Below, in pieces: positions 1 through 64,000 of a DNA stretch of 64,000 nt (position 1 is its first letter; each line of letters starts with the position of its first letter). The translations under genes and the position numbers were made by a program. This DNA is from a virus (taxonomy: Duplodnaviria; Caudoviricetes): positions 58,342 through 122,341 of IMG/VR virus record IMGVR_UViG_2894097338_000001; one strand, written 5' to 3'. The notes under the pieces are model-generated. The model was not told the origin of the DNA, made no database searches, and worked only from the letters and a program-made list of their open reading frames with translations.

Positions 1-66
1 ACTTAAGCATTAATTCATCTGGAATAGATTCATTCATCCATATTGTTTTATTCTTATCATCAATTC

Positions 67-387
67 TCATCTTAGCTCCTCCAATACTGTAACCGTTGCA
101 GAGTATTGGATTGCTCCATCATACTCGTTGATATGTCTCTCAAATGTTATATGCCCCTTATCCAGCATTTGCTGTGATAAGTCGATTGCCATTTGAGTTT
201 TAATTGCATTAATGTGTGTTTCGGTTAATGGATGTCTACCTACCTTATATAACCCTCTTAGTTCGAAAATATTCTTCATTGTCGGATATTTAATTGGCTC
301 AGAAATCGGTTTTAAGGGCTCTTCTACATGGGGGGTATACCCCGTTTTCTCATTTATATATTTTGCAAACTTATGTCTTAATTTCAT
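67..387 (-). CDS. hypothetical phage protein
   Basis: ORF with GGAGGAG RBS, co-directional in accessory array. Confidence 0.7.
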   Translation of the reverse strand: MKLRHKFAKYINEKTGYTPHVEEPLKPISEPIKYPTMKNIFELRGLYKVGRHPLTETHINAIKTQMAIDLSQQMLDKGHITFERHINEYDGAIQYSATVTVLEELR

Positions 388-401
388 TATTTAGTCTCCT
401 C

Positions 402-839
402 CTAATATCGCGGCCTAATACTGTCGCATACTGACTGAATATACTCTCTATCCTCAGAAAACAATTCTACAATTTCATCGCTCCACTTAGAAACATCAGA
501 TCCATACTCTTCCTTAAACACTGCTATGTTTTGGAAAGTAGAATACTCTTCAAATGTATTTTCACATATTGGACACAGTATACTGTCTTCTTTTGAAAAT
601 GAGCTGCACCTTCTAGCACACAACCTTTGTTTTTCAATATCATCTAGCATCTTTAAACTGTCTTCGCAGAATGATCTGAACTCCTCTATGTCCATTCCAA
701 TTCCTCTAGATATTCTACCCTGTTTAATTGATACAACAATGCTGTTATGCAGAGAAGATCCAGCTACGATACGACCGCCATCACTTCTCTCTATTAAAAC
801 TTCATGTTTAACATGACCATTTTTTAACACCTTTTTCAT
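402..839 (-). CDS. hypothetical protein with Cys (Zn-finger-like) cluster
   Basis: GGAGG RBS before MKKVLK (ATG at 839); CxxxC...CPIC motif. Confidence 0.65.
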   Translation of the reverse strand: MKKVLKNGHVKHEVLIERSDGGRIVAGSSLHNSIVVSIKQGRISRGIGMDIEEFRSFCEDSLKMLDDIEKQRLCARRCSSFSKEDSILCPICENTFEEYSTFQNIAVFKEEYGSDVSKWSDEIVELFSEDREYIQSVCDSIRPRY

Positions 840-877
840 AAAAATAATCCTCCATTCGATAAAGTGGACTAAATCCA

Positions 878-1315
878 CTATTCTACTTCGTTAGCCTCCA
901 GTTTTCTAAACATATGAAAGTCTTCAACTAAGATGTTTAATGCCTCAGACTCTGTTATGTATGCAGCATCCTTCATGTCTTCTACCGTATCCGCAAAGTA
1001 GTTTTTCTCTGATGTTTGTGGATCATCTAAAAGAAAAACTGGTTGAATACAATTCTCTAATGATAAAGCCCAGTAATACTTATCTTCTTCTATCTCATAT
1101 CCGTTTACCCAGGCGCTGACTGCAATAAGGAATCTCCGATCATCTTCTTCTTGGCTGTCATTGCTAAACAACCATCTTTGAACTGCTTTTGGCATAGGCT
1201 CATTGTCATTCCATGCAAATACTAGATTAAGATCGCATCCAGCTTCTTTTGTCTCTTTGATATAATCTGCCATAAACCTTGGTATTAAAACTTTATTTCT
1301 TTCCATATTTATCAC
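878..1315 (-). CDS. DUF1642-like phage protein
   Basis: IPRFMADYI...AWVNGYEIEEDKY motif typical of the family. Confidence 0.65.
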   Translation of the reverse strand: MINMERNKVLIPRFMADYIKETKEAGCDLNLVFAWNDNEPMPKAVQRWLFSNDSQEEDDRRFLIAVSAWVNGYEIEEDKYYWALSLENCIQPVFLLDDPQTSEKNYFADTVEDMKDAAYITESEALNILVEDFHMFRKLEANEVE

Positions 1316-1325
1316 TCAACCTCTT

Positions 1326-1535
1326 CTAAACCTGTTTAGTTTTTAATTTATCGCCACACATTGGACAATACTTAATTGTTCCGCTGCAGCTAAATGAGCT
1401 ATCTACTGAGTATGCATCGTAGCTAATCTTTAGTCTGTTCATACGAACGAATACTTTAAGTCTTGACGAAAAATATTCTCCGTCTTCAAACTCAACCACT
1501 TCAATCGCCTCTTCATTTTCACAGAATCCACACAT
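1326..1535 (-). CDS. small Zn-ribbon phage protein
   Basis: MCGFC...IKYCPMCG. Confidence 0.65.
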   Translation of the reverse strand: MCGFCENEEAIEVVEFEDGEYFSSRLKVFVRMNRLKISYDAYSVDSSFSCSGTIKYCPMCGDKLKTKQV

Positions 1536-1594
1536 AGACTTGCCCTCCTTCTGTCATTGATGCCTCTTTATAAAAGACGCATTTTATTAACCGA

Positions 1595-1810
1595 TTATTT
1601 AAACTTTTTGTAACTTCGTTTTAAATCTTTTTTACGCACAATCTGCTCTATACCATCGGAATTACGAAATACCCTACCTCCAGTTTTTTGATAAATCTCA
1701 CCAGTCCACATTACTACATCCCCAGTTTCAAATAAGTGAAAGCAAAATGGCTCTCCTTCTACAATCTCATATCTTCTATCCATATATTTCTTCTTTTGAC
1801 GTTTATTCAT
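1595..1810 (-). CDS. hypothetical protein
   Basis: Likely start MNKRQ overlapping the upstream stop. Confidence 0.55.
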   Translation of the reverse strand: MNKRQKKKYMDRRYEIVEGEPFCFHLFETGDVVMWTGEIYQKTGGRVFRNSDGIEQIVRKKDLKRSYKKFK

Positions 1811-2102
1811 TTTTTTCACCATCATCTTTCTCTGGCACATTGTATCTTTTCGCCTCACCAGTGTGCAGGTCTATATACCCAATTTCTAGATAGGTAGAAT
1901 CATTGCCTCTCAAACAATAGCGTGCAGTTTTTTCTAAGATGCCACTTTCTGATGGCGATGTTTCTATAATAGACTCAATCCCACTGACGCATTCAGTGTC
2001 AAATAAGAGCCATAATTTAAGATGTGTATCTTCTACTGGAGCTGTTATGCAAGTGATATCAGATATTTTAATATTTCTTGTTTTGTCTGCACTGCTAAGC
2101 AT
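1803..2102 (-). CDS. hypothetical protein
   Basis: ORF with RBS, in array. Confidence 0.55.
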   Translation of the reverse strand: MLSSADKTRNIKISDITCITAPVEDTHLKLWLLFDTECVSGIESIIETSPSESGILEKTARYCLRGNDSTYLEIGYIDLHTGEAKRYNVPEKDDGEKNE

Positions 2103-2115
2103 TTCATACCTCTTT

Positions 2116-2436
2116 CTACTGCTTCTTATAAGCAGCCTTTAATTTACTTCCTCTTGTAAACATAATTTGTGTATACATGACAACCATTGGTTTCTTGTAT
2201 TTCATTCTTATAGCCATGCCAACTGAAATCCAGTCACTTCCTGTATATTTCATTAACTTCCTCTTGGCAGCCAATCTGATGTAGTAATAATATATCTGTA
2301 GTGGGATTGCTATAATCCATAAGATAGACCAGACTAAAGTGTCGATTACAAGTCCCTGCTCGTAGATCGCATAGCCACAAATTCCAACGAATATTGTAAT
2401 AGCAATGAATACATATAAAGCTGCGTATGTTAACAT
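2116..2436 (-). CDS. two-TM membrane protein
   Basis: Two hydrophobic N-terminal segments. Confidence 0.65.
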   Translation of the reverse strand: MLTYAALYVFIAITIFVGICGYAIYEQGLVIDTLVWSILWIIAIPLQIYYYYIRLAAKRKLMKYTGSDWISVGMAIRMKYKKPMVVMYTQIMFTRGSKLKAAYKKQ

Positions 2437-2981
2437 GATTCCTCCAGTGAAGCCTCTAATTCTAGAAGCTCTTCTTCTTTTTTATTTTTATATTTGTTTT
2501 TGGTTCGTTTATGGAAATAGGCTTCCTGTTCCTCAGTAGCAACTTTGAATGCTCCTTGACCAGTGGTTAGAGACATATCATCTAATCTAAATGAGTAAGT
2601 TCTTCCATTGCCTTTTCTCTTCCAGTTTACATATTCAAGAGTTATGCCAAATTGTCCTACATCTATAACCATTGCTAGCCATGATTCATCCCTTCCAAAG
2701 AAGTCGTTCTTCATAAACCAGATTGACCCAACTTCAATGTGCTCTCCCCATTTGTTCATTCCATATGGTAAAACCTTCCAGCTATCGTTAAATTCTTCGT
2801 ATGTTATATCAGATGTTTTAACTCTAGTTCCATCTTTACACCTAAGATTGACTCTGACCTCCTTGTGAGATCCGTTATCTCCTTTTGATGAAGTAACCAT
2901 CGTTCCAGTTTCGCCTGTCTTCACATTTAAGGCTTCTCTACTTCTATACATTGATACATATTTTACAGCCATTAATTTCAC
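2430..2981 (-). CDS. hypothetical protein
   Basis: 183-aa ORF in array. Confidence 0.7.
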   Translation of the reverse strand: MKLMAVKYVSMYRSREALNVKTGETGTMVTSSKGDNGSHKEVRVNLRCKDGTRVKTSDITYEEFNDSWKVLPYGMNKWGEHIEVGSIWFMKNDFFGRDESWLAMVIDVGQFGITLEYVNWKRKGNGRTYSFRLDDMSLTTGQGAFKVATEEQEAYFHKRTKNKYKNKKEEELLELEASLEESC

Positions 2982-3004
2982 TTCCTTTAAATCGATTCTA
3001 AGAT

Positions 3005-3667
3005 CTATTTGTGAATGATTACCCCTTTAGGTTTTGAACTTGCACCAGAATCTCCCTCTGACGACTTGCTATTTTTTACGAATTTACTTCTCAGCCATTT
3101 CCAAAAAGTATCGGTTTCTTTTAAGCGATTGTTTTCTTTTTCTAACTTTTCTAACTTACTTTTTAATTCTGCAATATCCTTGTTCTTATATCGAACACTT
3201 GTGTCAAGACTTTTGTTCTCTCTAATAAACGATTGTCGTTGAAGTTTAAGGTGAGTAACTGTATTTTTAAGTTCACCATTTTTAACAACCAGTAAACTAT
3301 TAGCTTTATGAGCATTTAATAAGCTGGACTGAGTTACACCCAGGAACTCGATTGATCCAAGCTCGCTATTCACTGTAAAACCAGCAACTGGAACATCTAA
3401 TACCTGTGCTAACAGTAATTCAATATTATCTACATAAACTTCTGTTTCTAATCTTGATTTAGAACTGCCTTTTAATGATCCCTTTTTAACATCGTTATAT
3501 GTAACGACTTCAATATTTAACCCCATCATTTCAGCCTGTTCATAGATAAACTTTTGCTGTTGATGATCTGATACTAATATTGGCACGCCTCTTAAGGCTG
3601 CCTCTTTAATTACTCTTGTTGTCTTTCCTTCTGCTCTGCCACTTGTAAAAATTTTTAACATTCCCAT
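3005..3667 (-). CDS. P-loop-like protein with C-terminal coiled coil
   Basis: SGRAEGKTT Walker A-like motif, VYVD Walker B-like motif, heptad-rich C-terminus. Confidence 0.6.
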   Translation of the reverse strand: MGMLKIFTSGRAEGKTTRVIKEAALRGVPILVSDHQQQKFIYEQAEMMGLNIEVVTYNDVKKGSLKGSSKSRLETEVYVDNIELLLAQVLDVPVAGFTVNSELGSIEFLGVTQSSLLNAHKANSLLVVKNGELKNTVTHLKLQRQSFIRENKSLDTSVRYKNKDIAELKSKLEKLEKENNRLKETDTFWKWLRSKFVKNSKSSEGDSGASSKPKGVIIHK

Positions 3668-3687
3668 TCCTCCTAAGTTGTAAAAAA

Positions 3688-4014
3688 TTATGCTACATTA
3701 GAAAATGCTGTCATGCCATCGTCCGTTAATACGTACCACGCTACTTTTCTTCCAGTCGAATTGTCTTTAACTTTGCCGCTAACTGCCACAAGTCCCGCTT
3801 TAACCAATTCATTCAAACGTGGATGAACTTGATTTCTCTCTGGTGTAGCGACCTTTCCTTCAAAATGTAGGTGAGCTGCTAATTGTTTAGCAGTTACACC
3901 ATTTTGAAATTCGGTTTGCATTGTTTGAATAACTAACTTTTGACGTGTTTGAATCGCTCCAGTTTTCTCCATTAAAAACGAATTATTTCTAGTTGCAATC
4001 GTTGTTGAACTCAT
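3688..4014 (-). CDS. winged-helix DNA-binding protein
   Basis: GVTAKQLAAHL...VHPRLNELVKAGLV pattern. Confidence 0.65.
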   Translation of the reverse strand: MSSTTIATRNNSFLMEKTGAIQTRQKLVIQTMQTEFQNGVTAKQLAAHLHFEGKVATPERNQVHPRLNELVKAGLVAVSGKVKDNSTGRKVAWYVLTDDGMTAFSNVA

Positions 4015-4027
4015 TTCTCTTTTCCTC

Positions 4028-4372
4028 CTATTTAACCTGTTCCAAGTGAATTGATTCTAATGCACCAGTCTCATCATTAACCTCAAAGCTTGTCGCACCA
4101 TAAATCTCATCGTTATAGTCCATATCAAGTTCGATTAATAAGACTGTAGGATTCTCCTTGTCTAATGCAGCTGCTACAATTCTGTTATCCGTCTCAAGTA
4201 ATTGTCTACCAACCTTTTGAACCTCGTGATAGTATTTTAGAACCTTTTCTGGAATTTCCTCTCCAACCTCTTTGTAGCTGGTGAACTTTTCGTCCAGTAA
4301 GGCGACTGTTTCATGTAAAACCTCGTCGTTTAAAATTTTTGATTGTAAAACCTTTTTGATCTCTGTATTCAT
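4028..4372 (-). CDS. hypothetical protein
   Basis: ORF with AAAGGAG RBS. Confidence 0.7.
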   Translation of the reverse strand: MNTEIKKVLQSKILNDEVLHETVALLDEKFTSYKEVGEEIPEKVLKYYHEVQKVGRQLLETDNRIVAAALDKENPTVLLIELDMDYNDEIYGATSFEVNDETGALESIHLEQVK

Positions 4373-4416
4373 AATATACTCTCCTTTATATAAGTTGTCA
4401 ATACTTATGGTTAATT

Positions 4417-5616
4417 TTATTTATCTTTCTTTTTTGCATCGAATAATTTGTTCTTACGAATAGATTTAAGTCGTTTAACCCAGTATTCCTTTTTGGTTTC
4501 TGATTTAACCCATTTAGATCCAACTAGCTCATTCTTAGGCTTGTTTTCTCCTTCTACAATTTCAATTAAATCTCCTGGTTCAAAAGGAACATTATTGTAA
4601 AGCTTCGATCCGACCTTGATTTCAACCATTTTGCCATGTTTGATATTAAATACTCTGGCGGTTGTTCTCGTTTTTCTGACAATTATATCAGTAACAAAAG
4701 CATATTTTCCAGGAATGTGTTCGAATGATGTTGTAACTCGACCAGTGTAGAATAGTTCGTTCTCAAGTGTTTCTACGGCCTTATAGTCATCAATCTTTTT
4801 ACTATTGAAAGCATCTAATATCATATTAAAGTTCTTGAATTTACCTGCATACGTTTTGTTTTTTGGTTTATATTTATTATTAAATAATTCATATGCAGTC
4901 ATTAATTGTTTAGGATTTCCAAATTCTGAAAAGTAGTTTAATTTAATTAATGGCTCCATATTTCTCTTATCTAAAGATGGAAGTGGAGTACCAATGACTT
5001 CATACTTATCTGGATTGGCTTTAATATCCTTGTCTAGTGCCTTAACTTCCTCTTCTGTATACGTTGTGTAAATTTCGTACAAACCTTTAACTTTACCATC
5101 AATTACTAAGCTTGTACCATCTTTGATACGAAGCATGAACTCAATCCAGTTTTTAAATTCTTCATCTTTTAATGAATATAAATCGTCTCCAGATCTCATA
5201 TTACAGTTCTTAATAGGTGAGGTTCCTTGATAGATTGTTTTTGTTTCAGTATCCATGAAGTATTCACCTTTTGAATATCTGAATTTTGGTTTTTCTAGTT
5301 TAATATTTTTAGATTCAGCATATTCTAAAAGTTTAACCGTTTTCTCCTGATCTCCGCCCCATACAATTAAACCTGCAGTACAAAATTCAACTGGATAGTA
5401 GTATCGTAACCATGTACAGATATATCCAATATAGCTATATGCGGAGGCGTGATTAATGGAGAAGCCATAGTTTACTGAGTCTAGGAATACTTGTACAAAG
5501 CTGTCTGCAACTTCTGTAGCATGTTCTTCCGTATCTCCGTATTTTTCTACCATCGTTCTAATGAATGACGGTTTGATTTTAGGAACTTCTTCATCCATTA
5601 TTTTATGATCCTTTTT
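4417..5616 (-). CDS. dnaE: DNA polymerase III alpha subunit, exon 2
   Basis: YGFSINHASAYSYIGY...LRYYYPVEF DnaE motif; resumes as AAA AAG GAT CAT (KKDH) after the intron omega-G at 5617; 1200 nt, in frame. Confidence 0.9.
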   Translation of the reverse strand, partial: KKDHKIMDEEVPKIKPSFIRTMVEKYGDTEEHATEVADSFVQVFLDSVNYGFSINHASAYSYIGYICTWLRYYYPVEFCTAGLIVWGGDQEKTVKLLEYAESKNIKLEKPKFRYSKGEYFMDTETKTIYQGTSPIKNCNMRSGDDLYSLKDEEFKNWIEFMLRIKDGTSLVIDGKVKGLYEIYTTYTEEEVKALDKDIKANPDKYEVIGTPLPSLDKRNMEPLIKLNYFSEFGNPKQLMTAYELFNNKYKPKNKTYAGKFKNFNMILDAFNSKKIDDYKAVETLENELFYTGRVTTSFEHIPGKYAFVTDIIVRKTRTTARVFNIKHGKMVEIKVGSKLYNNVPFEPGDLIEIVEGENKPKNELVGSKWVKSETKKEYWVKRLKSIRKNKLFDAKKKDK

Positions 5617-6928
5617 CGATTGTTGTTAACCTGTAGCTTTTTATCTACAGCTCTGGAGGTTTCCCTCATTTCCATCTGACGGTCATTTCCGCCCCAGTCT
5701 AGCATACATTTCCACCCTCGTTTAACGTTAGGCTCTTTTGAGGTATCTTTTATAAAGATACGTGAGGAACACTCGTGGTGGCATTATATTCTCTTGCGAG
5801 GTTCAGCCACTATGCGTTACGGTATCAAACGGCTTTATCCCTTTTGATTACCTCGGTATTAACATATTGATTATATACTTTCGTAAATTTTTGAAATTTT
5901 CTATCTAGCCAAAATATATCCTTTGAGTAATATAAATACTCATATAAAGCCAACACGTCTCTTATTCTACTAATCCTTAGACTAAGTATGTTCGAACCAT
6001 ACTTACTCATATCAACTAAGTTGTTGGCACTCTTGGTTAAAACATATTCGTTTTTGAGAATTTTATCTAATGTCACTCCGAACTTCTCATCCACGCAAAA
6101 TGCTGCATAACCTTGACAATTATCAACGCTCTTTACTTTTCCTGTTATAGTACCGTCTCCATCAAAATAACCTCTAATAAAGTCTGGATAGAACCTTTTA
6201 GGAATTTCTGGAAACTCCAGGTTGGCACATTGTTTACCCTTTACAACGTTATATTGTTTAAGATCATTGACAATATCAATGGATCCCAGATAGCAAACCG
6301 TATACAAGTGGCCTCGTCTTTCATAATCTTTCTTAACAGCAGTTGGACAAATTTCTGAGATAATAAAATCAATTATCTCCTCATCCTTTTTTGCACATTC
6401 AAGACGTAACAACTTTCCAGTAACTCTTCCATCTGCTGTTAGGTATCCTAATACGTAGGCCTTATTTGAGTTGTCGATTTCTTTAAAGTAGTCGTGAACG
6501 GTATTTCTATTATAATTCCCCCTTCCCTGTCCTCTGGAGTATCCACCGTTCTTTACTGTCAACTCAATTGTTTTTTGGTTACACCTTTCCTTGAAATGTC
6601 TCTCCCAAATTTCAACAGAGTTTAGATATTCCTCGCAGTACAGGGTCTTAACCAGGTCTTTCTCTTTGGCTGTCAGAGAAAAAGCGCTTGTTCTTCCACA
6701 TTTTTTAAGAAATCGTCCAATCGTCGTATCACTTCTATTTAAGATATTGGCTATATCTACATTTGTATATTTTTCATCATTTAATTTAAGTATAGTTTCT
6801 TTCTCACCATCTGTGAGTAATGTTCTTTTCGTCATTTATACGCTCCTTAAGAGTATATAACCAACTTAGTCTCCACCGATTTTGCTCCTTTACGACTAGA
6901 TGTTTCCATTCTAGCTAGGCAAAAATTT
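5617..6928 (-). mobile_element. group I intron in dnaE (1312 nt) carrying a homing endonuclease
   Basis: Exon 1 ends ...ATC GGT (U); intron starts AAATTTTTGCC (P1 with U.G wobble); AATCGGTG/ATACCGAGG (P4); GTAACGCATAG...GTATGCTAGACT (P7); ends AACAACAATCG; splicing restores RRGIG|KKDHKIM. Confidence 0.88.
5825..6835 (-). CDS. intron-encoded double-motif LAGLIDADG homing endonuclease with N-terminal HTH
   Basis: YVLGYLTADG and FIRGYFDGDG motifs; own AAGGAG RBS inside the intron. Confidence 0.9.
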   Translation of the reverse strand: MTKRTLLTDGEKETILKLNDEKYTNVDIANILNRSDTTIGRFLKKCGRTSAFSLTAKEKDLVKTLYCEEYLNSVEIWERHFKERCNQKTIELTVKNGGYSRGQGRGNYNRNTVHDYFKEIDNSNKAYVLGYLTADGRVTGKLLRLECAKKDEEIIDFIISEICPTAVKKDYERRGHLYTVCYLGSIDIVNDLKQYNVVKGKQCANLEFPEIPKRFYPDFIRGYFDGDGTITGKVKSVDNCQGYAAFCVDEKFGVTLDKILKNEYVLTKSANNLVDMSKYGSNILSLRISRIRDVLALYEYLYYSKDIFWLDRKFQKFTKVYNQYVNTEVIKRDKAV

Positions 6929-9016
6929 ACCGATTCCTCGTCTTATTAAGTCAGCCTGTGCTGTACTCCAGCCACAAAACTCTTCTAAGAACGCGGTCTG
7001 TTGTTCTTGATATACTAAGTATCCAAGTGTATCTTTAAAGAAATCATTAAGTGCCTCATGACCATTGTCGTGAAACTCACCCATTAATATTGAGTCAATC
7101 GTTGATGCTCCCGACGGCCTTTGCGCAGCGTTCAATAGGCTTAACAGGTCTATCATTTTTAAATCTGGATTCTGTTTTCTAATCTTAGAAATAACCTGCG
7201 GCTGAAATAGATCTTTTACCAGTTTTCCAGCTCTAACACCTTCAAATTGAAAAATTCCAATATTTGACTCCCTCATTGAATCCCATACTTTTTCATCCTC
7301 AAAGTCTATTATATCCGTTGAGTCTGGAGTTAATCTAGGTAGCCCAACTAAATCTGCAGTGATGTTGATTAATCCCATGTTATCCAGTCCAAGAACGTCA
7401 AGTTTAACGAAGTTTAAAAAGTCTACTTCTTTCATTGTTAACTCCGTCACTGGATAGTCCCATTTTGAAATTGTCATTGTCCCCATTTCAGAATCGAGAT
7501 CTCTAGTTGTTACAACAACTCCAGCCGCATGTCGGCCTATTGACGTCATAACACCAACTACTTTGAACGCTGTATCGAACAATTCTTTATGCGCTTCGTA
7601 TAGATCGAAAGGATAATCGCCGTCATCATCTATTTTCTTGGTTATTTCGTTTGTTACATCGGCGTTATAGCCCATTGATCTACCGATATCCTTGATTGCG
7701 CCTTTCAGTCCAACTGTATTCTTAGTTACAATACTTGCGCATGTTAGGTCTGGATGCTCTAATAAGAACTTCTGAACCCTATCTCGGTCTGGCTTATAGT
7801 AGTCAGAGTCTATGTCTGCTAGAGAGATACGCTCTGGATTCATGAACCTCTCAAAGTTTAGTCCGTGTTCTATAGAGTCCATTTCTGTTAATCCTATCAG
7901 ATATGCTATCAAGCTACCAGATACAGATCCACGTCCATATCCAGAGTAGATCTTCTCTGGCTCCGTAAAGTCTTTCACTGTTCTCTCTAGCAGCATATAG
8001 TTAACAGAGCCTGTCTTTTTATATGTTGCATATTCGTGTTTAATTCTTTTAGCATATTGCTTCTGAGTCTCTTTTGGAAGTCTCGCAATATTTCTTGTTT
8101 TTAATCCTTTTTTGATTCTTTTTTGAAACTCTTCTTCTGGGTTATCGTAAAGCTGAGGATACTTAATCGATCTCTCAAACTCAAATTCCTCTATAGAGTC
8201 AACTATAACCATCGTGTTATCTAAGGCTGTCTCAACTTGCTCTCTTGTTAATACGCCTTGAGTTTCGAATGATTCGATCATTGCGTCTCTTGACTTAGCT
8301 GTTAAGTCTAATTCATCCTCTCCAGCAAATTCAATTTTTTTGGCCTTTTTCATAATCTGTCTTAAATTGTCGTGCTCTTCATTAAGTGCATGAACATCAT
8401 TAGTTGCTACCAGATTCATTCCATGTTTTTCGGCCATTCTCAATAGGATTTTATTATATTGAACCTGTTCTGGATCTGTATGAGGTTGAACCTCTAAATA
8501 AACTCTATGTTTATTCTCTGCGAAAAAGTTCATCCATCTACTAAATGCTTCTTTGTTTTTGTTTTTTGCGTGCTGCCATAATGGATTCCCCAAACATGCG
8601 GTAAGGATAATAATGTTATCACTTGTGTTTTTAATCTCTTCAAAAGAGTTACGAGGATTGAAATAATAGTGTCCGTCTTCTCTATTATGTGCGATAGATG
8701 AAAGTCTATTAATCTCTTTAACCCCTTCTTCATTTTTTGCAATCATCGTTAAATGATAATTATCCCTAACCTTTTCGTCCAATGACTCTGTTACATATGC
8801 CTCTATTGCGTGAATGTATTTAAGTCCAGCTTTTTCAACCATTTGCTTCTTCTGAACCCAGTTTAATATCGTACCGTGTTCAGTGAAAGCTACGGCTGGT
8901 GCTCCCTGCTCTTGCGCCAATTTAATATAATCCTCTGGTTTACTCACACACTCGAACATATTACTATTGCTGCGATCAGAATGCATATGTAAATGTACAA
9001 ATTGTTTGTTACACAT
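6929..9016 (-). CDS. dnaE: DNA polymerase III alpha subunit, exon 1 (PHP and palm)
   Basis: HLHMHS PHP motif, GRGSVSGSLIAY, FERFMNPER, ADIDSD, GRHAAGVV, KLDVLGL. Confidence 0.95.
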
Positions 9017-9080
9017 CTATTTACTTCCTCCCTATTCCGATAATCTCCAGTTGCCTGGAGTTGTAAAAAACTTATGCTAT

Positions 9081-10235
9081 TTAAGCAAATAACTCATCAA
9101 TATCATCTTCCGTCATATCAACTGAGCTATTGTGTAACCTTTGTTGCTCCTGGTACCCTTTATGAAGATGAAGTAATCCAGAAAGTTGTTCATAGTAAAA
9201 TTTGTTACTAAAATCAATCACAGGCTCTGGAAATGCTGCCTCTAAATCGTCTGACGCTTCTAGTTCCAGGCACTCTTGACATTTTTCAGATAGCAATTTG
9301 TCCAAAGCATCAGCATCTTCTTGAGTGACTGGTACATCAATATAACAATTCTCTACTCTGAAACGATCTTTAACCGATTGAGGTAAGCAATCCAGAGATT
9401 CCTCTTCTACTGCTTGATCAACCAGGTCATCAATCTCTACTAAATCAAGGTCTGGACAAGTCCATTGAATTGCCTTTCTGATATTATTAGCAGACTTAGA
9501 AACCCATTCCGTTCTTAGTTTTCTAGAAGGTTTAAATTTACCTTCTTCTTTGATCTCACCTTTTGAGTTCGTTTTATCTTTCATCTTGAAGTAGACATTA
9601 ACATATTTCATCATATCAAAACGAAGATTCATTTCCTCAAACGGAATATTAAATCTCTGACTAACTGCCATAGAATACAACAGTAACTGTCTTGATTTTT
9701 CCTTTAATGATTTTCCAGTAAATCCAGTATCTGTCGATGACTTATAATCTACAAGGTGAGTGATACCTTTATCATCTTTATAGATTGAATCGACATACCC
9801 AACAAATACAAGCGGCTCGCCAGTCTTAGCAAGTTTTGTTTTATAAATTACTGGAAGCTCATTACGAATTTTAAAGTTTGGAATTTCAGTATTCTGGAAG
9901 TAGTGCTCTAAAGATGAGATATATGTTGCCTCAGCCTTTTGGCTTGTAAACTTCATGCCTCTGTCATTTAATCTCCACTCTTCAACCTTATCATTAAATA
10001 CGTCGATCATTTTTTCGTACGGATAATCCCCGTCGATATGATCCTGGATGGTATCATGTCCGATGGTTCCAAATAATGTATAGATATTCCCGTCGTTGTA
10101 ATTTCCCTCTAGGTACTTCATTCTATACTCCCAGGCGTGATCGACGTAGCACGAGAAGCGTGACCAACTCCATATTCTATCTACTCCATACTTCTCTTTA
10201 AGTGCATTTGTTTGTTCTCTTGTTAATCTAGCCAT
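9081..10235 (-). CDS. PD-(D/E)XK (RecB-like) nuclease
   Basis: SWSRFSCY, FGTIGHD, GYVDSI...LVDYKSS, QLLLY motifs. Confidence 0.8.
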   Translation of the reverse strand: MARLTREQTNALKEKYGVDRIWSWSRFSCYVDHAWEYRMKYLEGNYNDGNIYTLFGTIGHDTIQDHIDGDYPYEKMIDVFNDKVEEWRLNDRGMKFTSQKAEATYISSLEHYFQNTEIPNFKIRNELPVIYKTKLAKTGEPLVFVGYVDSIYKDDKGITHLVDYKSSTDTGFTGKSLKEKSRQLLLYSMAVSQRFNIPFEEMNLRFDMMKYVNVYFKMKDKTNSKGEIKEEGKFKPSRKLRTEWVSKSANNIRKAIQWTCPDLDLVEIDDLVDQAVEEESLDCLPQSVKDRFRVENCYIDVPVTQEDADALDKLLSEKCQECLELEASDDLEAAFPEPVIDFSNKFYYEQLSGLLHLHKGYQEQQRLHNSSVDMTEDDIDELFA

Positions 10236-10263
10236 TCACTATCTCTCTCCTTTATTTAATACT

Positions 10264-10322
10264 AAAAGGGATGTACGGCAGCGAAAGTCTAATTCAACTA
10301 CCACCATCATACATCCCTTTTA
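10264..10322 (-). terminator. intergenic stem-loop (terminator or processing site)
   Basis: AAAAGGGATGTA...TACATCCCTTTT 12-bp stem. Confidence 0.5.
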
Positions 10323-10344
10323 TATAGTTGTCAATACTTATGGT

Positions 10345-10866
10345 TTATTTTAAATTTAATAATTTACTATAAACCTCACCGACAAGCTCTGGAATACCTT
10401 TGTTATTATTGATTACAATATCTGCTCTTACATCATCCACAGATAATTCAGTTTCATGATCGAAAGCTTTTAGGTCAAACTTTTCGACCGCTTCGATTCT
10501 TCTAATTCTAGTTTCTGCATCAGCTACAACTTTTACGATTGTATAGCCAGCTTCTCTAAGCGCTAACTCTTCATTTCTCTGACGAACGTCGCTTATTACG
10601 ATTAACGATGGATTGTGAGACTCAATTCTCTTAAGCATCTTTTTAATCCATACATGAGAATCAATTTCTCTCATATCCTGGCCAATCTTTTGGTATAACG
10701 CTCTCTTTGAAAGGCCATGCTCGCCATCTGAAAATAATAGCTCTACAGTATCACCAATTCCAGCACCTAGCTTATATTCAGAATATCCGTAATCTGATAA
10801 AATCTCTGCTACAGTGTCTTTTCCACTTCTCATTTTTCCAACAAGTGCAATTTTCTTAATACTCAT
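10345..10866 (-). CDS. deoxynucleoside monophosphate kinase
   Basis: GKMRSGKDT P-loop, YQKIGQDMR, ISDVRQRNE, HETE. Confidence 0.85.
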   Translation of the reverse strand: MSIKKIALVGKMRSGKDTVAEILSDYGYSEYKLGAGIGDTVELLFSDGEHGLSKRALYQKIGQDMREIDSHVWIKKMLKRIESHNPSLIVISDVRQRNEELALREAGYTIVKVVADAETRIRRIEAVEKFDLKAFDHETELSVDDVRADIVINNNKGIPELVGEVYSKLLNLK

Positions 10867-10875
10867 TTTTCTCTC

Positions 10876-11952
10876 CTAACTAACCTTTACTCTCCATTTC
10901 AAGAGGTAGTTCCATCTTTTAACTCCTCTGTCTATTGGCGAATCTTTATCTTCTAATATTTTAAATTTATCATAGATATAACTTGTTCTTCTAAACCCAG
11001 ATACCTTTTTGCAAACTGATTCCAAATACTCCTTGCCATCGATTTTCTCGTCTCCAACCATGATATCCTTGTCAAATGCGAAAACTATCTCTGTATCTGA
11101 TGGTGTATTTTGTATAATAAATCTAAGCTGAGACTCGGAAAGTTCGTCATGTCCACCAGTCGCAACAGAAAAGCCTTTTCCTTTTTCTATAGTAAACTGC
11201 TTAAGAACTGACTTCTCACTCTCGAATATAATCAGCATTTTGCTATCAATTACATTTTTATAAGCCTTATCAAAGCCATATAGATTACCAGTCTTCTTAT
11301 ATCCTTTAATATAGTTCCAATACTTTGGAACATCAAACTCTCTAGCAAGCTCTGAACTCATAGTTGTTCTACCTTTGATTCCAACAACTTTATCGTGCTC
11401 CAGCCAGTCATAGTGAGGGAATATAATCCTGCTCTTAACTGGATCAAACATGATATCAAACTGCTTTAAAACAGATGGCGATATCGCCTCTTCAAGCATC
11501 GATACATGATTTCTTTTTATAAATCTGTTGAGTACATCTTTGTCATGCTTCTCGTTTTCTGTATCAGCTCTTCTTTTTTCGCGAGCTTTTAGATTCCTAA
11601 TATCAGCTAGAATGTCCACCTTTTGAACCTGCTTTTTGTAACTATTACTTAGATTAAAAAGCCTGTGTATCTCGCCCATAATCTCACCAAAGCCAGAATC
11701 GTTGTATTCTTGAATTAGCCCCAGTATATCTCCGTGATAGTTAACCATACTGTCATAGCTTGAAGCAAAAAGATCATCCTCGTCTAGCCTAATTGATATA
11801 GCTGTACTATTAGTTCCAGTCGGTGAAGCACATCTGATTTCTTCTCCAGCTCTCCAGAAATCGTGAAATTCAAAATGTTCCAATACCTTAATGATTCTAT
11901 CTTCGTCCTCTTTAAGATATTGCTTAAGCTCTTTTGATTTCATTCTGCTCAC
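10876..11952 (-). CDS. DNA primase (TOPRIM)
   Basis: RIIFPH..., VGIKGR, LYGF, IIFESEKS, FAFDKD; adjacent to helicase. Confidence 0.85.
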   Translation of the reverse strand: MSRMKSKELKQYLKEDEDRIIKVLEHFEFHDFWRAGEEIRCASPTGTNSTAISIRLDEDDLFASSYDSMVNYHGDILGLIQEYNDSGFGEIMGEIHRLFNLSNSYKKQVQKVDILADIRNLKAREKRRADTENEKHDKDVLNRFIKRNHVSMLEEAISPSVLKQFDIMFDPVKSRIIFPHYDWLEHDKVVGIKGRTTMSSELAREFDVPKYWNYIKGYKKTGNLYGFDKAYKNVIDSKMLIIFESEKSVLKQFTIEKGKGFSVATGGHDELSESQLRFIIQNTPSDTEIVFAFDKDIMVGDEKIDGKEYLESVCKKVSGFRRTSYIYDKFKILEDKDSPIDRGVKRWNYLLKWRVKVS

Positions 11953-11957
11953 CCTCT

Positions 11958-13394
11958 CTAATAATCTTGAGCTACTTTAGTAAATCCAATATCTTTCATT
12001 GTGTTGCGACCTTTATCTACTTTAAAGACGAGCTGATTTTCAGTTGATCCACGTCTATTCTTATCGATGAATGCAATCATGTACTCTGCCTCTTTTTTCA
12101 GTAATGGCTTAGCCTCTCTATCTCGCTTCTTCTTGATTAGAAGGCCATCATTTCCTTTTTCGCTCTCTAAAACATTTCTAATTAATATAAGAGTTGAAAC
12201 AACATCCGCTACGTTTTTACTCATACCAAGTGATGTTTGATCCAAGAACCTTGTTCGCTGAGTCTTTGTTAACTGATAAGTAACCCAAACATGACAATTA
12301 TGAGCTGATGGTTTAACGACGTTGTATAGTTTAACCATATTTTGCTGTAATTGAAGCCATGAATTATCTCCTAATGATGATCCAAGATCATTATCTAATT
12401 TCAAAGTATCAATGATGAAGTATCTTACATTTTCTTGAATAATATATCTTCTCATTAATCTAATCGATTTATCCATGCTAAATGTATTGAAGTTAACGAA
12501 TTGAATTAATCCATCTTCTAGTTTTTCTTCCATCCACTCTACGGCCGCATCTAACGACTTGTGCTCGTCAGCTGAGAAATCTCCTTGATGAAATCTGGAT
12601 TTTATAAAGTCGCCTTCTTGGATATTGTTGATGTGCCACGTTAACATATCTTGCTGCCATTTACCCAGGTCTTCCTCATTACACATGACAAGTAGTTTTT
12701 CTTCATTCTCAATCATCGCAGTTAATGCTTGGTTGAGCGAAAAATTCGTCTTGCCAGATCCGCTTGCTCCAGCTACCATTGTAATATTACCTAAAGCCAT
12801 TCCATTGACTGTGGCGTTTAGCATTCTAGAATATACAGGTAGTCCGCGAGTTAAACCTTCGTCAGCCTTCTTAATCATTCCTCTGATATCATGCTTGAAA
12901 TCTAATACTTTCTCTTCCGTTGTTCCCTCTGCGAAGATTTTTCCAATCTTATCTTCTACAGTTGCAGCAAGCTCTTCATAAGATAATTTGTTATATGCAG
13001 CCCATTCACTTTGAATGTCATAGCCGTACATATTCAACTTGCGTAAAGCTTCGTATCTCATTACCTCTTTATAGTAGACATCAATATTGTTTGCTTCTAT
13101 TAAATTCATGCTTTCTGCGATTGTTGACCATCCACCAGCTCGCTCAAATAGTTTTTGCAGCTTATCACTTTGCTGTCCCATATACACTTCCACATTCACT
13201 GAGTCGATCACTTGATAGTTCTTCTTCTCAATCATTTGTTCCAGGATCATATAATATAATCTTGTATTCCCATCTGTAATGAATGATTTATCTAATTTAT
13301 ATTCAAGAAATAAATTAACGTCGCTATACAAGCTAAAAACATATTGTGTATCGGCAACTTTTTTATGGTGTAATAACTCCTCAGTAAAACTCAT
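11958..13394 (-). CDS. replicative DnaB-family helicase
   Basis: GASGSGKT Walker A, FIIDTLK, TYQL, IDKNRRG. Confidence 0.88.
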   Translation of the reverse strand: MSFTEELLHHKKVADTQYVFSLYSDVNLFLEYKLDKSFITDGNTRLYYMILEQMIEKKNYQVIDSVNVEVYMGQQSDKLQKLFERAGGWSTIAESMNLIEANNIDVYYKEVMRYEALRKLNMYGYDIQSEWAAYNKLSYEELAATVEDKIGKIFAEGTTEEKVLDFKHDIRGMIKKADEGLTRGLPVYSRMLNATVNGMALGNITMVAGASGSGKTNFSLNQALTAMIENEEKLLVMCNEEDLGKWQQDMLTWHINNIQEGDFIKSRFHQGDFSADEHKSLDAAVEWMEEKLEDGLIQFVNFNTFSMDKSIRLMRRYIIQENVRYFIIDTLKLDNDLGSSLGDNSWLQLQQNMVKLYNVVKPSAHNCHVWVTYQLTKTQRTRFLDQTSLGMSKNVADVVSTLILIRNVLESEKGNDGLLIKKKRDREAKPLLKKEAEYMIAFIDKNRRGSTENQLVFKVDKGRNTMKDIGFTKVAQDY

Positions 13395-13406
13395 CTATAA
13401 ATCCCC

Positions 13407-13745
13407 TTATACCTTATTTTCTCCCTCTAATGCTGATCTTGTGACTAGTGAATATAACAATTCAACACTGTCAAATTCATTGCTTTCAGATACTTCTAAC
13501 ATTACTGACGCAAACTTTAAATATGTCTCATCAGTTATCTTCCATCTTTTCACTTCATCTACGATTCTCATTGTTTCAGATAAAGTTATTTGCAAAACGT
13601 CACTCCACGAAAATCTATAGTCAACAGCGTTAAATAGCTTTGCATACATTTCATCAATTGATTTTTTATCAAAGTCCACAACACTGCATCGAATAGTGTG
13701 ATCGTTCTTTCTTAAAAATGCCTGGATAGTCTTTTGTAAATTCAT
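13407..13745 (-). CDS. hypothetical protein
   Basis: ORF with GGAGGA RBS in replication operon. Confidence 0.7.
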   Translation of the reverse strand: MNLQKTIQAFLRKNDHTIRCSVVDFDKKSIDEMYAKLFNAVDYRFSWSDVLQITLSETMRIVDEVKRWKITDETYLKFASVMLEVSESNEFDSVELLYSLVTRSALEGENKV

Positions 13746-13756
13746 TTTAAATCCTC

Positions 13757-14506
13757 CTAGTTAAACATGCTTTCTAGCTCATCAATCTCTTGTTTCTCTC
13801 TCTCAAGATCCTCGTCTATCTTACTCTTAACAACTTTTACGCGACCTTTGTCTACCTTGTTTTTAAATGGTTTATATTCAACTTCCATAATTTCATCTGG
13901 AATAGATTCTAATTTCTTCTCTGTTTCCTTTTTCTTCTCAACTCGCTCTGCTATAAAGTTGATGTTATTGGCAATGATAGTCATAACGTAATTGACTTGA
14001 TGATCTCCATTTTTCCACTCGCTATTCTTTCCTAAAGCCTGTCTAATACTTGGAGTACAGTACAGTATCGTAAGTCTAATTTCTTCATACGTGTATCCGC
14101 GTTTGATATTTTTAACATTCTCCCCTTTAGGATAATACTTACCAATTCTCAAACCTCTCAGCCTTAATACAGCATGTTTGCTTAAAGGCCTACCCTCTTT
14201 GATTCCCATAACTGTTCTAAACGCTGCATAACACTTACCCCATTCGGAGTTCTCTGCCAGAGTTTCCTCTTCATATTCAATCGTATCCATGTACTTTGTA
14301 GCACATCCGATGTGAACATTTCTTGCGACGTCGATAACCTCACCAGTTCCCTTATTTAAGGGGACTTGAACTGATGCCAAGTCTCTTTTTAACGTGATAT
14401 CTTTGCCGCAAAAATAGCAGAGGACTGCCGTTTCTGATTCAACAATTGCGCCTTTCATCTTATTCTTAGGCTGTTTCTTCTTCTTGGTTTTTTTCTCCTC
14501 TGCCAT
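13757..14506 (-). CDS. Zn-binding replication-region protein (possible helicase loader/accessory)
   Basis: CYFC...HIGC; position upstream of dnaB; function inferred. Confidence 0.5.
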   Translation of the reverse strand: MAEEKKTKKKKQPKNKMKGAIVESETAVLCYFCGKDITLKRDLASVQVPLNKGTGEVIDVARNVHIGCATKYMDTIEYEEETLAENSEWGKCYAAFRTVMGIKEGRPLSKHAVLRLRGLRIGKYYPKGENVKNIKRGYTYEEIRLTILYCTPSIRQALGKNSEWKNGDHQVNYVMTIIANNINFIAERVEKKKETEKKLESIPDEIMEVEYKPFKNKVDKGRVKVVKSKIDEDLEREKQEIDELESMFN

Positions 14507-14518
14507 CTAATTAGCTCC

Positions 14519-15751
14519 TTATAATTTAATTTTTCTAATCTCGAAATCTTCTTCGTCAACAAGAATTACACCTTGAGATCTAGAAGAAGACGTATTAATC
14601 GTTTTTAAACTGTACTCATCGCTACCTTTAATTGATCCAAACGTTGTAACGAACTTATTCAATCCAACTTCCTTCATAGTAAAATGGTGGATGTGGCCTG
14701 CTGCTAATACATCAAAGTCGATTCCGTAAAGCATAGATTGCTCAGCCAGAACGCTTTGTTTTTTGATCGGTGTTAAATCTCCGTGAACGAATAAGAAGTT
14801 TCGACCATAGCTACTTCCTACATAGTGATATGGTTCAGTTGCCTCAAATTTAATCTTCGTATCGGAATACTTAACAAATGTCTCAATGATTCTATTGATA
14901 ACATTTACTGCCCCATCTGAATAAATGGTGTCATTCTTAGAACTCATGCGATCATGGTTTCCATTAAATCCTGTATATGTTACTTTTACGTACTGTGATA
15001 ACTTTTGTAAAAATGCAATTATTAACTCTGCTGCATCAGCTATTTGTTCTGATAATGTCTTATCGACAGAATAGCCTTGTCCATGACGCATATATGCTGA
15101 TTCGATAGCGTCACCCATATTTACAACGTGAATCTCTTCTACATTTTCTTTTGTGGCAACATCGATCAATTCATCTGCATACTTCATTAATAACTCTTCG
15201 GCAATGTCGATATTGTAAGTAAAACCTTCCACATCAACAATTGCTCCATAATGGAAATCCGAAAGACCAGCATACATTTTTCTAACTTTTAAACGTCTGT
15301 CAACAACTGGCGTAAATCTAACACTAGCAAAGTCTTTTTCGCTTAGAGCACTCTCAAGAGATTCTATCAAAACAATCTCCTTGCTTAACTCTCTTTTAAG
15401 TCTGCTAAGTCTTAGGAACTCTTGCCTAGCATCAAGCTTGTTGTGTTGAATCATTCCAATTTCATTCTTAATTGACTCAAGTTTTCCTTCTGCAACCATG
15501 TCTGCATATTTTTCTACTTGTGGCAGCACACCGCGAGCTTTTCGCTCTGCTTTAATCATTTGACGATAAGCCTCGCTATTTTCGGAATCATCAAAACCTT
15601 CCTCGATCATCATTCTTCTGTGTGCAGCCCATGATACACGACGACTTGGACTCGCCTTTTGCAACTCTTCTACAAGCTCCAACGACGCATCCAAGTGCGA
15701 TTCGCTTACCTTTATTTTTTCTCCACTTTTATTGGTGTAGCTTCTTCCCAA
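14519..15751 (-). CDS. calcineurin-like metallophosphoesterase
   Basis: SDFHYG, MGD, GNHDR, VHGD, GHIHH motifs. Confidence 0.85.
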   Translation of the reverse strand: MGRSYTNKSGEKIKVSESHLDASLELVEELQKASPSRRVSWAAHRRMMIEEGFDDSENSEAYRQMIKAERKARGVLPQVEKYADMVAEGKLESIKNEIGMIQHNKLDARQEFLRLSRLKRELSKEIVLIESLESALSEKDFASVRFTPVVDRRLKVRKMYAGLSDFHYGAIVDVEGFTYNIDIAEELLMKYADELIDVATKENVEEIHVVNMGDAIESAYMRHGQGYSVDKTLSEQIADAAELIIAFLQKLSQYVKVTYTGFNGNHDRMSSKNDTIYSDGAVNVINRIIETFVKYSDTKIKFEATEPYHYVGSSYGRNFLFVHGDLTPIKKQSVLAEQSMLYGIDFDVLAAGHIHHFTMKEVGLNKFVTTFGSIKGSDEYSLKTINTSSSRSQGVILVDEEDFEIRKIKL

Positions 15752-15809
15752 TTAATATCAGCTCCTACTATCAATATTTTTGAGAAGAATCCCTATTTAC
15801 TATTTCTCC

Positions 15810-16790
15810 CTACCTAAACTCTTTTACTAATGCTAGTACCTTCTCTTCTTGTGAGGCAGTCATTTTACTCAAGCTCTTAACTCCCAGGTCTTCTTTAATT
15901 GTTTTAAGAAGTCGAGCGCGATCCTCGTCTCTGCCTTCACTTTTTAGAAATACTGACAATTCAGCAACCTTCGTTTTTGCATCTTTTTCTTCTTCTGCAG
16001 CTTCTTCTCTGTATGCCTCCTGTGATCTTTCTGATCCTTTGGCAAACGATGTCCCCAAGGTCTCTTTACCCTTCATTTTCTTCGTACGCTTGTCCCACAT
16101 GCTAAATTTAGGGTTCTCGATCACGTCGCCAGCTTTGTACACTTTTGTACGGTCTTTGCCAACTTTTGCAAAGTATTTAGTGTCTTCGCCTTCTCCTTCT
16201 TTGAAAAGAGTTAATACGATATCGTAATCATATTCGGCTTCTTTTTTCATATTTGGTTTCGTTCCAATTACTTCATAAGTTCCAGCCTTTTTATCGAATT
16301 TCTTAATATCATTCTCTTGTGCAATTGAAATAATGTTAATACCAGCTCCAGATGCGTCAATTTTAAAGTTTTGTAATCGCTCTGCAATTTGACCAATTTT
16401 TCCATATGAGCGAATGCTTAAGTTACTATCCAGCGGATCTCCGCCTTTTTTAACAGCTTTTCGCTCTTCCACCGTCATAATGGCTTGGTTGATATCGCCA
16501 TAGAATTTCGATTCTGAGTCAATGATAATTGATTCGATACCATATTCCTCTTGGTTTTCCATAATGTCGTCGATGGCCTCTTCTAGCTCGTTGTATGACT
16601 GAGTATTAGCGACAAGCATAATGTTTTTTCCTTCTGGCTCATCTTCATATAGAGCAATTCCAGCCTCACTATCAAGCACGGCAGACTTTGGTGCAGTAAG
16701 TCCAAAAATGGACTTACCAACACCAGTTTTACCAATTACTAAAATTTTCAATCCTATACGTTTACTTCCTGGTTTTCTAAATAATGTCAA
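15810..16790 (-). CDS. AAA_24/Sak4-like recombination ATPase
   Basis: GKTGVGKS, LDSEAG, IIIDSES, EYDYD, KDRT. Confidence 0.8.
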   Translation of the reverse strand: MTLFRKPGSKRIGLKILVIGKTGVGKSIFGLTAPKSAVLDSEAGIALYEDEPEGKNIMLVANTQSYNELEEAIDDIMENQEEYGIESIIIDSESKFYGDINQAIMTVEERKAVKKGGDPLDSNLSIRSYGKIGQIAERLQNFKIDASGAGINIISIAQENDIKKFDKKAGTYEVIGTKPNMKKEAEYDYDIVLTLFKEGEGEDTKYFAKVGKDRTKVYKAGDVIENPKFSMWDKRTKKMKGKETLGTSFAKGSERSQEAYREEAAEEEKDAKTKVAELSVFLKSEGRDEDRARLLKTIKEDLGVKSLSKMTASQEEKVLALVKEFR

Positions 16791-16835
16791 TGTTATACTC
16801 TCCTTTTAATTTGTATTCAATTCTTATGGTTCTTT

Positions 16836-18110
16836 TTAAGAAAAAATATCCTCATCGTCGAATAAGTCGTCTAGACCGTCTCCGTCGTCATCGTCTTCTG
16901 TTTTCTCTTCTTTCTTACTAGAAGATTTCTCTTCTTTTTTATCAGAGTTGTCAAAGTCTTCGTCGTCTAAGTCGATTTCGCCTTCGTCATCTAACTCCTC
17001 CTCAAGATCTGGTCTAATTAATGCAGCTGGCGCATATTTTTCATCATCAATTGCCAATACTTTACCTTTTTCTCCGTCAGATTTTTTAAATCCTGGTTTA
17101 ACAAAGATAACTTCACTTACTTTGTCGCCTCGAATAGTAACGTCCTGCATTACTTCTTCTTCTGTCATGATTCCACAATCGATCAATTCTTGCATTTCTG
17201 GTGTAATTTCAACCTCTCCAGATGATTCTTCATATCCTTCATTAAGCTTCATAACAAGTGAAATTTCGCGAACAGTGTCCTTTTTAACAAAGAATAACTT
17301 TTTATACAAAGCCATTAACTTAGGAAGTTTTTCTTCGCTAATTTTCTCTGGTAGCTGAACTTTAAATCGTCGTGGGAAAGCCCATGTCTCTTTAACTTCT
17401 ACATATTCCCCATTAATGTTTACGGTACTAACATACTCTGGAACAAAGGCATTAACCATTACGCTTCCGTTCTTTTCTAACTCTTTAGCCCAGCCTTTTT
17501 CTAATGAGTAGTCATTTAAAAGATAAGTTTGTCGCAATGTAGCTTCATGTGGTCGAGCTGGAATATCTACGCCGTTTCTCTTGCGCGGCTCGTTTAAGTA
17601 GATTGAGCGAATTTTGTAATTTGTATACTGTTTTTCTTCCCATTCAGAATACTCAACATCTGCTTGAACAATGATTTCCATTCCATTTTCAAGGTTTTCT
17701 TTAAGATATTCTTCAAGATCAATTTCACTTAAGAACTCTTTTTTGATAACTTTTCCGTTTTCGTCTTTTTCAATTGCTGCTGTTAATTTACGGTTTTGAG
17801 ATACTGTTTCAATGATTTCCTCATTAAAACGATCTTCCCAGTCAATCTGCATTGGTTTAAAGTCAGTGTCTAATAAATAAAGAATGGGTCTGTCAGTTTT
17901 GTATCCACCATCAATTTGTACATAGTTAATGTTTCCTTCGCCACTAGCTACGCCAAATGAACTTCTTACATGTTTCCATGTCTTTCCTTCTTTTTGCTGC
18001 GCACCAGGGAATGTGTCTTTTCCTACGATGGCTTTACCAACTAGTCGTACAGAAGCGATTCCTCCCTTTAATTCATTCAATAATTCTTTCTTTGCTGTTT
18101 TTCGTGCCAT
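16836..18110 (-). CDS. single-stranded DNA-binding protein-like
   Basis: Beta-rich body, very acidic tail ending DDEDIFS; next to Sak4-like ATPase. Confidence 0.6.
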   Translation of the reverse strand: MARKTAKKELLNELKGGIASVRLVGKAIVGKDTFPGAQQKEGKTWKHVRSSFGVASGEGNINYVQIDGGYKTDRPILYLLDTDFKPMQIDWEDRFNEEIIETVSQNRKLTAAIEKDENGKVIKKEFLSEIDLEEYLKENLENGMEIIVQADVEYSEWEEKQYTNYKIRSIYLNEPRKRNGVDIPARPHEATLRQTYLLNDYSLEKGWAKELEKNGSVMVNAFVPEYVSTVNINGEYVEVKETWAFPRRFKVQLPEKISEEKLPKLMALYKKLFFVKKDTVREISLVMKLNEGYEESSGEVEITPEMQELIDCGIMTEEEVMQDVTIRGDKVSEVIFVKPGFKKSDGEKGKVLAIDDEKYAPAALIRPDLEEELDDEGEIDLDDEDFDNSDKKEEKSSSKKEEKTEDDDDGDGLDDLFDDEDIFS

Positions 18111-18734
18111 TTACATTTCTCCCTCTCTATTTGTCTCTGTGTATTTTAAAATTCCAACTTCTTTTTTCCCAAGTAAATCATAGCCAATGGTGCATAGATT
18201 TTCATCCAGAGAATCGTCGCGTTTAATACATCTGTCTTCAATTTCAATTCCTACAATTTTTCTTAAAGCAAAACCAATCTCTTCGCCAGTTGCTAATTCA
18301 CTATTAAACAAGATTGTCTCGATCAAACCTGCCTCACTCACTATCTGAAAGGCCTTAGAGCAAACTTCTACGATGAATGGTTTTTCAAGAACGTCATCAT
18401 CTAAGATGGCCTCAGTTTCTTCATTCGCAAAGTCATCTTGACTTTCGTCTATTAAAACGGCTTCTAAATCGTCCTCTCTCAACTCTTCTGATAGATCCTC
18501 GGAATTATCGTCTAAGGTATTTTTAAATATCTCGTATTGCATAATCTCAACATCTTCTCTTGACGCTAGCCCTCTTCCAACAATTAATGTGACAAAATCC
18601 CCAAATCTATCGGCAATTTCGTCATCTGTTAGATTCTTGCCTCCAAGGATTATTTCAGCACCTGCCCTGTTTTTATCAGACATTAAGTCTTCTAAATCAA
18701 TGGCTAAATCCATTCTTAAAACATATTTCCCCAT
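18111..18734 (-). CDS. acidic hypothetical protein
   Basis: ORF with GGAGG RBS. Confidence 0.7.
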   Translation of the reverse strand: MGKYVLRMDLAIDLEDLMSDKNRAGAEIILGGKNLTDDEIADRFGDFVTLIVGRGLASREDVEIMQYEIFKNTLDDNSEDLSEELREDDLEAVLIDESQDDFANEETEAILDDDVLEKPFIVEVCSKAFQIVSEAGLIETILFNSELATGEEIGFALRKIVGIEIEDRCIKRDDSLDENLCTIGYDLLGKKEVGILKYTETNREGEM

Positions 18735-18756
18735 ATTAAAACCTCCTACATAATTA

Positions 18757-19428
18757 TTAAGATAAAATCCTTACATTTACTGGTCTGCTTCCAAATTGAA
18801 TAGCTTCTTCATAAGACATGTTAAGGTCAATTCGATTACCTACGATGTCTCCACCAGTATCGGCTGCCACGGCAATTCCGTAACCCTCAATCTCCAACAT
18901 TGTTCCTAATGGGATGAAATTTGGATCTACTGCCACAACTCGATCACCAGTGCTATTGATAACTACTCCAGATGCCGTAACTCCACCAAGGCTTACTCCG
19001 TCATACGCTGTTGCTGACATTACATGAGTTACTTCTCCAGATCGTGCAAACTGCTTTTCTGGTTCTTGTTGTAAAATATTATGGCTCTCTTCGTGATTTT
19101 GAACAGGCTGCTCTTCTACCTGTTCGGCTTGAGTATCAACTTCTACATTTTCTACAACTTCTTTTTCAACAGACTCGTCAGCTTTCTTAGCATCTTTTTT
19201 TGCTTTTTCAAGTTCCTTTTGAGCTGCCTCAACTTCTTTAACCAAAGCTGTTTTCTCTTTTACTTCTTTGTTCAACTTTAATTCAAGCTGTTCATAATCC
19301 GCCTTTGCAGTATCTAATTTTGTTTGATTAGTAACTGATCCACTTAATCTTCCAGCAAGAATTGCTAATAACAATAGCGTAACTCCTCCGAATAATTTTG
19401 TTCTCTTCATTAATTTTTTGTTAGTCAT
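18757..19428 (-). CDS. secreted/anchored coiled-coil protein with 3D (MltA-like, Sps) domain
   Basis: Start MTNKK after GAGGAG; signal anchor; ATAY...TASG...VAVDPNFIPLGT...AADTGGDIVGNRIDL. Confidence 0.9.
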   Translation of the reverse strand: MTNKKLMKRTKLFGGVTLLLLAILAGRLSGSVTNQTKLDTAKADYEQLELKLNKEVKEKTALVKEVEAAQKELEKAKKDAKKADESVEKEVVENVEVDTQAEQVEEQPVQNHEESHNILQQEPEKQFARSGEVTHVMSATAYDGVSLGGVTASGVVINSTGDRVVAVDPNFIPLGTMLEIEGYGIAVAADTGGDIVGNRIDLNMSYEEAIQFGSRPVNVRILS

Positions 19429-19515
19429 AATTGACTCCTCTCTCTTGTTTTTATTTGCCCTGTCTAGGGACAACAGTACACGCTCTCTTCTACTTTTATA
19501 ATACTACCATCGGTT

Positions 19516-19797
19516 TTATTGGTTGTCAATACTTATGCTAATGTTTTTCAACATAATATCTACATCAATTTCTGCCTCCCTTAAAAGTTCATTAATTAAT
19601 ATGCGAAAATGATTTTTGTACTCTTCGTTTAAACCACTAGAATGAAGATCTCTATACAATGTTGTATAAGCTCTTGTTATCTCCATGTGAAGATCGCTAT
19701 CGTATGATAGGTTGGCCGATAAAACAAGCCGTGATATGCCATCTTCTAACTCCCTAACCCTTCTATCAAACTCGTTATACTCTTCAATATTAGTCAT
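19516..19797 (-). CDS. hypothetical protein
   Basis: ORF in operon. Confidence 0.6.
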   Translation of the reverse strand: MTNIEEYNEFDRRVRELEDGISRLVLSANLSYDSDLHMEITRAYTTLYRDLHSSGLNEEYKNHFRILINELLREAEIDVDIMLKNISISIDNQ

Positions 19798-19802
19798 TGT
19801 AT

Positions 19803-20267
19803 TTAATTCGCCTCCATTTCTATTGATAAGATTAATAATACAATATTGCCAATAATTAGAGGATCTTTTATCTGCTCTCTAATAATATCAAAAGCCTTAT
19901 CCACGCCAAATACTCTCTTCGCGTTATACATACTTATGCTTAAGTCTTTAAAAATAAGCGCACTAATATTACAATACATAATATCCTGCATTTTCTTTCT
20001 AGCTGATTCAGATATTTCCTCCTGGATCTCTTCTACGACTGATCTAAGCTTATCCTCGTCGAGATATTCAGTTAAGGCAATCTCTTTTACTTTTGACTCT
20101 ATTTCTCCTATTGGGGTATCAGCATCTATAACCGACTTAAACCTTGAATACTCCTTCTTTACCAACTCTTCTAGTCTATGATTTCCAAGAATTTCAATAC
20201 TTTTATGATTCATTTTTTTAAACCTAACCTTTCCCTTTTCAGTTATATGGCTACAGTGATTATTCAC
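19803..20267 (-). CDS. hypothetical protein
   Basis: ORF overlapping upstream stop. Confidence 0.6.
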   Translation of the reverse strand: MNNHCSHITEKGKVRFKKMNHKSIEILGNHRLEELVKKEYSRFKSVIDADTPIGEIESKVKEIALTEYLDEDKLRSVVEEIQEEISESARKKMQDIMYCNISALIFKDLSISMYNAKRVFGVDKAFDIIREQIKDPLIIGNIVLLILSIEMEAN

Positions 20268-21525
20268 CTGTAGCCGCCTTGTATTCTTTTCCTAAACGAT
20301 TAACTAATTGTCTATTAGATGGTAATTTTTTTTCTTCAATATAGTCCCCAGTCTTATTCCATTCTCCAAACTTCATAAGAGTTTTTCTAATAGCGTCATA
20401 CCTATCCATCCCACTCGCTATATATTTTTTAATACTATTAATTTTTCCACTTTTAGCTACTAATGATATTGTCAAATCTTTTTCATATCCAAGAGATTCT
20501 GCAAGAGATCTAATGTTTAGCATTCTGTCATATGCACCTCGGTATGTAATAGCTCGTTCATCCTCTTTTGAGTCGCTGTTGTAAGCAATTTTAACGTCTA
20601 TAGGCTTTAATACATATGGACTTTCTAGGTATGGTACTATTGAGATTGTCCCATTAAACGGCTTGTACGCTTTTGTTTGAGAGGCAGCTAATAAAATTAA
20701 TTTTCTAGTATCGCTATCAATAGCAATCTCTCTATCAACACCATCTTCATGGTCTCTGATAACAATTCTATCTTTTTTTATATCACTAATCTTTAATCTG
20801 CGCAATTCGTCATCTTTTGGAGCCTCAGCTAATTTTACACCTTCGAAAATTAAAATAGGTATAATTGCATTTTGAGGAGTTGGAGACTGTTTAAATAAAG
20901 ATAATAAATCCTCTCTTGTTACCAATGTATTTTCGTTTTCATCATGTCTACCACCTAAAATATCGGCAAACTTGTTCTTTTTAAGATAAGCATTCCAGCT
21001 AGTATCTTCGTCATTTCGAACAATAATTCCTTTCCAAAATTTTTCATATTTTGAAAAAAGATTTAGTCTAAGCTTCATTTTATAATACATTTGGTCTACA
21101 AAAAGTGAAACGATTGTCTCCTCAATTTCTTCTTTTGTAAATAAAATAATACCTTTTTTAAATTCTTTTTCAATAGCCTCAACTTCTTTAAAAATGGCAA
21201 CAGCTCTTTTAATAGCACTGTCTAACTCCCACTCTTTGCTCAATTCAAATAGGAATAATTTTTTTAGCATATCGCTATATCCAAAAACCAAGTCCATTTT
21301 ATTACCTTCTGAATCTTCTATTTCACCCACAAGGCAGTCATCACATCCGCGAGTGTAAAGTGTACCAACGATTTCCTTTAATTTACCAATCGAAACGATG
21401 TCAACTAAGTTTTCTCCATTAACTGCTTTTTCGTACACCTTCTTAGATAATTTTGTTTTTAAAAAATCTGCAAAATCACTTTTCCCAGCGATCGCACCGT
21501 CTTTCACTTTTATCTCGATAATCAT
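20260..21525 (-). CDS. MrpR/YopR-like lytic-cycle repressor (degenerate tyrosine-recombinase fold)
   Basis: IPILIFEGVK...ELRRLKISDI...DREIAID...LTISLVAKSGKI; no HxxR/Y catalytic set; downstream of an integrase-like gene as in SPbeta yopP-yopQ-yopR. Confidence 0.7.
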   Translation of the reverse strand: MIIEIKVKDGAIAGKSDFADFLKTKLSKKVYEKAVNGENLVDIVSIGKLKEIVGTLYTRGCDDCLVGEIEDSEGNKMDLVFGYSDMLKKLFLFELSKEWELDSAIKRAVAIFKEVEAIEKEFKKGIILFTKEEIEETIVSLFVDQMYYKMKLRLNLFSKYEKFWKGIIVRNDEDTSWNAYLKKNKFADILGGRHDENENTLVTREDLLSLFKQSPTPQNAIIPILIFEGVKLAEAPKDDELRRLKISDIKKDRIVIRDHEDGVDREIAIDSDTRKLILLAASQTKAYKPFNGTISIVPYLESPYVLKPIDVKIAYNSDSKEDERAITYRGAYDRMLNIRSLAESLGYEKDLTISLVAKSGKINSIKKYIASGMDRYDAIRKTLMKFGEWNKTGDYIEEKKLPSNRQLVNRLGKEYKAATGE

Positions 21526-21550
21526 TATTCCATACCTCCTGTTTTTTAAT

Positions 21551-21913
21551 CTATCTGTAACCCTTAAAATTGTCGTGTTTTATTATATATTCTAAACATT
21601 GATTTAGTGTAAAAAATACATCCTGCTTATGATAGCCGCCTCTCAGCTTCTCATTGTTGTCATGATTGGAAAAGTTAGAGTGCTTAAGTGTGACAACCTT
21701 GTTATCATGTTCTATATACCAGTAACCAAATGAAGTTTTTATAACTATGCATTGAGATCCATCTTTAATTGAGAAGTCCTTGATATTGTTTCTATCAAGA
21801 ACCTCCTTGACATACTTTTCACTCCAGTTACTTATTCCATGAGAGTTCTTTCTTATGTGAACCTCTCTCTTCTTTATGCGTTCTTTTCTAATCTGACTAT
21901 TGGTTTTTCTCAT
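21551..21913 (-). CDS. basic hypothetical protein
   Basis: ORF coupled to recombinase stop. Confidence 0.65.
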   Translation of the reverse strand: MRKTNSQIRKERIKKREVHIRKNSHGISNWSEKYVKEVLDRNNIKDFSIKDGSQCIVIKTSFGYWYIEHDNKVVTLKHSNFSNHDNNEKLRGGYHKQDVFFTLNQCLEYIIKHDNFKGYR

Positions 21914-22998
21914 TGTTCTACGATTAACCCTTCCGCGTAGTGTCTATTCTCTGCTTCTCTAGCTATAGCCATCGCCATAGCGTCATCACCTTTTATGATA
22001 GATATAAGCTGTTCTTTTGAAAGATCTTCCAGCTTATCCTTATCTACATCCAATGAAAGAACATATCCACCTTGCTTTGTTCTATCGTCTCCAAGTCTAA
22101 TATATTTAAGTGTTGTCTTTGGATCTTCATGATCTAGGAACTCCATTGTTCTAACTAAATCTTGTGTTCTGTTGTAATATTCTGTACCAGCACCAACTTT
22201 GATCGAGTGAGGAACGTATTCTTTTCCAACAAGTTCTCCATATTCGCTAGTCAATCTTGAAAACATTTGACTACTTATATCTTTAAATACTGGCTCGGTT
22301 CTATCTCCGTGGTAAAACTCTTTGTAGATTCTGTCATATAATGAAGATGGTATAGCTTTCTTGTTAACCTTATTACCTTTATCAAGAATATATGCATTCC
22401 ATCCAAAATTATGATAAGAATCTCCTTCCCATACAATGTCTGCCCATCTTACTTTTTTAAACACCGCTGTTAATCGCGACGCTGTCTTAAACATAAACTC
22501 GGCTGCTAGAGCATACTTATTACCAAGATCTGCATTTCTGCCTGTAAAACGTTCTTCTTTAAGCCATTCAATAAATTCATAAAACTCACTAGCTCCAAGC
22601 TTAGCTCTGGATACTGTATCATCTGAAATGTTTCTTGTCTCTAAGCATGAGATCTTTATATAAGACAAGTCTATTAACTGACTAAAATCTTTAAATCTCT
22701 CCATGTGCGTTACGAATGATCTAATAACACGAATGTAGTATTTAATTGTACTGTTTTGTAACCCTTGTCTTTGTAGCGGTTCGATAAAATTGTTTCTTAC
22801 ATCAGATGGCTTTAAATTCATCCAATGTGCTTCGTTCATTTCTGGTAGTGCACTGATCTTGAATGTCATTTTTGCGAATGTATCAAGTGATTTAAAGTAA
22901 CTAACTTTTGAATTGTCGCTTTCCATTCTATTCAACCAGTCTGTAACTACGGCGTTTAATTCCATCTTTGTTTCTTCCATTGTTTTGACACGTCCCAT
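21910..22998 (-). CDS. tyrosine recombinase/integrase
   Basis: TASR, DKGNK, PHSIK (HxxR variant), LDHED, TTLKY; own promoter TTGACA-17-TATACT at about 23038-23067. Confidence 0.85.
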   Translation of the reverse strand: MGRVKTMEETKMELNAVVTDWLNRMESDNSKVSYFKSLDTFAKMTFKISALPEMNEAHWMNLKPSDVRNNFIEPLQRQGLQNSTIKYYIRVIRSFVTHMERFKDFSQLIDLSYIKISCLETRNISDDTVSRAKLGASEFYEFIEWLKEERFTGRNADLGNKYALAAEFMFKTASRLTAVFKKVRWADIVWEGDSYHNFGWNAYILDKGNKVNKKAIPSSLYDRIYKEFYHGDRTEPVFKDISSQMFSRLTSEYGELVGKEYVPHSIKVGAGTEYYNRTQDLVRTMEFLDHEDPKTTLKYIRLGDDRTKQGGYVLSLDVDKDKLEDLSKEQLISIIKGDDAMAMAIAREAENRHYAEGLIVEQ

Positions 22999-23263
22999 CT
23001 TATAGTTATTATCCGTTACTTCCTTACTGATTGACTTAAGTATACATTCATTTCACCTTGTTGTCAACACGCTCGCCACACTTTTTTAAATAAATATGCC
23101 CCTCCTCAAACAAACGTCTTTAAATCAACGTTGTCATAAGTAATATGCGCCCAAAAATAATACAACACTTATTACTTACCCCTCCTTTAGGTGATTATTT
23201 AATATTTATATTCACCCCTTTTAGCATATTAAATTGATATATAAAATGACTGTTTTATAAATT

Positions 23264-23797
23264 CTATTGTGCTCTTTCAATTTCCACAATTCTTTCGATT
23301 TCCTTAATCGTCGTCTGCATGTCTCCAAAGCTATTTGCTACAACATAATCATAATCTACCATTGTTCTTAGATCATAATCATAGTTTAACATTCTGCCAT
23401 CAATATTGTCTTCCTTCCTGTTTTTCAGCATTTTTACAATATCGTCCTTCTTCGTATGGATAAAAATTCCAACAACTCTGCTGCCATAACATTTTTTAAA
23501 ATCAATATATCCTTGATGAGTTAATATTACATATGCGCATCCATTCGACGTTTTCAGAGAAACTTCATCAACTTCTGTCCCATAGTAATTATTGTACTTT
23601 GTGTCATACTCTACAAAATCTCTAGATAGAAATTCGTCCTTATCTAAAAAATAGTAGTCAATTCCGTCAACCTCTCCATCCCTCTTATCTCTTGTGGTAC
23701 TCGTTACTATTCTATCTCCAATATTATTAACCATACTAAGCACTGACGTCTTTCCACTTCCGCTAGATCCAGATATAACAAAAATTGAATCTTTCAT
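23264..23797 (-). CDS. gmk: guanylate kinase
   Basis: GSSGSGKT, TTRDKRDGEVDGIDYYF, NYYGT. Confidence 0.9.
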   Translation of the reverse strand: MKDSIFVISGSSGSGKTSVLSMVNNIGDRIVTSTTRDKRDGEVDGIDYYFLDKDEFLSRDFVEYDTKYNNYYGTEVDEVSLKTSNGCAYVILTHQGYIDFKKCYGSRVVGIFIHTKKDDIVKMLKNRKEDNIDGRMLNYDYDLRTMVDYDYVVANSFGDMQTTIKEIERIVEIERAQ

Positions 23798-24012
23798 AAA
23801 TCTATTTACACCTCCATTAATAACAAGTTAACTATCGATTTAATAAGCTTGTCTCTTACTATAATTAATTCATTAAATTAATCATTATCTTCTCATTTTT
23901 CTATACTCTTTATTGTGTCCAATAAAATAATGGACGCAAATTTTATATTCTCAATTATGCTAAATAGAAAATTAGTGATAAACATTCATTAATGTTATAT
24001 AAACTTATGGTT

Positions 24013-24414
24013 CTAATAAGGAAGACCTAATGTATACATCAGCCCCCGAACCATAGCTCCTTGCTTAGTTTTTTCTAGAGTTCCAATTCTGTGATGAAAG
24101 TTATCTTTATCTACTGATTGAATGTTACCTGCATGAATTACTGACTTAGAGTGAAGTCCATTCTCTTTACTTACATCTACCACCACATCATTTCTATACT
24201 GCTTCTTTAGGTGTTTGTGTTTAATAGAGGTAACTGGTGCTACCAATACTTGACTCGCTTTGATATTCTCGTGATCAGAAGATAGTACAACACCTGGTCT
24301 GACACCACCTTTTACATGATTTCTGTACTCGCCAAAATCAATTAGATAAATATCTCCCTGCTTAATTTTTAAATATGTTGCTTTTTCTTTGCTGTTACTT
24401 TTAGACTTTTTCAT
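24013..24414 (-). CDS. PemK/MazF-family endoribonuclease
   Basis: IKQGDIYLIDF...GGVRPGVVLS...VLVAPVTS...GLHSKS...IQSVDK. Confidence 0.85.
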   Translation of the reverse strand: MKKSKSNSKEKATYLKIKQGDIYLIDFGEYRNHVKGGVRPGVVLSSDHENIKASQVLVAPVTSIKHKHLKKQYRNDVVVDVSKENGLHSKSVIHAGNIQSVDKDNFHHRIGTLEKTKQGAMVRGLMYTLGLPY

Positions 24415-24418
24415 TAAA

Positions 24419-25030
24419 TTATCCCATTTCCTTTTTATATTTTTTAGTATATACTTCTGTTATATTTTTCCATCCGCCAAAGTTCGCATTAATGTACGAT
24501 AGAGACGGAGTTTTTTCTTTGCTTCTGCGAGCATTGTAATCAACGCTATTAATTATGTTATTTGATTCGATGTAGCTCAATAAAAAATCTAACTGCTCCT
24601 CTTTGGATAGATCCTTAAACTCTGATGAAACATATCTATCCCTTCTCGCTGTAGACGCCTGCTTATTTATAGAATTTCCTTCGTCAACAATATTCAACAC
24701 TCTATACCATCCATCTACGGTCAGTCCAGTTCTTATAACCTTGTTTTTAAAATACTCAAACTTTTGATCCTGCGTCATTTGAGAGAATCCATCTTCTATA
24801 TACTCTAAATCCTTCTGTAGAGCCATTCCATCATACTTTAACCCTATTAATTGCATCACCTGCGACCAAGTTAAATCTGTTCTAGATAAAACGGTAGATG
24901 AAGCTGGTGATGCATCTTTATCCCTTAAGTTATTATAGTCAGTTTTCGAAGGACTTTCGTTGAGATTAAGCCTATATATCTCGTCTCTTAAGGATTTTAG
25001 CATTCTGTAATTATCTTCTAGTATATTCAT
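24419..25030 (-). CDS. protein with two helical repeats resembling homing-endonuclease-associated repeats
   Basis: Start MNILED after AAGGGAG; repeated DYN.R.K..P.....W unit. Confidence 0.55.
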   Translation of the reverse strand: MNILEDNYRMLKSLRDEIYRLNLNESPSKTDYNNLRDKDASPASSTVLSRTDLTWSQVMQLIGLKYDGMALQKDLEYIEDGFSQMTQDQKFEYFKNKVIRTGLTVDGWYRVLNIVDEGNSINKQASTARRDRYVSSEFKDLSKEEQLDFLLSYIESNNIINSVDYNARRSKEKTPSLSYINANFGGWKNITEVYTKKYKKEMG

Positions 25031-25204
25031 GTAGTATATCTCCCTTATCAAATTTCAATGTAATTCATCGTTTGTATATTGACATGCAAACGATGTATAT
25101 TATCAAAAAAATATTCTATTTTACCTGGTGTAATACAATTATACATATGTAATCATTATTACACCAGAGTCTAATAGGGGGGGGTACCCCATTTTTGAAA
25201 ATAT

Positions 25205-25402
25205 CTAGATTTGATTTTTAGATTGGATCTTCCACGAATCGATAGCCTTTGAGACTCTTTGAAATTTCCCTTTTGCCGAATCTAATAGAGCGCTCTTTTC
25301 CTTAAGAGTTCCGTCTAATTCCCAGTCTTCGTAAACATGTCCGCCAAATCTTAAATACTCTCCAAGTACAGACCATTCATCTGCAGTAATGTCATTCTTC
25401 AT
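25205..25402 (-). CDS. hypothetical protein
   Basis: short ORF in array. Confidence 0.55.
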   Translation of the reverse strand: MKNDITADEWSVLGEYLRFGGHVYEDWELDGTLKEKSALLDSAKGKFQRVSKAIDSWKIQSKNQI

Positions 25403-25403
25403 A

Positions 25404-25694
25404 CTAATTCACCCGATCCTTTTCCTTTTCAACTGGAATCCATTCTGGCCAAGAATCAGATATTACCGTAAACTCTGCGCCCTCACAAACCCAATGGTTC
25501 CAATTGCCATGCTTGTCTACGCATAATACTGAGTGCTGTTTTAATTTTGTATAAAACAATCTCTCTCCTAGACCAGCATCCTCTTCTGGTTTCGTAAAGT
25601 CTTCTACGTCAAAGACCTTCCACCATTCATTATTAACAAATATAAATTTCTTATTCTTCATTTCCATATCTCCACTTCTTATTGCTAAATACAT
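25404..25694 (-). CDS. hypothetical protein
   Basis: ORF downstream of boxed promoter at about 25695-25732; true start probably MEMKNKK. Confidence 0.6.
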   Translation of the reverse strand: MYLAIRSGDMEMKNKKFIFVNNEWWKVFDVEDFTKPEEDAGLGERLFYTKLKQHSVLCVDKHGNWNHWVCEGAEFTVISDSWPEWIPVEKEKDRVN

Positions 25695-25765
25695 AATATC
25701 ATCGTTTTGATAAGTTGTAAATACTTATGGCTCAATTATTAAAAAATAAATACAAAACGTTGATA

Positions 25766-26005
25766 CTATCTACTTTTCCACTTTCTATTGGTTCTTTTTA
25801 CAAACTCTTCCCTTGTTCCTATTTCAGTAAATTCACTTTCAAAAACATAAAATTGCTTTCCATTTCCTTCTGGAGTAAATAGGTATTTAGGTGGGAATGT
25901 AGGATATATAATATCCTTAACAATAGTGCCTACAACATTAGTACCGACGATTCTAACTTTAGTTCTGTAGCCAACTGAATCCTGTGTTAAAACTAACTTT
26001 CTCAT
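25766..26005 (-). CDS. hypothetical protein
   Basis: ORF with AAGGAGG RBS. Confidence 0.65.
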   Translation of the reverse strand: MRKLVLTQDSVGYRTKVRIVGTNVVGTIVKDIIYPTFPPKYLFTPEGNGKQFYVFESEFTEIGTREEFVKRTNRKWKSR

Positions 26006-26090
26006 ATAAACCTCCTTCTCATTTAATACAAAAATATAAAAATTGTTATGTTATAATGAACACAAATAACTAATTGGAGTTGAATAATCA

Positions 26091-27029
26091 ATGTATAAAT
26101 ATAAAAATACCTTTATAGACCGCTTGGTTGTGATTATTTTGTTTGTAATGCTTTTATTATTTCTGTTAGGGTACAATCTTTATCAAGCTAAAAAGAATGA
26201 TACTTCAACCATTCAAGCTCCTAACAGTGTCGTTCAAGTCGTAGATGTCAACGATGAAATTTCACATTCATTTTCATTTCAAAGTGATGTCGATGAACTT
26301 TTTTTGATGGAAGTTACCGAGACCTCTCTAGTTCCAATTGCTGATATTAAAAAAAACGGTTCAGAATCGACGATCATTGACTTTAAGTTTTCTAAAGCAA
26401 GTCCAGATAAGCGTGGAAACTTAATTGTAAAATCAAAATTAGACGATGACAAGATTTTAGGTAAAAATATCTATGTTTCTCAAGAAGAATTTAAAGATAA
26501 AGACAAGTATGTTGTAGAATCTCTTGAGAATGGCTTGGAGAAATATGTAGACACAACTCCAATTTCGATTTCTGGAGGTTTGATCGATAGAAAATATAAT
26601 AGCTTAAAGCTTGTTAATTCGTCAGTAGAATATCAAAGAAACTATCTTTCGTTATTGAGAAAAGAAGAGAAAAATAAATCAGAGAAGAACGCTGCCGAAA
26701 AATTAGAGCGAGAAAAGAAAGATGAAATCTCAGCTCGTGAAGACAATAAAGATTTAACCATAAACGAAACCTACAACGACGAAAACTTGAAAAAATTTAC
26801 CATTGAAAACATAACAGAAGGTCAGACTATTGAAATAAGTGGAGAATCCGACGGAGTTGTTACTGCATATCTTAAAACAATCTATGACGAACAAATATCC
26901 AGCGATATTAGTTCTGGCGGTCAATTTTCTTTCTACTTCAACCCGTCTGTTCCAAAAGGAGGTAGCGGTAGTTTCCATGTTGAATTGAAAAATGTAGAAC
27001 CTATCAGTTGGCATATCAAAGTATATTAA
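26091..27029 (+). CDS. membrane-anchored extracellular protein (moron)
   Basis: N-terminal TM; own TGTTATAAT -10 and terminator; opposite strand to neighbours. Confidence 0.8.
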   Translation: MYKYKNTFIDRLVVIILFVMLLLFLLGYNLYQAKKNDTSTIQAPNSVVQVVDVNDEISHSFSFQSDVDELFLMEVTETSLVPIADIKKNGSESTIIDFKFSKASPDKRGNLIVKSKLDDDKILGKNIYVSQEEFKDKDKYVVESLENGLEKYVDTTPISISGGLIDRKYNSLKLVNSSVEYQRNYLSLLRKEEKNKSEKNAAEKLEREKKDEISAREDNKDLTINETYNDENLKKFTIENITEGQTIEISGESDGVVTAYLKTIYDEQISSDISSGGQFSFYFNPSVPKGGSGSFHVELKNVEPISWHIKVY

Positions 27030-27036
27030 ACTTTCG

Positions 27037-27066
27037 AGAGAGTGCTTATGCGCTCTCTTTCTCTTT
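27037..27066 (+). terminator. intrinsic terminator
   Basis: AGAGAGTGC-TTAT-GCGCTCTCT followed by T-rich tail. Confidence 0.7.
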
Positions 27067-27087
27067 ATAAAACCATTCTTTTACCAG

Positions 27088-27369
27088 CTATTTAAAATTC
27101 AAATCAAAATCTGGACTGTATTCCCATCTTTTAAGTTTAAAATAGATAACTTCGTCATGAACTTCTTCTTGAATTTTACTGTCACATACGTCTGTTACTA
27201 CATACAATTTATTGTTTAATTTACATACGCTATCAACATTAACGTCGGAAGAAAAACTACCGAGCTCTCCAATAAAGTTATTGTTTCTGTCATATACTTT
27301 CCAAACATATCCTTCGTAAGATCCAGTACCATGATACGATTGTCTGACAACTAAAGTCTCGTTCATCAT
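27088..27369 (-). CDS. hypothetical protein
   Basis: ORF with GGAGGTG RBS. Confidence 0.7.
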   Translation of the reverse strand: MMNETLVVRQSYHGTGSYEGYVWKVYDRNNNFIGELGSFSSDVNVDSVCKLNNKLYVVTDVCDSKIQEEVHDEVIYFKLKRWEYSPDFDLNFK

Positions 27370-27377
27370 TTCACCTC

Positions 27378-28124
27378 CTAATATTCCCTTTGTTTATGAA
27401 TCTTTCTTGATACAGCTCCGATTTCTTTGTGCATATCAAAATCTCTTTGAAATTCTTCGATTCCACGTTCGTCATGTTCATACTTTTTGGCATGTTTGAA
27501 ATTTGTAAACAACATCCCTCCAGACCAAGACATCCCACGACCTGCATATATCGAATCACGCCCACCTAAATATCCAAAATTTGTATCAATTACTGACACC
27601 CAAACTTTTTCAAATCTTGACATCTGTGATCTAAGCTCTGGAATAAAATTGTCTACATCTAAGAAAATCTCGACAGGTCTACTCCACAACCTACCACTCT
27701 CGTCCTTATATAGAACCAATTCTTCTTCTGTTTCTGTGTGAGTAGAAGCTCCTACAACTTCGTAAATACCACCCTTGTAGTGCTTGTAAAAATCATTTGC
27801 GACTCTTTGTATTGGAGTGTTACTCTCTCCTACTTTCCCTCCATTTAATTTAAGAAAATCTCTAGATTCTTCGCTGCTTAAAACTATCGGCTCTCCAATT
27901 CTTGCCATCAATCTTCCTCCTATAAATAATCTCTTTTCGCAAGATGAACATTTCGCCCATTTATGCTCTTTATGTATCAACACTTCGTACATTCCACCGT
28001 TATCAGTCTCTTCTCCATCGTATCTCAAATGAAACTGACTTCTACCACTTACGGTAGATGTTGTGTAGCAGGTGTCGTGTCCGCAGTGAGGACATTCGTT
28101 TATATCTCCGTGCATATTAATCAA
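27378..28124 (-). CDS. Zn-ribbon plus DUF1653-like fusion protein
   Basis: CPHC...CSSC, then YKHYKGGIYEV...HTETEEELVLY...LWSRP; internal RBS/ATG at 27908. Confidence 0.7.
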   Translation of the reverse strand: MINMHGDINECPHCGHDTCYTTSTVSGRSQFHLRYDGEETDNGGMYEVLIHKEHKWAKCSSCEKRLFIGGRLMARIGEPIVLSSEESRDFLKLNGGKVGESNTPIQRVANDFYKHYKGGIYEVVGASTHTETEEELVLYKDESGRLWSRPVEIFLDVDNFIPELRSQMSRFEKVWVSVIDTNFGYLGGRDSIYAGRGMSWSGGMLFTNFKHAKKYEHDERGIEEFQRDFDMHKEIGAVSRKIHKQREY

Positions 28125-28196
28125 TCCTTTTATTTAGTTTTATTTCTCCAAATTTGTGATATGATAAAATCATAAATTATATTTGGAGGATTTTTT

Positions 28197-28811
28197 ATGT
28201 TTGAATTTACGCAGTTGTTATTGTTAATTTTGAGTTTGTTTTTCTTCTACATGTCTGTTGAAGGATTCGATTTTCAATCCGCTCCTTTTTTTATAGGAGT
28301 AGCCATCTTTGTCTTTTTCATCTACAGATTTGTTAAAAATTCGAAGATTCAAAAGGAAACAAAAATATTGAGAAATCAATTGGTGGCAAAAATAAATCCT
28401 AATGATAAATTCATTTTAAATGTAGGTTCTGAAACGCCAATCATTGCAATTAATGCCGATGAAAAAGTAGTTACTTTACTAAACGAAAATAACGAAGTTA
28501 AATCTTTTAAATTTGAAGAAGTTAACAAGTATGAAATCACAGTAGATGATTCTAGTATCGTTCAAAAAGATTTGGCTGGTGCATTATTTACACCAGCGGC
28601 TTCAAACGTTAGAACTTTTTCTGTCAAAAGATTGCATAGTGCAAAAGTTACCATTTATCTCAACAATTTCGACCATCCTTTCGAAAGTTGTATCATATGG
28701 GGCGGAGCTAAAGTAAAAGAAGGAAGTAGTATATACAAAGAGATAGATAATGAGATTAAAAAAACAACTGCATATTTTGACATCATTGGTTCAGTTGTCA
28801 ATAACAGTTAA
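28197..28811 (+). CDS. two-TM membrane protein with soluble domain (moron)
   Basis: TM hairpin; GGAGG RBS; own terminator; opposite strand. Confidence 0.8.
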   Translation: MFEFTQLLLLILSLFFFYMSVEGFDFQSAPFFIGVAIFVFFIYRFVKNSKIQKETKILRNQLVAKINPNDKFILNVGSETPIIAINADEKVVTLLNENNEVKSFKFEEVNKYEITVDDSSIVQKDLAGALFTPAASNVRTFSVKRLHSAKVTIYLNNFDHPFESCIIWGGAKVKEGSSIYKEIDNEIKKTTAYFDIIGSVVNNS

Positions 28812-28837
28812 AACATACTTGAAAGTATGTTTTTTTT
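28810..28837 (+). terminator. intrinsic terminator
   Basis: AAAACATACTT-GA-AAGTATGTTTT plus T run. Confidence 0.7.
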
Positions 28838-28872
28838 GATAAAATCATTGTTTTATCAACAACGATAAATTT

Positions 28873-29058
28873 CTATTTAATTCGCCCTTTTATAATTATC
28901 CATGACAATACTGCAAAAGGTGTTATTTCGCTTATAGCTCCCAAAACTCTTAAAATGGTTGTAAGTATATAGCTTGGAATGTAGGAAGCTGAAAATAACA
29001 CCAGTCCAGCTATTACATATATCAAAATCGGTATTATGTTATTTTTTAATAAACTCAT
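28873..29058 (-). CDS. small two-TM membrane protein
   Basis: Hydrophobic 61-aa ORF with AAAGGAG RBS. Confidence 0.6.
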   Translation of the reverse strand: MSLLKNNIIPILIYVIAGLVLFSASYIPSYILTTILRVLGAISEITPFAVLSWIIIKGRIK

Positions 29059-29071
29059 TTTTCATTCTCCT

Positions 29072-29407
29072 TTATATATCCATCATTCCAAAAGGCGTAA
29101 CAGCTATACCTTTCATTTCCATTCTCTTCTTGCAATCGTCTATATTATCGAAAGCGTAACTAGCTCCCCAATATGGAGCATATCGACCATCTTTCATGTA
29201 AATGGCTTCTCCTTTGTATTCTTCCACAAAGCGCTTTTCTTTGATGGACTTACAGGCTTCATGGAAGCAATCTGAACAATACGCACCAGTAGATGAAAAG
29301 TCCAAATCTCTTACTATCCTAGCTTCTCTAATAACAAATGAGTGCATATTAAATGGTTTGGAGCAATTGTTACAACTTAGCTTGTGCCTAACCTTTTTCT
29401 TCTCCAT
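29072..29407 (-). CDS. Zn-finger hypothetical protein
   Basis: CNNC...CSDC. Confidence 0.65.
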   Translation of the reverse strand: MEKKKVRHKLSCNNCSKPFNMHSFVIREARIVRDLDFSSTGAYCSDCFHEACKSIKEKRFVEEYKGEAIYMKDGRYAPYWGASYAFDNIDDCKKRMEMKGIAVTPFGMMDI

Positions 29408-29431
29408 ATCTTTTCCTACTTTCTAAAATGA

Positions 29432-29713
29432 TTATTTTAATAACATTCTCTGCATAACACTTAATACCCAGCTATAATTTTTCATTCTAACTAAGTCATT
29501 AGATAGATCTTCTAAGCTAAATTCTTCAGAACATGAAGAGACGCTCCTTACTGTACGCTTACTTATAGACCACGTTGTTTCCAGTAAACCTGCATGAATA
29601 GTAATATTCATACTGTGATCCTGGACTTTGACATATATAAGATCTCCCTTATTCTTCATAACCTCTTCTACGATAACATCTTTAATATCTTCGAATGTTG
29701 TCATTAATATCAA
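29432..29713 (-). CDS. hypothetical protein
   Basis: ORF in array. Confidence 0.6.
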   Translation of the reverse strand: MILMTTFEDIKDVIVEEVMKNKGDLIYVKVQDHSMNITIHAGLLETTWSISKRTVRSVSSCSEEFSLEDLSNDLVRMKNYSWVLSVMQRMLLK

Positions 29714-29800
29714 CCCTCTCTCTATTTATGCTTGATATACTCCCTCAATCTTCCATAATTACCTTTTTACTATCTTTATACTTTTTACTATTCATCTTAT

Positions 29801-30045
29801 CTACCACCCATTACTTCCATGGAACATTTCATCGTCTGGAATTGGTTCCACATAATACTCTCCGTCACCCTCATTAACTTCTTCAATAACTTCAACTGGT
29901 TTAAGTTTAAAAATCCTCCATTTACCATCAAGCTTATCTCTAAACTCATTAGCTGCTTTTTCAGATGTGTGAATATGATTTTCCAATCTAATTTTCCGTT
30001 TCCGCAATCTCTTGCAAGTATATGAAAGTCTGGTTTAATTGCCAT
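29801..30045 (-). pseudogene. probable frameshifted small gene
   Basis: RBS-led MAIKPDF...GKLD frame and protein-like LENHIHTSEK...GW frame differ by 1 nt near 29984. Confidence 0.4.
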
Positions 30046-30229
30046 TCTTAAAACGCTCCTTCCACTTATGGTTGTATTCTAGGTGCCACCATCGACTGTC
30101 GTCTATCCAGTGAGCTTCATCAATTTTATTTTTAAGAAACAAGTTTTTTATTTTGATCCAAAACATTCTTGATGAGTAGTCGCTGCTTTTTCTGTATAAT
30201 TCTTGTATTTCTTCTTTAGTCATTTCCAT
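30035..30229 (-). CDS. hypothetical protein
   Basis: short ORF in array. Confidence 0.55.
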   Translation of the reverse strand: MEMTKEEIQELYRKSSDYSSRMFWIKIKNLFLKNKIDEAHWIDDSRWWHLEYNHKWKERFKNGN

Positions 30230-30232
30230 AGC

Positions 30233-30487
30233 CTACCATTTCCATATCCCTTTTTGCTTCTTCATCCAGTCTTCTACTTCATTAATGCTCTCCAGGAAAT
30301 CTATAGATAAAACAAAGTTAATATCGCTAAGGACACTTTCGGTATACTTAGATTCTAATGTGCCATCGGACAGATTTAGTACCGTAACTTTATCGTCATC
30401 ATCTTCGCAATCAGTTATCATATACATACCAGATACATCTACAACGACATTTCCTGGCTTTAGAACAGATATATATTCCTTTCTCAT
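30233..30487 (-). CDS. hypothetical protein
   Basis: ORF with GAGGAG RBS. Confidence 0.6.
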   Translation of the reverse strand: MRKEYISVLKPGNVVVDVSGMYMITDCEDDDDKVTVLNLSDGTLESKYTESVLSDINFVLSIDFLESINEVEDWMKKQKGIWKW

Positions 30488-30626
30488 TTTGACGACTCCT
30501 CTACTATTTCCAAAATATCGTCGATGATACCATTGATCAAGCCTTCATGTGGCCAATCAATTTCTTTAATTTTATTGTCTCTGTACTCATTAATTTTTTT
30601 AGAAATATCATCCATTTTAATTCCTC

Positions 30627-30890
30627 CTAGTCATTTTCTTTGTTTTGAAAATACTTGTCATAAGTTTCTTTCGTGGCATTAATTTTATTTAAGTCAATAT
30701 CGTCATGCCACTCAAACTCATTTGACTCGTCCTCTCCGACGATTAAATCAGCTCTCCCCATATAGCCTCTTTCAAAAAGGTGAGATAACTCACCTTTGAA
30801 AGCTTCTTTGTTTTCAATTTGATCATTCGCATCAACATAATAAACGGTTGCTTTGTATACTTTAGCCATTGTACATTCCTGCAATTCCAC
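30627..30890 (-). CDS. acidic hypothetical protein
   Basis: ORF; likely start MAKVYK. Confidence 0.6.
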   Translation of the reverse strand: MELQECTMAKVYKATVYYVDANDQIENKEAFKGELSHLFERGYMGRADLIVGEDESNEFEWHDDIDLNKINATKETYDKYFQNKEND

Positions 30891-31686
30891 TGATTAGTTC
30901 GACTCTATAAGTAGTATCTCTTAGGCTGTTGTAGTATTCGTCAGATTTCTTTTCCATTCTAAGGAATGATGCAGCTTGTTCATCATCATCTTTTACAAGT
31001 GTAATAAAGATATGTCTCCATCCATCCTCATCAATATTTTTTGGGTTGCTAATTTTAGATAATAAATCCTCTGTATATTTAATATCTCGATCCATTTCAT
31101 CCATAGCTGCTTCATAAGTCTTCATCTTATCTTGAGGAACTTTATCAATGTTTTCTCTAGATTCTTTCAATGATAACCTAGTGTTGTCCGCATCCTCTTT
31201 TAGTGATTTAGAAATGATTTCAATATCTGATTCTGTAATACTTAATACATTTTTTGATCTAGACATCCAGGTTACCTCTCCGTTTTTATTCTCATAAATA
31301 AGGCTGCTTGGAATTTTACTTTCTTGCGCCTCAATTCTTTCTGCTTCGATTTTTAATGTATATAAAATAGCTCTTTGAACGATTTTAATTGATTTCATCC
31401 AGTCATCACCAGTAAAGATAACTGTTAGGTCACGTCCGTTATAGTTAATTTTTGACTCTACATCTGGCTTATCAATAGTTTTTAAATATTGAATCGTATC
31501 GAACCATCCTTGTGCCGTAGATTGAATGGCTCCAACAAATTTATAATCCTTTTCTCCAGGCTTAACCTGCTCTCCTACAGTATAATTTCCTCCCAGACTA
31601 AATACACAAAGAGTCAAATCTTTTCTACCCTCTACTAAAATGTCTCCTTGTCCGAATACTACTTTCATTTCCTCTGCGTTAATCAT
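30862..31686 (-). CDS. hypothetical protein (possible two-gene fusion)
   Basis: 274-aa ORF; internal GGAGAGG RBS before in-frame MSRSKN. Confidence 0.65.
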   Translation of the reverse strand: MINAEEMKVVFGQGDILVEGRKDLTLCVFSLGGNYTVGEQVKPGEKDYKFVGAIQSTAQGWFDTIQYLKTIDKPDVESKINYNGRDLTVIFTGDDWMKSIKIVQRAILYTLKIEAERIEAQESKIPSSLIYENKNGEVTWMSRSKNVLSITESDIEIISKSLKEDADNTRLSLKESRENIDKVPQDKMKTYEAAMDEMDRDIKYTEDLLSKISNPKNIDEDGWRHIFITLVKDDDEQAASFLRMEKKSDEYYNSLRDTTYRVELISGIAGMYNG

Positions 31687-31737
31687 ATAAGTTTCCCCTT
31701 TTATTTTTATAGTAAAAATTCTTTTTTATTCTGCCCT

Positions 31738-32196
31738 TTAAATTCTTTTTTCCATGTCATAAATAAACGATGAAAAAGTTCTTTTATTGAACTTAATCAA
31801 CCTTGTAAGATTATCCTTATTAGGTGGCTGAGCATATGCGCCTTCAATAACTATGCCACGTTCTTTAATTCTTAAGTAACCATTGTTGTCAAAGTCACGA
31901 TCGTAATAATCATCATAATCTGCCTTTATAGAATCGGCTTCAATTGGTTTAAAGTCTGTCCAGCACTCGTCAGATATCTCTTTTAATGAATCTAGTAATT
32001 TCTTAAATTGATCTGACGTAAATTCATAATCATTTTTAAGACCTTTGCCATCAATGTAAATGCCGCCACGAGGATGCTCTTTTAAGTCGCTGTCTTCGTA
32101 TCGCTTCATAAAGAATACTGCTGATTTCCTATATTGAACTATTAAATCTACTCCATTTGTATCAGTAAAGATAATTTCTTTTAAACTCTTACTCAT
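31738..32196 (-). CDS. hypothetical protein
   Basis: ORF with GGAGGA RBS. Confidence 0.7.
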   Translation of the reverse strand: MSKSLKEIIFTDTNGVDLIVQYRKSAVFFMKRYEDSDLKEHPRGGIYIDGKGLKNDYEFTSDQFKKLLDSLKEISDECWTDFKPIEADSIKADYDDYYDRDFDNNGYLRIKERGIVIEGAYAQPPNKDNLTRLIKFNKRTFSSFIYDMEKRI

Positions 32197-32219
32197 AATT
32201 TCCTCCGTTGATGTACTTT

Positions 32220-32390
32220 TTAAATAGAATCTATAATAATAGTTCTACATTCGCCTTTGCTTTCTTTTACGGCCTCTTCCAGATCCTTGAATACATTATC
32301 ACTGTTCTCGTTAGTAAGTAGTGATTTGTTAGTCTGATATAATCCACACGTATCAATTACTATATCTGTAGGAAATACTACACCTTTCAT
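32220..32390 (-). CDS. small hypothetical protein (not in ORF track)
   Basis: AAGGAGG RBS, MKGVVFPTDIV...IDSI*. Confidence 0.5.
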   Translation of the reverse strand: MKGVVFPTDIVIDTCGLYQTNKSLLTNENSDNVFKDLEEAVKESKGECRTIIIDSI

Positions 32391-32424
32391 AAATGACTTC
32401 CTCCTTATAAAATGTTCATTTTAT

Positions 32425-32868
32425 TTACATAACTTTTATTTCAGAAATAACATTCTTATTAGATAACTCTACAACACCGTTAATGATTAATTTTGATATT
32501 AAACAGTTATTGAAAGGAACCGTCGTATCTTCGTCTATCTCCAATCTATAACTTACAGATTCAATATCATATACAACCTTAGCGATATATTTTGATCCAT
32601 TTGTGTATGTAATAAGTACATTGTCTCCAGAATAAATTTTTTCTCCTTCAACATCCGTCTTCCCTATAAACTGGCCGATAGTATCTCCATCGACTATTGC
32701 ATGTCCATCGTAATCCGTTAAATCTAAATACCAATTTCCTTCTCTTCCAGTTTCCTTCTTGTAGTCATCTGAAAACTCTACGAATGACAATCCAGTTCCA
32801 AATACCCACTGACCTTTTAAGTCTCCGCTTGACACCATTCCTTTAAAGCTTGGTTCGATAAATTTCAT
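32425..32868 (-). CDS. YopX-family protein
   Basis: GQWVFG...TIGQFIGKTDVEGEKIYSGDNV. Confidence 0.8.
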   Translation of the reverse strand: MKFIEPSFKGMVSSGDLKGQWVFGTGLSFVEFSDDYKKETGREGNWYLDLTDYDGHAIVDGDTIGQFIGKTDVEGEKIYSGDNVLITYTNGSKYIAKVVYDIESVSYRLEIDEDTTVPFNNCLISKLIINGVVELSNKNVISEIKVM

Positions 32869-32870
32869 TT

Positions 32871-33131
32871 TTATAACTCCTTAATAAATTTTTCTGTTTC
32901 TAATACTCCAGTCAACTCCAGTAACCCCATAGCAAATGTAATGACTTGATCTTTTGTCATCTGATCATTTACTCCATGATTAATAAGGATAAACTCTAGA
33001 TCATCTGCCTCGTAATCGCTTGGTTTGTAATGACGCATTTCAGCTGTAATATAATTTCTTTTGTTTGTAGCCCCAGATCTTAATATCGCAACTCGATTAT
33101 CTTCATGTTTTGGCATTCTTTCTACCTCCAA
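32871..33131 (-). CDS. hypothetical protein
   Basis: ORF in array. Confidence 0.6.
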   Translation of the reverse strand: MEVERMPKHEDNRVAILRSGATNKRNYITAEMRHYKPSDYEADDLEFILINHGVNDQMTKDQVITFAMGLLELTGVLETEKFIKEL

Positions 33132-33155
33132 TTTGCTCGTTTGTATAAGTTGATA

Positions 33156-33190
33156 TCTAGAGAATCAATCTCGAGGAAAAATTCTCTAGA
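33156..33190 (-). terminator. stem-loop downstream of J-domain gene
   Basis: TCTAGAGAAT...ATTCTCTAGA inverted repeat. Confidence 0.45.
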
Positions 33191-33201
33191 TTCGGGACAA
33201 T

Positions 33202-33921
33202 TTATTTTTTCACTTCAAATTTTGGACTCTTAACTCTTGCTGTCTTCTCAACGATTCTAAAACCTTTGTCGTATTTTCCAAGACCAAAGCTATAGTAGAA
33301 GTTTGTGCTAAAGTAGTCGATCATACCGTCGCTATCGTCGTATCTATAAGACATAAGCTGCTCGAAAACATCATTTAATACTTCATATCCAAAATCATTT
33401 AAGATAGGCATTTCCTCTCTATCTCGCATTCTATGAATATCAATGTTAATTCCACCTGCTTTAAAATCTTCTCCTTCTTCGTGATCGTAAAAGTCTACGT
33501 AGCAGTTATCTTTAATCTTGTCGCGCTCTAGAATTTCATAAGGGGCCTCCATTGCTGCCACGCTGATAGAAGATCCTCCACTATAGAATTGACATGTGAT
33601 ACTGAATTTCCAAGTCGGATAAACTTCTTTTACATATTTTCTTAAGTTTGCTGCAATTTCTTTTGTTCCAAGATTAGAATTATACTGGCTACCAGCCCAT
33701 CCATATTGAGTGTAAAATTCAGATCTTGTGCTGCTAGCTGTTTCTGTTGTTTTGACTTTACTCTTCGTTTTCCAAATCGGGAATAGCATATCGTATTCAT
33801 TGTTAATTTCTTTAATTACTGAATCGTCTCCGCCAGTAATGTCTGGATGATGCTTTTTCGATAATTCTCTAAATTGTTTCTTTAAATCATCAAATGATTT
33901 AACTCTCTTAAAATGTGCCAT
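33202..33921 (-). CDS. J-domain protein fused to LPD29-like domain
   Basis: LKKQFRELSKKHHPD...KEINNEYD; C-terminal KFSIT...YSGGSSI...YRYDDSDGMIDYFSTNFY. Confidence 0.8.
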   Translation of the reverse strand: MAHFKRVKSFDDLKKQFRELSKKHHPDITGGDDSVIKEINNEYDMLFPIWKTKSKVKTTETASSTRSEFYTQYGWAGSQYNSNLGTKEIAANLRKYVKEVYPTWKFSITCQFYSGGSSISVAAMEAPYEILERDKIKDNCYVDFYDHEEGEDFKAGGINIDIHRMRDREEMPILNDFGYEVLNDVFEQLMSYRYDDSDGMIDYFSTNFYYSFGLGKYDKGFRIVEKTARVKSPKFEVKK

Positions 33922-34033
33922 GTTAATCTCTCCTTTTTAATTGTAAATACTTATGGTTCTTTGAAACTTTTGCTGATGAATGAATCATAACACTATATAC
34001 TTTTGTTGTCAATGCTTATGGTTAATATTTTTT

Positions 34034-34282
34034 TTACATACCAAAAGATTCTTCTGCAGCTTCAATCATTTCTGATTCGTCATTCTCTCTTACCTCTTTG
34101 ATATACTTGTCAAACATAGATAAAAACTCTTCAAGCTTATATAATTCTTTTACTGCAGCTGTTCTCTCATTGTGACAAGTATCAATTTCTTCTATCTTAT
34201 AAGCATGTTTTATTTGACGACCCATTATTTCAACCGTAACTTTTCTATCTTCGATTATCTTCAAAATGTCTTCTCTACTCAT
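34034..34282 (-). CDS. hypothetical protein
   Basis: early-region ORF with RBS. Confidence 0.6.
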   Translation of the reverse strand: MSREDILKIIEDRKVTVEIMGRQIKHAYKIEEIDTCHNERTAAVKELYKLEEFLSMFDKYIKEVRENDESEMIEAAEESFGM

Positions 34283-34284
34283 AT

Positions 34285-34521
34285 TTATTTTCCCTCCTGG
34301 ATAATTTCTTTATTTTCTTGACTATTTCCATCTACGATAATTTTTTCTTTTCGTCCAAGCTTGTACATTACACTCAATCCCATGTCGTTACCTTCGTACA
34401 CTGATCTGTAATGGTCGGCTAACATATCCGCCGTCATTATATCCCAACACATAGCAAGCTCTATTCCTTTGTGATTCTCTATATTATTATCCACCAACAT
34501 GAATTTATGTTTTCTTCTCAT
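34285..34521 (-). CDS. hypothetical protein
   Basis: early-region ORF with RBS. Confidence 0.6.
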   Translation of the reverse strand: MRRKHKFMLVDNNIENHKGIELAMCWDIMTADMLADHYRSVYEGNDMGLSVMYKLGRKEKIIVDGNSQENKEIIQEGK

Positions 34522-34523
34522 GA

Positions 34524-34796
34524 TTAACTCCCTCTTTTCTTAATTTGTAATTTAGTTTTTAGCTTAAATGACTCGTAACTCTTCTGTCTAATTCTATCAG
34601 CAAAATCTCCTATGTGACTTGTAAGTGGTATCCAATTTCCCTCCTTAGTTAATCCATACATTGTAACATTTCCCTGCTGTAGTCTAAATTCCTCTCTCTT
34701 AACCCCTGCGAACTCGCATAACTCTTCTACCAGTCTTTTCTTTTCTTTATTCATTACTGACTGTGTAGTGAACTCAATTGACTCAAATTCAAACAT
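34524..34796 (-). CDS. hypothetical protein
   Basis: early-region ORF with RBS. Confidence 0.65.
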   Translation of the reverse strand: MFEFESIEFTTQSVMNKEKKRLVEELCEFAGVKREEFRLQQGNVTMYGLTKEGNWIPLTSHIGDFADRIRQKSYESFKLKTKLQIKKRGS

Positions 34797-34810
34797 TTTC
34801 TATTCCTCCT

Positions 34811-35002
34811 TTATTTTTCATCCATAATTTCTTCAATTTCTGAAATCTCACCATCGCTATATCCTAGCTCGTTTAAATATTTTTTATCCTCTACACTAAG
34901 CTCTTCGCAACTTCCCAAGAATGAAAAACACTCATTAGTGATTGTTTCTGTTGTACTATTTTTGTCTACATCAAACCTCTTAAACCATGCTCTTAAACTC
35001 AT
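34811..35002 (-). CDS. acidic hypothetical protein
   Basis: early-region ORF with RBS. Confidence 0.6.
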   Translation of the reverse strand: MSLRAWFKRFDVDKNSTTETITNECFSFLGSCEELSVEDKKYLNELGYSDGEISEIEEIMDEK

Positions 35003-35083
35003 ATTAACCTCTCCTTATTAAAAGTTTTTCTCCATAAGACACTCATAATATGAATGCCTTAGCAAAAATTCTTTTTATTCCTG

Positions 35084-35335
35084 TCATCTTTTATACTTTG
35101 AAGCAAAGATGACTTGCCCCATAAATTCGATATATTCTTCTCTCTTAAAGCCATCTATTTTAACTTCTACCTCGTGAGTTGAATCAAGTTGTTCCCTATC
35201 ATATAAGTTATTCTGTTGATAATTACCTATTAAATACTCTGTATTATCTCTTTTGATTCTCTTTTCTGGTTTAAAATAATTTTTCTCTGTTTCTGAATGA
35301 TAAACTAAATATGGTTTTTCTTTAAAAATCTTCAT
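35084..35335 (-). CDS. hypothetical protein
   Basis: early-region ORF with RBS. Confidence 0.6.
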   Translation of the reverse strand: MKIFKEKPYLVYHSETEKNYFKPEKRIKRDNTEYLIGNYQQNNLYDREQLDSTHEVEVKIDGFKREEYIEFMGQVIFASKYKR

Positions 35336-35377
35336 GATATATTCCTACTTTCTAAAATAATTGTTTTATCTACATTT

Positions 35378-35629
35378 CTATTCCACATCTTTTCTAAAAT
35401 TAACTATCATGTATTCAATCCATTGCTCTGGTGTGCTTCCGTATGTATATCCGTTGTAACTACACTGTTTCCACATATTAATACTTATATTTTGACTTAT
35501 TTCATTTTCTGTACAATTGTGTTCTTCCAACTTTTTATTTAGAATTTCCATATATTCATCTTCGGATACTTCGACTTTATAAGAGTCTCTTCCTGTTTCG
35601 TACTTTGACTTGATGACCTCTATTCTCAT
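35378..35629 (-). CDS. hypothetical protein
   Basis: early-region ORF with GGAGGA RBS. Confidence 0.65.
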   Translation of the reverse strand: MRIEVIKSKYETGRDSYKVEVSEDEYMEILNKKLEEHNCTENEISQNISINMWKQCSYNGYTYGSTPEQWIEYMIVNFRKDVE

Positions 35630-35677
35630 TTCAATTCCTCCAATAAATTCTTTTTATTTGTGTAATTTTTTATCTAG

Positions 35678-35875
35678 TTAAAATTCTATATTTGTACATA
35701 TCTCAAAAGCTTCATGATTAGTAAATTTATCCATTGCCCACTTTTGAAAAGAATAGATAGCTTCACTTTTTGTAATTAAACCTCTATCAAGTAAAGATTT
35801 TTCTTTATTGTATCTTTCATTAACCTCGCTATTCTCTGCTAAATCTAACAAGTGTGTAAAGTTATATTTTTCCAT
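35678..35875 (-). CDS. hypothetical protein
   Basis: early-region ORF with RBS. Confidence 0.6.
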   Translation of the reverse strand: MEKYNFTHLLDLAENSEVNERYNKEKSLLDRGLITKSEAIYSFQKWAMDKFTNHEAFEICTNIEF

Positions 35876-35978
35876 TTCAATTCCACCTTTATTTTATTTT
35901 TCTTGATAAAAGAAATATTCTATCAATCGTGTTCGCTTTGTTCTGCGATTATTTCCGCCTTTAATTTTTATTTTTTTA

Positions 35979-36437
35979 TTAGTCTTCTTTTGAATTTTCA
36001 AAATCTTCGATTCGTTTCATTGCGATGTTTACTCCCACCAGTAACGCATTATCATTCTTGATTTGATCGACAGTCATTCCAAGTGCTTCAATAGCAGGAT
36101 CAGCGTCATAAGTATATCCATATTCATGGTTGTTTAGCTCGTACTCAAACATATCTGCGATATATCCTGTTCCGTCTTTATCTTCTGCGATATTTCTTTT
36201 TTCTTCTGCCCTTATCTCTTCAAACATTTTTTCATAAGCTTCTGCGTCAGTTTTTCTAATGATTCCTCCACCTGCAATTGATAACACTTTGTCTTTGTCG
36301 TCTTTTGTAAGGCCTAAATCATTCATTGCTTCCTCGAATTGTTTTTCATCAAAGAAGAATCTCATAGGAAATTCGTTTACTCGTTTTTGATGTCTGCTTT
36401 TCATTTCTGCGTATTTGTTAGTCATTTTATTTTCCAC
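35979..36437 (-). CDS. conserved mobile-element hypothetical protein
   Basis: FPMRFFFDEKQF...GGGIIRK...MFEYELNNHEYGYT motif seen in Firmicute mobile elements. Confidence 0.7.
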   Translation of the reverse strand: MENKMTNKYAEMKSRHQKRVNEFPMRFFFDEKQFEEAMNDLGLTKDDKDKVLSIAGGGIIRKTDAEAYEKMFEEIRAEEKRNIAEDKDGTGYIADMFEYELNNHEYGYTYDADPAIEALGMTVDQIKNDNALLVGVNIAMKRIEDFENSKED

Positions 36438-36446
36438 CTTTATTTT

Positions 36447-36656
36447 TTAGTTTTTGTATTCTTTATATCTAAGTTCATATCCAATATTTTCCGATGTTTC
36501 TATGTACCACTGTTCGTGGTCTCGATAATTTTCTTTTGTTTCTGACTGACTAGCTAGGTTTTTCATAAAATTGTCGGCCGCTTCAAAGTCTTTATAATTT
36601 GTCGATGTTTGGCCGCTCATTGTTGATTTTATTATTACGGCATTTTCTAATTTCAT
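36447..36656 (-). CDS. hypothetical protein
   Basis: early-region ORF with RBS. Confidence 0.6.
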   Translation of the reverse strand: MKLENAVIIKSTMSGQTSTNYKDFEAADNFMKNLASQSETKENYRDHEQWYIETSENIGYELRYKEYKN

Positions 36657-36738
36657 GATGTCTCCTTTCGATTTTTATTAACCTTGCTTATCACTGCGTT
36701 TCGCATTTAATAAAATTTCTTTTTATTTCTGACAATAA

Positions 36739-37104
36739 TTATTGCTGACCGACAATTACTTGTGGACGATTATTTAATTGGTATAACATTACTACTTGAT
36801 TAATATAAGACTTCTTCTTATCTAATTTATTAGCTACCTCTAATTGAGTTAGTCCATAAGATAATAGATGTCTAATGTCATTCGCTAGGTTTGACGTTTT
36901 GTTCTTTCCGTTTTCACTCATTCTTGTTGCTAAGGCCAAGTAAGCTGATAGATTATTGTTTTCGCCTTTTACATAAGATACTTCTGTAATAATTCCATTC
37001 TGCTCTAATCTCGCGATTGTCTTAAGTCCTCCAACAAATTTTCTGTTCTCATAAGTCACGTTGCCACCATTTAATTTTGTAATATCAAACCCTAAATTTT
37101 TCAT
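36739..37104 (-). CDS. protein with C-terminal HTH
   Basis: GLTQLEVANKLDKKKSYINQV. Confidence 0.7.
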   Translation of the reverse strand: MKNLGFDITKLNGGNVTYENRKFVGGLKTIARLEQNGIITEVSYVKGENNNLSAYLALATRMSENGKNKTSNLANDIRHLLSYGLTQLEVANKLDKKKSYINQVVMLYQLNNRPQVIVGQQ

Positions 37105-37307
37105 TTTTCTTCCTCCTAAAATTTCTTTTTAATGCTGCCCTACATATTTGTGTATTTAACGTTTTCTCTAGCTCTCATAGTTAGATAAAATTCAATTTCA
37201 TCATCGTTGTAGCGTCCATCATAAATATCTGATAAGCCTATATTTGCTTTTCCTTTAACCTCTTCTGCAATTTCTTTCATTCTTTCCTGTGTCATCTTTA
37301 TTTCCTC

Positions 37308-37547
37308 CTAGATTAATTTCTCTAATGATTTTTCTAATACTAAAGCTTCTACGTCGTCATATGTGTAGTCAGTTAGGAAAAATTCTAAATCTTGCTGACC
37401 ATCTGTCACACCGTCTAGCCACTTCTCAACAAACTCTCTTTCAAACGCGACTACCTTCTCGACACCTTTTTCTTCATAGTATAAAATTACTGGGTTTATA
37501 ATCATCTTGTTTCCTCCTAAAATTTTTTTAATTGCTCCATAGAACAC
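37308..37547 (-). CDS. hypothetical protein
   Basis: True start probably MIINPV after GGAGG. Confidence 0.6.
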   Translation of the reverse strand: MFYGAIKKILGGNKMIINPVILYYEEKGVEKVVAFEREFVEKWLDGVTDGQQDLEFFLTDYTYDDVEALVLEKSLEKLI

Positions 37548-37596
37548 TTAATTAATAAGTGCTCTAGCAACGATTAAAGATGTAAATACTTATGGT

Positions 37597-37914
37597 TTAA
37601 TGTGTTGTTACTGATATTCCATGTAAGTCACTTGTAACGAACAGCGTATCGCAACCATAATACCCGCATACACTTTCAAAGATCCCAGCTGGCGTCTCTT
37701 CACTGAATAAGTTTGAATATAAATCTAACACCGATTCAAAACTTGCGTCGTAGTAGTATGTTTGACAATCGCTATCAACTTCATTAATTATCTCTTCGGC
37801 GTTGCCCGATGGTTTTCCAAGGCAATTCTTAATTGATTTTTTTAAATCTTCGTCTGTTATATCTTTTTCTTGGAAATACTGCTCTAGTCTCTCTTCAAAT
37901 GTTTTCATTTTCAT
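37597..37914 (-). CDS. acidic hypothetical protein
   Basis: early-region ORF with GGAGG RBS. Confidence 0.65.
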   Translation of the reverse strand: MKMKTFEERLEQYFQEKDITDEDLKKSIKNCLGKPSGNAEEIINEVDSDCQTYYYDASFESVLDLYSNLFSEETPAGIFESVCGYYGCDTLFVTSDLHGISVTTH

Positions 37915-37933
37915 TTCCTCCGATAATTTCTTT

Positions 37934-38191
37934 TTATTTTTGCCCTTTATAATTCATGTGTTCGTATCGCTTGCTCAAAACCTCGTCAGTATCTTTATTC
38001 ATACGCTTTTCAATCTCTTTGCCAAGCTTATTGTTTGATTCATCATCTAGTAATTGAAGCATCCAAGTTTGTCTGTTGTGAAGAGTATGATAATAATCTG
38101 CTTCTTGCTTCCTTTCTTTAAGTGCTGCGGCCATAACTACCACCGTTACTAATAAGATTCCTATCACTAACTTACTTGTATGTTTTTTCAT
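37934..38191 (-). CDS. small signal-anchored protein
   Basis: N-terminal TM. Confidence 0.65.
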   Translation of the reverse strand: MKKHTSKLVIGILLVTVVVMAAALKERKQEADYYHTLHNRQTWMLQLLDDESNNKLGKEIEKRMNKDTDEVLSKRYEHMNYKGQK

Positions 38192-38229
38192 TTTTCTTCC
38201 TCCTAAATTTTCTTTTTTATTTGATAACT

Positions 38230-38607
38230 TTAAATTGAAATAACTACGAATGTTTTAAAGTTGGCTGGCGTACCATCTGTCAATTGGAATATGTTTAAAT
38301 AATCTTCTGCAAACTTCTCAACATCATTTAGATATTTTTCCCACTTACTCGCTACTGTTGTGTCATTATCTCCGTAGTAGTCAATGTATTCTTCTACTGT
38401 CATATCAATAGTTCTATCAAATTCTTTTCTTGCGTACCCTCTAGCAATTTTTTTTAATCCATCTTCTCCACAACACTCTTCAATAGCCTTCAATGCTGTG
38501 TCGTATATTAGTCCGTCGTACATAAATGACTCGTAAAACATCTGCTCATGATTCTTTCTAACATCTGCCAATTCTTCTTCTGATAAAAATTCTTTTACTG
38601 TTTTCAT
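38230..38607 (-). CDS. acidic hypothetical protein
   Basis: early-region ORF. Confidence 0.65.
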   Translation of the reverse strand: MKTVKEFLSEEELADVRKNHEQMFYESFMYDGLIYDTALKAIEECCGEDGLKKIARGYARKEFDRTIDMTVEEYIDYYGDNDTTVASKWEKYLNDVEKFAEDYLNIFQLTDGTPANFKTFVVISI

Positions 38608-39146
38608 TATTTTCTTCCGCCTTTAATTTTTTCTACAATCTCGTTCACTGCCGATTTCATAAGTTGATTGTCACTAAATAATTGCGACCAATAATGATAT
38701 GGACTATCTTCATCTTTCCAGGCCTTCATTACTGTGTCTGAATATCTAACACTTGTCACAAACTCACCATACTCATGTAGGTCACAATCTCCATCGATAG
38801 CTTCGTATCCTTCGTTGATAATGTCACCTTGAATGCCAACCATTTCTAATATGTATGAGATATCCTCTTGATTAAATTTATTTTCTAATGTTTCCATTTC
38901 CATTTCCTCCGCTTCATCTTCTCCGTTTATCCAAGCTACTGCTTTTTCTAATGTGTCAAATTCCTCTACGTTGCATTCTGAATAGGTTTCATTTATGACT
39001 CCTATAAAAATTTCTCCATCTTGGAAAATAAAGCTGCCTGTATTTTCGCTTGTAAATTCATAGCTTTCGTTATCCTGTCCTTTGCACCATTCATCTATAA
39101 TCTTGCTTCCAGTTTCTTTTTCGATAAGTTTGTAAGTCATTTCCAT
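38607..39146 (-). CDS. acidic hypothetical protein
   Basis: early-region ORF. Confidence 0.65.
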   Translation of the reverse strand: MEMTYKLIEKETGSKIIDEWCKGQDNESYEFTSENTGSFIFQDGEIFIGVINETYSECNVEEFDTLEKAVAWINGEDEAEEMEMETLENKFNQEDISYILEMVGIQGDIINEGYEAIDGDCDLHEYGEFVTSVRYSDTVMKAWKDEDSPYHYWSQLFSDNQLMKSAVNEIVEKIKGGRK

Positions 39147-39198
39147 TCCTCCGATAATTTCTTTTAGTTGTTAAAATCATCATTTTATACAGTTGTCA

Positions 39199-39573
39199 TT
39201 AATCAAATTGCATATCAGTTATCCATTGGTCTATTGTGTCAATCAGTAAATTATAGTTAATAAACTCGGAATAATCATGGCTGTCAACAAACATCTTCCA
39301 GCTATCCTTTAAGTCACTTTCGCTGCCTCCGATTTCATTTTTATATTCTTTCTCATAAAAATCTTTAAAATCATCAATGTTTTTGCAATAAATATTGGCT
39401 GATTCTAATACGCTTAATGCGCTACAAATACATGTTACTTCAAACGACTCTTCAAATGTCTCTTTCTCCATTTCTCCTTTTAATGTTTTTGCATACTCTA
39501 TAATTTCACTTTCAGTCATGCTAGATTCTAATTTTGAAAAATCATCTAATACCTTATATTGCTTTTCTTTCAT
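39199..39573 (-). CDS. acidic hypothetical protein
   Basis: early-region ORF. Confidence 0.65.
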   Translation of the reverse strand: MKEKQYKVLDDFSKLESSMTESEIIEYAKTLKGEMEKETFEESFEVTCICSALSVLESANIYCKNIDDFKDFYEKEYKNEIGGSESDLKDSWKMFVDSHDYSEFINYNLLIDTIDQWITDMQFD

Positions 39574-39607
39574 TTTAATTCCTCCTAAAATTTCTTTTAT
39601 TCGTTAA

Positions 39608-39844
39608 CTACTCTTCGTCAAACTGACCAACAAGCCATTCATCACTGTAATATTTCAAATCTTCGTCACTTAATTTTGAGAAGTCCATATCGTCTTCTGT
39701 CTGTCCTTCGAATTGCCCATGTCCTCTCATAATTTCTAATCTTTCAATAATGTACTTTCTTTCTTCGATTCCCATTTCATTTCCTCCTAAATTTTCTTTT
39801 TTACGCTGCTTTATAAATCGCTTCGCCGTTGCTAAATTGCGCAA
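39608..39844 (-). CDS. small acidic protein
   Basis: True start probably at the GGAGG-led MGIEERK. Confidence 0.55.
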   Translation of the reverse strand: MRNLATAKRFIKQRKKENLGGNEMGIEERKYIIERLEIMRGHGQFEGQTEDDMDFSKLSDEDLKYYSDEWLVGQFDEE

Positions 39845-40307
39845 CCTTCAATAATGGCGTTGTATACTTGCCAATTAATTTAAGTAAACGTTTGTGGTGT
39901 GGTGTGTACTGTTCCAATAATTCAGCTTGTGTATCGTAGTATCCGTCAAGTAAATTGTCGGGATCGGTCTCTACAATTACTTGCACACCTGCATAGTACC
40001 CACTTTCAAGAGTTAACTCGGCTACAAGCTTATCTGTTTTGTTATAAACTTTTGCTGAATAATTTCCTTTTTCCTTTACTACTGTATAGCCGCGTTCTGT
40101 CAACCAATAGTTTAGGCCGCAACCGTCGTTAAACATTTCTCCACAATCCATTTCTTCATACATGTTAATTTCTTCCTGGATGGCTTCTTCTGTAATATCT
40201 GCCAATTCCCAGCCGTTTTCGATTAAATTTTCTTTTGCGTCTGACTCACTTATTTGTTGTAATACGAATATACCGTTCTCATGATTCCAAAAATTGTTAG
40301 TTGCCAT
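39801..40307 (-). CDS. conserved phage early protein
   Basis: MATNNF...LESGYYAGVQ...VAQFSNGEAIY. Confidence 0.7.
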   Translation of the reverse strand: MATNNFWNHENGIFVLQQISESDAKENLIENGWELADITEEAIQEEINMYEEMDCGEMFNDGCGLNYWLTERGYTVVKEKGNYSAKVYNKTDKLVAELTLESGYYAGVQVIVETDPDNLLDGYYDTQAELLEQYTPHHKRLLKLIGKYTTPLLKVAQFSNGEAIYKAA

Positions 40308-40695
40308 TATTATTTCCTCCTAAAATTTCTTTTTTTGCTAAAAATTCTTTCGCGATTATGCCTTGTTGCTTAGCCACTTCGTAGTAATCATTTTCGTATT
40401 CTGTAATATACCCACAGGCTTCCGTAAATGTATAAGCAATTTTTAGTAGAAATTCGTCATCTTCACTGCTACCTAGCTTAAATGTACCCTCATCTTTATT
40501 TAATCTTTTTAAGTACCCTAAATCTATCAACTCGTCTAGGTAATCAAATTCGTGGTCTAGCATGTACTCTCTTGTACGACTCTTTACTTCTGTCTCAACT
40601 CCAATCTCGGTTTTATTCACTTCCTTTTCCCAAATTTCAAAATGATTACCTTTACTTAAGGCACTTTCAATTATTTTCTCTTTCAATGTCAACAT
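40297..40695 (-). CDS. hypothetical protein
   Basis: early-region ORF. Confidence 0.65.
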   Translation of the reverse strand: MLTLKEKIIESALSKGNHFEIWEKEVNKTEIGVETEVKSRTREYMLDHEFDYLDELIDLGYLKRLNKDEGTFKLGSSEDDEFLLKIAYTFTEACGYITEYENDYYEVAKQQGIIAKEFLAKKEILGGNNNGN

Positions 40696-40820
40696 TTTCT
40701 AATTCCTCCTAAAATTTCTTTTTATTTGTGTTAAATCACTTACTAGATTGTACGAATGGAAGTTTTTTTATTTTTCCTGTAGGAAGGTTCATACAATCTA
40801 GCAAGTGATTTAACACTTGC

Positions 40821-41129
40821 TTATTCCATTTCTGGAAAATACTCTTGATATAATTTATCTGATATGTAACCACTATGAGCGAATAGAAATTTTCTTCCTT
40901 GCGTTGCCGTTTGTTCGCTATCAAGTTTTTTATTTTCTAGCATAATATCGCCATCTTTATTTTTCCCGATATACTCTGCATTTAATACGCCGTCATACTC
41001 TTTTAGTGCCGATTCACTAACTTTTACTTGATTGAAGTGAAAGCTGCACTCATTCCAAAAGTTGTGACCATTTAAAATCAATTCGCCGTCATAGTATTCT
41101 GTTGTCGCCATTAATTCATGTAATTTCAT
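40821..41129 (-). CDS. hypothetical protein
   Basis: early-region ORF. Confidence 0.65.
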   Translation of the reverse strand: MKLHELMATTEYYDGELILNGHNFWNECSFHFNQVKVSESALKEYDGVLNAEYIGKNKDGDIMLENKKLDSEQTATQGRKFLFAHSGYISDKLYQEYFPEME

Positions 41130-41185
41130 TTTTAATTCCTCCGATTTTTATTAGGTAAAATTTCTTTTTTGTCCGATGTAAATAC

Positions 41186-41752
41186 TTATGCTTCTGTATA
41201 GAAACAAGGGAAGTCACAATCGTCTACTGCTTCACTCATTAATTCATCAAGTTTTTCGTCACTTAATTTTTTTAATTCCTCTTCCGTCCATTGTTCGTTT
41301 CCGCCATACTCTTTCCACCAATCTTCTAAAGCGTAGATATGCCAGTCTCTATCCGTAGGGAATTTTTTTCTAAAGCAATCGCCGTTACATAAATAATCGC
41401 CATCTGCATATCTAAACATTCCTTCGCCACTTGTAAAGTGATGTCCGCATTCGTCACAGTGTTGGTACACATGACCGTCTTCATCTAAAAGCTCGCGAAC
41501 CCAATCTAAAATTTCTTTTAATCCCGACACAGGTTCAATATTATTTTTTCCTCCAGTCGTTTGTTCTCCTTGGTATGCCTTGCCAAAACAATCAATTAGC
41601 CAATAACTAACACCCATTGCTTTAAATTCTTTTTTCTCATGAAAATCTCTAATAAGTTCGCAAGCTTCATACATTTTTCCGTCATTACCTAAGATGTTTA
41701 TTGTTCCTTCAAATTCCACCATTAATTCGATAAGTGCTCTTAATTCTTTCAT
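41186..41752 (-). CDS. hypothetical protein with Zn-finger-like Cys
   Basis: CDEC...CNGDC. Confidence 0.65.
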   Translation of the reverse strand: MKELRALIELMVEFEGTINILGNDGKMYEACELIRDFHEKKEFKAMGVSYWLIDCFGKAYQGEQTTGGKNNIEPVSGLKEILDWVRELLDEDGHVYQHCDECGHHFTSGEGMFRYADGDYLCNGDCFRKKFPTDRDWHIYALEDWWKEYGGNEQWTEEELKKLSDEKLDELMSEAVDDCDFPCFYTEA

Positions 41753-41764
41753 TTTCTATTTCCT

Positions 41765-42065
41765 CCTAAAATTTCTTTTTATTCGTGATATTAGTTATTT
41801 TCTTGCAATGTTCTTATTTCAGCTAAAATTTCTTTTTGAGTGTAGGCATGAGCCGTTTGGCAGCCAGTCGCACCGAATATATAGCCATCTTTACAATAAG
41901 CCCAATAACCATCGCCATCATGTATTTCATCAATAAAATCTGCATATTTTTTAGGTACTTTAATTTTTGTCGGGTTTTTCATTTTAATTTTCTCCTTTTA
42001 TTTTAGGCAAGCGTTCCTGTTTGTCACTTGCCTAAAATTTCTTTTTATTCGTGATATTAGTTATT
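41765..42065. repeat. perfect 35-bp direct repeat flanking a one-gene module
   Basis: CCTAAAATTTCTTTTTATTCGTGATATTAGTTATT at 41765-41799 and 42031-42065. Confidence 0.9.
41791..41982 (-). CDS. small hypothetical protein
   Basis: ORF with AAGGAG RBS between 35-bp repeats. Confidence 0.65.
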   Translation of the reverse strand: MKNPTKIKVPKKYADFIDEIHDGDGYWAYCKDGYIFGATGCQTAHAYTQKEILAEIRTLQENN

Positions 42066-42452
42066 CCAATCAAAATCCCATGTTACGATATTAGGGTATT
42101 TTTCCTTGCTATTGTTAAATAATTTTTTTGCATTCGATTCTGTTTTCCCAACTAGGTAGCCATCTTGATAATATTTAGTTTCATCAAGAGAAAATTCGGG
42201 TGATATATTATATTCATTTTTTGGTGTCACTAATATATCAAAGTCGCCATTGTCAATATCCCAATATTCTACCTTTACTTTTTCCGTTTCGATTACTTGA
42301 TATGATACGTCATTTTTTTGCTTATTATTACTTGCTTCCGTTCTGCTTACAATTGCATTCACTGATAAACCTAATCCGAATGATACAATAATCCCTACAA
42401 TATTTCTGATTTTCATATTAAGCCACCGATCCTTGTCTTTCTCTTCTTTCAA
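42057..42452 (-). CDS. secreted/anchored hypothetical protein
   Basis: Signal peptide from MKIRNIVG. Confidence 0.65.
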   Translation of the reverse strand: MKEEKDKDRWLNMKIRNIVGIIVSFGLGLSVNAIVSRTEASNNKQKNDVSYQVIETEKVKVEYWDIDNGDFDILVTPKNEYNISPEFSLDETKYYQDGYLVGKTESNAKKLFNNSKEKYPNIVTWDFDWNN

Positions 42453-42675
42453 CTTTGCGTTTTCTATAGAATGCTAGTAGTGATACGATTGATATAATAA
42501 AGACTGGCAATGATACGATAATTGTTACGAATGCTAAAAAGCACTCTTTTTTAGATTGTTTGCGTTGTCTAACGATTCGATAAGCGATATTATAGCCGTT
42601 CGCGATTCCTACGATTGTATATAGTGCGATTAAGTTTGATAACATGAATATTTTAATCATTTTGAGTTCCTCCAA
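42418..42675 (-). CDS. two-TM membrane protein
   Basis: hydrophobic segments. Confidence 0.6.
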   Translation of the reverse strand: MEELKMIKIFMLSNLIALYTIVGIANGYNIAYRIVRQRKQSKKECFLAFVTIIVSLPVFIISIVSLLAFYRKRKVERRERQGSVA

Positions 42676-42708
42676 TTATTAAGGGAAGGAAGTCCTTCCC
42701 TAGTCCGA

Positions 42709-43107
42709 TTATTTTACAGTTGTTTTTGTTTCTACGTTGTAATGTGATTCTATAAATTCCATCATTTCTGCTACTTGACCTGGAAATACTAGCATAGGCT
42801 TTCCGTCCAATTGTACGAATATCGATTCTTGACCTCCAAAGTCCTTATCAAATAAGAAGTTTGCCACGTTGCTAATTACTTGTGATTTTCCAGAATCTAA
42901 CTCTTCAAAACTCAAGTCTAATTTTTGAGATTTATCCACCATTAATTCGTTAATTTCATCAGACAACCAACCACCTTCTTGATTAGTTAGTGTATATCCT
43001 CCAAATTCATTTGCTGCCTGTTTTAAGAATGCACCATAATTAAGCGGTTTTTGATTGTTATCCTCGTTCATTAGTGTGATTGATACTGTATTCATTAATT
43101 TAAACAT
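42709..43107 (-). CDS. first early gene; DUF3574/SAM-lyase-like candidate
   Basis: FGGYT...EGGW...VDKS...GQESIFV pattern; function inferred. Confidence 0.45.
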   Translation of the reverse strand: MFKLMNTVSITLMNEDNNQKPLNYGAFLKQAANEFGGYTLTNQEGGWLSDEINELMVDKSQKLDLSFEELDSGKSQVISNVANFLFDKDFGGQESIFVQLDGKPMLVFPGQVAEMMEFIESHYNVETKTTVK

Positions 43108-43129
43108 TTTATTTACTTCCTTTCATTTT

Positions 43130-43765
43130 GACTTCCTACAGTCGATTATTTCAAGGTAAAAACCTTGTTTCTGATACTGATTAAAATCAGTATCAGTTTA
43201 AAGTTTCTACGATAATATTTGTATACTAAGTTACTATCTAAAAGTTTTAGTTCGATAGTAAGTTTTCTACGTGGTAACGGTCTTTACATGGTTAGTAAAG
43301 CAACGATATGAATTAGGAGATAAGTCCTATTTTGGCAAGTTTTATAGTTATTACTGGCAATCATTTTCACTTCGAATTAAGTTCATTCGGTCTGTTTTAA
43401 AAATGGTAGTCCACTTTCTCAAGCATGATAGCGATTGTTTTTATAACATCAACTTATAAGAGTCTCTTAAAAGTTTTCTAGCCGTTACCTATTTAATTAT
43501 CAATGAACGCCGTTTGATAATCTTTCTTGATATAAGAGGCTACTTATATCAGCACCTACAATTTTTCATGGTTCGATACTTTCATAGACTAAAATTACTA
43601 AACGTATTTTTTGAATTGCCTACTTGCAATCAGTTTTAACAGATGTAAATACTTATGGTTCTTTTTCGATAAAATAAAAATGTGTTTCTGTTTTAGGTAG
43701 TTTGAATTGGAATACCTAGCAATTAGTTTGAGTAGTTAGTTGTCAAAAGTTATGGCTCACTAACT
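43130..43765 (-). ncRNA. candidate long structured early leader RNA
   Basis: No credible ORF; more than 10 hairpins and a long-range GGTAACGG/CCGTTACC helix downstream of strong promoters. Confidence 0.45.
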
Positions 43766-43771
43766 GTTTTA

Positions 43772-44117
43772 ACTTTACCACATTGCTTTGTGGATTGTCA
43801 ACTCTTTTTTAAAAGAATTTTGAAGTTGTTTTGTTAGTGATGTCTAACCTGTCTATCATGTTACACGATAGCTTTTCGATTGTCAACTACTTTTTAAAAG
43901 AATTTTTTAAAAAGATTTTTTGTTGCGTTTGTTGATGTTTAAAGATTACCATACTTGCTTATTTGTTGTCAACACTTTTTTAAAAAAGAATTTAAAAGTT
44001 TGTTGTGATGGTATTCCTTAATAGTATATAAAGTTAAACGTGTGTTTCTGTAGTGCCTTGTTTGTTGCGTTCGTTTAACTTGAAACAACTATACCATATA
44101 TAATTTTCAATTGTCAA
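43772..44117 (-). promoter_or_regulatory. four tandem sigma-A-type early promoters
   Basis: TTGACA at 43796-801, 43881-86, 43967-72, 44112-17 with -10 TAAAGT/TAACAT/TAATCT/TATAGT at 17-18 bp and A/T-tract UP elements. Confidence 0.85.
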
Positions 44118-44149
44118 CAAAAAATTAAAAGATTTTTGATTTTTTTCTA

Positions 44150-45375
44150 AAAAACTTTTTCCTTCTATATATAGACAAAAAAACTTTTATTTAATTTTAT
44201 TGTTTGTCGCGTGGTATCAGTAAGAAAATAATATATAAAATAAAATTGTCGGGATCATAGCGAAAATAAAAAAATGATAATATATTTTTGACTGATTAAA
44301 AATTATAGTGTGATAATAAAATAATATAGTTATATATAGTTATATATAGTTATGTATGATTATCAATCTATAGTTGTATAGTGTGCCAGTGAGTCCCTAG
44401 CGTGTGCCTGGTGTGAGTGATAGCCTATTAAATGACTAGTGATATATACGTGTGTTGTGTGTGCGTGCGTGAAAGAATAGAATAATAAAAAGAAAAATGA
44501 AAAATAAAAAGTGAGATATCGAAAAGTGAAAAGTGAAAATAAAAAAATAAATTTGTGATAGTGATTAAAAATCTTTCAGTGAGATTTTTTTTGAGTGTGA
44601 GAAAATAAAAATTGAAAATAAAAATAAAAATTGGATAGATAAAAAATTAAGTGAGTGAAAATAAAAAGTAAAAATAAAAATGTTAGAAAAAATAGGCAAA
44701 AATAAAAATTAAGCTGACATGAGAAAAAAATTAGAAAATAGTGTGAGAAATTTTTGGTGGAAAAATTGAGTAGTTAAAAACACACATAAAACTTTTTAAA
44801 AAAATAATTTTAAATTTTTAAAAATAGTCGTCCAGTTTTTCCAGTAATCAAAAAAACGACTTTTTGGCTGCTGCTAAAATGACAATAAAAAAACAGTCAC
44901 TTTATTAAAAAATGACCGTTTCAAAAATAATTATTAAGTTGTCTTTTTTACTCAAAAATTAATCTAAAATCTTATGAGTACAAATAACCATAGTTAGTGA
45001 TACTTTCAAAAAGTAAGTGACGGGGATTTTTTACTCAAAACAAGGACTAAAATTTTTAAAAATACAGGGTAGTTACTACACGCAAACATGATTAAAATTA
45101 TCTCGTTTATTCCACGTTTACTATAATTGACAACCATATTAATTTTAACCTTGATCCCAACCTCAATTTTCATCTACAATAATTTTATCATACTCTGATC
45201 AAACTTTTCTATTACTACTCTTCTATTCTCTCGTCTCAGCTAATTTAAAGCAGTTAACAAATTTAATCTATTCACCAATAAACTAACACAACAAGAACTT
45301 AACTCACTACACGGGCTAAATTTAATCCATACAAAGCAATCAATTATAGTCTCCAGCAATCAATAAAATACTAAG
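44150..45375. other. non-coding, strand-skewed repeat block (candidate genome terminus/pac or origin)
   Basis: ATATAGTTAT x3, repeated GAAAATAAAAA, TTTTTTACTCAAAA x2, G-rich to C-rich switch. Confidence 0.45.
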
Positions 45376-46275
45376 CTACTTAGCAAGCCAAGATCTAAAA
45401 TAACTCTTTACTTCGCCAATAAATGACTCTACTAAACTCTCATGAAGTTTCTTATCTGATCCTTGATCCAACATCGGCCAAGTGTCTTCCCTAAACATCG
45501 GAATACTCTTATTCAAATCTTTGTTTCCATCATATAAAGCATCAAACATAATCTTAACAAAAGCTCCAGGATGTGTGCCATCATTCGTATCAAGTATTAC
45601 ATAATATCTCTGTCCATTTCTAGTTGATCTTAATTCAATCGTATATTCATTCAAAACACTTTTGATACCTTTATATTCGTCGGGATTTCCGTCATTGCTT
45701 AAATAGTCAAAATAATCGTCGGACAACCTTGTCATTCCATTATTTGTTTTAAAAGACTTAATAACTTCATCATTCTCATCAATGCATGATCCGTTATCTT
45801 CTAAATTATCAGAATACTTTCTCATACTCATTCTTTTTAGTCCTATTGACGAGGTGACAAACTTTAAAATCCACTTAAGAAGGCTCAGCAGTGTAACTAT
45901 AATTATACTAGCAACTATTGCTATAGCATCATATTTAAAACCTCCTTGAGTTCTACTGATGAATACCTTTCTAAATATAGAGTACATAGATAGTACAAGT
46001 GGAACATTTGAAAGAAACAATATCGTAGTCGCGCACGCATCTACTCTTCTATACTTAATTTTTGATATGTCGTACAGGTAATTTTCAACTATCTCTCTTC
46101 TTGAACTGGAATAAACAAAAATAAAAGCTGATACTATAGTAGGAAGTATTGGAACTCCACTTCCCTTAAATATCTCATATAAAGAAAATATAGATGCCGC
46201 AGCAATCAAAACGATATACATCCAAAAAGAAAAGGATCTTATTTTATAAAACTTATTCATATCAAAATAGTGCAA
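45376..46275 (-). CDS. multi-TM membrane protein with soluble C-terminal domain
   Basis: About 4 hydrophobic segments; GGAGG RBS; stand-alone gene. Confidence 0.75.
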   Translation of the reverse strand: MHYFDMNKFYKIRSFSFWMYIVLIAAASIFSLYEIFKGSGVPILPTIVSAFIFVYSSSRREIVENYLYDISKIKYRRVDACATTILFLSNVPLVLSMYSIFRKVFISRTQGGFKYDAIAIVASIIIVTLLSLLKWILKFVTSSIGLKRMSMRKYSDNLEDNGSCIDENDEVIKSFKTNNGMTRLSDDYFDYLSNDGNPDEYKGIKSVLNEYTIELRSTRNGQRYYVILDTNDGTHPGAFVKIMFDALYDGNKDLNKSIPMFREDTWPMLDQGSDKKLHESLVESFIGEVKSYFRSWLAK

Positions 46276-46832
46276 GAAACTACCTCCATATATTTGAAAA
46301 TAGATAATTAAAAAATATCAAATGTTTCACAGCAGCAGACCACATCATTATGCAGACTTAAACTAGCATATATATATGTAAATCGCCATTGTATGACCTA
46401 ATTTATATTAAATTTCAATCATATAAAACATAGAATAACATATATCTAGCATGTGATATCGGCCGTGAAACATAGCATTTATAATTTTTATATCAAAATA
46501 ATCTAAAAATGATTAAATTTTACTCTATTTACTACGATCAATTATGGTGCGTTTTGAATATTAAATAACACTAAAGTTACTCTGAAAATGACTAAGTTTA
46601 TAAAAGATCTTTTATAAAGATAACTAATTTTATGCCATTTTTTTAACGACACTAAAATCTAATGAAAACTTGCGTTTTTCAACAGTTTTTACGTTATTTT
46701 GATCATATTTCACTTTAACGAGCCAAATATAGGCTGATATTGGATAAAAACGCACTGTTTTTTGCCATATATTTTATCGTAATTTTAGAGAAATATAAAA
46801 TCGTAAACTTGCCATGCTTTTTAACACAATGC

Positions 46833-47423
46833 TTATTCTGACGGTTTATCGACACATTCAATGCCAAACTCTTTTAAAACACGAGCGACACTGGACGATC
46901 TGTTAAAATACTCAACTGTAGGAGTCAACATTCCATCATTCTCCAGGTATAATCCATCATCTTCACATTTAAGGGAATTGCCGTCCATTAAAACTGGTAT
47001 GACTCTGCCATTTGACAGCATTATCTTTAAAATGATTGTTTTATTAACTTCCACAATACCTCTTGGAACCTTTTTGCTAATGATCACATTTGGCTTGTCA
47101 AATGGAGTGTAGTACAGCATCGTGTTTAGCTTATATTTTTTTATATCAGACTCTTCATCCTCAATAAAAACTGGTGACATAAACATTAGTCTACGCTTTT
47201 CCTTATACATAAACTCGCTTCCATCACTAAAAGGGTGCTGCTGTTCAAATACTGGAAAAAGCAAATAATCGTATTCATCAAACCAATATGATTCTATATC
47301 GTCAATATTTATACCTGTCTTAGAATACCTGTTTTCAAGTATATGTCCATCTGAGTAGACCTTAAATAAGTCTTCACCCAATGCTTTGTATAGTCTTTTC
47401 TCAATTTCATTCATAGTCATCAT
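46833..47423 (-). CDS. hypothetical protein downstream of rep
   Basis: ORF coupled to rep. Confidence 0.65.
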   Translation of the reverse strand: MMTMNEIEKRLYKALGEDLFKVYSDGHILENRYSKTGINIDDIESYWFDEYDYLLFPVFEQQHPFSDGSEFMYKEKRRLMFMSPVFIEDEESDIKKYKLNTMLYYTPFDKPNVIISKKVPRGIVEVNKTIILKIMLSNGRVIPVLMDGNSLKCEDDGLYLENDGMLTPTVEYFNRSSSVARVLKEFGIECVDKPSE

Positions 47424-47427
47424 GTCC

Positions 47428-48471
47428 TTACTCTCCTTTTAGCCAATTAAACATAGGAACCTGCGGAAGATCCTCTTCAATTCCAAGCCTGCTATAAAAT
47501 TCCTTCTCGATTGATTCGTCTACAGAAACTCTGTTGCTTTGCATCCTTTTTTCGACACCTTTTATAAAATAAACAGAGAAGTCACTTATTCCGACTCCAG
47601 TGGCACTCTTCTGCTGCATCCATATTAGCTGCTGTTCGATCACATCTATTTTAAAATTTTCTGGGTTAGAATTAAAGTATTCAAGTATAATCGATATCTC
47701 GTCCAGGCCGACATTTATCTCAAAAAGAAGTTGGGCAAGTATTTTAAATTCGTCGTTGCTTTTGATTATTTGAGACATTCTGTCAAGTAAGTCATTTGCT
47801 TTATTATTATTTATTTCATCATCATCTTTTTTACTAAGTTCTTTAGTATTAGTTAATTTCTTTGTAGTAGATCTCTTACTAGTTAATTTATTATCTGTAC
47901 CTTTTGAGCTGTTCAAGTTGGACTGTCCAAAAGGTACATCCCAAGAATCATTGATATTATCATGTTTATCCGAGTTACATGCTGCTTCCTTTCCACCACC
48001 TTGTTTAACGTTATCCGAGTTTTTAATTTTATCACCTTTTAAGTTGATAAAATCGATCGGATTGATAGAGGATATATCGTCAACATTTAACATATCTTTA
48101 TGATAAAAATCAAAGCCATCAGTTTTAGCCTCTTCTATGAGGTCTATAATTTCATTTTTGGTATATTTCTCAGAAGACACGAGATATTGATATATATATT
48201 TTTTACCAATTCGTTTTCTAAATTGAACTATATACCCATTGGAAACTAGCTCATTCCATATTCGCTCAATGCTTTTTCGCTTATTGTGCTTAAACCTCGT
48301 ATATAACTCAGTTTTATACAACTTCCAATTTGATGGATAACTTTGTATATTAGCCAATAAACCAATTGCTTCTAGGCTTAGATTTTCATCCTGTAGCATT
48401 TCCCTACTAAGAGATTCGTAACCTTTACCTTTACTTACATTGAAAATTCTTCCTCCGCTATTTTCGGACAT
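47428..48471 (-). CDS. plasmid/phage replication initiator (N-terminal wHTH)
   Basis: Start MSENSGG after GGAG; LQDENLSLEAIGLL...PSNWKLY...WNELVSNGYI; T/K/N-rich linker with internal TAGTTAATTT repeats; C-terminus VPMFNWL. Confidence 0.75.
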   Translation of the reverse strand: MSENSGGRIFNVSKGKGYESLSREMLQDENLSLEAIGLLANIQSYPSNWKLYKTELYTRFKHNKRKSIERIWNELVSNGYIVQFRKRIGKKYIYQYLVSSEKYTKNEIIDLIEEAKTDGFDFYHKDMLNVDDISSINPIDFINLKGDKIKNSDNVKQGGGKEAACNSDKHDNINDSWDVPFGQSNLNSSKGTDNKLTSKRSTTKKLTNTKELSKKDDDEINNNKANDLLDRMSQIIKSNDEFKILAQLLFEINVGLDEISIILEYFNSNPENFKIDVIEQQLIWMQQKSATGVGISDFSVYFIKGVEKRMQSNRVSVDESIEKEFYSRLGIEEDLPQVPMFNWLKGE

Positions 48472-48512
48472 ATCAATTTCTCCAATCATCGTTGTTATAA
48501 AGACTGGTGTAA

Positions 48513-48683
48513 TTGACCTTGATGAATTTGTATAGTATAATATCAGTACAAGATTCATAGCTAGTCAAAGAACCGTTTATCTTTAATATAAATGGTTATA
48601 AATAATGCTTCTGTGATTCTTAAGCCAAATTATACTCATGATAAATCATGAGAGTCTACGCTGTTCCCGCAGCGTATTTTTTT
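48513..48683 (+). ncRNA. counter-transcribed antisense RNA to the rep leader (promoter plus ~135-nt RNA)
   Basis: TTGACC(48513-18)-17-TATAAT(48536-41); internal hairpin; terminator TACGCTG-TTCCCG-CAGCGTA-T7 with U-tract only on the + strand. Confidence 0.7.
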
Positions 48684-48684
48684 G

Positions 48685-48981
48685 TTAAATATTCGAAGGT
48701 CTTATAATCTCAAGTAGATTACTAAGTTCCTCTGGTGTACTAGGTAGTTCCTCTTCTAGTATAGGCCTATACAATTCTGATATGATTTCTTCGATATCGT
48801 CTAATCTTTTATTACCGATATTTCTAGATCCATTAGTAAACTCTCTTAAATACTTAGGCTGAACACCTATTCTATAAGCAAGCTGAGCCTGGTTAATTAA
48901 ATATGTCTCTACCAAGATCTTAAGGACGTACCTAACATATATATTCCTGTCCATCCTATCAATCCCACTTGTAGTCATCAA
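48685..48981 (-). CDS. XRE-family HTH repressor
   Basis: INQAQLAYRIGVQPKYLREFTNGSRN. Confidence 0.8.
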   Translation of the reverse strand: MMTTSGIDRMDRNIYVRYVLKILVETYLINQAQLAYRIGVQPKYLREFTNGSRNIGNKRLDDIEEIISELYRPILEEELPSTPEELSNLLEIIRPSNI

Positions 48982-49048
48982 ACACTCTCACCCCACAAAC
49001 AAATCTATCTTGTAAAACCCATTATAAGCATGTATACAAAATAAATCA

Positions 49049-49224
49049 AGGGCTGAAATCAACCCTGTTAAACATATTTGAAACAAAAAAGATATATTAC
49101 TTTTATATTATTATTAGTAATATATTACTAATAATCTATATTACTTAATGCTTATCATTACCTTTCGTATTACTTTTGTATAAAATGTTATAACATCAAT
49201 AATTAAAGGGTTGATTTCAGCCCT
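49049..49224. promoter_or_regulatory. pair of 18-bp palindromic operators at divergent rep/par promoters
   Basis: AGGGCTGAAATCAACCCT (49049-66) and its exact reverse complement (49207-24), each at a TTGATT-17-TATAAT promoter. Confidence 0.75.
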
Positions 49225-49352
49225 ATAATAGTCTATAATTCATCTTGTAAATAAAAAGTAATTCACAAATAATTTTTTAGTAATATATTATATTACTTTT
49301 AAATTATAAAAAGATTATTAAAAAAAATATATGTCGAGGGGAGTTTTATACA

Positions 49353-50261
49353 ATGGCTGTAAAATTAGCAGCAGTGAATAACAAGGGTGGATCTACAAAA
49401 ACTACTACAATAGTCAATTTGGCAGGCGCTCTAACTTATACAAAACCAAATGCTAAGATACTATTAGTTGAGGGTGACGCTCAAGGTAATGCATCAACGA
49501 GTTTTAGAATCGAATCAAAAAAACTGAATAAAAGCATATATGACGTATTTATGGGGAATGCTAAAGCTGAGGACTGTGTTGTAAATGCATTTCAAAACAT
49601 TGATATTATACCAGCGAACAACGACATGAACTTTCTTGAATTTGATGAAATGACTAGATTCGAACAAGTCATGACAGAAAATATGTATAAACTATCTAAA
49701 CAGATGGAATCAGAAAATGTAGACATTTCTAGTATGGACTTTGAAACCTTTAAAGCACTAACAAAAGAGTTCGGATCACCTACTCAGAATTACTTTAATA
49801 TGCTTAGTGGAAAGCTAGACGAGTTAGATAAGAAATACGACTATATATTTTTCGACACTCCACCAGAGCTTAAAGCCGTTACGAGTTCTATACTTGCTAT
49901 TTGTGACTATGTACTTATACCATTCGAACCAGAGCTGTATGCAATGGATGGTCTTGAAAATATATTATCGAGAATAAATGCAATTAAAAAGGAGTACAAT
50001 CCTAAGCTTGAGGTCGCTGGATTATTAGCAACCAAGGTTAAAGGAAATACAAAACTTCACGCAGAGGTTACAAAAGGTGTAATGATGTTCTGTATGAGAA
50101 ATAAAATAAATTACTATCAAACGGAAATTTCCAACTCTATACGATTTGCTGACTCTAATGCTTTTCATGGAGTTCCTGCAACTATAGCAAAACCAAAAAA
50201 TGATTTTAGTTTAATGTACTATTCTCTGCTAGATGAAATGACTAATCAAGGAATTTTATAG
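49353..50261 (+). CDS. parA: ParA/Soj partition ATPase
   Basis: NNKGGSTKTT, DAQGNAS, YDYIFFDTPP, ISNSIRFADS. Confidence 0.92.
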   Translation: MAVKLAAVNNKGGSTKTTTIVNLAGALTYTKPNAKILLVEGDAQGNASTSFRIESKKLNKSIYDVFMGNAKAEDCVVNAFQNIDIIPANNDMNFLEFDEMTRFEQVMTENMYKLSKQMESENVDISSMDFETFKALTKEFGSPTQNYFNMLSGKLDELDKKYDYIFFDTPPELKAVTSSILAICDYVLIPFEPELYAMDGLENILSRINAIKKEYNPKLEVAGLLATKVKGNTKLHAEVTKGVMMFCMRNKINYYQTEISNSIRFADSNAFHGVPATIAKPKNDFSLMYYSLLDEMTNQGIL

Positions 50262-50273
50262 GAGGTGTTCTAG

Positions 50274-50804
50274 ATGGCAAGAGGAGATACTTTTAAAAAG
50301 AGAGACAACAGTTTCTTAAACGACAAGATGAATTTTGATGTTGAACCAGAGGAGTTTATACCAGTTGAAAATGAATTAGAAGATGTGGATCGCTCTAACG
50401 AGGTTGTTTTTGAACTACAAAACAAGATTGAAGATCGAAGCAGTTCTCAAGAAGATCCAGTCACTGAGAGCGATGATACACCTATAAACTGGTCTGAGCT
50501 TCCTAAGAAGAGAGACGATAAAAAAGAGGGCAAGAATGATGAAACATCCTTAGATAAGAAGCCTTCCAAAAAGGCCAACGCCCTTTCTTTTATGAGCGAT
50601 ACAGAGGCTATGGTAGCCAAGACTTTTAAGATAAGAGAAGATGTTGTTGAGGCTTTCGACTCGCTCTTCGAAGACAGTCGAGGAAGAAAAATCAAAGGAG
50701 TAAGAGGCATGATGTCAAAAGTGGCAACAAATGCTCTTATAAAAGAGTTGGTGGAACTTGGTGCACTTGACGAGGACTATTTAGATAAATTAGAGAGTTA
50801 CTAA
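50274..50804 (+). CDS. type Ib-like partition partner (disordered N-terminus, C-terminal RHH-like)
   Basis: Directly after parA; AKTFKIREDVVEAFD...MSKVATNALIKEL. Confidence 0.6.
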   Translation: MARGDTFKKRDNSFLNDKMNFDVEPEEFIPVENELEDVDRSNEVVFELQNKIEDRSSSQEDPVTESDDTPINWSELPKKRDDKKEGKNDETSLDKKPSKKANALSFMSDTEAMVAKTFKIREDVVEAFDSLFEDSRGRKIKGVRGMMSKVATNALIKELVELGALDEDYLDKLESY

Positions 50805-50827
50805 TAGAGCTTATGCTCTATTTTTTT
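50803..50827 (+). terminator. intrinsic terminator
   Basis: AATAGAGC-TTAT-GCTCTATT plus T run. Confidence 0.75.
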
Positions 50828-50829
50828 GC

Positions 50830-51180
50830 CTATATTACTATTAAGATAAGTATAGATTACATAATGTTTATTATTATAATACTATTACGTTACTATTAAT
50901 ATTACTAATATAATAAAATCATAATACATTAGTTTTATATTATAATACTATTACTAATATATTGATAATAGTAATAATTACATAATACAATTTATTACTT
51001 TACTTAATATAACAAAATACATTAAGTAATGTTTTTTATTAGTTTACTTATTATAATAATAAACCTTATCTAATATAATAAAATACATTAGATAAGGTTT
51101 ATTTAATATAATACATTATGTTACGGAATATATTATATTAGTAATGTTAATATAATAGTAATATAATATATTACTTTCTT
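50830..51180. repeat. AT-rich centromere-like repeat region
   Basis: Many TATTAC/GTAATA and AATACATTA units; 17-bp inverted repeat 51058-74/51087-103; similar units at 49090-49300. Confidence 0.55.
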
Positions 51181-51261
51181 TACGAATGTTGGTATATATA
51201 GCTTTGTAGAGTGATGATATATAAAACAGTATGATGCATCATCACTACTATAGCTAAAATA

Positions 51262-53214
51262 TTATAAAAAGGAAATACTTAAATTAGATTTTGAATCTCC
51301 ACGAGTCACATTCTTTTGAAGATCCTTTATTTCGTCTCCAGCAATATCGACTAGGAATGGAGAAGGATCGTATTTAGATCCGCCATCAGATATAAAGTTA
51401 GGCATACTTACTGTTAATTTATCCACAGCTCTACTTGCGACAACATAAGACAATCGACGCTCTTCTTCAATATCTGGATTCATCTTATGAGGGTAATTCT
51501 CACTTGTGAATGCAGGGAAGAAAACATGCTTAAATTCTAAACCTTTAGAAGCGTGTGCTGTCATCAACCTAACTGCATGCTCGTTTGTTTTGCTATTATT
51601 TTGCTTTACAGCCATTATATGAGCAAGGAATGCATTAACACTACGGAACTTCTTGGCGATCTCAAACAGGCTATTTATTGCCTCTAATCGCATTTCAAGA
51701 TCGACGGCAGTGGTAGATGTATTCTCTACATGTTTTTTATAATTTGTTCGCTTATAAACTTCGATTAAAAATGAGTCTGCTCTAACATCGTCAACAATAT
51801 CTCTTAGGTCATCGAAAAGATCTACATAACTACTCAGTACAGATCCACTCTTCCCAATATCAGCTCTAATTGCAGCCTCTTCTAAATTTACCTCGTGTTT
51901 ATATGCATACTCGTCTATAGATTTTTGTACTTGATTACTTATAAATCTACTAGGTGAATTGTAAACTTTTCTGAACGAACTGTCATCATTTGGATCAAGT
52001 GTGTGTTCAGCATATGCTAACAAATCTGATATTTCTCTTCTATCAAAAAATGATCGATCTGACGAAACATCGACAGGTATCTCCTGGCTAGAAAATACAC
52101 TTTCATATATACCTAATTGAGCATTAGTTCTTAGCAGAATAGCAAAATCTTCATAAACATTCTCACCAGACTCGACTAAATCTATAATCTGATTGGCTAT
52201 ATCTTTAACTTCATAGGCTTCATCACGATACACATTAAACTCTATGTTAGATCCTTCTTCTTTTCTACCAGCTACTTGTGGCTCAAAGTTCTTATACTTT
52301 TCGATCGGACTCATGTCAATTATCTTATTCGATATTCCAACAATATTTTTAGTAGATCTAAAATTATGCTTTAATTCAATATTGTTTACATTTTCGAATG
52401 TGTCTTCAAAGTCTAATATATTAGAAATAGAAGCGTTTATGAATCCGTATATTCCCTGTCTAAAGTCACCTACGGCAAATATATTTTCGTTACTGATATG
52501 AGATAGAATACCCATGCTAACTTTATTTGTATCTTGAAACTCATCAACCATTATGTAACTATATTGATTTGCTATGTAGGTAGCTAACTTTGGATCTTCT
52601 TCTAGTTTATGATATAAATCCAAAAGCATATCATCGAACTCGATTAATCTTGCTTTCTCTTGCATATCACAATACTTTGCATATATGACACCAAGATCTT
52701 CTACGCTAACAGATGCTACATTTTCTGTTCTCATATCAATTAAAAGTTCGCCTCCAGGATCTACCATATTCATTTTCTGATATGAAATAAAAGATGCTAA
52801 ATCGCCAGCCTTACACATAAGAGACATCCCCTCTGGATTAAAATTAGAAGGCTTAGCACAAAAATCGTTTAGCGTCTTCATTTTCCACCACATAGGCATT
52901 AATTGAAGCTGTCTATATTTAAGTGGATACTTTCTCTTCAAAATACTATAAGCGAAAGAGTGGAAGGTGAGTAGGTCAACTTTATCGGCTTGTTTCTTGC
53001 CAATTAGTTTAGATAGCTTCTTCTTCATATTCGTCGCAGCTTCCTTTGTAAACGTCAACCCAAGTATTTCCTCTGGTATAGCTTCTCCTTCTTTAATCAT
53101 TCTTGCAATTCTAGTAGTAAAGACCGTTGTTTTGCCAGAACCGCTTCCAGCATTAATCAGCCAATTCCCTTCTCCAGCCATTACAGCTTTCTTTTGATTT
53201 TCTGTTAATCCCAT
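51262..53214 (-). CDS. UvrD/PcrA SF1 helicase
   Basis: AGSGSGKT, LTFTKEAA, VDEFQDT, VGDFRQGIYGF, NFRS, TAHASKGLEF, EEERRLSYV; start MGLTENQ. Confidence 0.93.
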   Translation of the reverse strand: MGLTENQKKAVMAGEGNWLINAGSGSGKTTVFTTRIARMIKEGEAIPEEILGLTFTKEAATNMKKKLSKLIGKKQADKVDLLTFHSFAYSILKRKYPLKYRQLQLMPMWWKMKTLNDFCAKPSNFNPEGMSLMCKAGDLASFISYQKMNMVDPGGELLIDMRTENVASVSVEDLGVIYAKYCDMQEKARLIEFDDMLLDLYHKLEEDPKLATYIANQYSYIMVDEFQDTNKVSMGILSHISNENIFAVGDFRQGIYGFINASISNILDFEDTFENVNNIELKHNFRSTKNIVGISNKIIDMSPIEKYKNFEPQVAGRKEEGSNIEFNVYRDEAYEVKDIANQIIDLVESGENVYEDFAILLRTNAQLGIYESVFSSQEIPVDVSSDRSFFDRREISDLLAYAEHTLDPNDDSSFRKVYNSPSRFISNQVQKSIDEYAYKHEVNLEEAAIRADIGKSGSVLSSYVDLFDDLRDIVDDVRADSFLIEVYKRTNYKKHVENTSTTAVDLEMRLEAINSLFEIAKKFRSVNAFLAHIMAVKQNNSKTNEHAVRLMTAHASKGLEFKHVFFPAFTSENYPHKMNPDIEEERRLSYVVASRAVDKLTVSMPNFISDGGSKYDPSPFLVDIAGDEIKDLQKNVTRGDSKSNLSISFL

Positions 53215-53381
53215 TATAAATTCCTCCTGTTTATTTACCTGTGAGACAATCGTATCATCGCAAAAGCATGTTGTCAATACTTATGGCTAAAAGAAATAAA
53301 TAATAATAATCATCTATCACAATTTTGATCTAAGGAAGGATAGTGTCAGTTTTTCATTTAACCTATAGTTATTACAGAGAC

Positions 53382-53451
53382 CTGGACAATTAACGTCGTT
53401 TTTCGACGGTTATTTCCAAAGTCTGGACAATTAACGTCGTTTTTCAACGGT
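53382..53451. repeat. two 29-bp direct repeats (iteron-like)
   Basis: CTGGACAATTAACGTCGTTTTTC(G/A)ACGGT at 53382-410 and 53423-451. Confidence 0.85.
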
Positions 53452-53607
53452 AAATGTCCCCGTATATTATTAAGAGTAACCATTATTAAGTTAAAGAGTA
53501 TGTGGGCGGACTCCCAGCAATTTTAGTTTTTGCGATTAGTTGTCAATAGTTATGGTTGACTTTCGACATAATTTGAAATAGAATAATTTTAGAGGCGAGG
53601 TGTTTAC

Positions 53608-54375
53608 GTGAATAAGGAGGATAAAAAGAATAAACTTGACGGTATTCAAAAATATGAAGAGGATATCAATGAACTGGATTTTATAGATACTCAATACTTT
53701 CCAATCCCAAGACATTCAATTAAGCGGAATATAAATAGCAAAGATCTTTCGATATTAATGGCTATATGCTTCCATACAAATATATTTAATGGGAAAGAGT
53801 CTTTTGTGTTTGAGGAAAGTATAGAGAGGATAATTGTATCTCTTGGAAAAGATAAGAGGTACAAATCAGATTATGTTTCCAGTTTAGAAAATCTTGTTGC
53901 AGAAGATATCATATCCATAGAAGGAGATATAAATGGTGTCTTCGACGTCAAGGTACTAATGCCAAACGGATATGCTACAGTTACGTACGGTGAATTTAAA
54001 AAGCTTGCGAAGTTCAGCGGAAGAGGTTCCTGGAATGTCCATGCGGTATTTTTTGTAATGAACTGTTCTTTGTATATATCAGATAATAAGCTTTCAAGTC
54101 ATGTATTCTTTAGGAGACAGGAGTACATAGCTGGGATATTAGCAATATCTCACAAAACTTGCAGCAGGGCATTTTCAGACCTTGAAAGTGCAAAAATAAT
54201 AGCAGTTTACCATGTGAGGCTGATGGATTCAGTTAAGCAGAAGGCTGTAGCTTCAAGATATATACATAGAGATAGTCTTAGAAAATGGTTAGCCAAAGAG
54301 ATTCAAAAGCCGTATGCATCAGTATACGAGATTATAAACGAAACAGGGGAGAGAGAAGTTAATGATCAATATTGA
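53608..54375 (+). CDS. tandem wHTH protein, possible second replication initiator
   Basis: RRQEYIAGILAISHKTCSRAFSDLESAKII; promoter TTGACT-17-TAGAAT at 53556-84; iteron-like repeats upstream. Confidence 0.55.
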   Translation: MNKEDKKNKLDGIQKYEEDINELDFIDTQYFPIPRHSIKRNINSKDLSILMAICFHTNIFNGKESFVFEESIERIIVSLGKDKRYKSDYVSSLENLVAEDIISIEGDINGVFDVKVLMPNGYATVTYGEFKKLAKFSGRGSWNVHAVFFVMNCSLYISDNKLSSHVFFRRQEYIAGILAISHKTCSRAFSDLESAKIIAVYHVRLMDSVKQKAVASRYIHRDSLRKWLAKEIQKPYASVYEIINETGEREVNDQY

Positions 54376-55021
54376 TAAGAAAAATTGGTTTAAAGATGTT
54401 GGTACAAGTTTAGAGGAGAGAAACAAACATGTAGAGAAGGTTATTAATGAGCTGCCTTGTCACACGGAGGTCGCTTCTATGGCATTGGTAGCAGAGAGAA
54501 GTTTTGAGAAAGATCCATACTTTGCATCGCTTGATCAATTAGGAACTTTTATTCTAAAGAGTGGCGATGTTGATTCATGTAGATCAATCGAAGATTCATT
54601 TTATGAAACAGAGAGAGATTACAGAAGTAGATACGAGATTGGTAAGAATAGCTATTCAACCGACTTTACATTACCAGAAAATGATGTAAAAGCCGATTCT
54701 AGTAAACAAGAAGGCATAAGTATTGAGGACTATTACAGAATGTTTAATATCTCTGCTATGAGCGAAAATGAGGTTAAACGAGTTATTAAATATGCGCTAC
54801 CAAAGAGAAGCGATGATATTTCCATAAGCGGCAAGCTTAATGAGCTATATGAATTAATCAACGAGATAGTAGATGGGATGTCAGATGTTATTAATAAGAC
54901 AATATTTGATTTATTAGTTAGCGGATCAACTGAATCAGAAATTAGCAAAGTTGTTAATATGTCACAGGCTGCAGTCAATAAGCGCATTTCAAAAATGTGT
55001 AAAATCATCATCAATTATTAA
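54362..55021 (+). CDS. sigma-region-4/LuxR-like HTH regulator (putative late activator)
   Basis: GSTESEISKVVNMSQAAVNKRISKM; immediately before the late module. Confidence 0.65.
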   Translation: MINIDKKNWFKDVGTSLEERNKHVEKVINELPCHTEVASMALVAERSFEKDPYFASLDQLGTFILKSGDVDSCRSIEDSFYETERDYRSRYEIGKNSYSTDFTLPENDVKADSSKQEGISIEDYYRMFNISAMSENEVKRVIKYALPKRSDDISISGKLNELYELINEIVDGMSDVINKTIFDLLVSGSTESEISKVVNMSQAAVNKRISKMCKIIINY

Positions 55022-55178
55022 AGTTTGATTAAAAAGAGGCGAAAATGGCGTTTTTTGGTTATAAAATCAAAACCCGCCGAGTATATATAGTGAAGGGGTA
55101 AATAATTAATCTTTAAAACCAAAAAAGCATAAGTATTTACAACTTACAAAAAAAGAGAAGTTTCCCTATTTTACTTCA

Positions 55179-55320
55179 AGTCCGAGAATGTCCAACTCGG
55201 ACTGCCCTTATCGCAGCGGATAGTAATCCATAACATACAGGTGCGAACCCTGGAGGCTAACAAATTAAATGTCAATACCTCTATTCCTATCACGGGGGAC
55301 GAGATCCCAGATAGAGGTTT
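55179..55320 (+). ncRNA. structured late-leader RNA with T-arm-like element
   Basis: AGTCCGAG/CTCGGACT, CAGG-TGCGAAC-CCTG, ACCTCTAT/ATAGAGGT helices. Confidence 0.35.
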
Positions 55321-55358
55321 TTATCGAAGGTCGTTAGGCCTAACAAAAAAAAGAGAGA

Positions 55359-55658
55359 GTGAGAAATATGGGATTAAAAAAATTAAAGCACGAGGATTTA
55401 GTAGCTAAGCATGTTGAATTACACGGCGGTACAAAAAAAGAAGCAGAAGAGGCGATCGTAAATACGTTCTCTACAGTTGAATCTTTAATGGCAGCAGGAG
55501 TATCAGAAGGCGTACGAGTTCCAATCAAAAACTTTGGTATCTTTACAGCGAAAATGTCTAAAGAACGTACTCAAAATAACCACTTAGCTGGCGGAGTAAT
55601 TACTATTCCATCTATGCCAACGATTTCGTTTAAGAAATCTAAATCATTAAAAGTTTAA
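55359..55658 (+). CDS. HU-family DNA-binding protein
   Basis: TKKEAEEAIV...VPIKNFGIF...ERTQNN...IPSMPTISFK. Confidence 0.88.
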   Translation: MRNMGLKKLKHEDLVAKHVELHGGTKKEAEEAIVNTFSTVESLMAAGVSEGVRVPIKNFGIFTAKMSKERTQNNHLAGGVITIPSMPTISFKKSKSLKV

Positions 55659-55731
55659 ATTAAAATTGAGCGGTTGGGGTTCGCCCCTTCCGATTTATCG
55701 GATCTAGTGGAGGAGGTCAGCCTCCCCACAT

Positions 55732-55830
55732 TTTTCTTTATTCAAACAGCGTGCCAGGTAAACCCCCTGTTCATACCTCCTAAGTAATGAAAAAAATCAT
55801 TAACCTGGTGCGTTGTTTAAATAAAGAAAA
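55732..55830 (+). ncRNA. 28-bp RNA hairpin with anti-SD loop
   Basis: Arms 55732-59/55803-30; three G.U pairs valid only on + strand; loop has AACCCCC and ACCTCCT. Confidence 0.5.
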
Positions 55831-55860
55831 GAAAGATAAGAAGTAAAAGGGGTGTATTAA

Positions 55861-56550
55861 TTGTCATTTGTAAGATTAGACAAAGTGAAAGCAACGGCGC
55901 ATTACGAAAGTGTGAAAGTTGTTGGAGATTCACTGAAAGACGGACAGTTTGTAAATTTATCAACATCTATTGGAGACGAAGAAGAGGCAGTATTAGTAGA
56001 AAAGGCTGCAAAAGGTGAAACAGCACAAGCCATTCTGTGTACGGCACATCTTGACTACAACTCTTCATTTTACGATTTTAAAAATACTGCAACGGACGAA
56101 AATACTTTGGGACGTGCGCTTGTATTTGAAAATGGAGACACTATTTCTGTAAATGATGAGATTTCAAACGGTATCTCAGTAGGAGATAAGGTATCAATTG
56201 GATTAGACGGACTTGGTTTTAAAAAAATGGAATCTGGAGAGTCTGAAATTGGTATGTGTATTAGAAAAGACTTCATGACAAATGTCGGAGAGTTAACAGT
56301 TATTAGATTAATGTCAGCTTCTGGTGGAGAAGGACAACCAGGACAACCAGGAAAAGATGGAAAAGACGGTTCGCCAGGTAAAGATGGAGCTGATGGACTT
56401 CCAGGAAAAGATGGAAAACAAGGAGCTCCAGGAAAAGATGCTTCTTCTATATCATCAATCGAATTTACCGCTGGAGAAGATGGTCAAATAAGCGGTGGAT
56501 CTGCTTTATTATCAGATGGCACATCCATTCCTATTACAATTAAAAAATAA
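55861..56550 (+). CDS. head-decoration paralog with collagen-like (GXY) tail
   Basis: N-terminus FVRLDKVKATAH resembles 62542 gene FIHLDKIKSSAH; GQPGQPGKDGKDG... repeats. Confidence 0.75.
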   Translation: MSFVRLDKVKATAHYESVKVVGDSLKDGQFVNLSTSIGDEEEAVLVEKAAKGETAQAILCTAHLDYNSSFYDFKNTATDENTLGRALVFENGDTISVNDEISNGISVGDKVSIGLDGLGFKKMESGESEIGMCIRKDFMTNVGELTVIRLMSASGGEGQPGQPGKDGKDGSPGKDGADGLPGKDGKQGAPGKDASSISSIEFTAGEDGQISGGSALLSDGTSIPITIKK

Positions 56551-56588
56551 AATAAACAGATAAAACATAAAATGAGGGAGAGAGAATA

Positions 56589-56822
56589 ATGAAAAAAACA
56601 CAAAAAGCAATTTTAAAAGCACAAGAGGCGGTAAGGGCTGAAAAATCAGCAATGTTAGAAACGGTGAAGAATGTAGATGGATCTATTGCAGCACACGATA
56701 TTGCCTTAGAAGAAATTGAAAGTGAAATCAAAGGTTTAGAAGAGCTTAGAGCTGAGTCACTTAAAGCAAAACGCGAAGCAATCGAGTACAGAAATAAACT
56801 TGCCGAGATCATCGGAGAGTAA
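56589..56822 (+). CDS. coiled-coil hypothetical protein
   Basis: ORF with RBS. Confidence 0.65.
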   Translation: MKKTQKAILKAQEAVRAEKSAMLETVKNVDGSIAAHDIALEEIESEIKGLEELRAESLKAKREAIEYRNKLAEIIGE

Positions 56823-56826
56823 TTGA

Positions 56827-57042
56827 TTGGAGGTGGTTGTTTTGATTAACAGAAAGACAGAATTAATCAATCAGCTTGAATCAGAGAACGCCTTCATCAC
56901 AACTCGAATAGACGAGTTAATAAAGAGTAAGAAAGAATTTAACGTAAAAGATATGGCAGACATTCACAGATATTCAGAGACTAGACTTTTCAACTTAAAG
57001 TCACTGTCGATTTTGAACGGAAGTGATAGTAATGGCTGTTAA
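56827..57042 (+). CDS. hypothetical protein
   Basis: ORF in late operon. Confidence 0.55.
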   Translation: MEVVVLINRKTELINQLESENAFITTRIDELIKSKKEFNVKDMADIHRYSETRLFNLKSLSILNGSDSNGC

Positions 57043-57823
57043 AAAATCAATCTGCTTACTATGCGGATCTGAAAAATCATCACATCAGCTAGCAAGACAT
57101 AGAAATGAATCAATGTCGGGAGACGTTGGATTTTGTAAAGCTTGTCTTAAAGAGCAAATTGATGGAACAGACTTGGAAAAAGCTAAAGATATGATGCGAC
57201 TTATGAATATACCTTTTGTATCAAGTGTTTGGGAAAATGCTGTAGATGCTGGAGGTAAGAGTATCTTCTCGAAGTATCTACAATTGATAGCGACGAAGAA
57301 AAATTATAAGGATTTCGCTGACAGTGACTCTGGTAGGGATACTAAAGTCACTGGCTTAGATGAAGCTGATGCCAACGAAAGAATTGTAAGATGGGGATTG
57401 TTAGAGAATGAAGCCGAGTATATAGCTCTCGAAGCCTCCTATAATAATCTCGTTGCAATTAAACCACCATCAACTGTGCTGGATGAGAAAAGATACGCTC
57501 AAAACGTAATGATAGAGGTTCAATTAAATAAAGCACTAAAAAGTGGAAGTGACCATAAAGAGGTTACAGCACTTAAGAAACTATATGAAGATAATCTAAA
57601 AGCTTTAGGATTAGATATCGACGCCGCATCGAAGGATGAAGAGCAGAAACTTGGAGTTAGAATTAGGAATTGGGAAACACACTCTCCAATACCTACAGAC
57701 GAAAGTCTATCTGACGTAGACAATGTTGAAAAATACATTACAAAATGGTTTGTAAATCAAATGAAGAGAGTGTTTGGTCGAGCTACGGAAGAAGAGATCA
57801 ACGAGCTTTACGAAGATGAGTAA
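57023..57823 (+). CDS. putative terminase small subunit (Zn-finger)
   Basis: CLLC...CKAC; directly upstream of and overlapping terL. Confidence 0.55.
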   Translation: MIVMAVKKSICLLCGSEKSSHQLARHRNESMSGDVGFCKACLKEQIDGTDLEKAKDMMRLMNIPFVSSVWENAVDAGGKSIFSKYLQLIATKKNYKDFADSDSGRDTKVTGLDEADANERIVRWGLLENEAEYIALEASYNNLVAIKPPSTVLDEKRYAQNVMIEVQLNKALKSGSDHKEVTALKKLYEDNLKALGLDIDAASKDEEQKLGVRIRNWETHSPIPTDESLSDVDNVEKYITKWFVNQMKRVFGRATEEEINELYEDE

Positions 57824-59552
57824 AACAAACAAGAGTGTGAAGGATCAACATGAAGAGAACTTAATGAAATGGGTTGGATACTGGAGAGCTAATCCTCAGA
57901 GATTCGCAAAAGAGTATCTCAACCTTCACTTATTTTTATACCAAAAGATATTACTATATATGATGAACAAAGTTTCATGGTTTATGTATATAGCAGCCCG
58001 TGGTCAAGGTAAATCATACCTTATAGCAATTTACTGCGTTATAAGATGTATCTTATATCCAGGAACAAGGGTAGTAATAGCTTCTAGCACTAGAAAACAG
58101 GCCGCATTGATTATTACAGAAAAAATAATAGGCGACATATACAACAAGAGTTACGCCGTAAGATGCGAAGTTCAAGAATATAGTGCAAGTGTTAATAATA
58201 CAGAAATAATTTTCAGAAATGGATCAAAGATTTCTGCCGAAACGTCGTCAGACAACTCTCGTGGTCTTCGTGGAAATATTCTAATTGTTGACGAGTTCAG
58301 ATTAGTAAAAAAAGAAATTATAGATGATGTATTGAAACCAATGCTTAACGTATATCGCATTCCGCCGTATATGAATAAGCCAGAGTATATGCATCTTCCA
58401 AGAGAAGAAAATAAACAACTATACATTTCATCAGCATGGTATCAATCAGACTGGGCGTGGACAGAGTTTCAATCATACATGAAAGATATGATGACATCAA
58501 CCACAACATTTGTTTGTTCGTTGCCATATCAGCTCTCCTTATATCATAAGATACTTCCTAAGCAAACTGTTGAAAAGGAAAAACTATCAGACACGTTTGA
58601 TCAAACAAGTTTCAATATGGAATACGAAGCATTGTTTGTTGGAGAGAATGACAAAGGATACTTTAAGCTTGCTGATATTAACAAGTGCAGAAATGTAACA
58701 AAGGTTTTTGTTCCTCCTACATCACTAGAGTATGCAGAGAATCAGTCAAGAGCAAATCCCAAAAACATATCAAATCTTCCAAGAGTCAATAAGACTGGAG
58801 AGATTAGATTGATATCACTAGATATCGCATTAATGGGTGGTAGTAAACAGCAAAAGAATGACTCAAGTGCCTTTATGTTGTTTAGATTGATTCAAGATGG
58901 AAATAAATACAGAAGAGAAGTTGTTTATATAGAAACAATTCATAGAACGATTGCCGATGATGATCTGGCTGTTAGGTTAAAGCAGCTGTATGAAGACTTT
59001 GAAGCAGACTACGTTGTAATGGATACAAACGGTGTTGGTCTTGGTGTCTACAACTCATGTACGAGAATACTACATGATGAAGAGAGAGATAAAGATTATG
59101 AGCCGTGGAGCTGTATAAACGACGAAGAAATGAACAAGGCTAGAAAAGACACTGGAGTTCCTGTTGTTTACTCAGTTAAAGCAGATGCAAAATTTAACCA
59201 CATTATAGCAACTTCACTAAAAACAGCTTTTGAGAACGGAAGAATATCCATTCCATGTACTGATATTGAAAAAAGAGAAGAGCTTGTGGCTAAGAAAGGC
59301 TTCTTAGCAATGACAGCTAATGAGCAACAGAGACAGTTATACGCATTCCAGCAAGCTAGTGCAATGACTAGTGAGCTAGTAGGTCTTGAGTATACGGTAA
59401 TATCTGGAAATATCAAAATTCAAGAGGTCGGAACGGCCACAAAGGATAGATATTCTGCGTTAGCTTATGGAAATCATTATGCAAATGAATTTGAAAAAGA
59501 ATTAAACAAAGATGAATCAGATAATGGCTTCGGGGACTTTATATTATTTTAG
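57816..59552 (+). CDS. terL: terminase large subunit
   Basis: AARGQGKS, RGLRGNILIVDEFR, ISSAWY, SLDIAL, MDTNGVG, KDRYSAL; start MSKTNK. Confidence 0.93.
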   Translation: MSKTNKSVKDQHEENLMKWVGYWRANPQRFAKEYLNLHLFLYQKILLYMMNKVSWFMYIAARGQGKSYLIAIYCVIRCILYPGTRVVIASSTRKQAALIITEKIIGDIYNKSYAVRCEVQEYSASVNNTEIIFRNGSKISAETSSDNSRGLRGNILIVDEFRLVKKEIIDDVLKPMLNVYRIPPYMNKPEYMHLPREENKQLYISSAWYQSDWAWTEFQSYMKDMMTSTTTFVCSLPYQLSLYHKILPKQTVEKEKLSDTFDQTSFNMEYEALFVGENDKGYFKLADINKCRNVTKVFVPPTSLEYAENQSRANPKNISNLPRVNKTGEIRLISLDIALMGGSKQQKNDSSAFMLFRLIQDGNKYRREVVYIETIHRTIADDDLAVRLKQLYEDFEADYVVMDTNGVGLGVYNSCTRILHDEERDKDYEPWSCINDEEMNKARKDTGVPVVYSVKADAKFNHIIATSLKTAFENGRISIPCTDIEKREELVAKKGFLAMTANEQQRQLYAFQQASAMTSELVGLEYTVISGNIKIQEVGTATKDRYSALAYGNHYANEFEKELNKDESDNGFGDFILF

Positions 59553-59567
59553 AAAGGAGAGTAATGA

Positions 59568-61049
59568 TTGGATAATCAAGAGGAGTACAAAAAAATGCTT
59601 GAACAAAATAGACGTAGCCATTTAGATTTCGCCAAAGCGTTATCTGATAATAGCGAAACTATGAGAAGTCAAGTGTCACGAACTACTAGTGTTACGCAAC
59701 AGCAGCTTTCAAGGTTTTTAGGAAATCCACTTACTAATTATTTGGATATCTCGAAACTCATGAATGCTCTATATACTGGAAACGGTATTATCAAGCAGCA
59801 CATCAAATATTATTCATCATTACTTACTCTGAACCACACGATCGTTCCTGTTATGAATGAGAGAAGTGGCTGGGATATAAGTAAGGTGACACTAGAAGAC
59901 TATGTAATGGCTGCCAATTTTGTAAAAAGATTAAACATTAAGAGACATGCGCCGCACTTTATTAAGCAAACACTTATGAATGGATACAGTTTATTCTATA
60001 AGATGCAGGATAAAAAAGGCGTTGCCTATCTTGAATTTCCAATTAGGTTTGGAAAAATATACTCACTAGAAAATGGAGTATATAGATGGGCTATAGATGT
60101 CGATTCTGTCAAAGACTCTACTCCTGGAGTTCTTCCAGTTGAGATAGAGAATGCGATAGCTAATGGAGATAGAAAAGACGATAACTGGATAGACGGTAAG
60201 TATTTCAAACTAAAAGACAAGGGAGTTGCCTTTTGTTTTGATCAAGAAGTGCTATCAAACGGTGGAATTGCCGTATCTGAATTTTCAAATCTAATCGGAT
60301 CTGCAATAAAGTTAGAAAATGCCAGAAACAAACTGGAGATAAAAGACGATCTAGATGGTGTAAAGCTAGTTCACTCTCAAATACCAGTAGACAAAAATGG
60401 AAGACCTCAAATGGAGTCAAAGGTTGCTGCAAAGTACGATAAAAGTATGAGAAGTAGCTTGCCTAAAGGAATTGTTCCTATTACAAACCCCATGAAGGTT
60501 ACCAACATAGCTTTAAATGGAGCAGGAGATACAAAGGCTTACGAATCAGTTGGAAGGTCTACAGCATCGTTATTTTTCGACATGGGTGTACCGTCTCCAA
60601 TGTTTGGAGGGGAAACAACTAGTTCGAACATCGTAAAGATTTCCAATGTAAAAGACATCACCTGGGTTTACAACGTAATCCTTCCTTTAATTGAAGATTA
60701 CTACAACTACGAAATGAGCAAGTACAAGTCTCCAAATAATTTTGCATGGAATATAAAGATTATGAGACAGAGCCAATTTACATTTTCCGATGATCAAAAG
60801 GTTGCAAAAGAGCAATTAAATCTCGGAGGTTCTAGATTGGACTTCTTAGCAATGAGTGGAATGGAACCTATAGAAGTTGTCGGAACTCTTGGATTAGAAC
60901 AACAGGTTCTAGATATTGACAGCTTAATGAAACCTAAACAAACATCACACACGATGTCAAAAGGTGGATCAACTGAGTCATCGACGCCAGGTCGTCCTCA
61001 GTCAGATAATCCAACGGATGACACTGATAGATTAAATGATGCTAATTAG
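59568..61049 (+). CDS. portal protein
   Basis: 493 aa directly after terL; SPbeta-type features (QTSHT, GRPQSD tail). Confidence 0.8.
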   Translation: MDNQEEYKKMLEQNRRSHLDFAKALSDNSETMRSQVSRTTSVTQQQLSRFLGNPLTNYLDISKLMNALYTGNGIIKQHIKYYSSLLTLNHTIVPVMNERSGWDISKVTLEDYVMAANFVKRLNIKRHAPHFIKQTLMNGYSLFYKMQDKKGVAYLEFPIRFGKIYSLENGVYRWAIDVDSVKDSTPGVLPVEIENAIANGDRKDDNWIDGKYFKLKDKGVAFCFDQEVLSNGGIAVSEFSNLIGSAIKLENARNKLEIKDDLDGVKLVHSQIPVDKNGRPQMESKVAAKYDKSMRSSLPKGIVPITNPMKVTNIALNGAGDTKAYESVGRSTASLFFDMGVPSPMFGGETTSSNIVKISNVKDITWVYNVILPLIEDYYNYEMSKYKSPNNFAWNIKIMRQSQFTFSDDQKVAKEQLNLGGSRLDFLAMSGMEPIEVVGTLGLEQQVLDIDSLMKPKQTSHTMSKGGSTESSTPGRPQSDNPTDDTDRLNDAN

Positions 61050-61063
61050 TAAGGTGGTGAAAA

Positions 61064-62518
61064 ATTATCAAAACAGATTTAAGTATACCAGTTCAATTTG
61101 AATTGGGTGAGACACTAAAAGACGATAGATTTCTTAGAGTTAAGATCTATATTGCACATACTGGAGAGAATATAAATAACTCAGTGTTTACAAAAGATGT
61201 TCTACAGGAAATGTCGAGTACGTTGGCGAACGTACCAATCGTTGGGTATATCAAACAGGAAGATGACGGAAGTGAAGATTTCGACAACCATAAAACAAAA
61301 ATTGTGATTAAAGATGGCAAGGTCGATGTGGCATATCTAGGTCATGCATACGGTTTTATACCAGAAAAAAATAACGCAAAATTTGAAATTAGAAGCGGTA
61401 AAGAGTGGCTAACTGCAGAAGGTTATATTTGGACCAAGTTTAGAGATTCAGTATCTATATTATTAGATGGTGGTGGCACAAAGAGTCAGTCTATGGAGAT
61501 TGAAGTATTTGATAGCTACCTTGATGACCAGGGAAGAGTTAATTATACAGACGCTAGATTTAGCGGTTTATGTATTCTCGGAGACGATGTTCCGCCTGGA
61601 ATGACTGGAAGTACAATAGAAGTATTCAATAAAAGAATTGATCTATTCTCTCAAGTTCAAGAAATGATAGCTGACTTTTCCAAATTAGAGGAGGGTAATA
61701 AATTGCTAGTTGAAAATGAAGATTTAAAAGAAAACGAAGACTTTGCTAAGGGGTCTAAGAAGAACGCAGATGCAGGAGCTGACGTTAAAGATGCAAAAGA
61801 TGTTAAGGATACAGATGTAAAAGATTCTGATCCAAAGGATGATCCTAAAGAGGACGTAGAACCTAAAGATGGGGACAAAGATCCTAAAGACGACAATAAA
61901 GATCCTAAAGATAGTAAAAAGGATAAGAAATCTAAAAAAGCTAATTTTGCAATCTCTCACGAAGAAACAAGAAATCAATTGAGAGAGCTAATTAGGACAG
62001 AGGTTGCAGATAAGGATTCGTATATCTACATCTGTCAAATCTTTGATACTTATGCGGTAGCTCAAATTGAGGATTATTCAGAAGAAACAGGCTTTAAAGC
62101 TAAGCACGTTATGTATGAATACACGAAAGATAACGACTCTGTATCGCTTGGTGCTTCAAAAGAAGTTGTTCCTACATTCTTAACGAAAGAAGAAATGGCC
62201 AAGATTGATAGTGGACGTGAGGAGCTTAAGCAGATTAAGGAAAAACTTTCAATGTATGAAAATGCAGAAAAAGAAGCCAAAGTTTCAGAATTTGAAGAAG
62301 TTCTTGGAGATAAAGCTGACGACATTCGCGCTAAATTTAGTGAAATGTCAATCGATGAAGTAGAAAAAGAAGTAGGTTTCTCTTGCTTCCAAATTAGTCA
62401 AAATGAAAAAGAAGCTTCGAAAGGTGTTGTCGTAGAGGCAGTTAGCTTTAGTGATAATGGAGTTGACGCAGCTAGTAAAGAGTACGGATCTTTAGGTGCT
62501 TACTTTAGAAAAAAATAA
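61064..62518 (+). CDS. prohead protease/scaffold protein
   Basis: HTGENINNS, PIVGYI, SQSMEI, FSGLCILG; low-complexity K/D linker; probable ATT start at 61064. Confidence 0.8.
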   Translation: MIKTDLSIPVQFELGETLKDDRFLRVKIYIAHTGENINNSVFTKDVLQEMSSTLANVPIVGYIKQEDDGSEDFDNHKTKIVIKDGKVDVAYLGHAYGFIPEKNNAKFEIRSGKEWLTAEGYIWTKFRDSVSILLDGGGTKSQSMEIEVFDSYLDDQGRVNYTDARFSGLCILGDDVPPGMTGSTIEVFNKRIDLFSQVQEMIADFSKLEEGNKLLVENEDLKENEDFAKGSKKNADAGADVKDAKDVKDTDVKDSDPKDDPKEDVEPKDGDKDPKDDNKDPKDSKKDKKSKKANFAISHEETRNQLRELIRTEVADKDSYIYICQIFDTYAVAQIEDYSEETGFKAKHVMYEYTKDNDSVSLGASKEVVPTFLTKEEMAKIDSGREELKQIKEKLSMYENAEKEAKVSEFEEVLGDKADDIRAKFSEMSIDEVEKEVGFSCFQISQNEKEASKGVVVEAVSFSDNGVDAASKEYGSLGAYFRKK

Positions 62519-62541
62519 AAAAATAAAAGGAGATTCAAAGA

Positions 62542-63012
62542 ATGGCTACAGATAAAGCGTTTATTCACTTAGACAAAATTAAGTCATCTGCACACATGGA
62601 ACACATTGCTGCACCAAAAGCTGGATTAAAAGCTGGTCAGTTTGTTACTTTAGGTGCTGTGTCAGAAGATCATGATGGTGAGGTATTAAAATATACTAAC
62701 ACTACAGAAAAAACAAAAGTTGATGGGTTAGTTGCACCAGTACACTTAGATTACGGATACGAAGACTTTGATGAGTCGGTACAAGTTGTAAAAGAAGGAA
62801 AAATTGCTCGTGTATTAGTAATTGAGCGCGGAGACATTGTTTCAATGCATAGCGAAATGTTAACTGGAGTAAAAGCTGGTGACAAATTAGCTGTAGGAAA
62901 AACTGGTTTCGCATTACAAAAAACTGAAAGTGACGAAGAAGCTGTTGCAATCGCAATCGCAGAGCGTTACATGCCTAATATTGGTGATGTAATTGCAGTT
63001 CGTTTCATTTAA
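62542..63012 (+). CDS. head decoration/minor capsid protein
   Basis: Between scaffold and major capsid gene. Confidence 0.7.
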   Translation: MATDKAFIHLDKIKSSAHMEHIAAPKAGLKAGQFVTLGAVSEDHDGEVLKYTNTTEKTKVDGLVAPVHLDYGYEDFDESVQVVKEGKIARVLVIERGDIVSMHSEMLTGVKAGDKLAVGKTGFALQKTESDEEAVAIAIAERYMPNIGDVIAVRFI

Positions 63013-63035
63013 TTAGAGGGGAGAAAATATATCAA

Positions 63036-64000
63036 ATGGTAGATAAAAATGGTTTAACTAAACTAGCTACAGATTTATATCATGGCCGCAACGTTAACTT
63101 TGACGGAGTGTCTGGTGATGAAGCATTACGTAACATGGTGGGGGACGTTTTAGGTATCGAACCTGGTTCTAAAATTGACTACTACTCATGGGAGGCAAAT
63201 AAATTAGAGGTATTCCAGATCTTATCAGTAGCAATTGATGCTGTATTACCTTTACGTTTAGAAAGTCAATTCGATTCAATCGCCGACTTCCGTACGGTAG
63301 AATTGGGAGACGCTCAGAAATTCGAAATTCAAGATAATTCATTATTGAGAATTGGTCGCGTTTCTGCAGGTAACCAAAGTTTACAACGTCAACAATTATT
63401 CGGAAAGAGCTTCACTGTTCCAACTGATTGGTATGGCGGAAAGGTTTACGCTGAGTTCGAACGTTTCATGTCTGGACGCGTTGACTGGAAAGGCTTAGTA
63501 GATCGCGTTGCCGCTTCATTTGAAAACAAAATTCAAACAGAAATCTACAATGGTTTTGCTCAATCTTACGATGAGTTACGTGCCACTCGTAAAGCAACAG
63601 GTACTTACGAAGAAGATAAGTTATTTGATGTTGCAGAGCACATTGGAGTTGCGTCTGGTGGTAAGCCAGTAGCTGTTTACGGAACGCGTAAAGCTTTACG
63701 TAAAATCACAAAAGACTTACCTTTATCTGACTCAATGAAAGATGAACGTAACAAAGTTGGATTCGTCGATACTTTAGGCGGGTTAGACTTATTTGCTTTA
63801 CCACAGGCTTACAAAGCTGGAACTGAGAAATTCGCAATTGATGACGATACACTTTTAGTTTTGCCTCAAGGTGAAAAAATCGTTGCTGTTGTCTTAGAAG
63901 GTCAAGCAATTGTCAATGACACTGATGCATTAGCACGTACTGACTTACAAAATGAGTTTGTTACATTGAAAAAAATGGGTATCCAAGTTGGTCAAGTATC
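63036..64000 (+). CDS. major capsid protein (partial, runs off window)
   Basis: Open frame from ATG 63036 (MVDKNGLTKLATDLY...); biased high-expression codons; SPbeta-type position. Confidence 0.85.
   Translation, partial: MVDKNGLTKLATDLYHGRNVNFDGVSGDEALRNMVGDVLGIEPGSKIDYYSWEANKLEVFQILSVAIDAVLPLRLESQFDSIADFRTVELGDAQKFEIQDNSLLRIGRVSAGNQSLQRQQLFGKSFTVPTDWYGGKVYAEFERFMSGRVDWKGLVDRVAASFENKIQTEIYNGFAQSYDELRATRKATGTYEEDKLFDVAEHIGVASGGKPVAVYGTRKALRKITKDLPLSDSMKDERNKVGFVDTLGGLDLFALPQAYKAGTEKFAIDDDTLLVLPQGEKIVAVVLEGQAIVNDTDALARTDLQNEFVTLKKMGIQVGQV

Follow-up and report, generated by a model that had tools for sequence, protein, structure and literature searches.

Do the spaced palindromes TAAAA-N6-TTTTA that recur at the borders of small accessory genes in an SPbeta-like phage mark the places where such genes are exchanged, and which protein would act on them? 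The window, i.e., the whole stretch of 64,000 nt analysed here, belongs to an SPbeta-like phage-plasmid of 122 kb (contig C54), the closest named relatives of which are Vagococcus fluvialis plasmids. The original prediction had read these palindromes, along with a nearby tyrosine recombinase, as an integron-like system of mobile or shuffled gene cassettes. According to our comparisons, the palindrome marks the exact places of gene exchange in related phages, which suggests that it is probably a built-in gene-swapping joint of SPbeta-like phages.

The palindrome, its surroundings and its distribution

The window has 11 copies of the exact palindrome, whereas 1.07 are expected from dinucleotide shuffles (at least 11 copies were reached in 0/100), and the counts by spacer length are 11 for N6, 0 for N7, 6 for N5 and 4 for N4. 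In the intergenic DNA of C54 alone (13,193 nt), 11 copies stand against 0.54 expected (shuffle maximum of 4, n = 300), so that the enrichment over a shuffled background, proposed as a check of the prediction, is found with both nulls. Among the ten sites first listed, nine are exact in position and centre, whereas the one at 35907 has a mismatch in its right arm; the 9-bp arms reported at 28840 are indeed present. Exact copies also exist at 44797 and 47028, both missing from that list. The features of the window are given below, the palindromes without strand; X2, X3 and X5 are runs with assembled contigs of a related phage, while p35B2_c1 is a 135-kb plasmid of Vagococcus fluvialis.

1571–1586: TAAAA-N6-TTTTA site, centre GACGCA on the plus strand, between small minus-strand genes
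20260–21525, minus strand: MrpR/SroF-like recombinase-fold protein, 421 aa
21910–22998, minus strand: tyrosine recombinase of the YopP family (362 aa), the candidate enzyme
23242–23257: palindrome, 6 nt past the stop of a guanylate-kinase gene; YopP-like gene 243 nt downstream
27068–27083: palindrome between convergent genes; a 322-nt block of p35B2_c1 (90% identical) stops 3 nt beyond it
28836–28859: best palindrome, with 9-bp arms TTGATAAAA/TTTTATCAA; X2 and X3 contig matches start exactly at 28840
29424–29439: palindrome overlapping the upstream stop codon; X3 homology block end at 29443
31713–31728: intergenic palindrome; no X3 block border (nearest 79 nt away)
32408–32423: palindrome 1 nt past the upstream stop; X3 block start at 32401
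35353–35368: palindrome; X3 block end at 35369
35907–35922: one-mismatch copy (right arm TTCTA) with TTGA/TCAA flanks
36711–42047, minus strand: second repeat family TAAAAAGAAATTTTA with five-base spacing, at 36711, 37117, 40710, 41767 and 42033
39172–39187: palindrome; nearest X3 border at 39141, 31 nt off
44797–44812: exact copy in AT-rich non-coding DNA, of uncertain significance
47028–47043: exact copy within ORF 46833–47423
55359–55658, plus strand: HU-family DNA-binding protein, alternative binder

As had been described, the palindrome sits at the upstream stop or just behind it in most co-directional cases, from −8 to +11 nt after the stop on the minus (coding) strand and 16–35 nt before the next start codon, while the sites at 27068 and 28840 are flanked by convergent genes. 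Based on rough ORF calls, copies also fall inside ORFs (5/17 in C54, 10/25 in p35B2_c1, 9/34 in SPbeta), and the TAA of the arm is itself the stop codon in 8 SPbeta copies. In agreement with the first reading, no exact copy lies in the replication genes (2–21 kb) or head genes (53.6–64 kb) of the window, and an identical 15-mer is present at 29415 and 35344, the two downstream products showing no blastp match; a 31-nt stretch made of the 35353 site and its ribosome-binding sequence recurs in p35B2_c1 in a different gene context. The second repeat family has a four-base-spacing form at 39586, is directly followed by GGAGGAA in four cases, and coincides with several joints of runs X3 and X5.

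The geometry anticipated for a tyrosine-recombinase site is confirmed, in that the phage-specific motif has a 5-6-5 dyad symmetry that extends up to about 10-4-10; the symmetrised consensus lengthens the 5-bp arms, which the search makes invariant by definition, to about 10 bp. Lox, FRT and dif-type cores have two inverted arms around an asymmetric centre of 6–8 bp, and the six-base centres here are likewise asymmetric: none of 76 is palindromic, and all of them differ within C54 (n = 17) and within SPbeta (n = 34). The centre is not fully free in the Vagococcus phages, with T at the first position in 48/84 and A at the third in 42/84, a partial conservation that a continuous operator would show as well. 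The hairpins predicted for the palindromes are weak (mean of −2.3 kcal/mol in C54 and SPbeta vs −1.9 and −2.0 in flanking controls), and promoter-like sites amount to 95 for 90.7 expected, none of them tied to palindromes.

Across the whole genome, 17 of 60 copies (in 2.88 Mb) are on the 122-kb phage contig, and the extended motif, with 9 copies there vs 5 in 2.76 Mb of host DNA, is about 40-fold denser on that contig. Compared with the mean at other spacings, N6 copies number 17 vs 2.67 in C54, 25 vs 1.67 in p35B2_c1 and 34 vs 1.67 in Bacillus phage SPbeta, while neither the host chromosome nor three control elements are enriched. The motif is thus proper to the SPbeta-like phage lineage and common to three distantly related genomes, even if C54 and p35B2_c1 have only 3 centres in common, at positions that are not in the same order. 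We found no description of TAAAA-N6-TTTTA in the literature.

Homology borders and the proposed exchange

In the own lineage of the window, three long contigs of run X3 show 18 internal homology borders, of which 4 fall 0–7 nt from the edge of a site (p = 3e-4, binomial) and 14 lie away from sites; borders are seen at 4/6 site-bearing junctions vs 6/31 site-free ones (p = 0.035), and the gene at 30233–30487 is precisely deleted without any site. When SPbeta is compared with Goe13 and phi3T, 9/10 site junctions of a first region are borders vs 9/40 site-free junctions (p = 1.6e-4), while a second region, in which several borders are those of nrdE/nrdF introns or inteins, shows only a trend (4/11 vs 5/39, p = 0.09); the pooled regions give mosaic borders at 13/21 vs 14/79 junctions (p = 1.5e-4). 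In these SPbeta alignments, homology either sets in at the left site edge or stops 0–6 nt beyond the right one, the centre being identical, and at 5/11 sites shared between the relatives both 60-nt flanks are unrelated. On this comparative evidence, crossovers map to the site, with borders at 0–7 nt from its edges (X3; SPbeta vs Goe13/phi3T), and the expectation that breakpoints in relatives would fall at the sites holds both in the own lineage and among SPbeta relatives. Moreover, SPbeta centres recur collinearly in Goe13 (11/12 and 8/13).

Such a retention of own centres in a fixed order speaks for an exchange of like with like rather than free shuffling. Hence, the cassette reading stands for the exchange of blocks at the sites, not for their shuffling, and the appeal to a Tn916-like tolerance of heterologous cores is at odds with relatives that keep the centre of each site. 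Genome comparison shows genes between two putative joints to be replaced while gene order is kept, as is expected if each joint recombines with its like. Each joint has its own non-palindromic six-base centre and closely follows a stop codon, with the next ribosome-binding site coming after it, a position at which exchange leaves both neighbouring genes intact; in the mechanism that we propose, related phages would recombine it with the like joint. Strands would most likely be exchanged site-specifically across this centre, and the enzyme would be a simple tyrosine recombinase of the Cre/Xer type, a dimer of which occupies the two arms. Altogether, we assign a probability of about 0.55 to the palindromes being conserved, addressed crossover joints for like-with-like exchange, likely by a Cre/Xer-like tyrosine recombinase of the YopP family. 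A bolder version, which we offer tentatively as possible but doubtful, is a dedicated genome-wide cassette exchange spanning SPbeta-like phages from Bacillus to Vagococcus, where a YopP-family enzyme would recombine only same-centre joints, between co-resident phages or prophages, and the 17–34 joints would serve as numbered addresses at which accessory, defence and counter-defence genes are swapped slot by slot, with order and frames undisturbed.

Candidate proteins and rival explanations

The recombinase at 21910–22998, rightly said to keep catalytic-type residues, is an orthologue of YopP with a fold of Cre/Xer type, and these residues persist in Bacillus as well as in Vagococcus phages: the orthologues of the window, p35B2_c1, SPbeta, phi3T and two database relatives all have R, K, H-x-x-(R/K), H and Y. 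The window protein has a lysine where Arg II is expected and scores 24.6 bits against PF00589 (cut-off of 27.1); its structure model matches Cre, lambda Int, XerH and XerA, the segment bearing the tyrosine (residues 269–318) having a pLDDT below 50. The single strong promoter-like site (23067–23039) upstream of the gene points into it, and palindromes lie on both sides (1571; 23242–39172). G464, an unrelated genome, has 15 sites in 3.1 Mb, and the sole site of one of its contigs (93.5 kb) is found 173 nt after a YopP-like gene, while no palindrome occurs in the 600-nt surroundings of yopP in SPbeta and p35B2_c1. In the available text of the published sources, YopP is credited only with a XerC-type integrase domain and a place among the conserved core genes. 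The YopP-family protein is the leading candidate enzyme, and a YomM-like recombinase elsewhere on C54 is a second candidate. The 421-aa protein, which the original prediction had admitted as a possible recombinase, resembles MrpR/SroF (PF22822 at E = 0.0018, below cut-off; a precomputed PF22823 match in 16/16 database homologues; PHROG 5830 "integrase" at E = 5e-17) and is probably a repressor rather than the binder of the palindromes. As far as the accessible text of the reports goes, MrpR/YopR/SroF is a recombinase-fold repressor of SPbeta-like phages that binds SPBRE boxes, which are asymmetric, embedded in promoters and read by a monomer, and its 10 ChAP-seq peaks are all SPBRE (PMC10516654; bioRxiv 10.1101/2025.11.27.690993).

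The palindrome could instead be the repeated binding site of a regulatory or architectural phage protein, whether a dimeric repressor that forms a transcription roadblock or an HU/IHF-like protein of the YonN type, in which case borders would lie at palindromes only because these conserved islands of 16–24 nt supply short homology to ordinary recombination. The dyad symmetry, the arms conserved to about 10 bp, the partly conserved centre and the copies within genes are consistent with this, as are the YonN-like HU-family gene, also found in SPbeta and p35B2_c1 (hence in all three phages), the reported use of many dispersed operator boxes (SPBRE) by SPbeta-like phages, and encoded Sak4-like annealing and exonuclease functions that could exploit short homology. 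However, the known box of MrpR/SroF, as reported, is an asymmetric 26-bp sequence that differs from the palindrome and is embedded in promoters, while the palindromes do not coincide with promoter-like sequences; binding leaves unexplained both the borders at 0–7 nt from site edges and the centres, unique per genome and ordered between relatives. We regard this explanation as unlikely, though it is the one most worth keeping in mind.

Less probable still is that the recombinases only resolve plasmid dimers or integrate at a single site, the dispersed palindromes being unrelated to them. The plasmid-prophage look of the element (ParA at 49353–50261, circular 135-kb relatives), the resolvase usual in such replicons and the lack of a palindrome adjoining yopP in SPbeta or p35B2_c1 speak for it, but SPbeta integrates by the serine recombinase SprA and yet keeps YopP and YomM, and a palindrome does adjoin the YopP-like gene in G464, as does another 243 nt upstream of the window gene. 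A short RNA hairpin between stop codon and ribosome-binding site, controlling translation, processing or stability of polycistronic early transcripts, would account for the fixed position after the stop, 13–40 nt ahead of the next start, and for the related five-base-spacing repeat that directly abuts GGAGGAA; against it, folding is hardly stronger than in the flanking controls (−2.3 kcal/mol vs −1.9 and −2.0), the arm sequence itself is conserved and not pairing alone, the loop varies, and copies also occur between convergent genes and within genes, all of which makes it very improbable. Finally, a by-product of AT-rich intergenic DNA and TAA stop codons, suggested by the stop codon often held in the left arm, has practically no chance, as it is refuted by the intergenic dinucleotide null (0.54 vs 11) and the sharp spacing-6 peak in three genomes, the host chromosome and control elements being unenriched.

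Significance and comparison with known systems

Phage genomes are mosaics, the borders of which are usually put down to illegitimate recombination or short homology, in rare events that selection then filters. If our main reading is true, a conserved, addressed joint between genes would give a model family of temperate phages a programmed way to become mosaic, and this joint is common to phages with only 20–40% protein identity and with hosts from different orders; YopP would gain a function, the movement of accessory genes (including immunity and counter-defence genes) between SPbeta-like phages would be easier to explain, and a possible natural set of orthogonal recombination sites would be at hand. 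The window extends the motif to a Vagococcus-type phage-plasmid, to which G464 adds a YopP-like gene that adjoins a single palindrome outside any SPbeta-like phage.

Integrons combine an IntI integrase, an attI site and attC cassettes, the attC sites being long, imperfect palindromes that recombine in the form of folded single-stranded DNA. As in integrons, sites of tyrosine-recombinase type lie here at the ends of single, co-oriented and mostly promoterless genes, but they are double-strand palindromes of 16–24 bp that fold like their flanking controls (about −2.3 kcal/mol), not long folded attC. Further, no attI/Pc platform was found beside the integrase, the YopP-like gene lying inside the region with sites on both sides, and the pattern indicates in-register exchange between genomes, not of capture at the end of an array; the label "integron-like" is thus not sustained. 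In T4-type phages, PeSL (promoter-early stem-loops) are described as strong sigma-70 promoters followed by terminator hairpins that recombine by homology (PMC2839356). Both are short intergenic repeats among small non-essential genes, with module shuffling between related phages, but, unlike PeSL as described, our palindromes have neither promoter association nor stable terminator hairpin, and only 10 fixed bases. The MrpR-SPBRE system shares the phage lineage, the dispersed boxes and a binder with tyrosine-recombinase fold, a distant MrpR-like gene being present within the window (20260–21525); its boxes have a different sequence in SPbeta, where 34 palindromes contrast with the 10 reported peaks, and the palindromes are symmetric and outside promoter-like sequences.

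In Acinetobacter plasmids, pdif (XerC/XerD) sites that resemble the host dif flank dif modules, and host Xer proteins are assumed to act on them, according to the available text (PMC6449649). As in these modules, many short sites of recombinase type lie scattered over the accessory part of a large replicon and bound small gene modules found in varying contexts. Here, unlike pdif, the element is a phage, and the motif is phage-specific (9 extended copies in 122 kb vs 5 in 2.76 Mb of host), with truly palindromic, symmetric arms, a centre of its own in each copy and a candidate enzyme encoded by the phage. Heterospecific lox and FRT sites, used in recombinase-mediated cassette exchange, have identical arms and different spacers, so that only sites with like spacers recombine. 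The segment between two such sites is swapped with its order unchanged, which fits the collinear unique centres observed here; while the lox and FRT variants were engineered from one natural site, the palindromes of SPbeta-like phages would be a putative natural, genome-wide set of 17–34 sites.

The palindrome in the window and in related phages

The palindrome TAAAA-N6-TTTTA (below, the site, with its six variable bases as the centre) occurs 11 times in the window for 1.07 copies expected, and the excess persists in dinucleotide shuffles restricted to intergenic sequence (11 found vs. 0.54 expected). It peaks at the 6-base spacing, with 11 copies for N6, none for N7, six for N5 and four for N4. 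The original prediction, which took such palindromes for tyrosine-recombinase sites at which small accessory genes are shuffled as cassettes, had listed ten of them by eye; nine are exact, that at 35907 has one mismatch, and two further exact copies lie at 44797 and 47028. Its observation and the enrichment over shuffled background are confirmed; its interpretation is partly supported. Read on the coding strand, the upstream stop codon comes just before the sites and the next start codon lies 16-35 nt beyond in most cases. Over the whole genome (2.88 Mb), 60 copies are found, 17 of these on C54, the 122-kb contig whose final 64 kb are the window. In the symmetrised consensus of two Vagococcus-type genomes, each arm reaches about ten bases, with four central positions under weak constraint between them. 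This extended motif (up to three mismatches) is found nine times on the 122-kb contig vs. five times in the remaining 2.76 Mb, which makes it a phage-owned motif and no part of a host regulon.

Between 1 and 43 kb of the window, nearly all genes are on the minus strand. The products encoded in the window include a DnaB-like helicase, a primase, a Sak4-like protein, exonucleases, a UvrD-type helicase and the large terminase, along with:

4417-5598, minus strand: DNA polymerase III alpha, one of two ORFs with a LAGLIDADG-type endonuclease ORF between them
5825-6835, minus strand: 336-aa ORF with LAGLIDADG and HTH_38 matches, between both polymerase III alpha ORFs
6911-9016, minus strand: DNA polymerase III alpha, the other ORF
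49353-50261: ParA, 302 aa (region with a small partner ORF, 49353-50804)

In the polymerase III alpha gene, the 336-aa ORF probably represents the insertion of a homing endonuclease, be it an intron, an intein or a free-standing gene. Accessory genes encode a guanylate kinase (23264-23797), a homologue of MazF-like toxins (24013-24414) and a DnaJ-domain/LPD29 protein (33202-33921). The first half of the contig carries the tail genes, including a tape measure of 2761 aa. Matches to p35B2_c1, a circular 135-kb plasmid of Vagococcus fluvialis, involve 66 of the 177 contig ORFs, in conserved order and mostly at 30-60% amino-acid identity, and the Bacillus phage SPbeta matches ten, including those for the terminase (41.5%), the polymerase, the helicase, the primase, YomM and YopP. 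These matches mark the element as an SPbeta-like phage-plasmid, although a distant one. ParA with its partner ORF suggests, together with complete 135-kb relatives that are circular and filed under plasmids, that the phage persists as a plasmid prophage and does not integrate. In the part of the contig that precedes the window, four ORFs of the tail region (C54:7320-13017) reach 92-100% protein identity to p35B2_c1, the remainder staying at 30-60%, which looks like a recent swap of a tail or host-range module. With megablast, neither half of the phage region had a match in a phage collection, and only short matches came from a DNA search through 101 related genomes.

The same spacing preference is found in both relatives: p35B2_c1 has 25 copies at N6 and at most five at any other spacing, and SPbeta has 34 at N6 for a mean of 1.67 at the others. 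The N6 peak is absent from G005 and G030, two elements sharing only the MrpR-like protein, and from 40 kb of phage FADO, whose recombinase is no clear YopP orthologue (weak Xer-like match only). A pattern scan of IMG/VR yielded 118 stretches, almost every one having just one site; none of the ten with three or more copies is a close relative of the window.

Six-base centres and mosaic borders

Within each genome, the centres are almost all different from each other (17 of 17 on C54, 34 of 34 in SPbeta, 24 of 25 in p35B2_c1) and none of the 76 is itself palindromic. Between SPbeta and the related phage Goe13, of which merely 56-64% of the DNA aligns, one region shares 11 of 12 centres and the other 8 of 13, in conserved order; at five of the 11 shared sites of the second region, the 60 nt on either side show no relation (23-38% identity). 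C54 and p35B2_c1 have only three centres in common, and their order by position differs. The reading that we favour, with a probability only slightly better than even (about 0.55), is that the sites are addressed crossover joints.

Mosaic borders were located as the ends of megablast blocks, comparing SPbeta 70-96.5 kb to Goe13 and phi3T, another SPbeta-like phage, and SPbeta 109-134 kb to Goe13. In the former region, nine of 25 distinct block ends are no more than 12 nt from a site edge (six no more than 2 nt), and borders affect 9/10 annotated junctions with a site vs. 9/40 without (one-sided Fisher p = 1.6e-4). In the alignments, homology starts at the site's left edge or stops 0-6 nt past the right one, the centre being the same in both phages. 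The signal is weaker in the latter region, where several block ends are due to introns or inteins in reductase genes: 3/18 ends are as close to a site edge (12 nt or less), and borders are found at 4/11 site junctions vs. 5/39 others (p = 0.09). Pooling both regions gives 13/21 vs. 14/79 (p = 1.5e-4), even though such tests overstate independence because the compared phages are kin.

Regarding the window's own lineage, the stretch 27000-36999 is partly present in twenty sequencing runs, two of which contain at least half of its sampled words. Contigs from four runs (X2-X5) were compared over 23001-43000; the counts come from three long X3 contigs and leave out joints with a short side (e.g., 23240 to 27047 in X2, side of 21), and a lack of contig cover from X2-X5 is no sign of absence. 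One X3 block (28840-29443) begins with the first base of site 28840 and runs until 4 nt beyond site 29424, another begins at 32401, 7 nt ahead of site 32408, and a third stops at 35369, 1 nt beyond site 35353; the match of an X2 contig likewise begins at 28840. Among the X3 internal borders listed, 4/18 are at most 7 nt away from a site edge (binomial test, p = 3e-4), and borders coincide with 4/6 site junctions vs. 6/31 other junctions (p = 0.035); the remaining 14 listed borders are away from sites, one being the clean loss of the gene at 30233-30487. In p35B2_c1, a 322-nt block at 90% identity stops 3 nt beyond site 27068, and the 31 nt of 35340-35370, composed of a site and a ribosome-site stretch, recur in a different gene context.

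Alternatively, the palindrome could be a regulatory or architectural element, the borders arising through short homology between phages. The phage does encode an HU-family protein, a possible binder; on balance, we regard this explanation as rather improbable.

A second intergenic repeat, TAAAAAGAAATTTTA, with a 5-base spacing, is present between 36711 and 42047 in five copies plus one 4-base form. GGAGGAA directly follows in four cases, and a GC-rich hairpin comes after the copy at 42033, where a 72-nt stretch is 90% identical to a stretch of p35B2_c1 whose palindrome has the 6-base spacing. Several of the X3 and X5 joints listed fall at this repeat.

Candidate partner proteins

Two window proteins have a recombinase fold, and PDB sequence searches returned nothing useful for either. 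The 421-aa protein (20260-21525, minus strand) has a weak MrpR core-binding match; it has no match among phages by tblastn, and database homologues exist at 74-93% identity. MrpR, which has reportedly lost its recombinase function, was rejected as the palindrome binder on four grounds: SPbeta holds both the palindrome and the promoter-embedded SPBRE, the operator box of the MrpR/SroF repressor, as unlike sequences; the ten reported ChAP-seq peaks of MrpR are all at SPBRE (PMC10516654); SroF, of the same protein family, is reported to act as a monomer on an asymmetric 26-bp box (bioRxiv 10.1101/2025.11.27.690993); and G005 and G030 lack the motif peak. It follows that the palindrome has a different partner. 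A ParB-type binder was dropped, the contig being without a ParB_N domain, as were a promoter function (promoter-like sequences are at chance frequency and unlinked to sites) and a stable RNA hairpin (predicted hairpins are weak).

For addressed crossover joints, the YopP-family recombinase is a tentative candidate enzyme, possible without being probable. SPbeta YopP has its best match in the 362-aa protein (21910-22998, minus strand; 25% identity across 284 residues, E = 1e-14). The residues R, K, H-x-x-(R/K), H and Y are kept in eight database relatives and in the p35B2_c1, SPbeta and phi3T orthologues. The AlphaFold model of the 362-aa protein (mean pLDDT 69.7, below 50 for residues 269-318) matches Cre, lambda Int, XerH, Tn1549 Int and XerA, all of them two-domain recombinases acting on simple palindromic core sites. 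By tblastn against phages, it has only six weak matches, in Bacillus phages, and scans of IMG/VR and metagenomes with this protein and the 421-aa protein recovered no relatives. A profile search found the YopP-like family in 2/401 sampled genomes of the class. The second of these (G464) is not an SPbeta-like phage and has 15 sites in 3.1 Mb; one of its contigs, of 93.5 kb, has just one site, placed 173 nt behind the YopP-like gene, and we estimate the chance of such a placement at about 0.002. At this locus (G464:C15:48436-51879), that lone site is an extended palindrome like those described above, and a protein with a TOTE conflict system primase domain is encoded about 1 kb beyond. A second canonical recombinase, YomM-like (C54:17205-18269; PF00589, 57 bits), adjoins the tape-measure gene. 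In the window, a near-consensus sigma-70 promoter (TTGACA, 17 nt, TATACT; 23039-23067, minus strand) precedes the YopP-like gene and probably drives an operon of the recombinase, a 120-aa protein and the MrpR-like protein.

Comparison with known systems

No description of the palindrome was found in the literature searched, including PMC8270828, bioRxiv 10.1101/2021.11.22.469490 and PMC10516654 but not the 1999 SPbeta genome paper or supplements, so that an earlier mention is possible. Apparently, the palindrome is an undescribed feature, of which the window provides a further, more distant member. Engineered cassette exchange with heterospecific lox/FRT sites resembles the palindrome system. 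So do the dif modules of Acinetobacter plasmids (PMC6449649) and PeSL shuffling in T4-type phages (PMC2839356); the palindrome system lacks a defining feature of every natural family tested.
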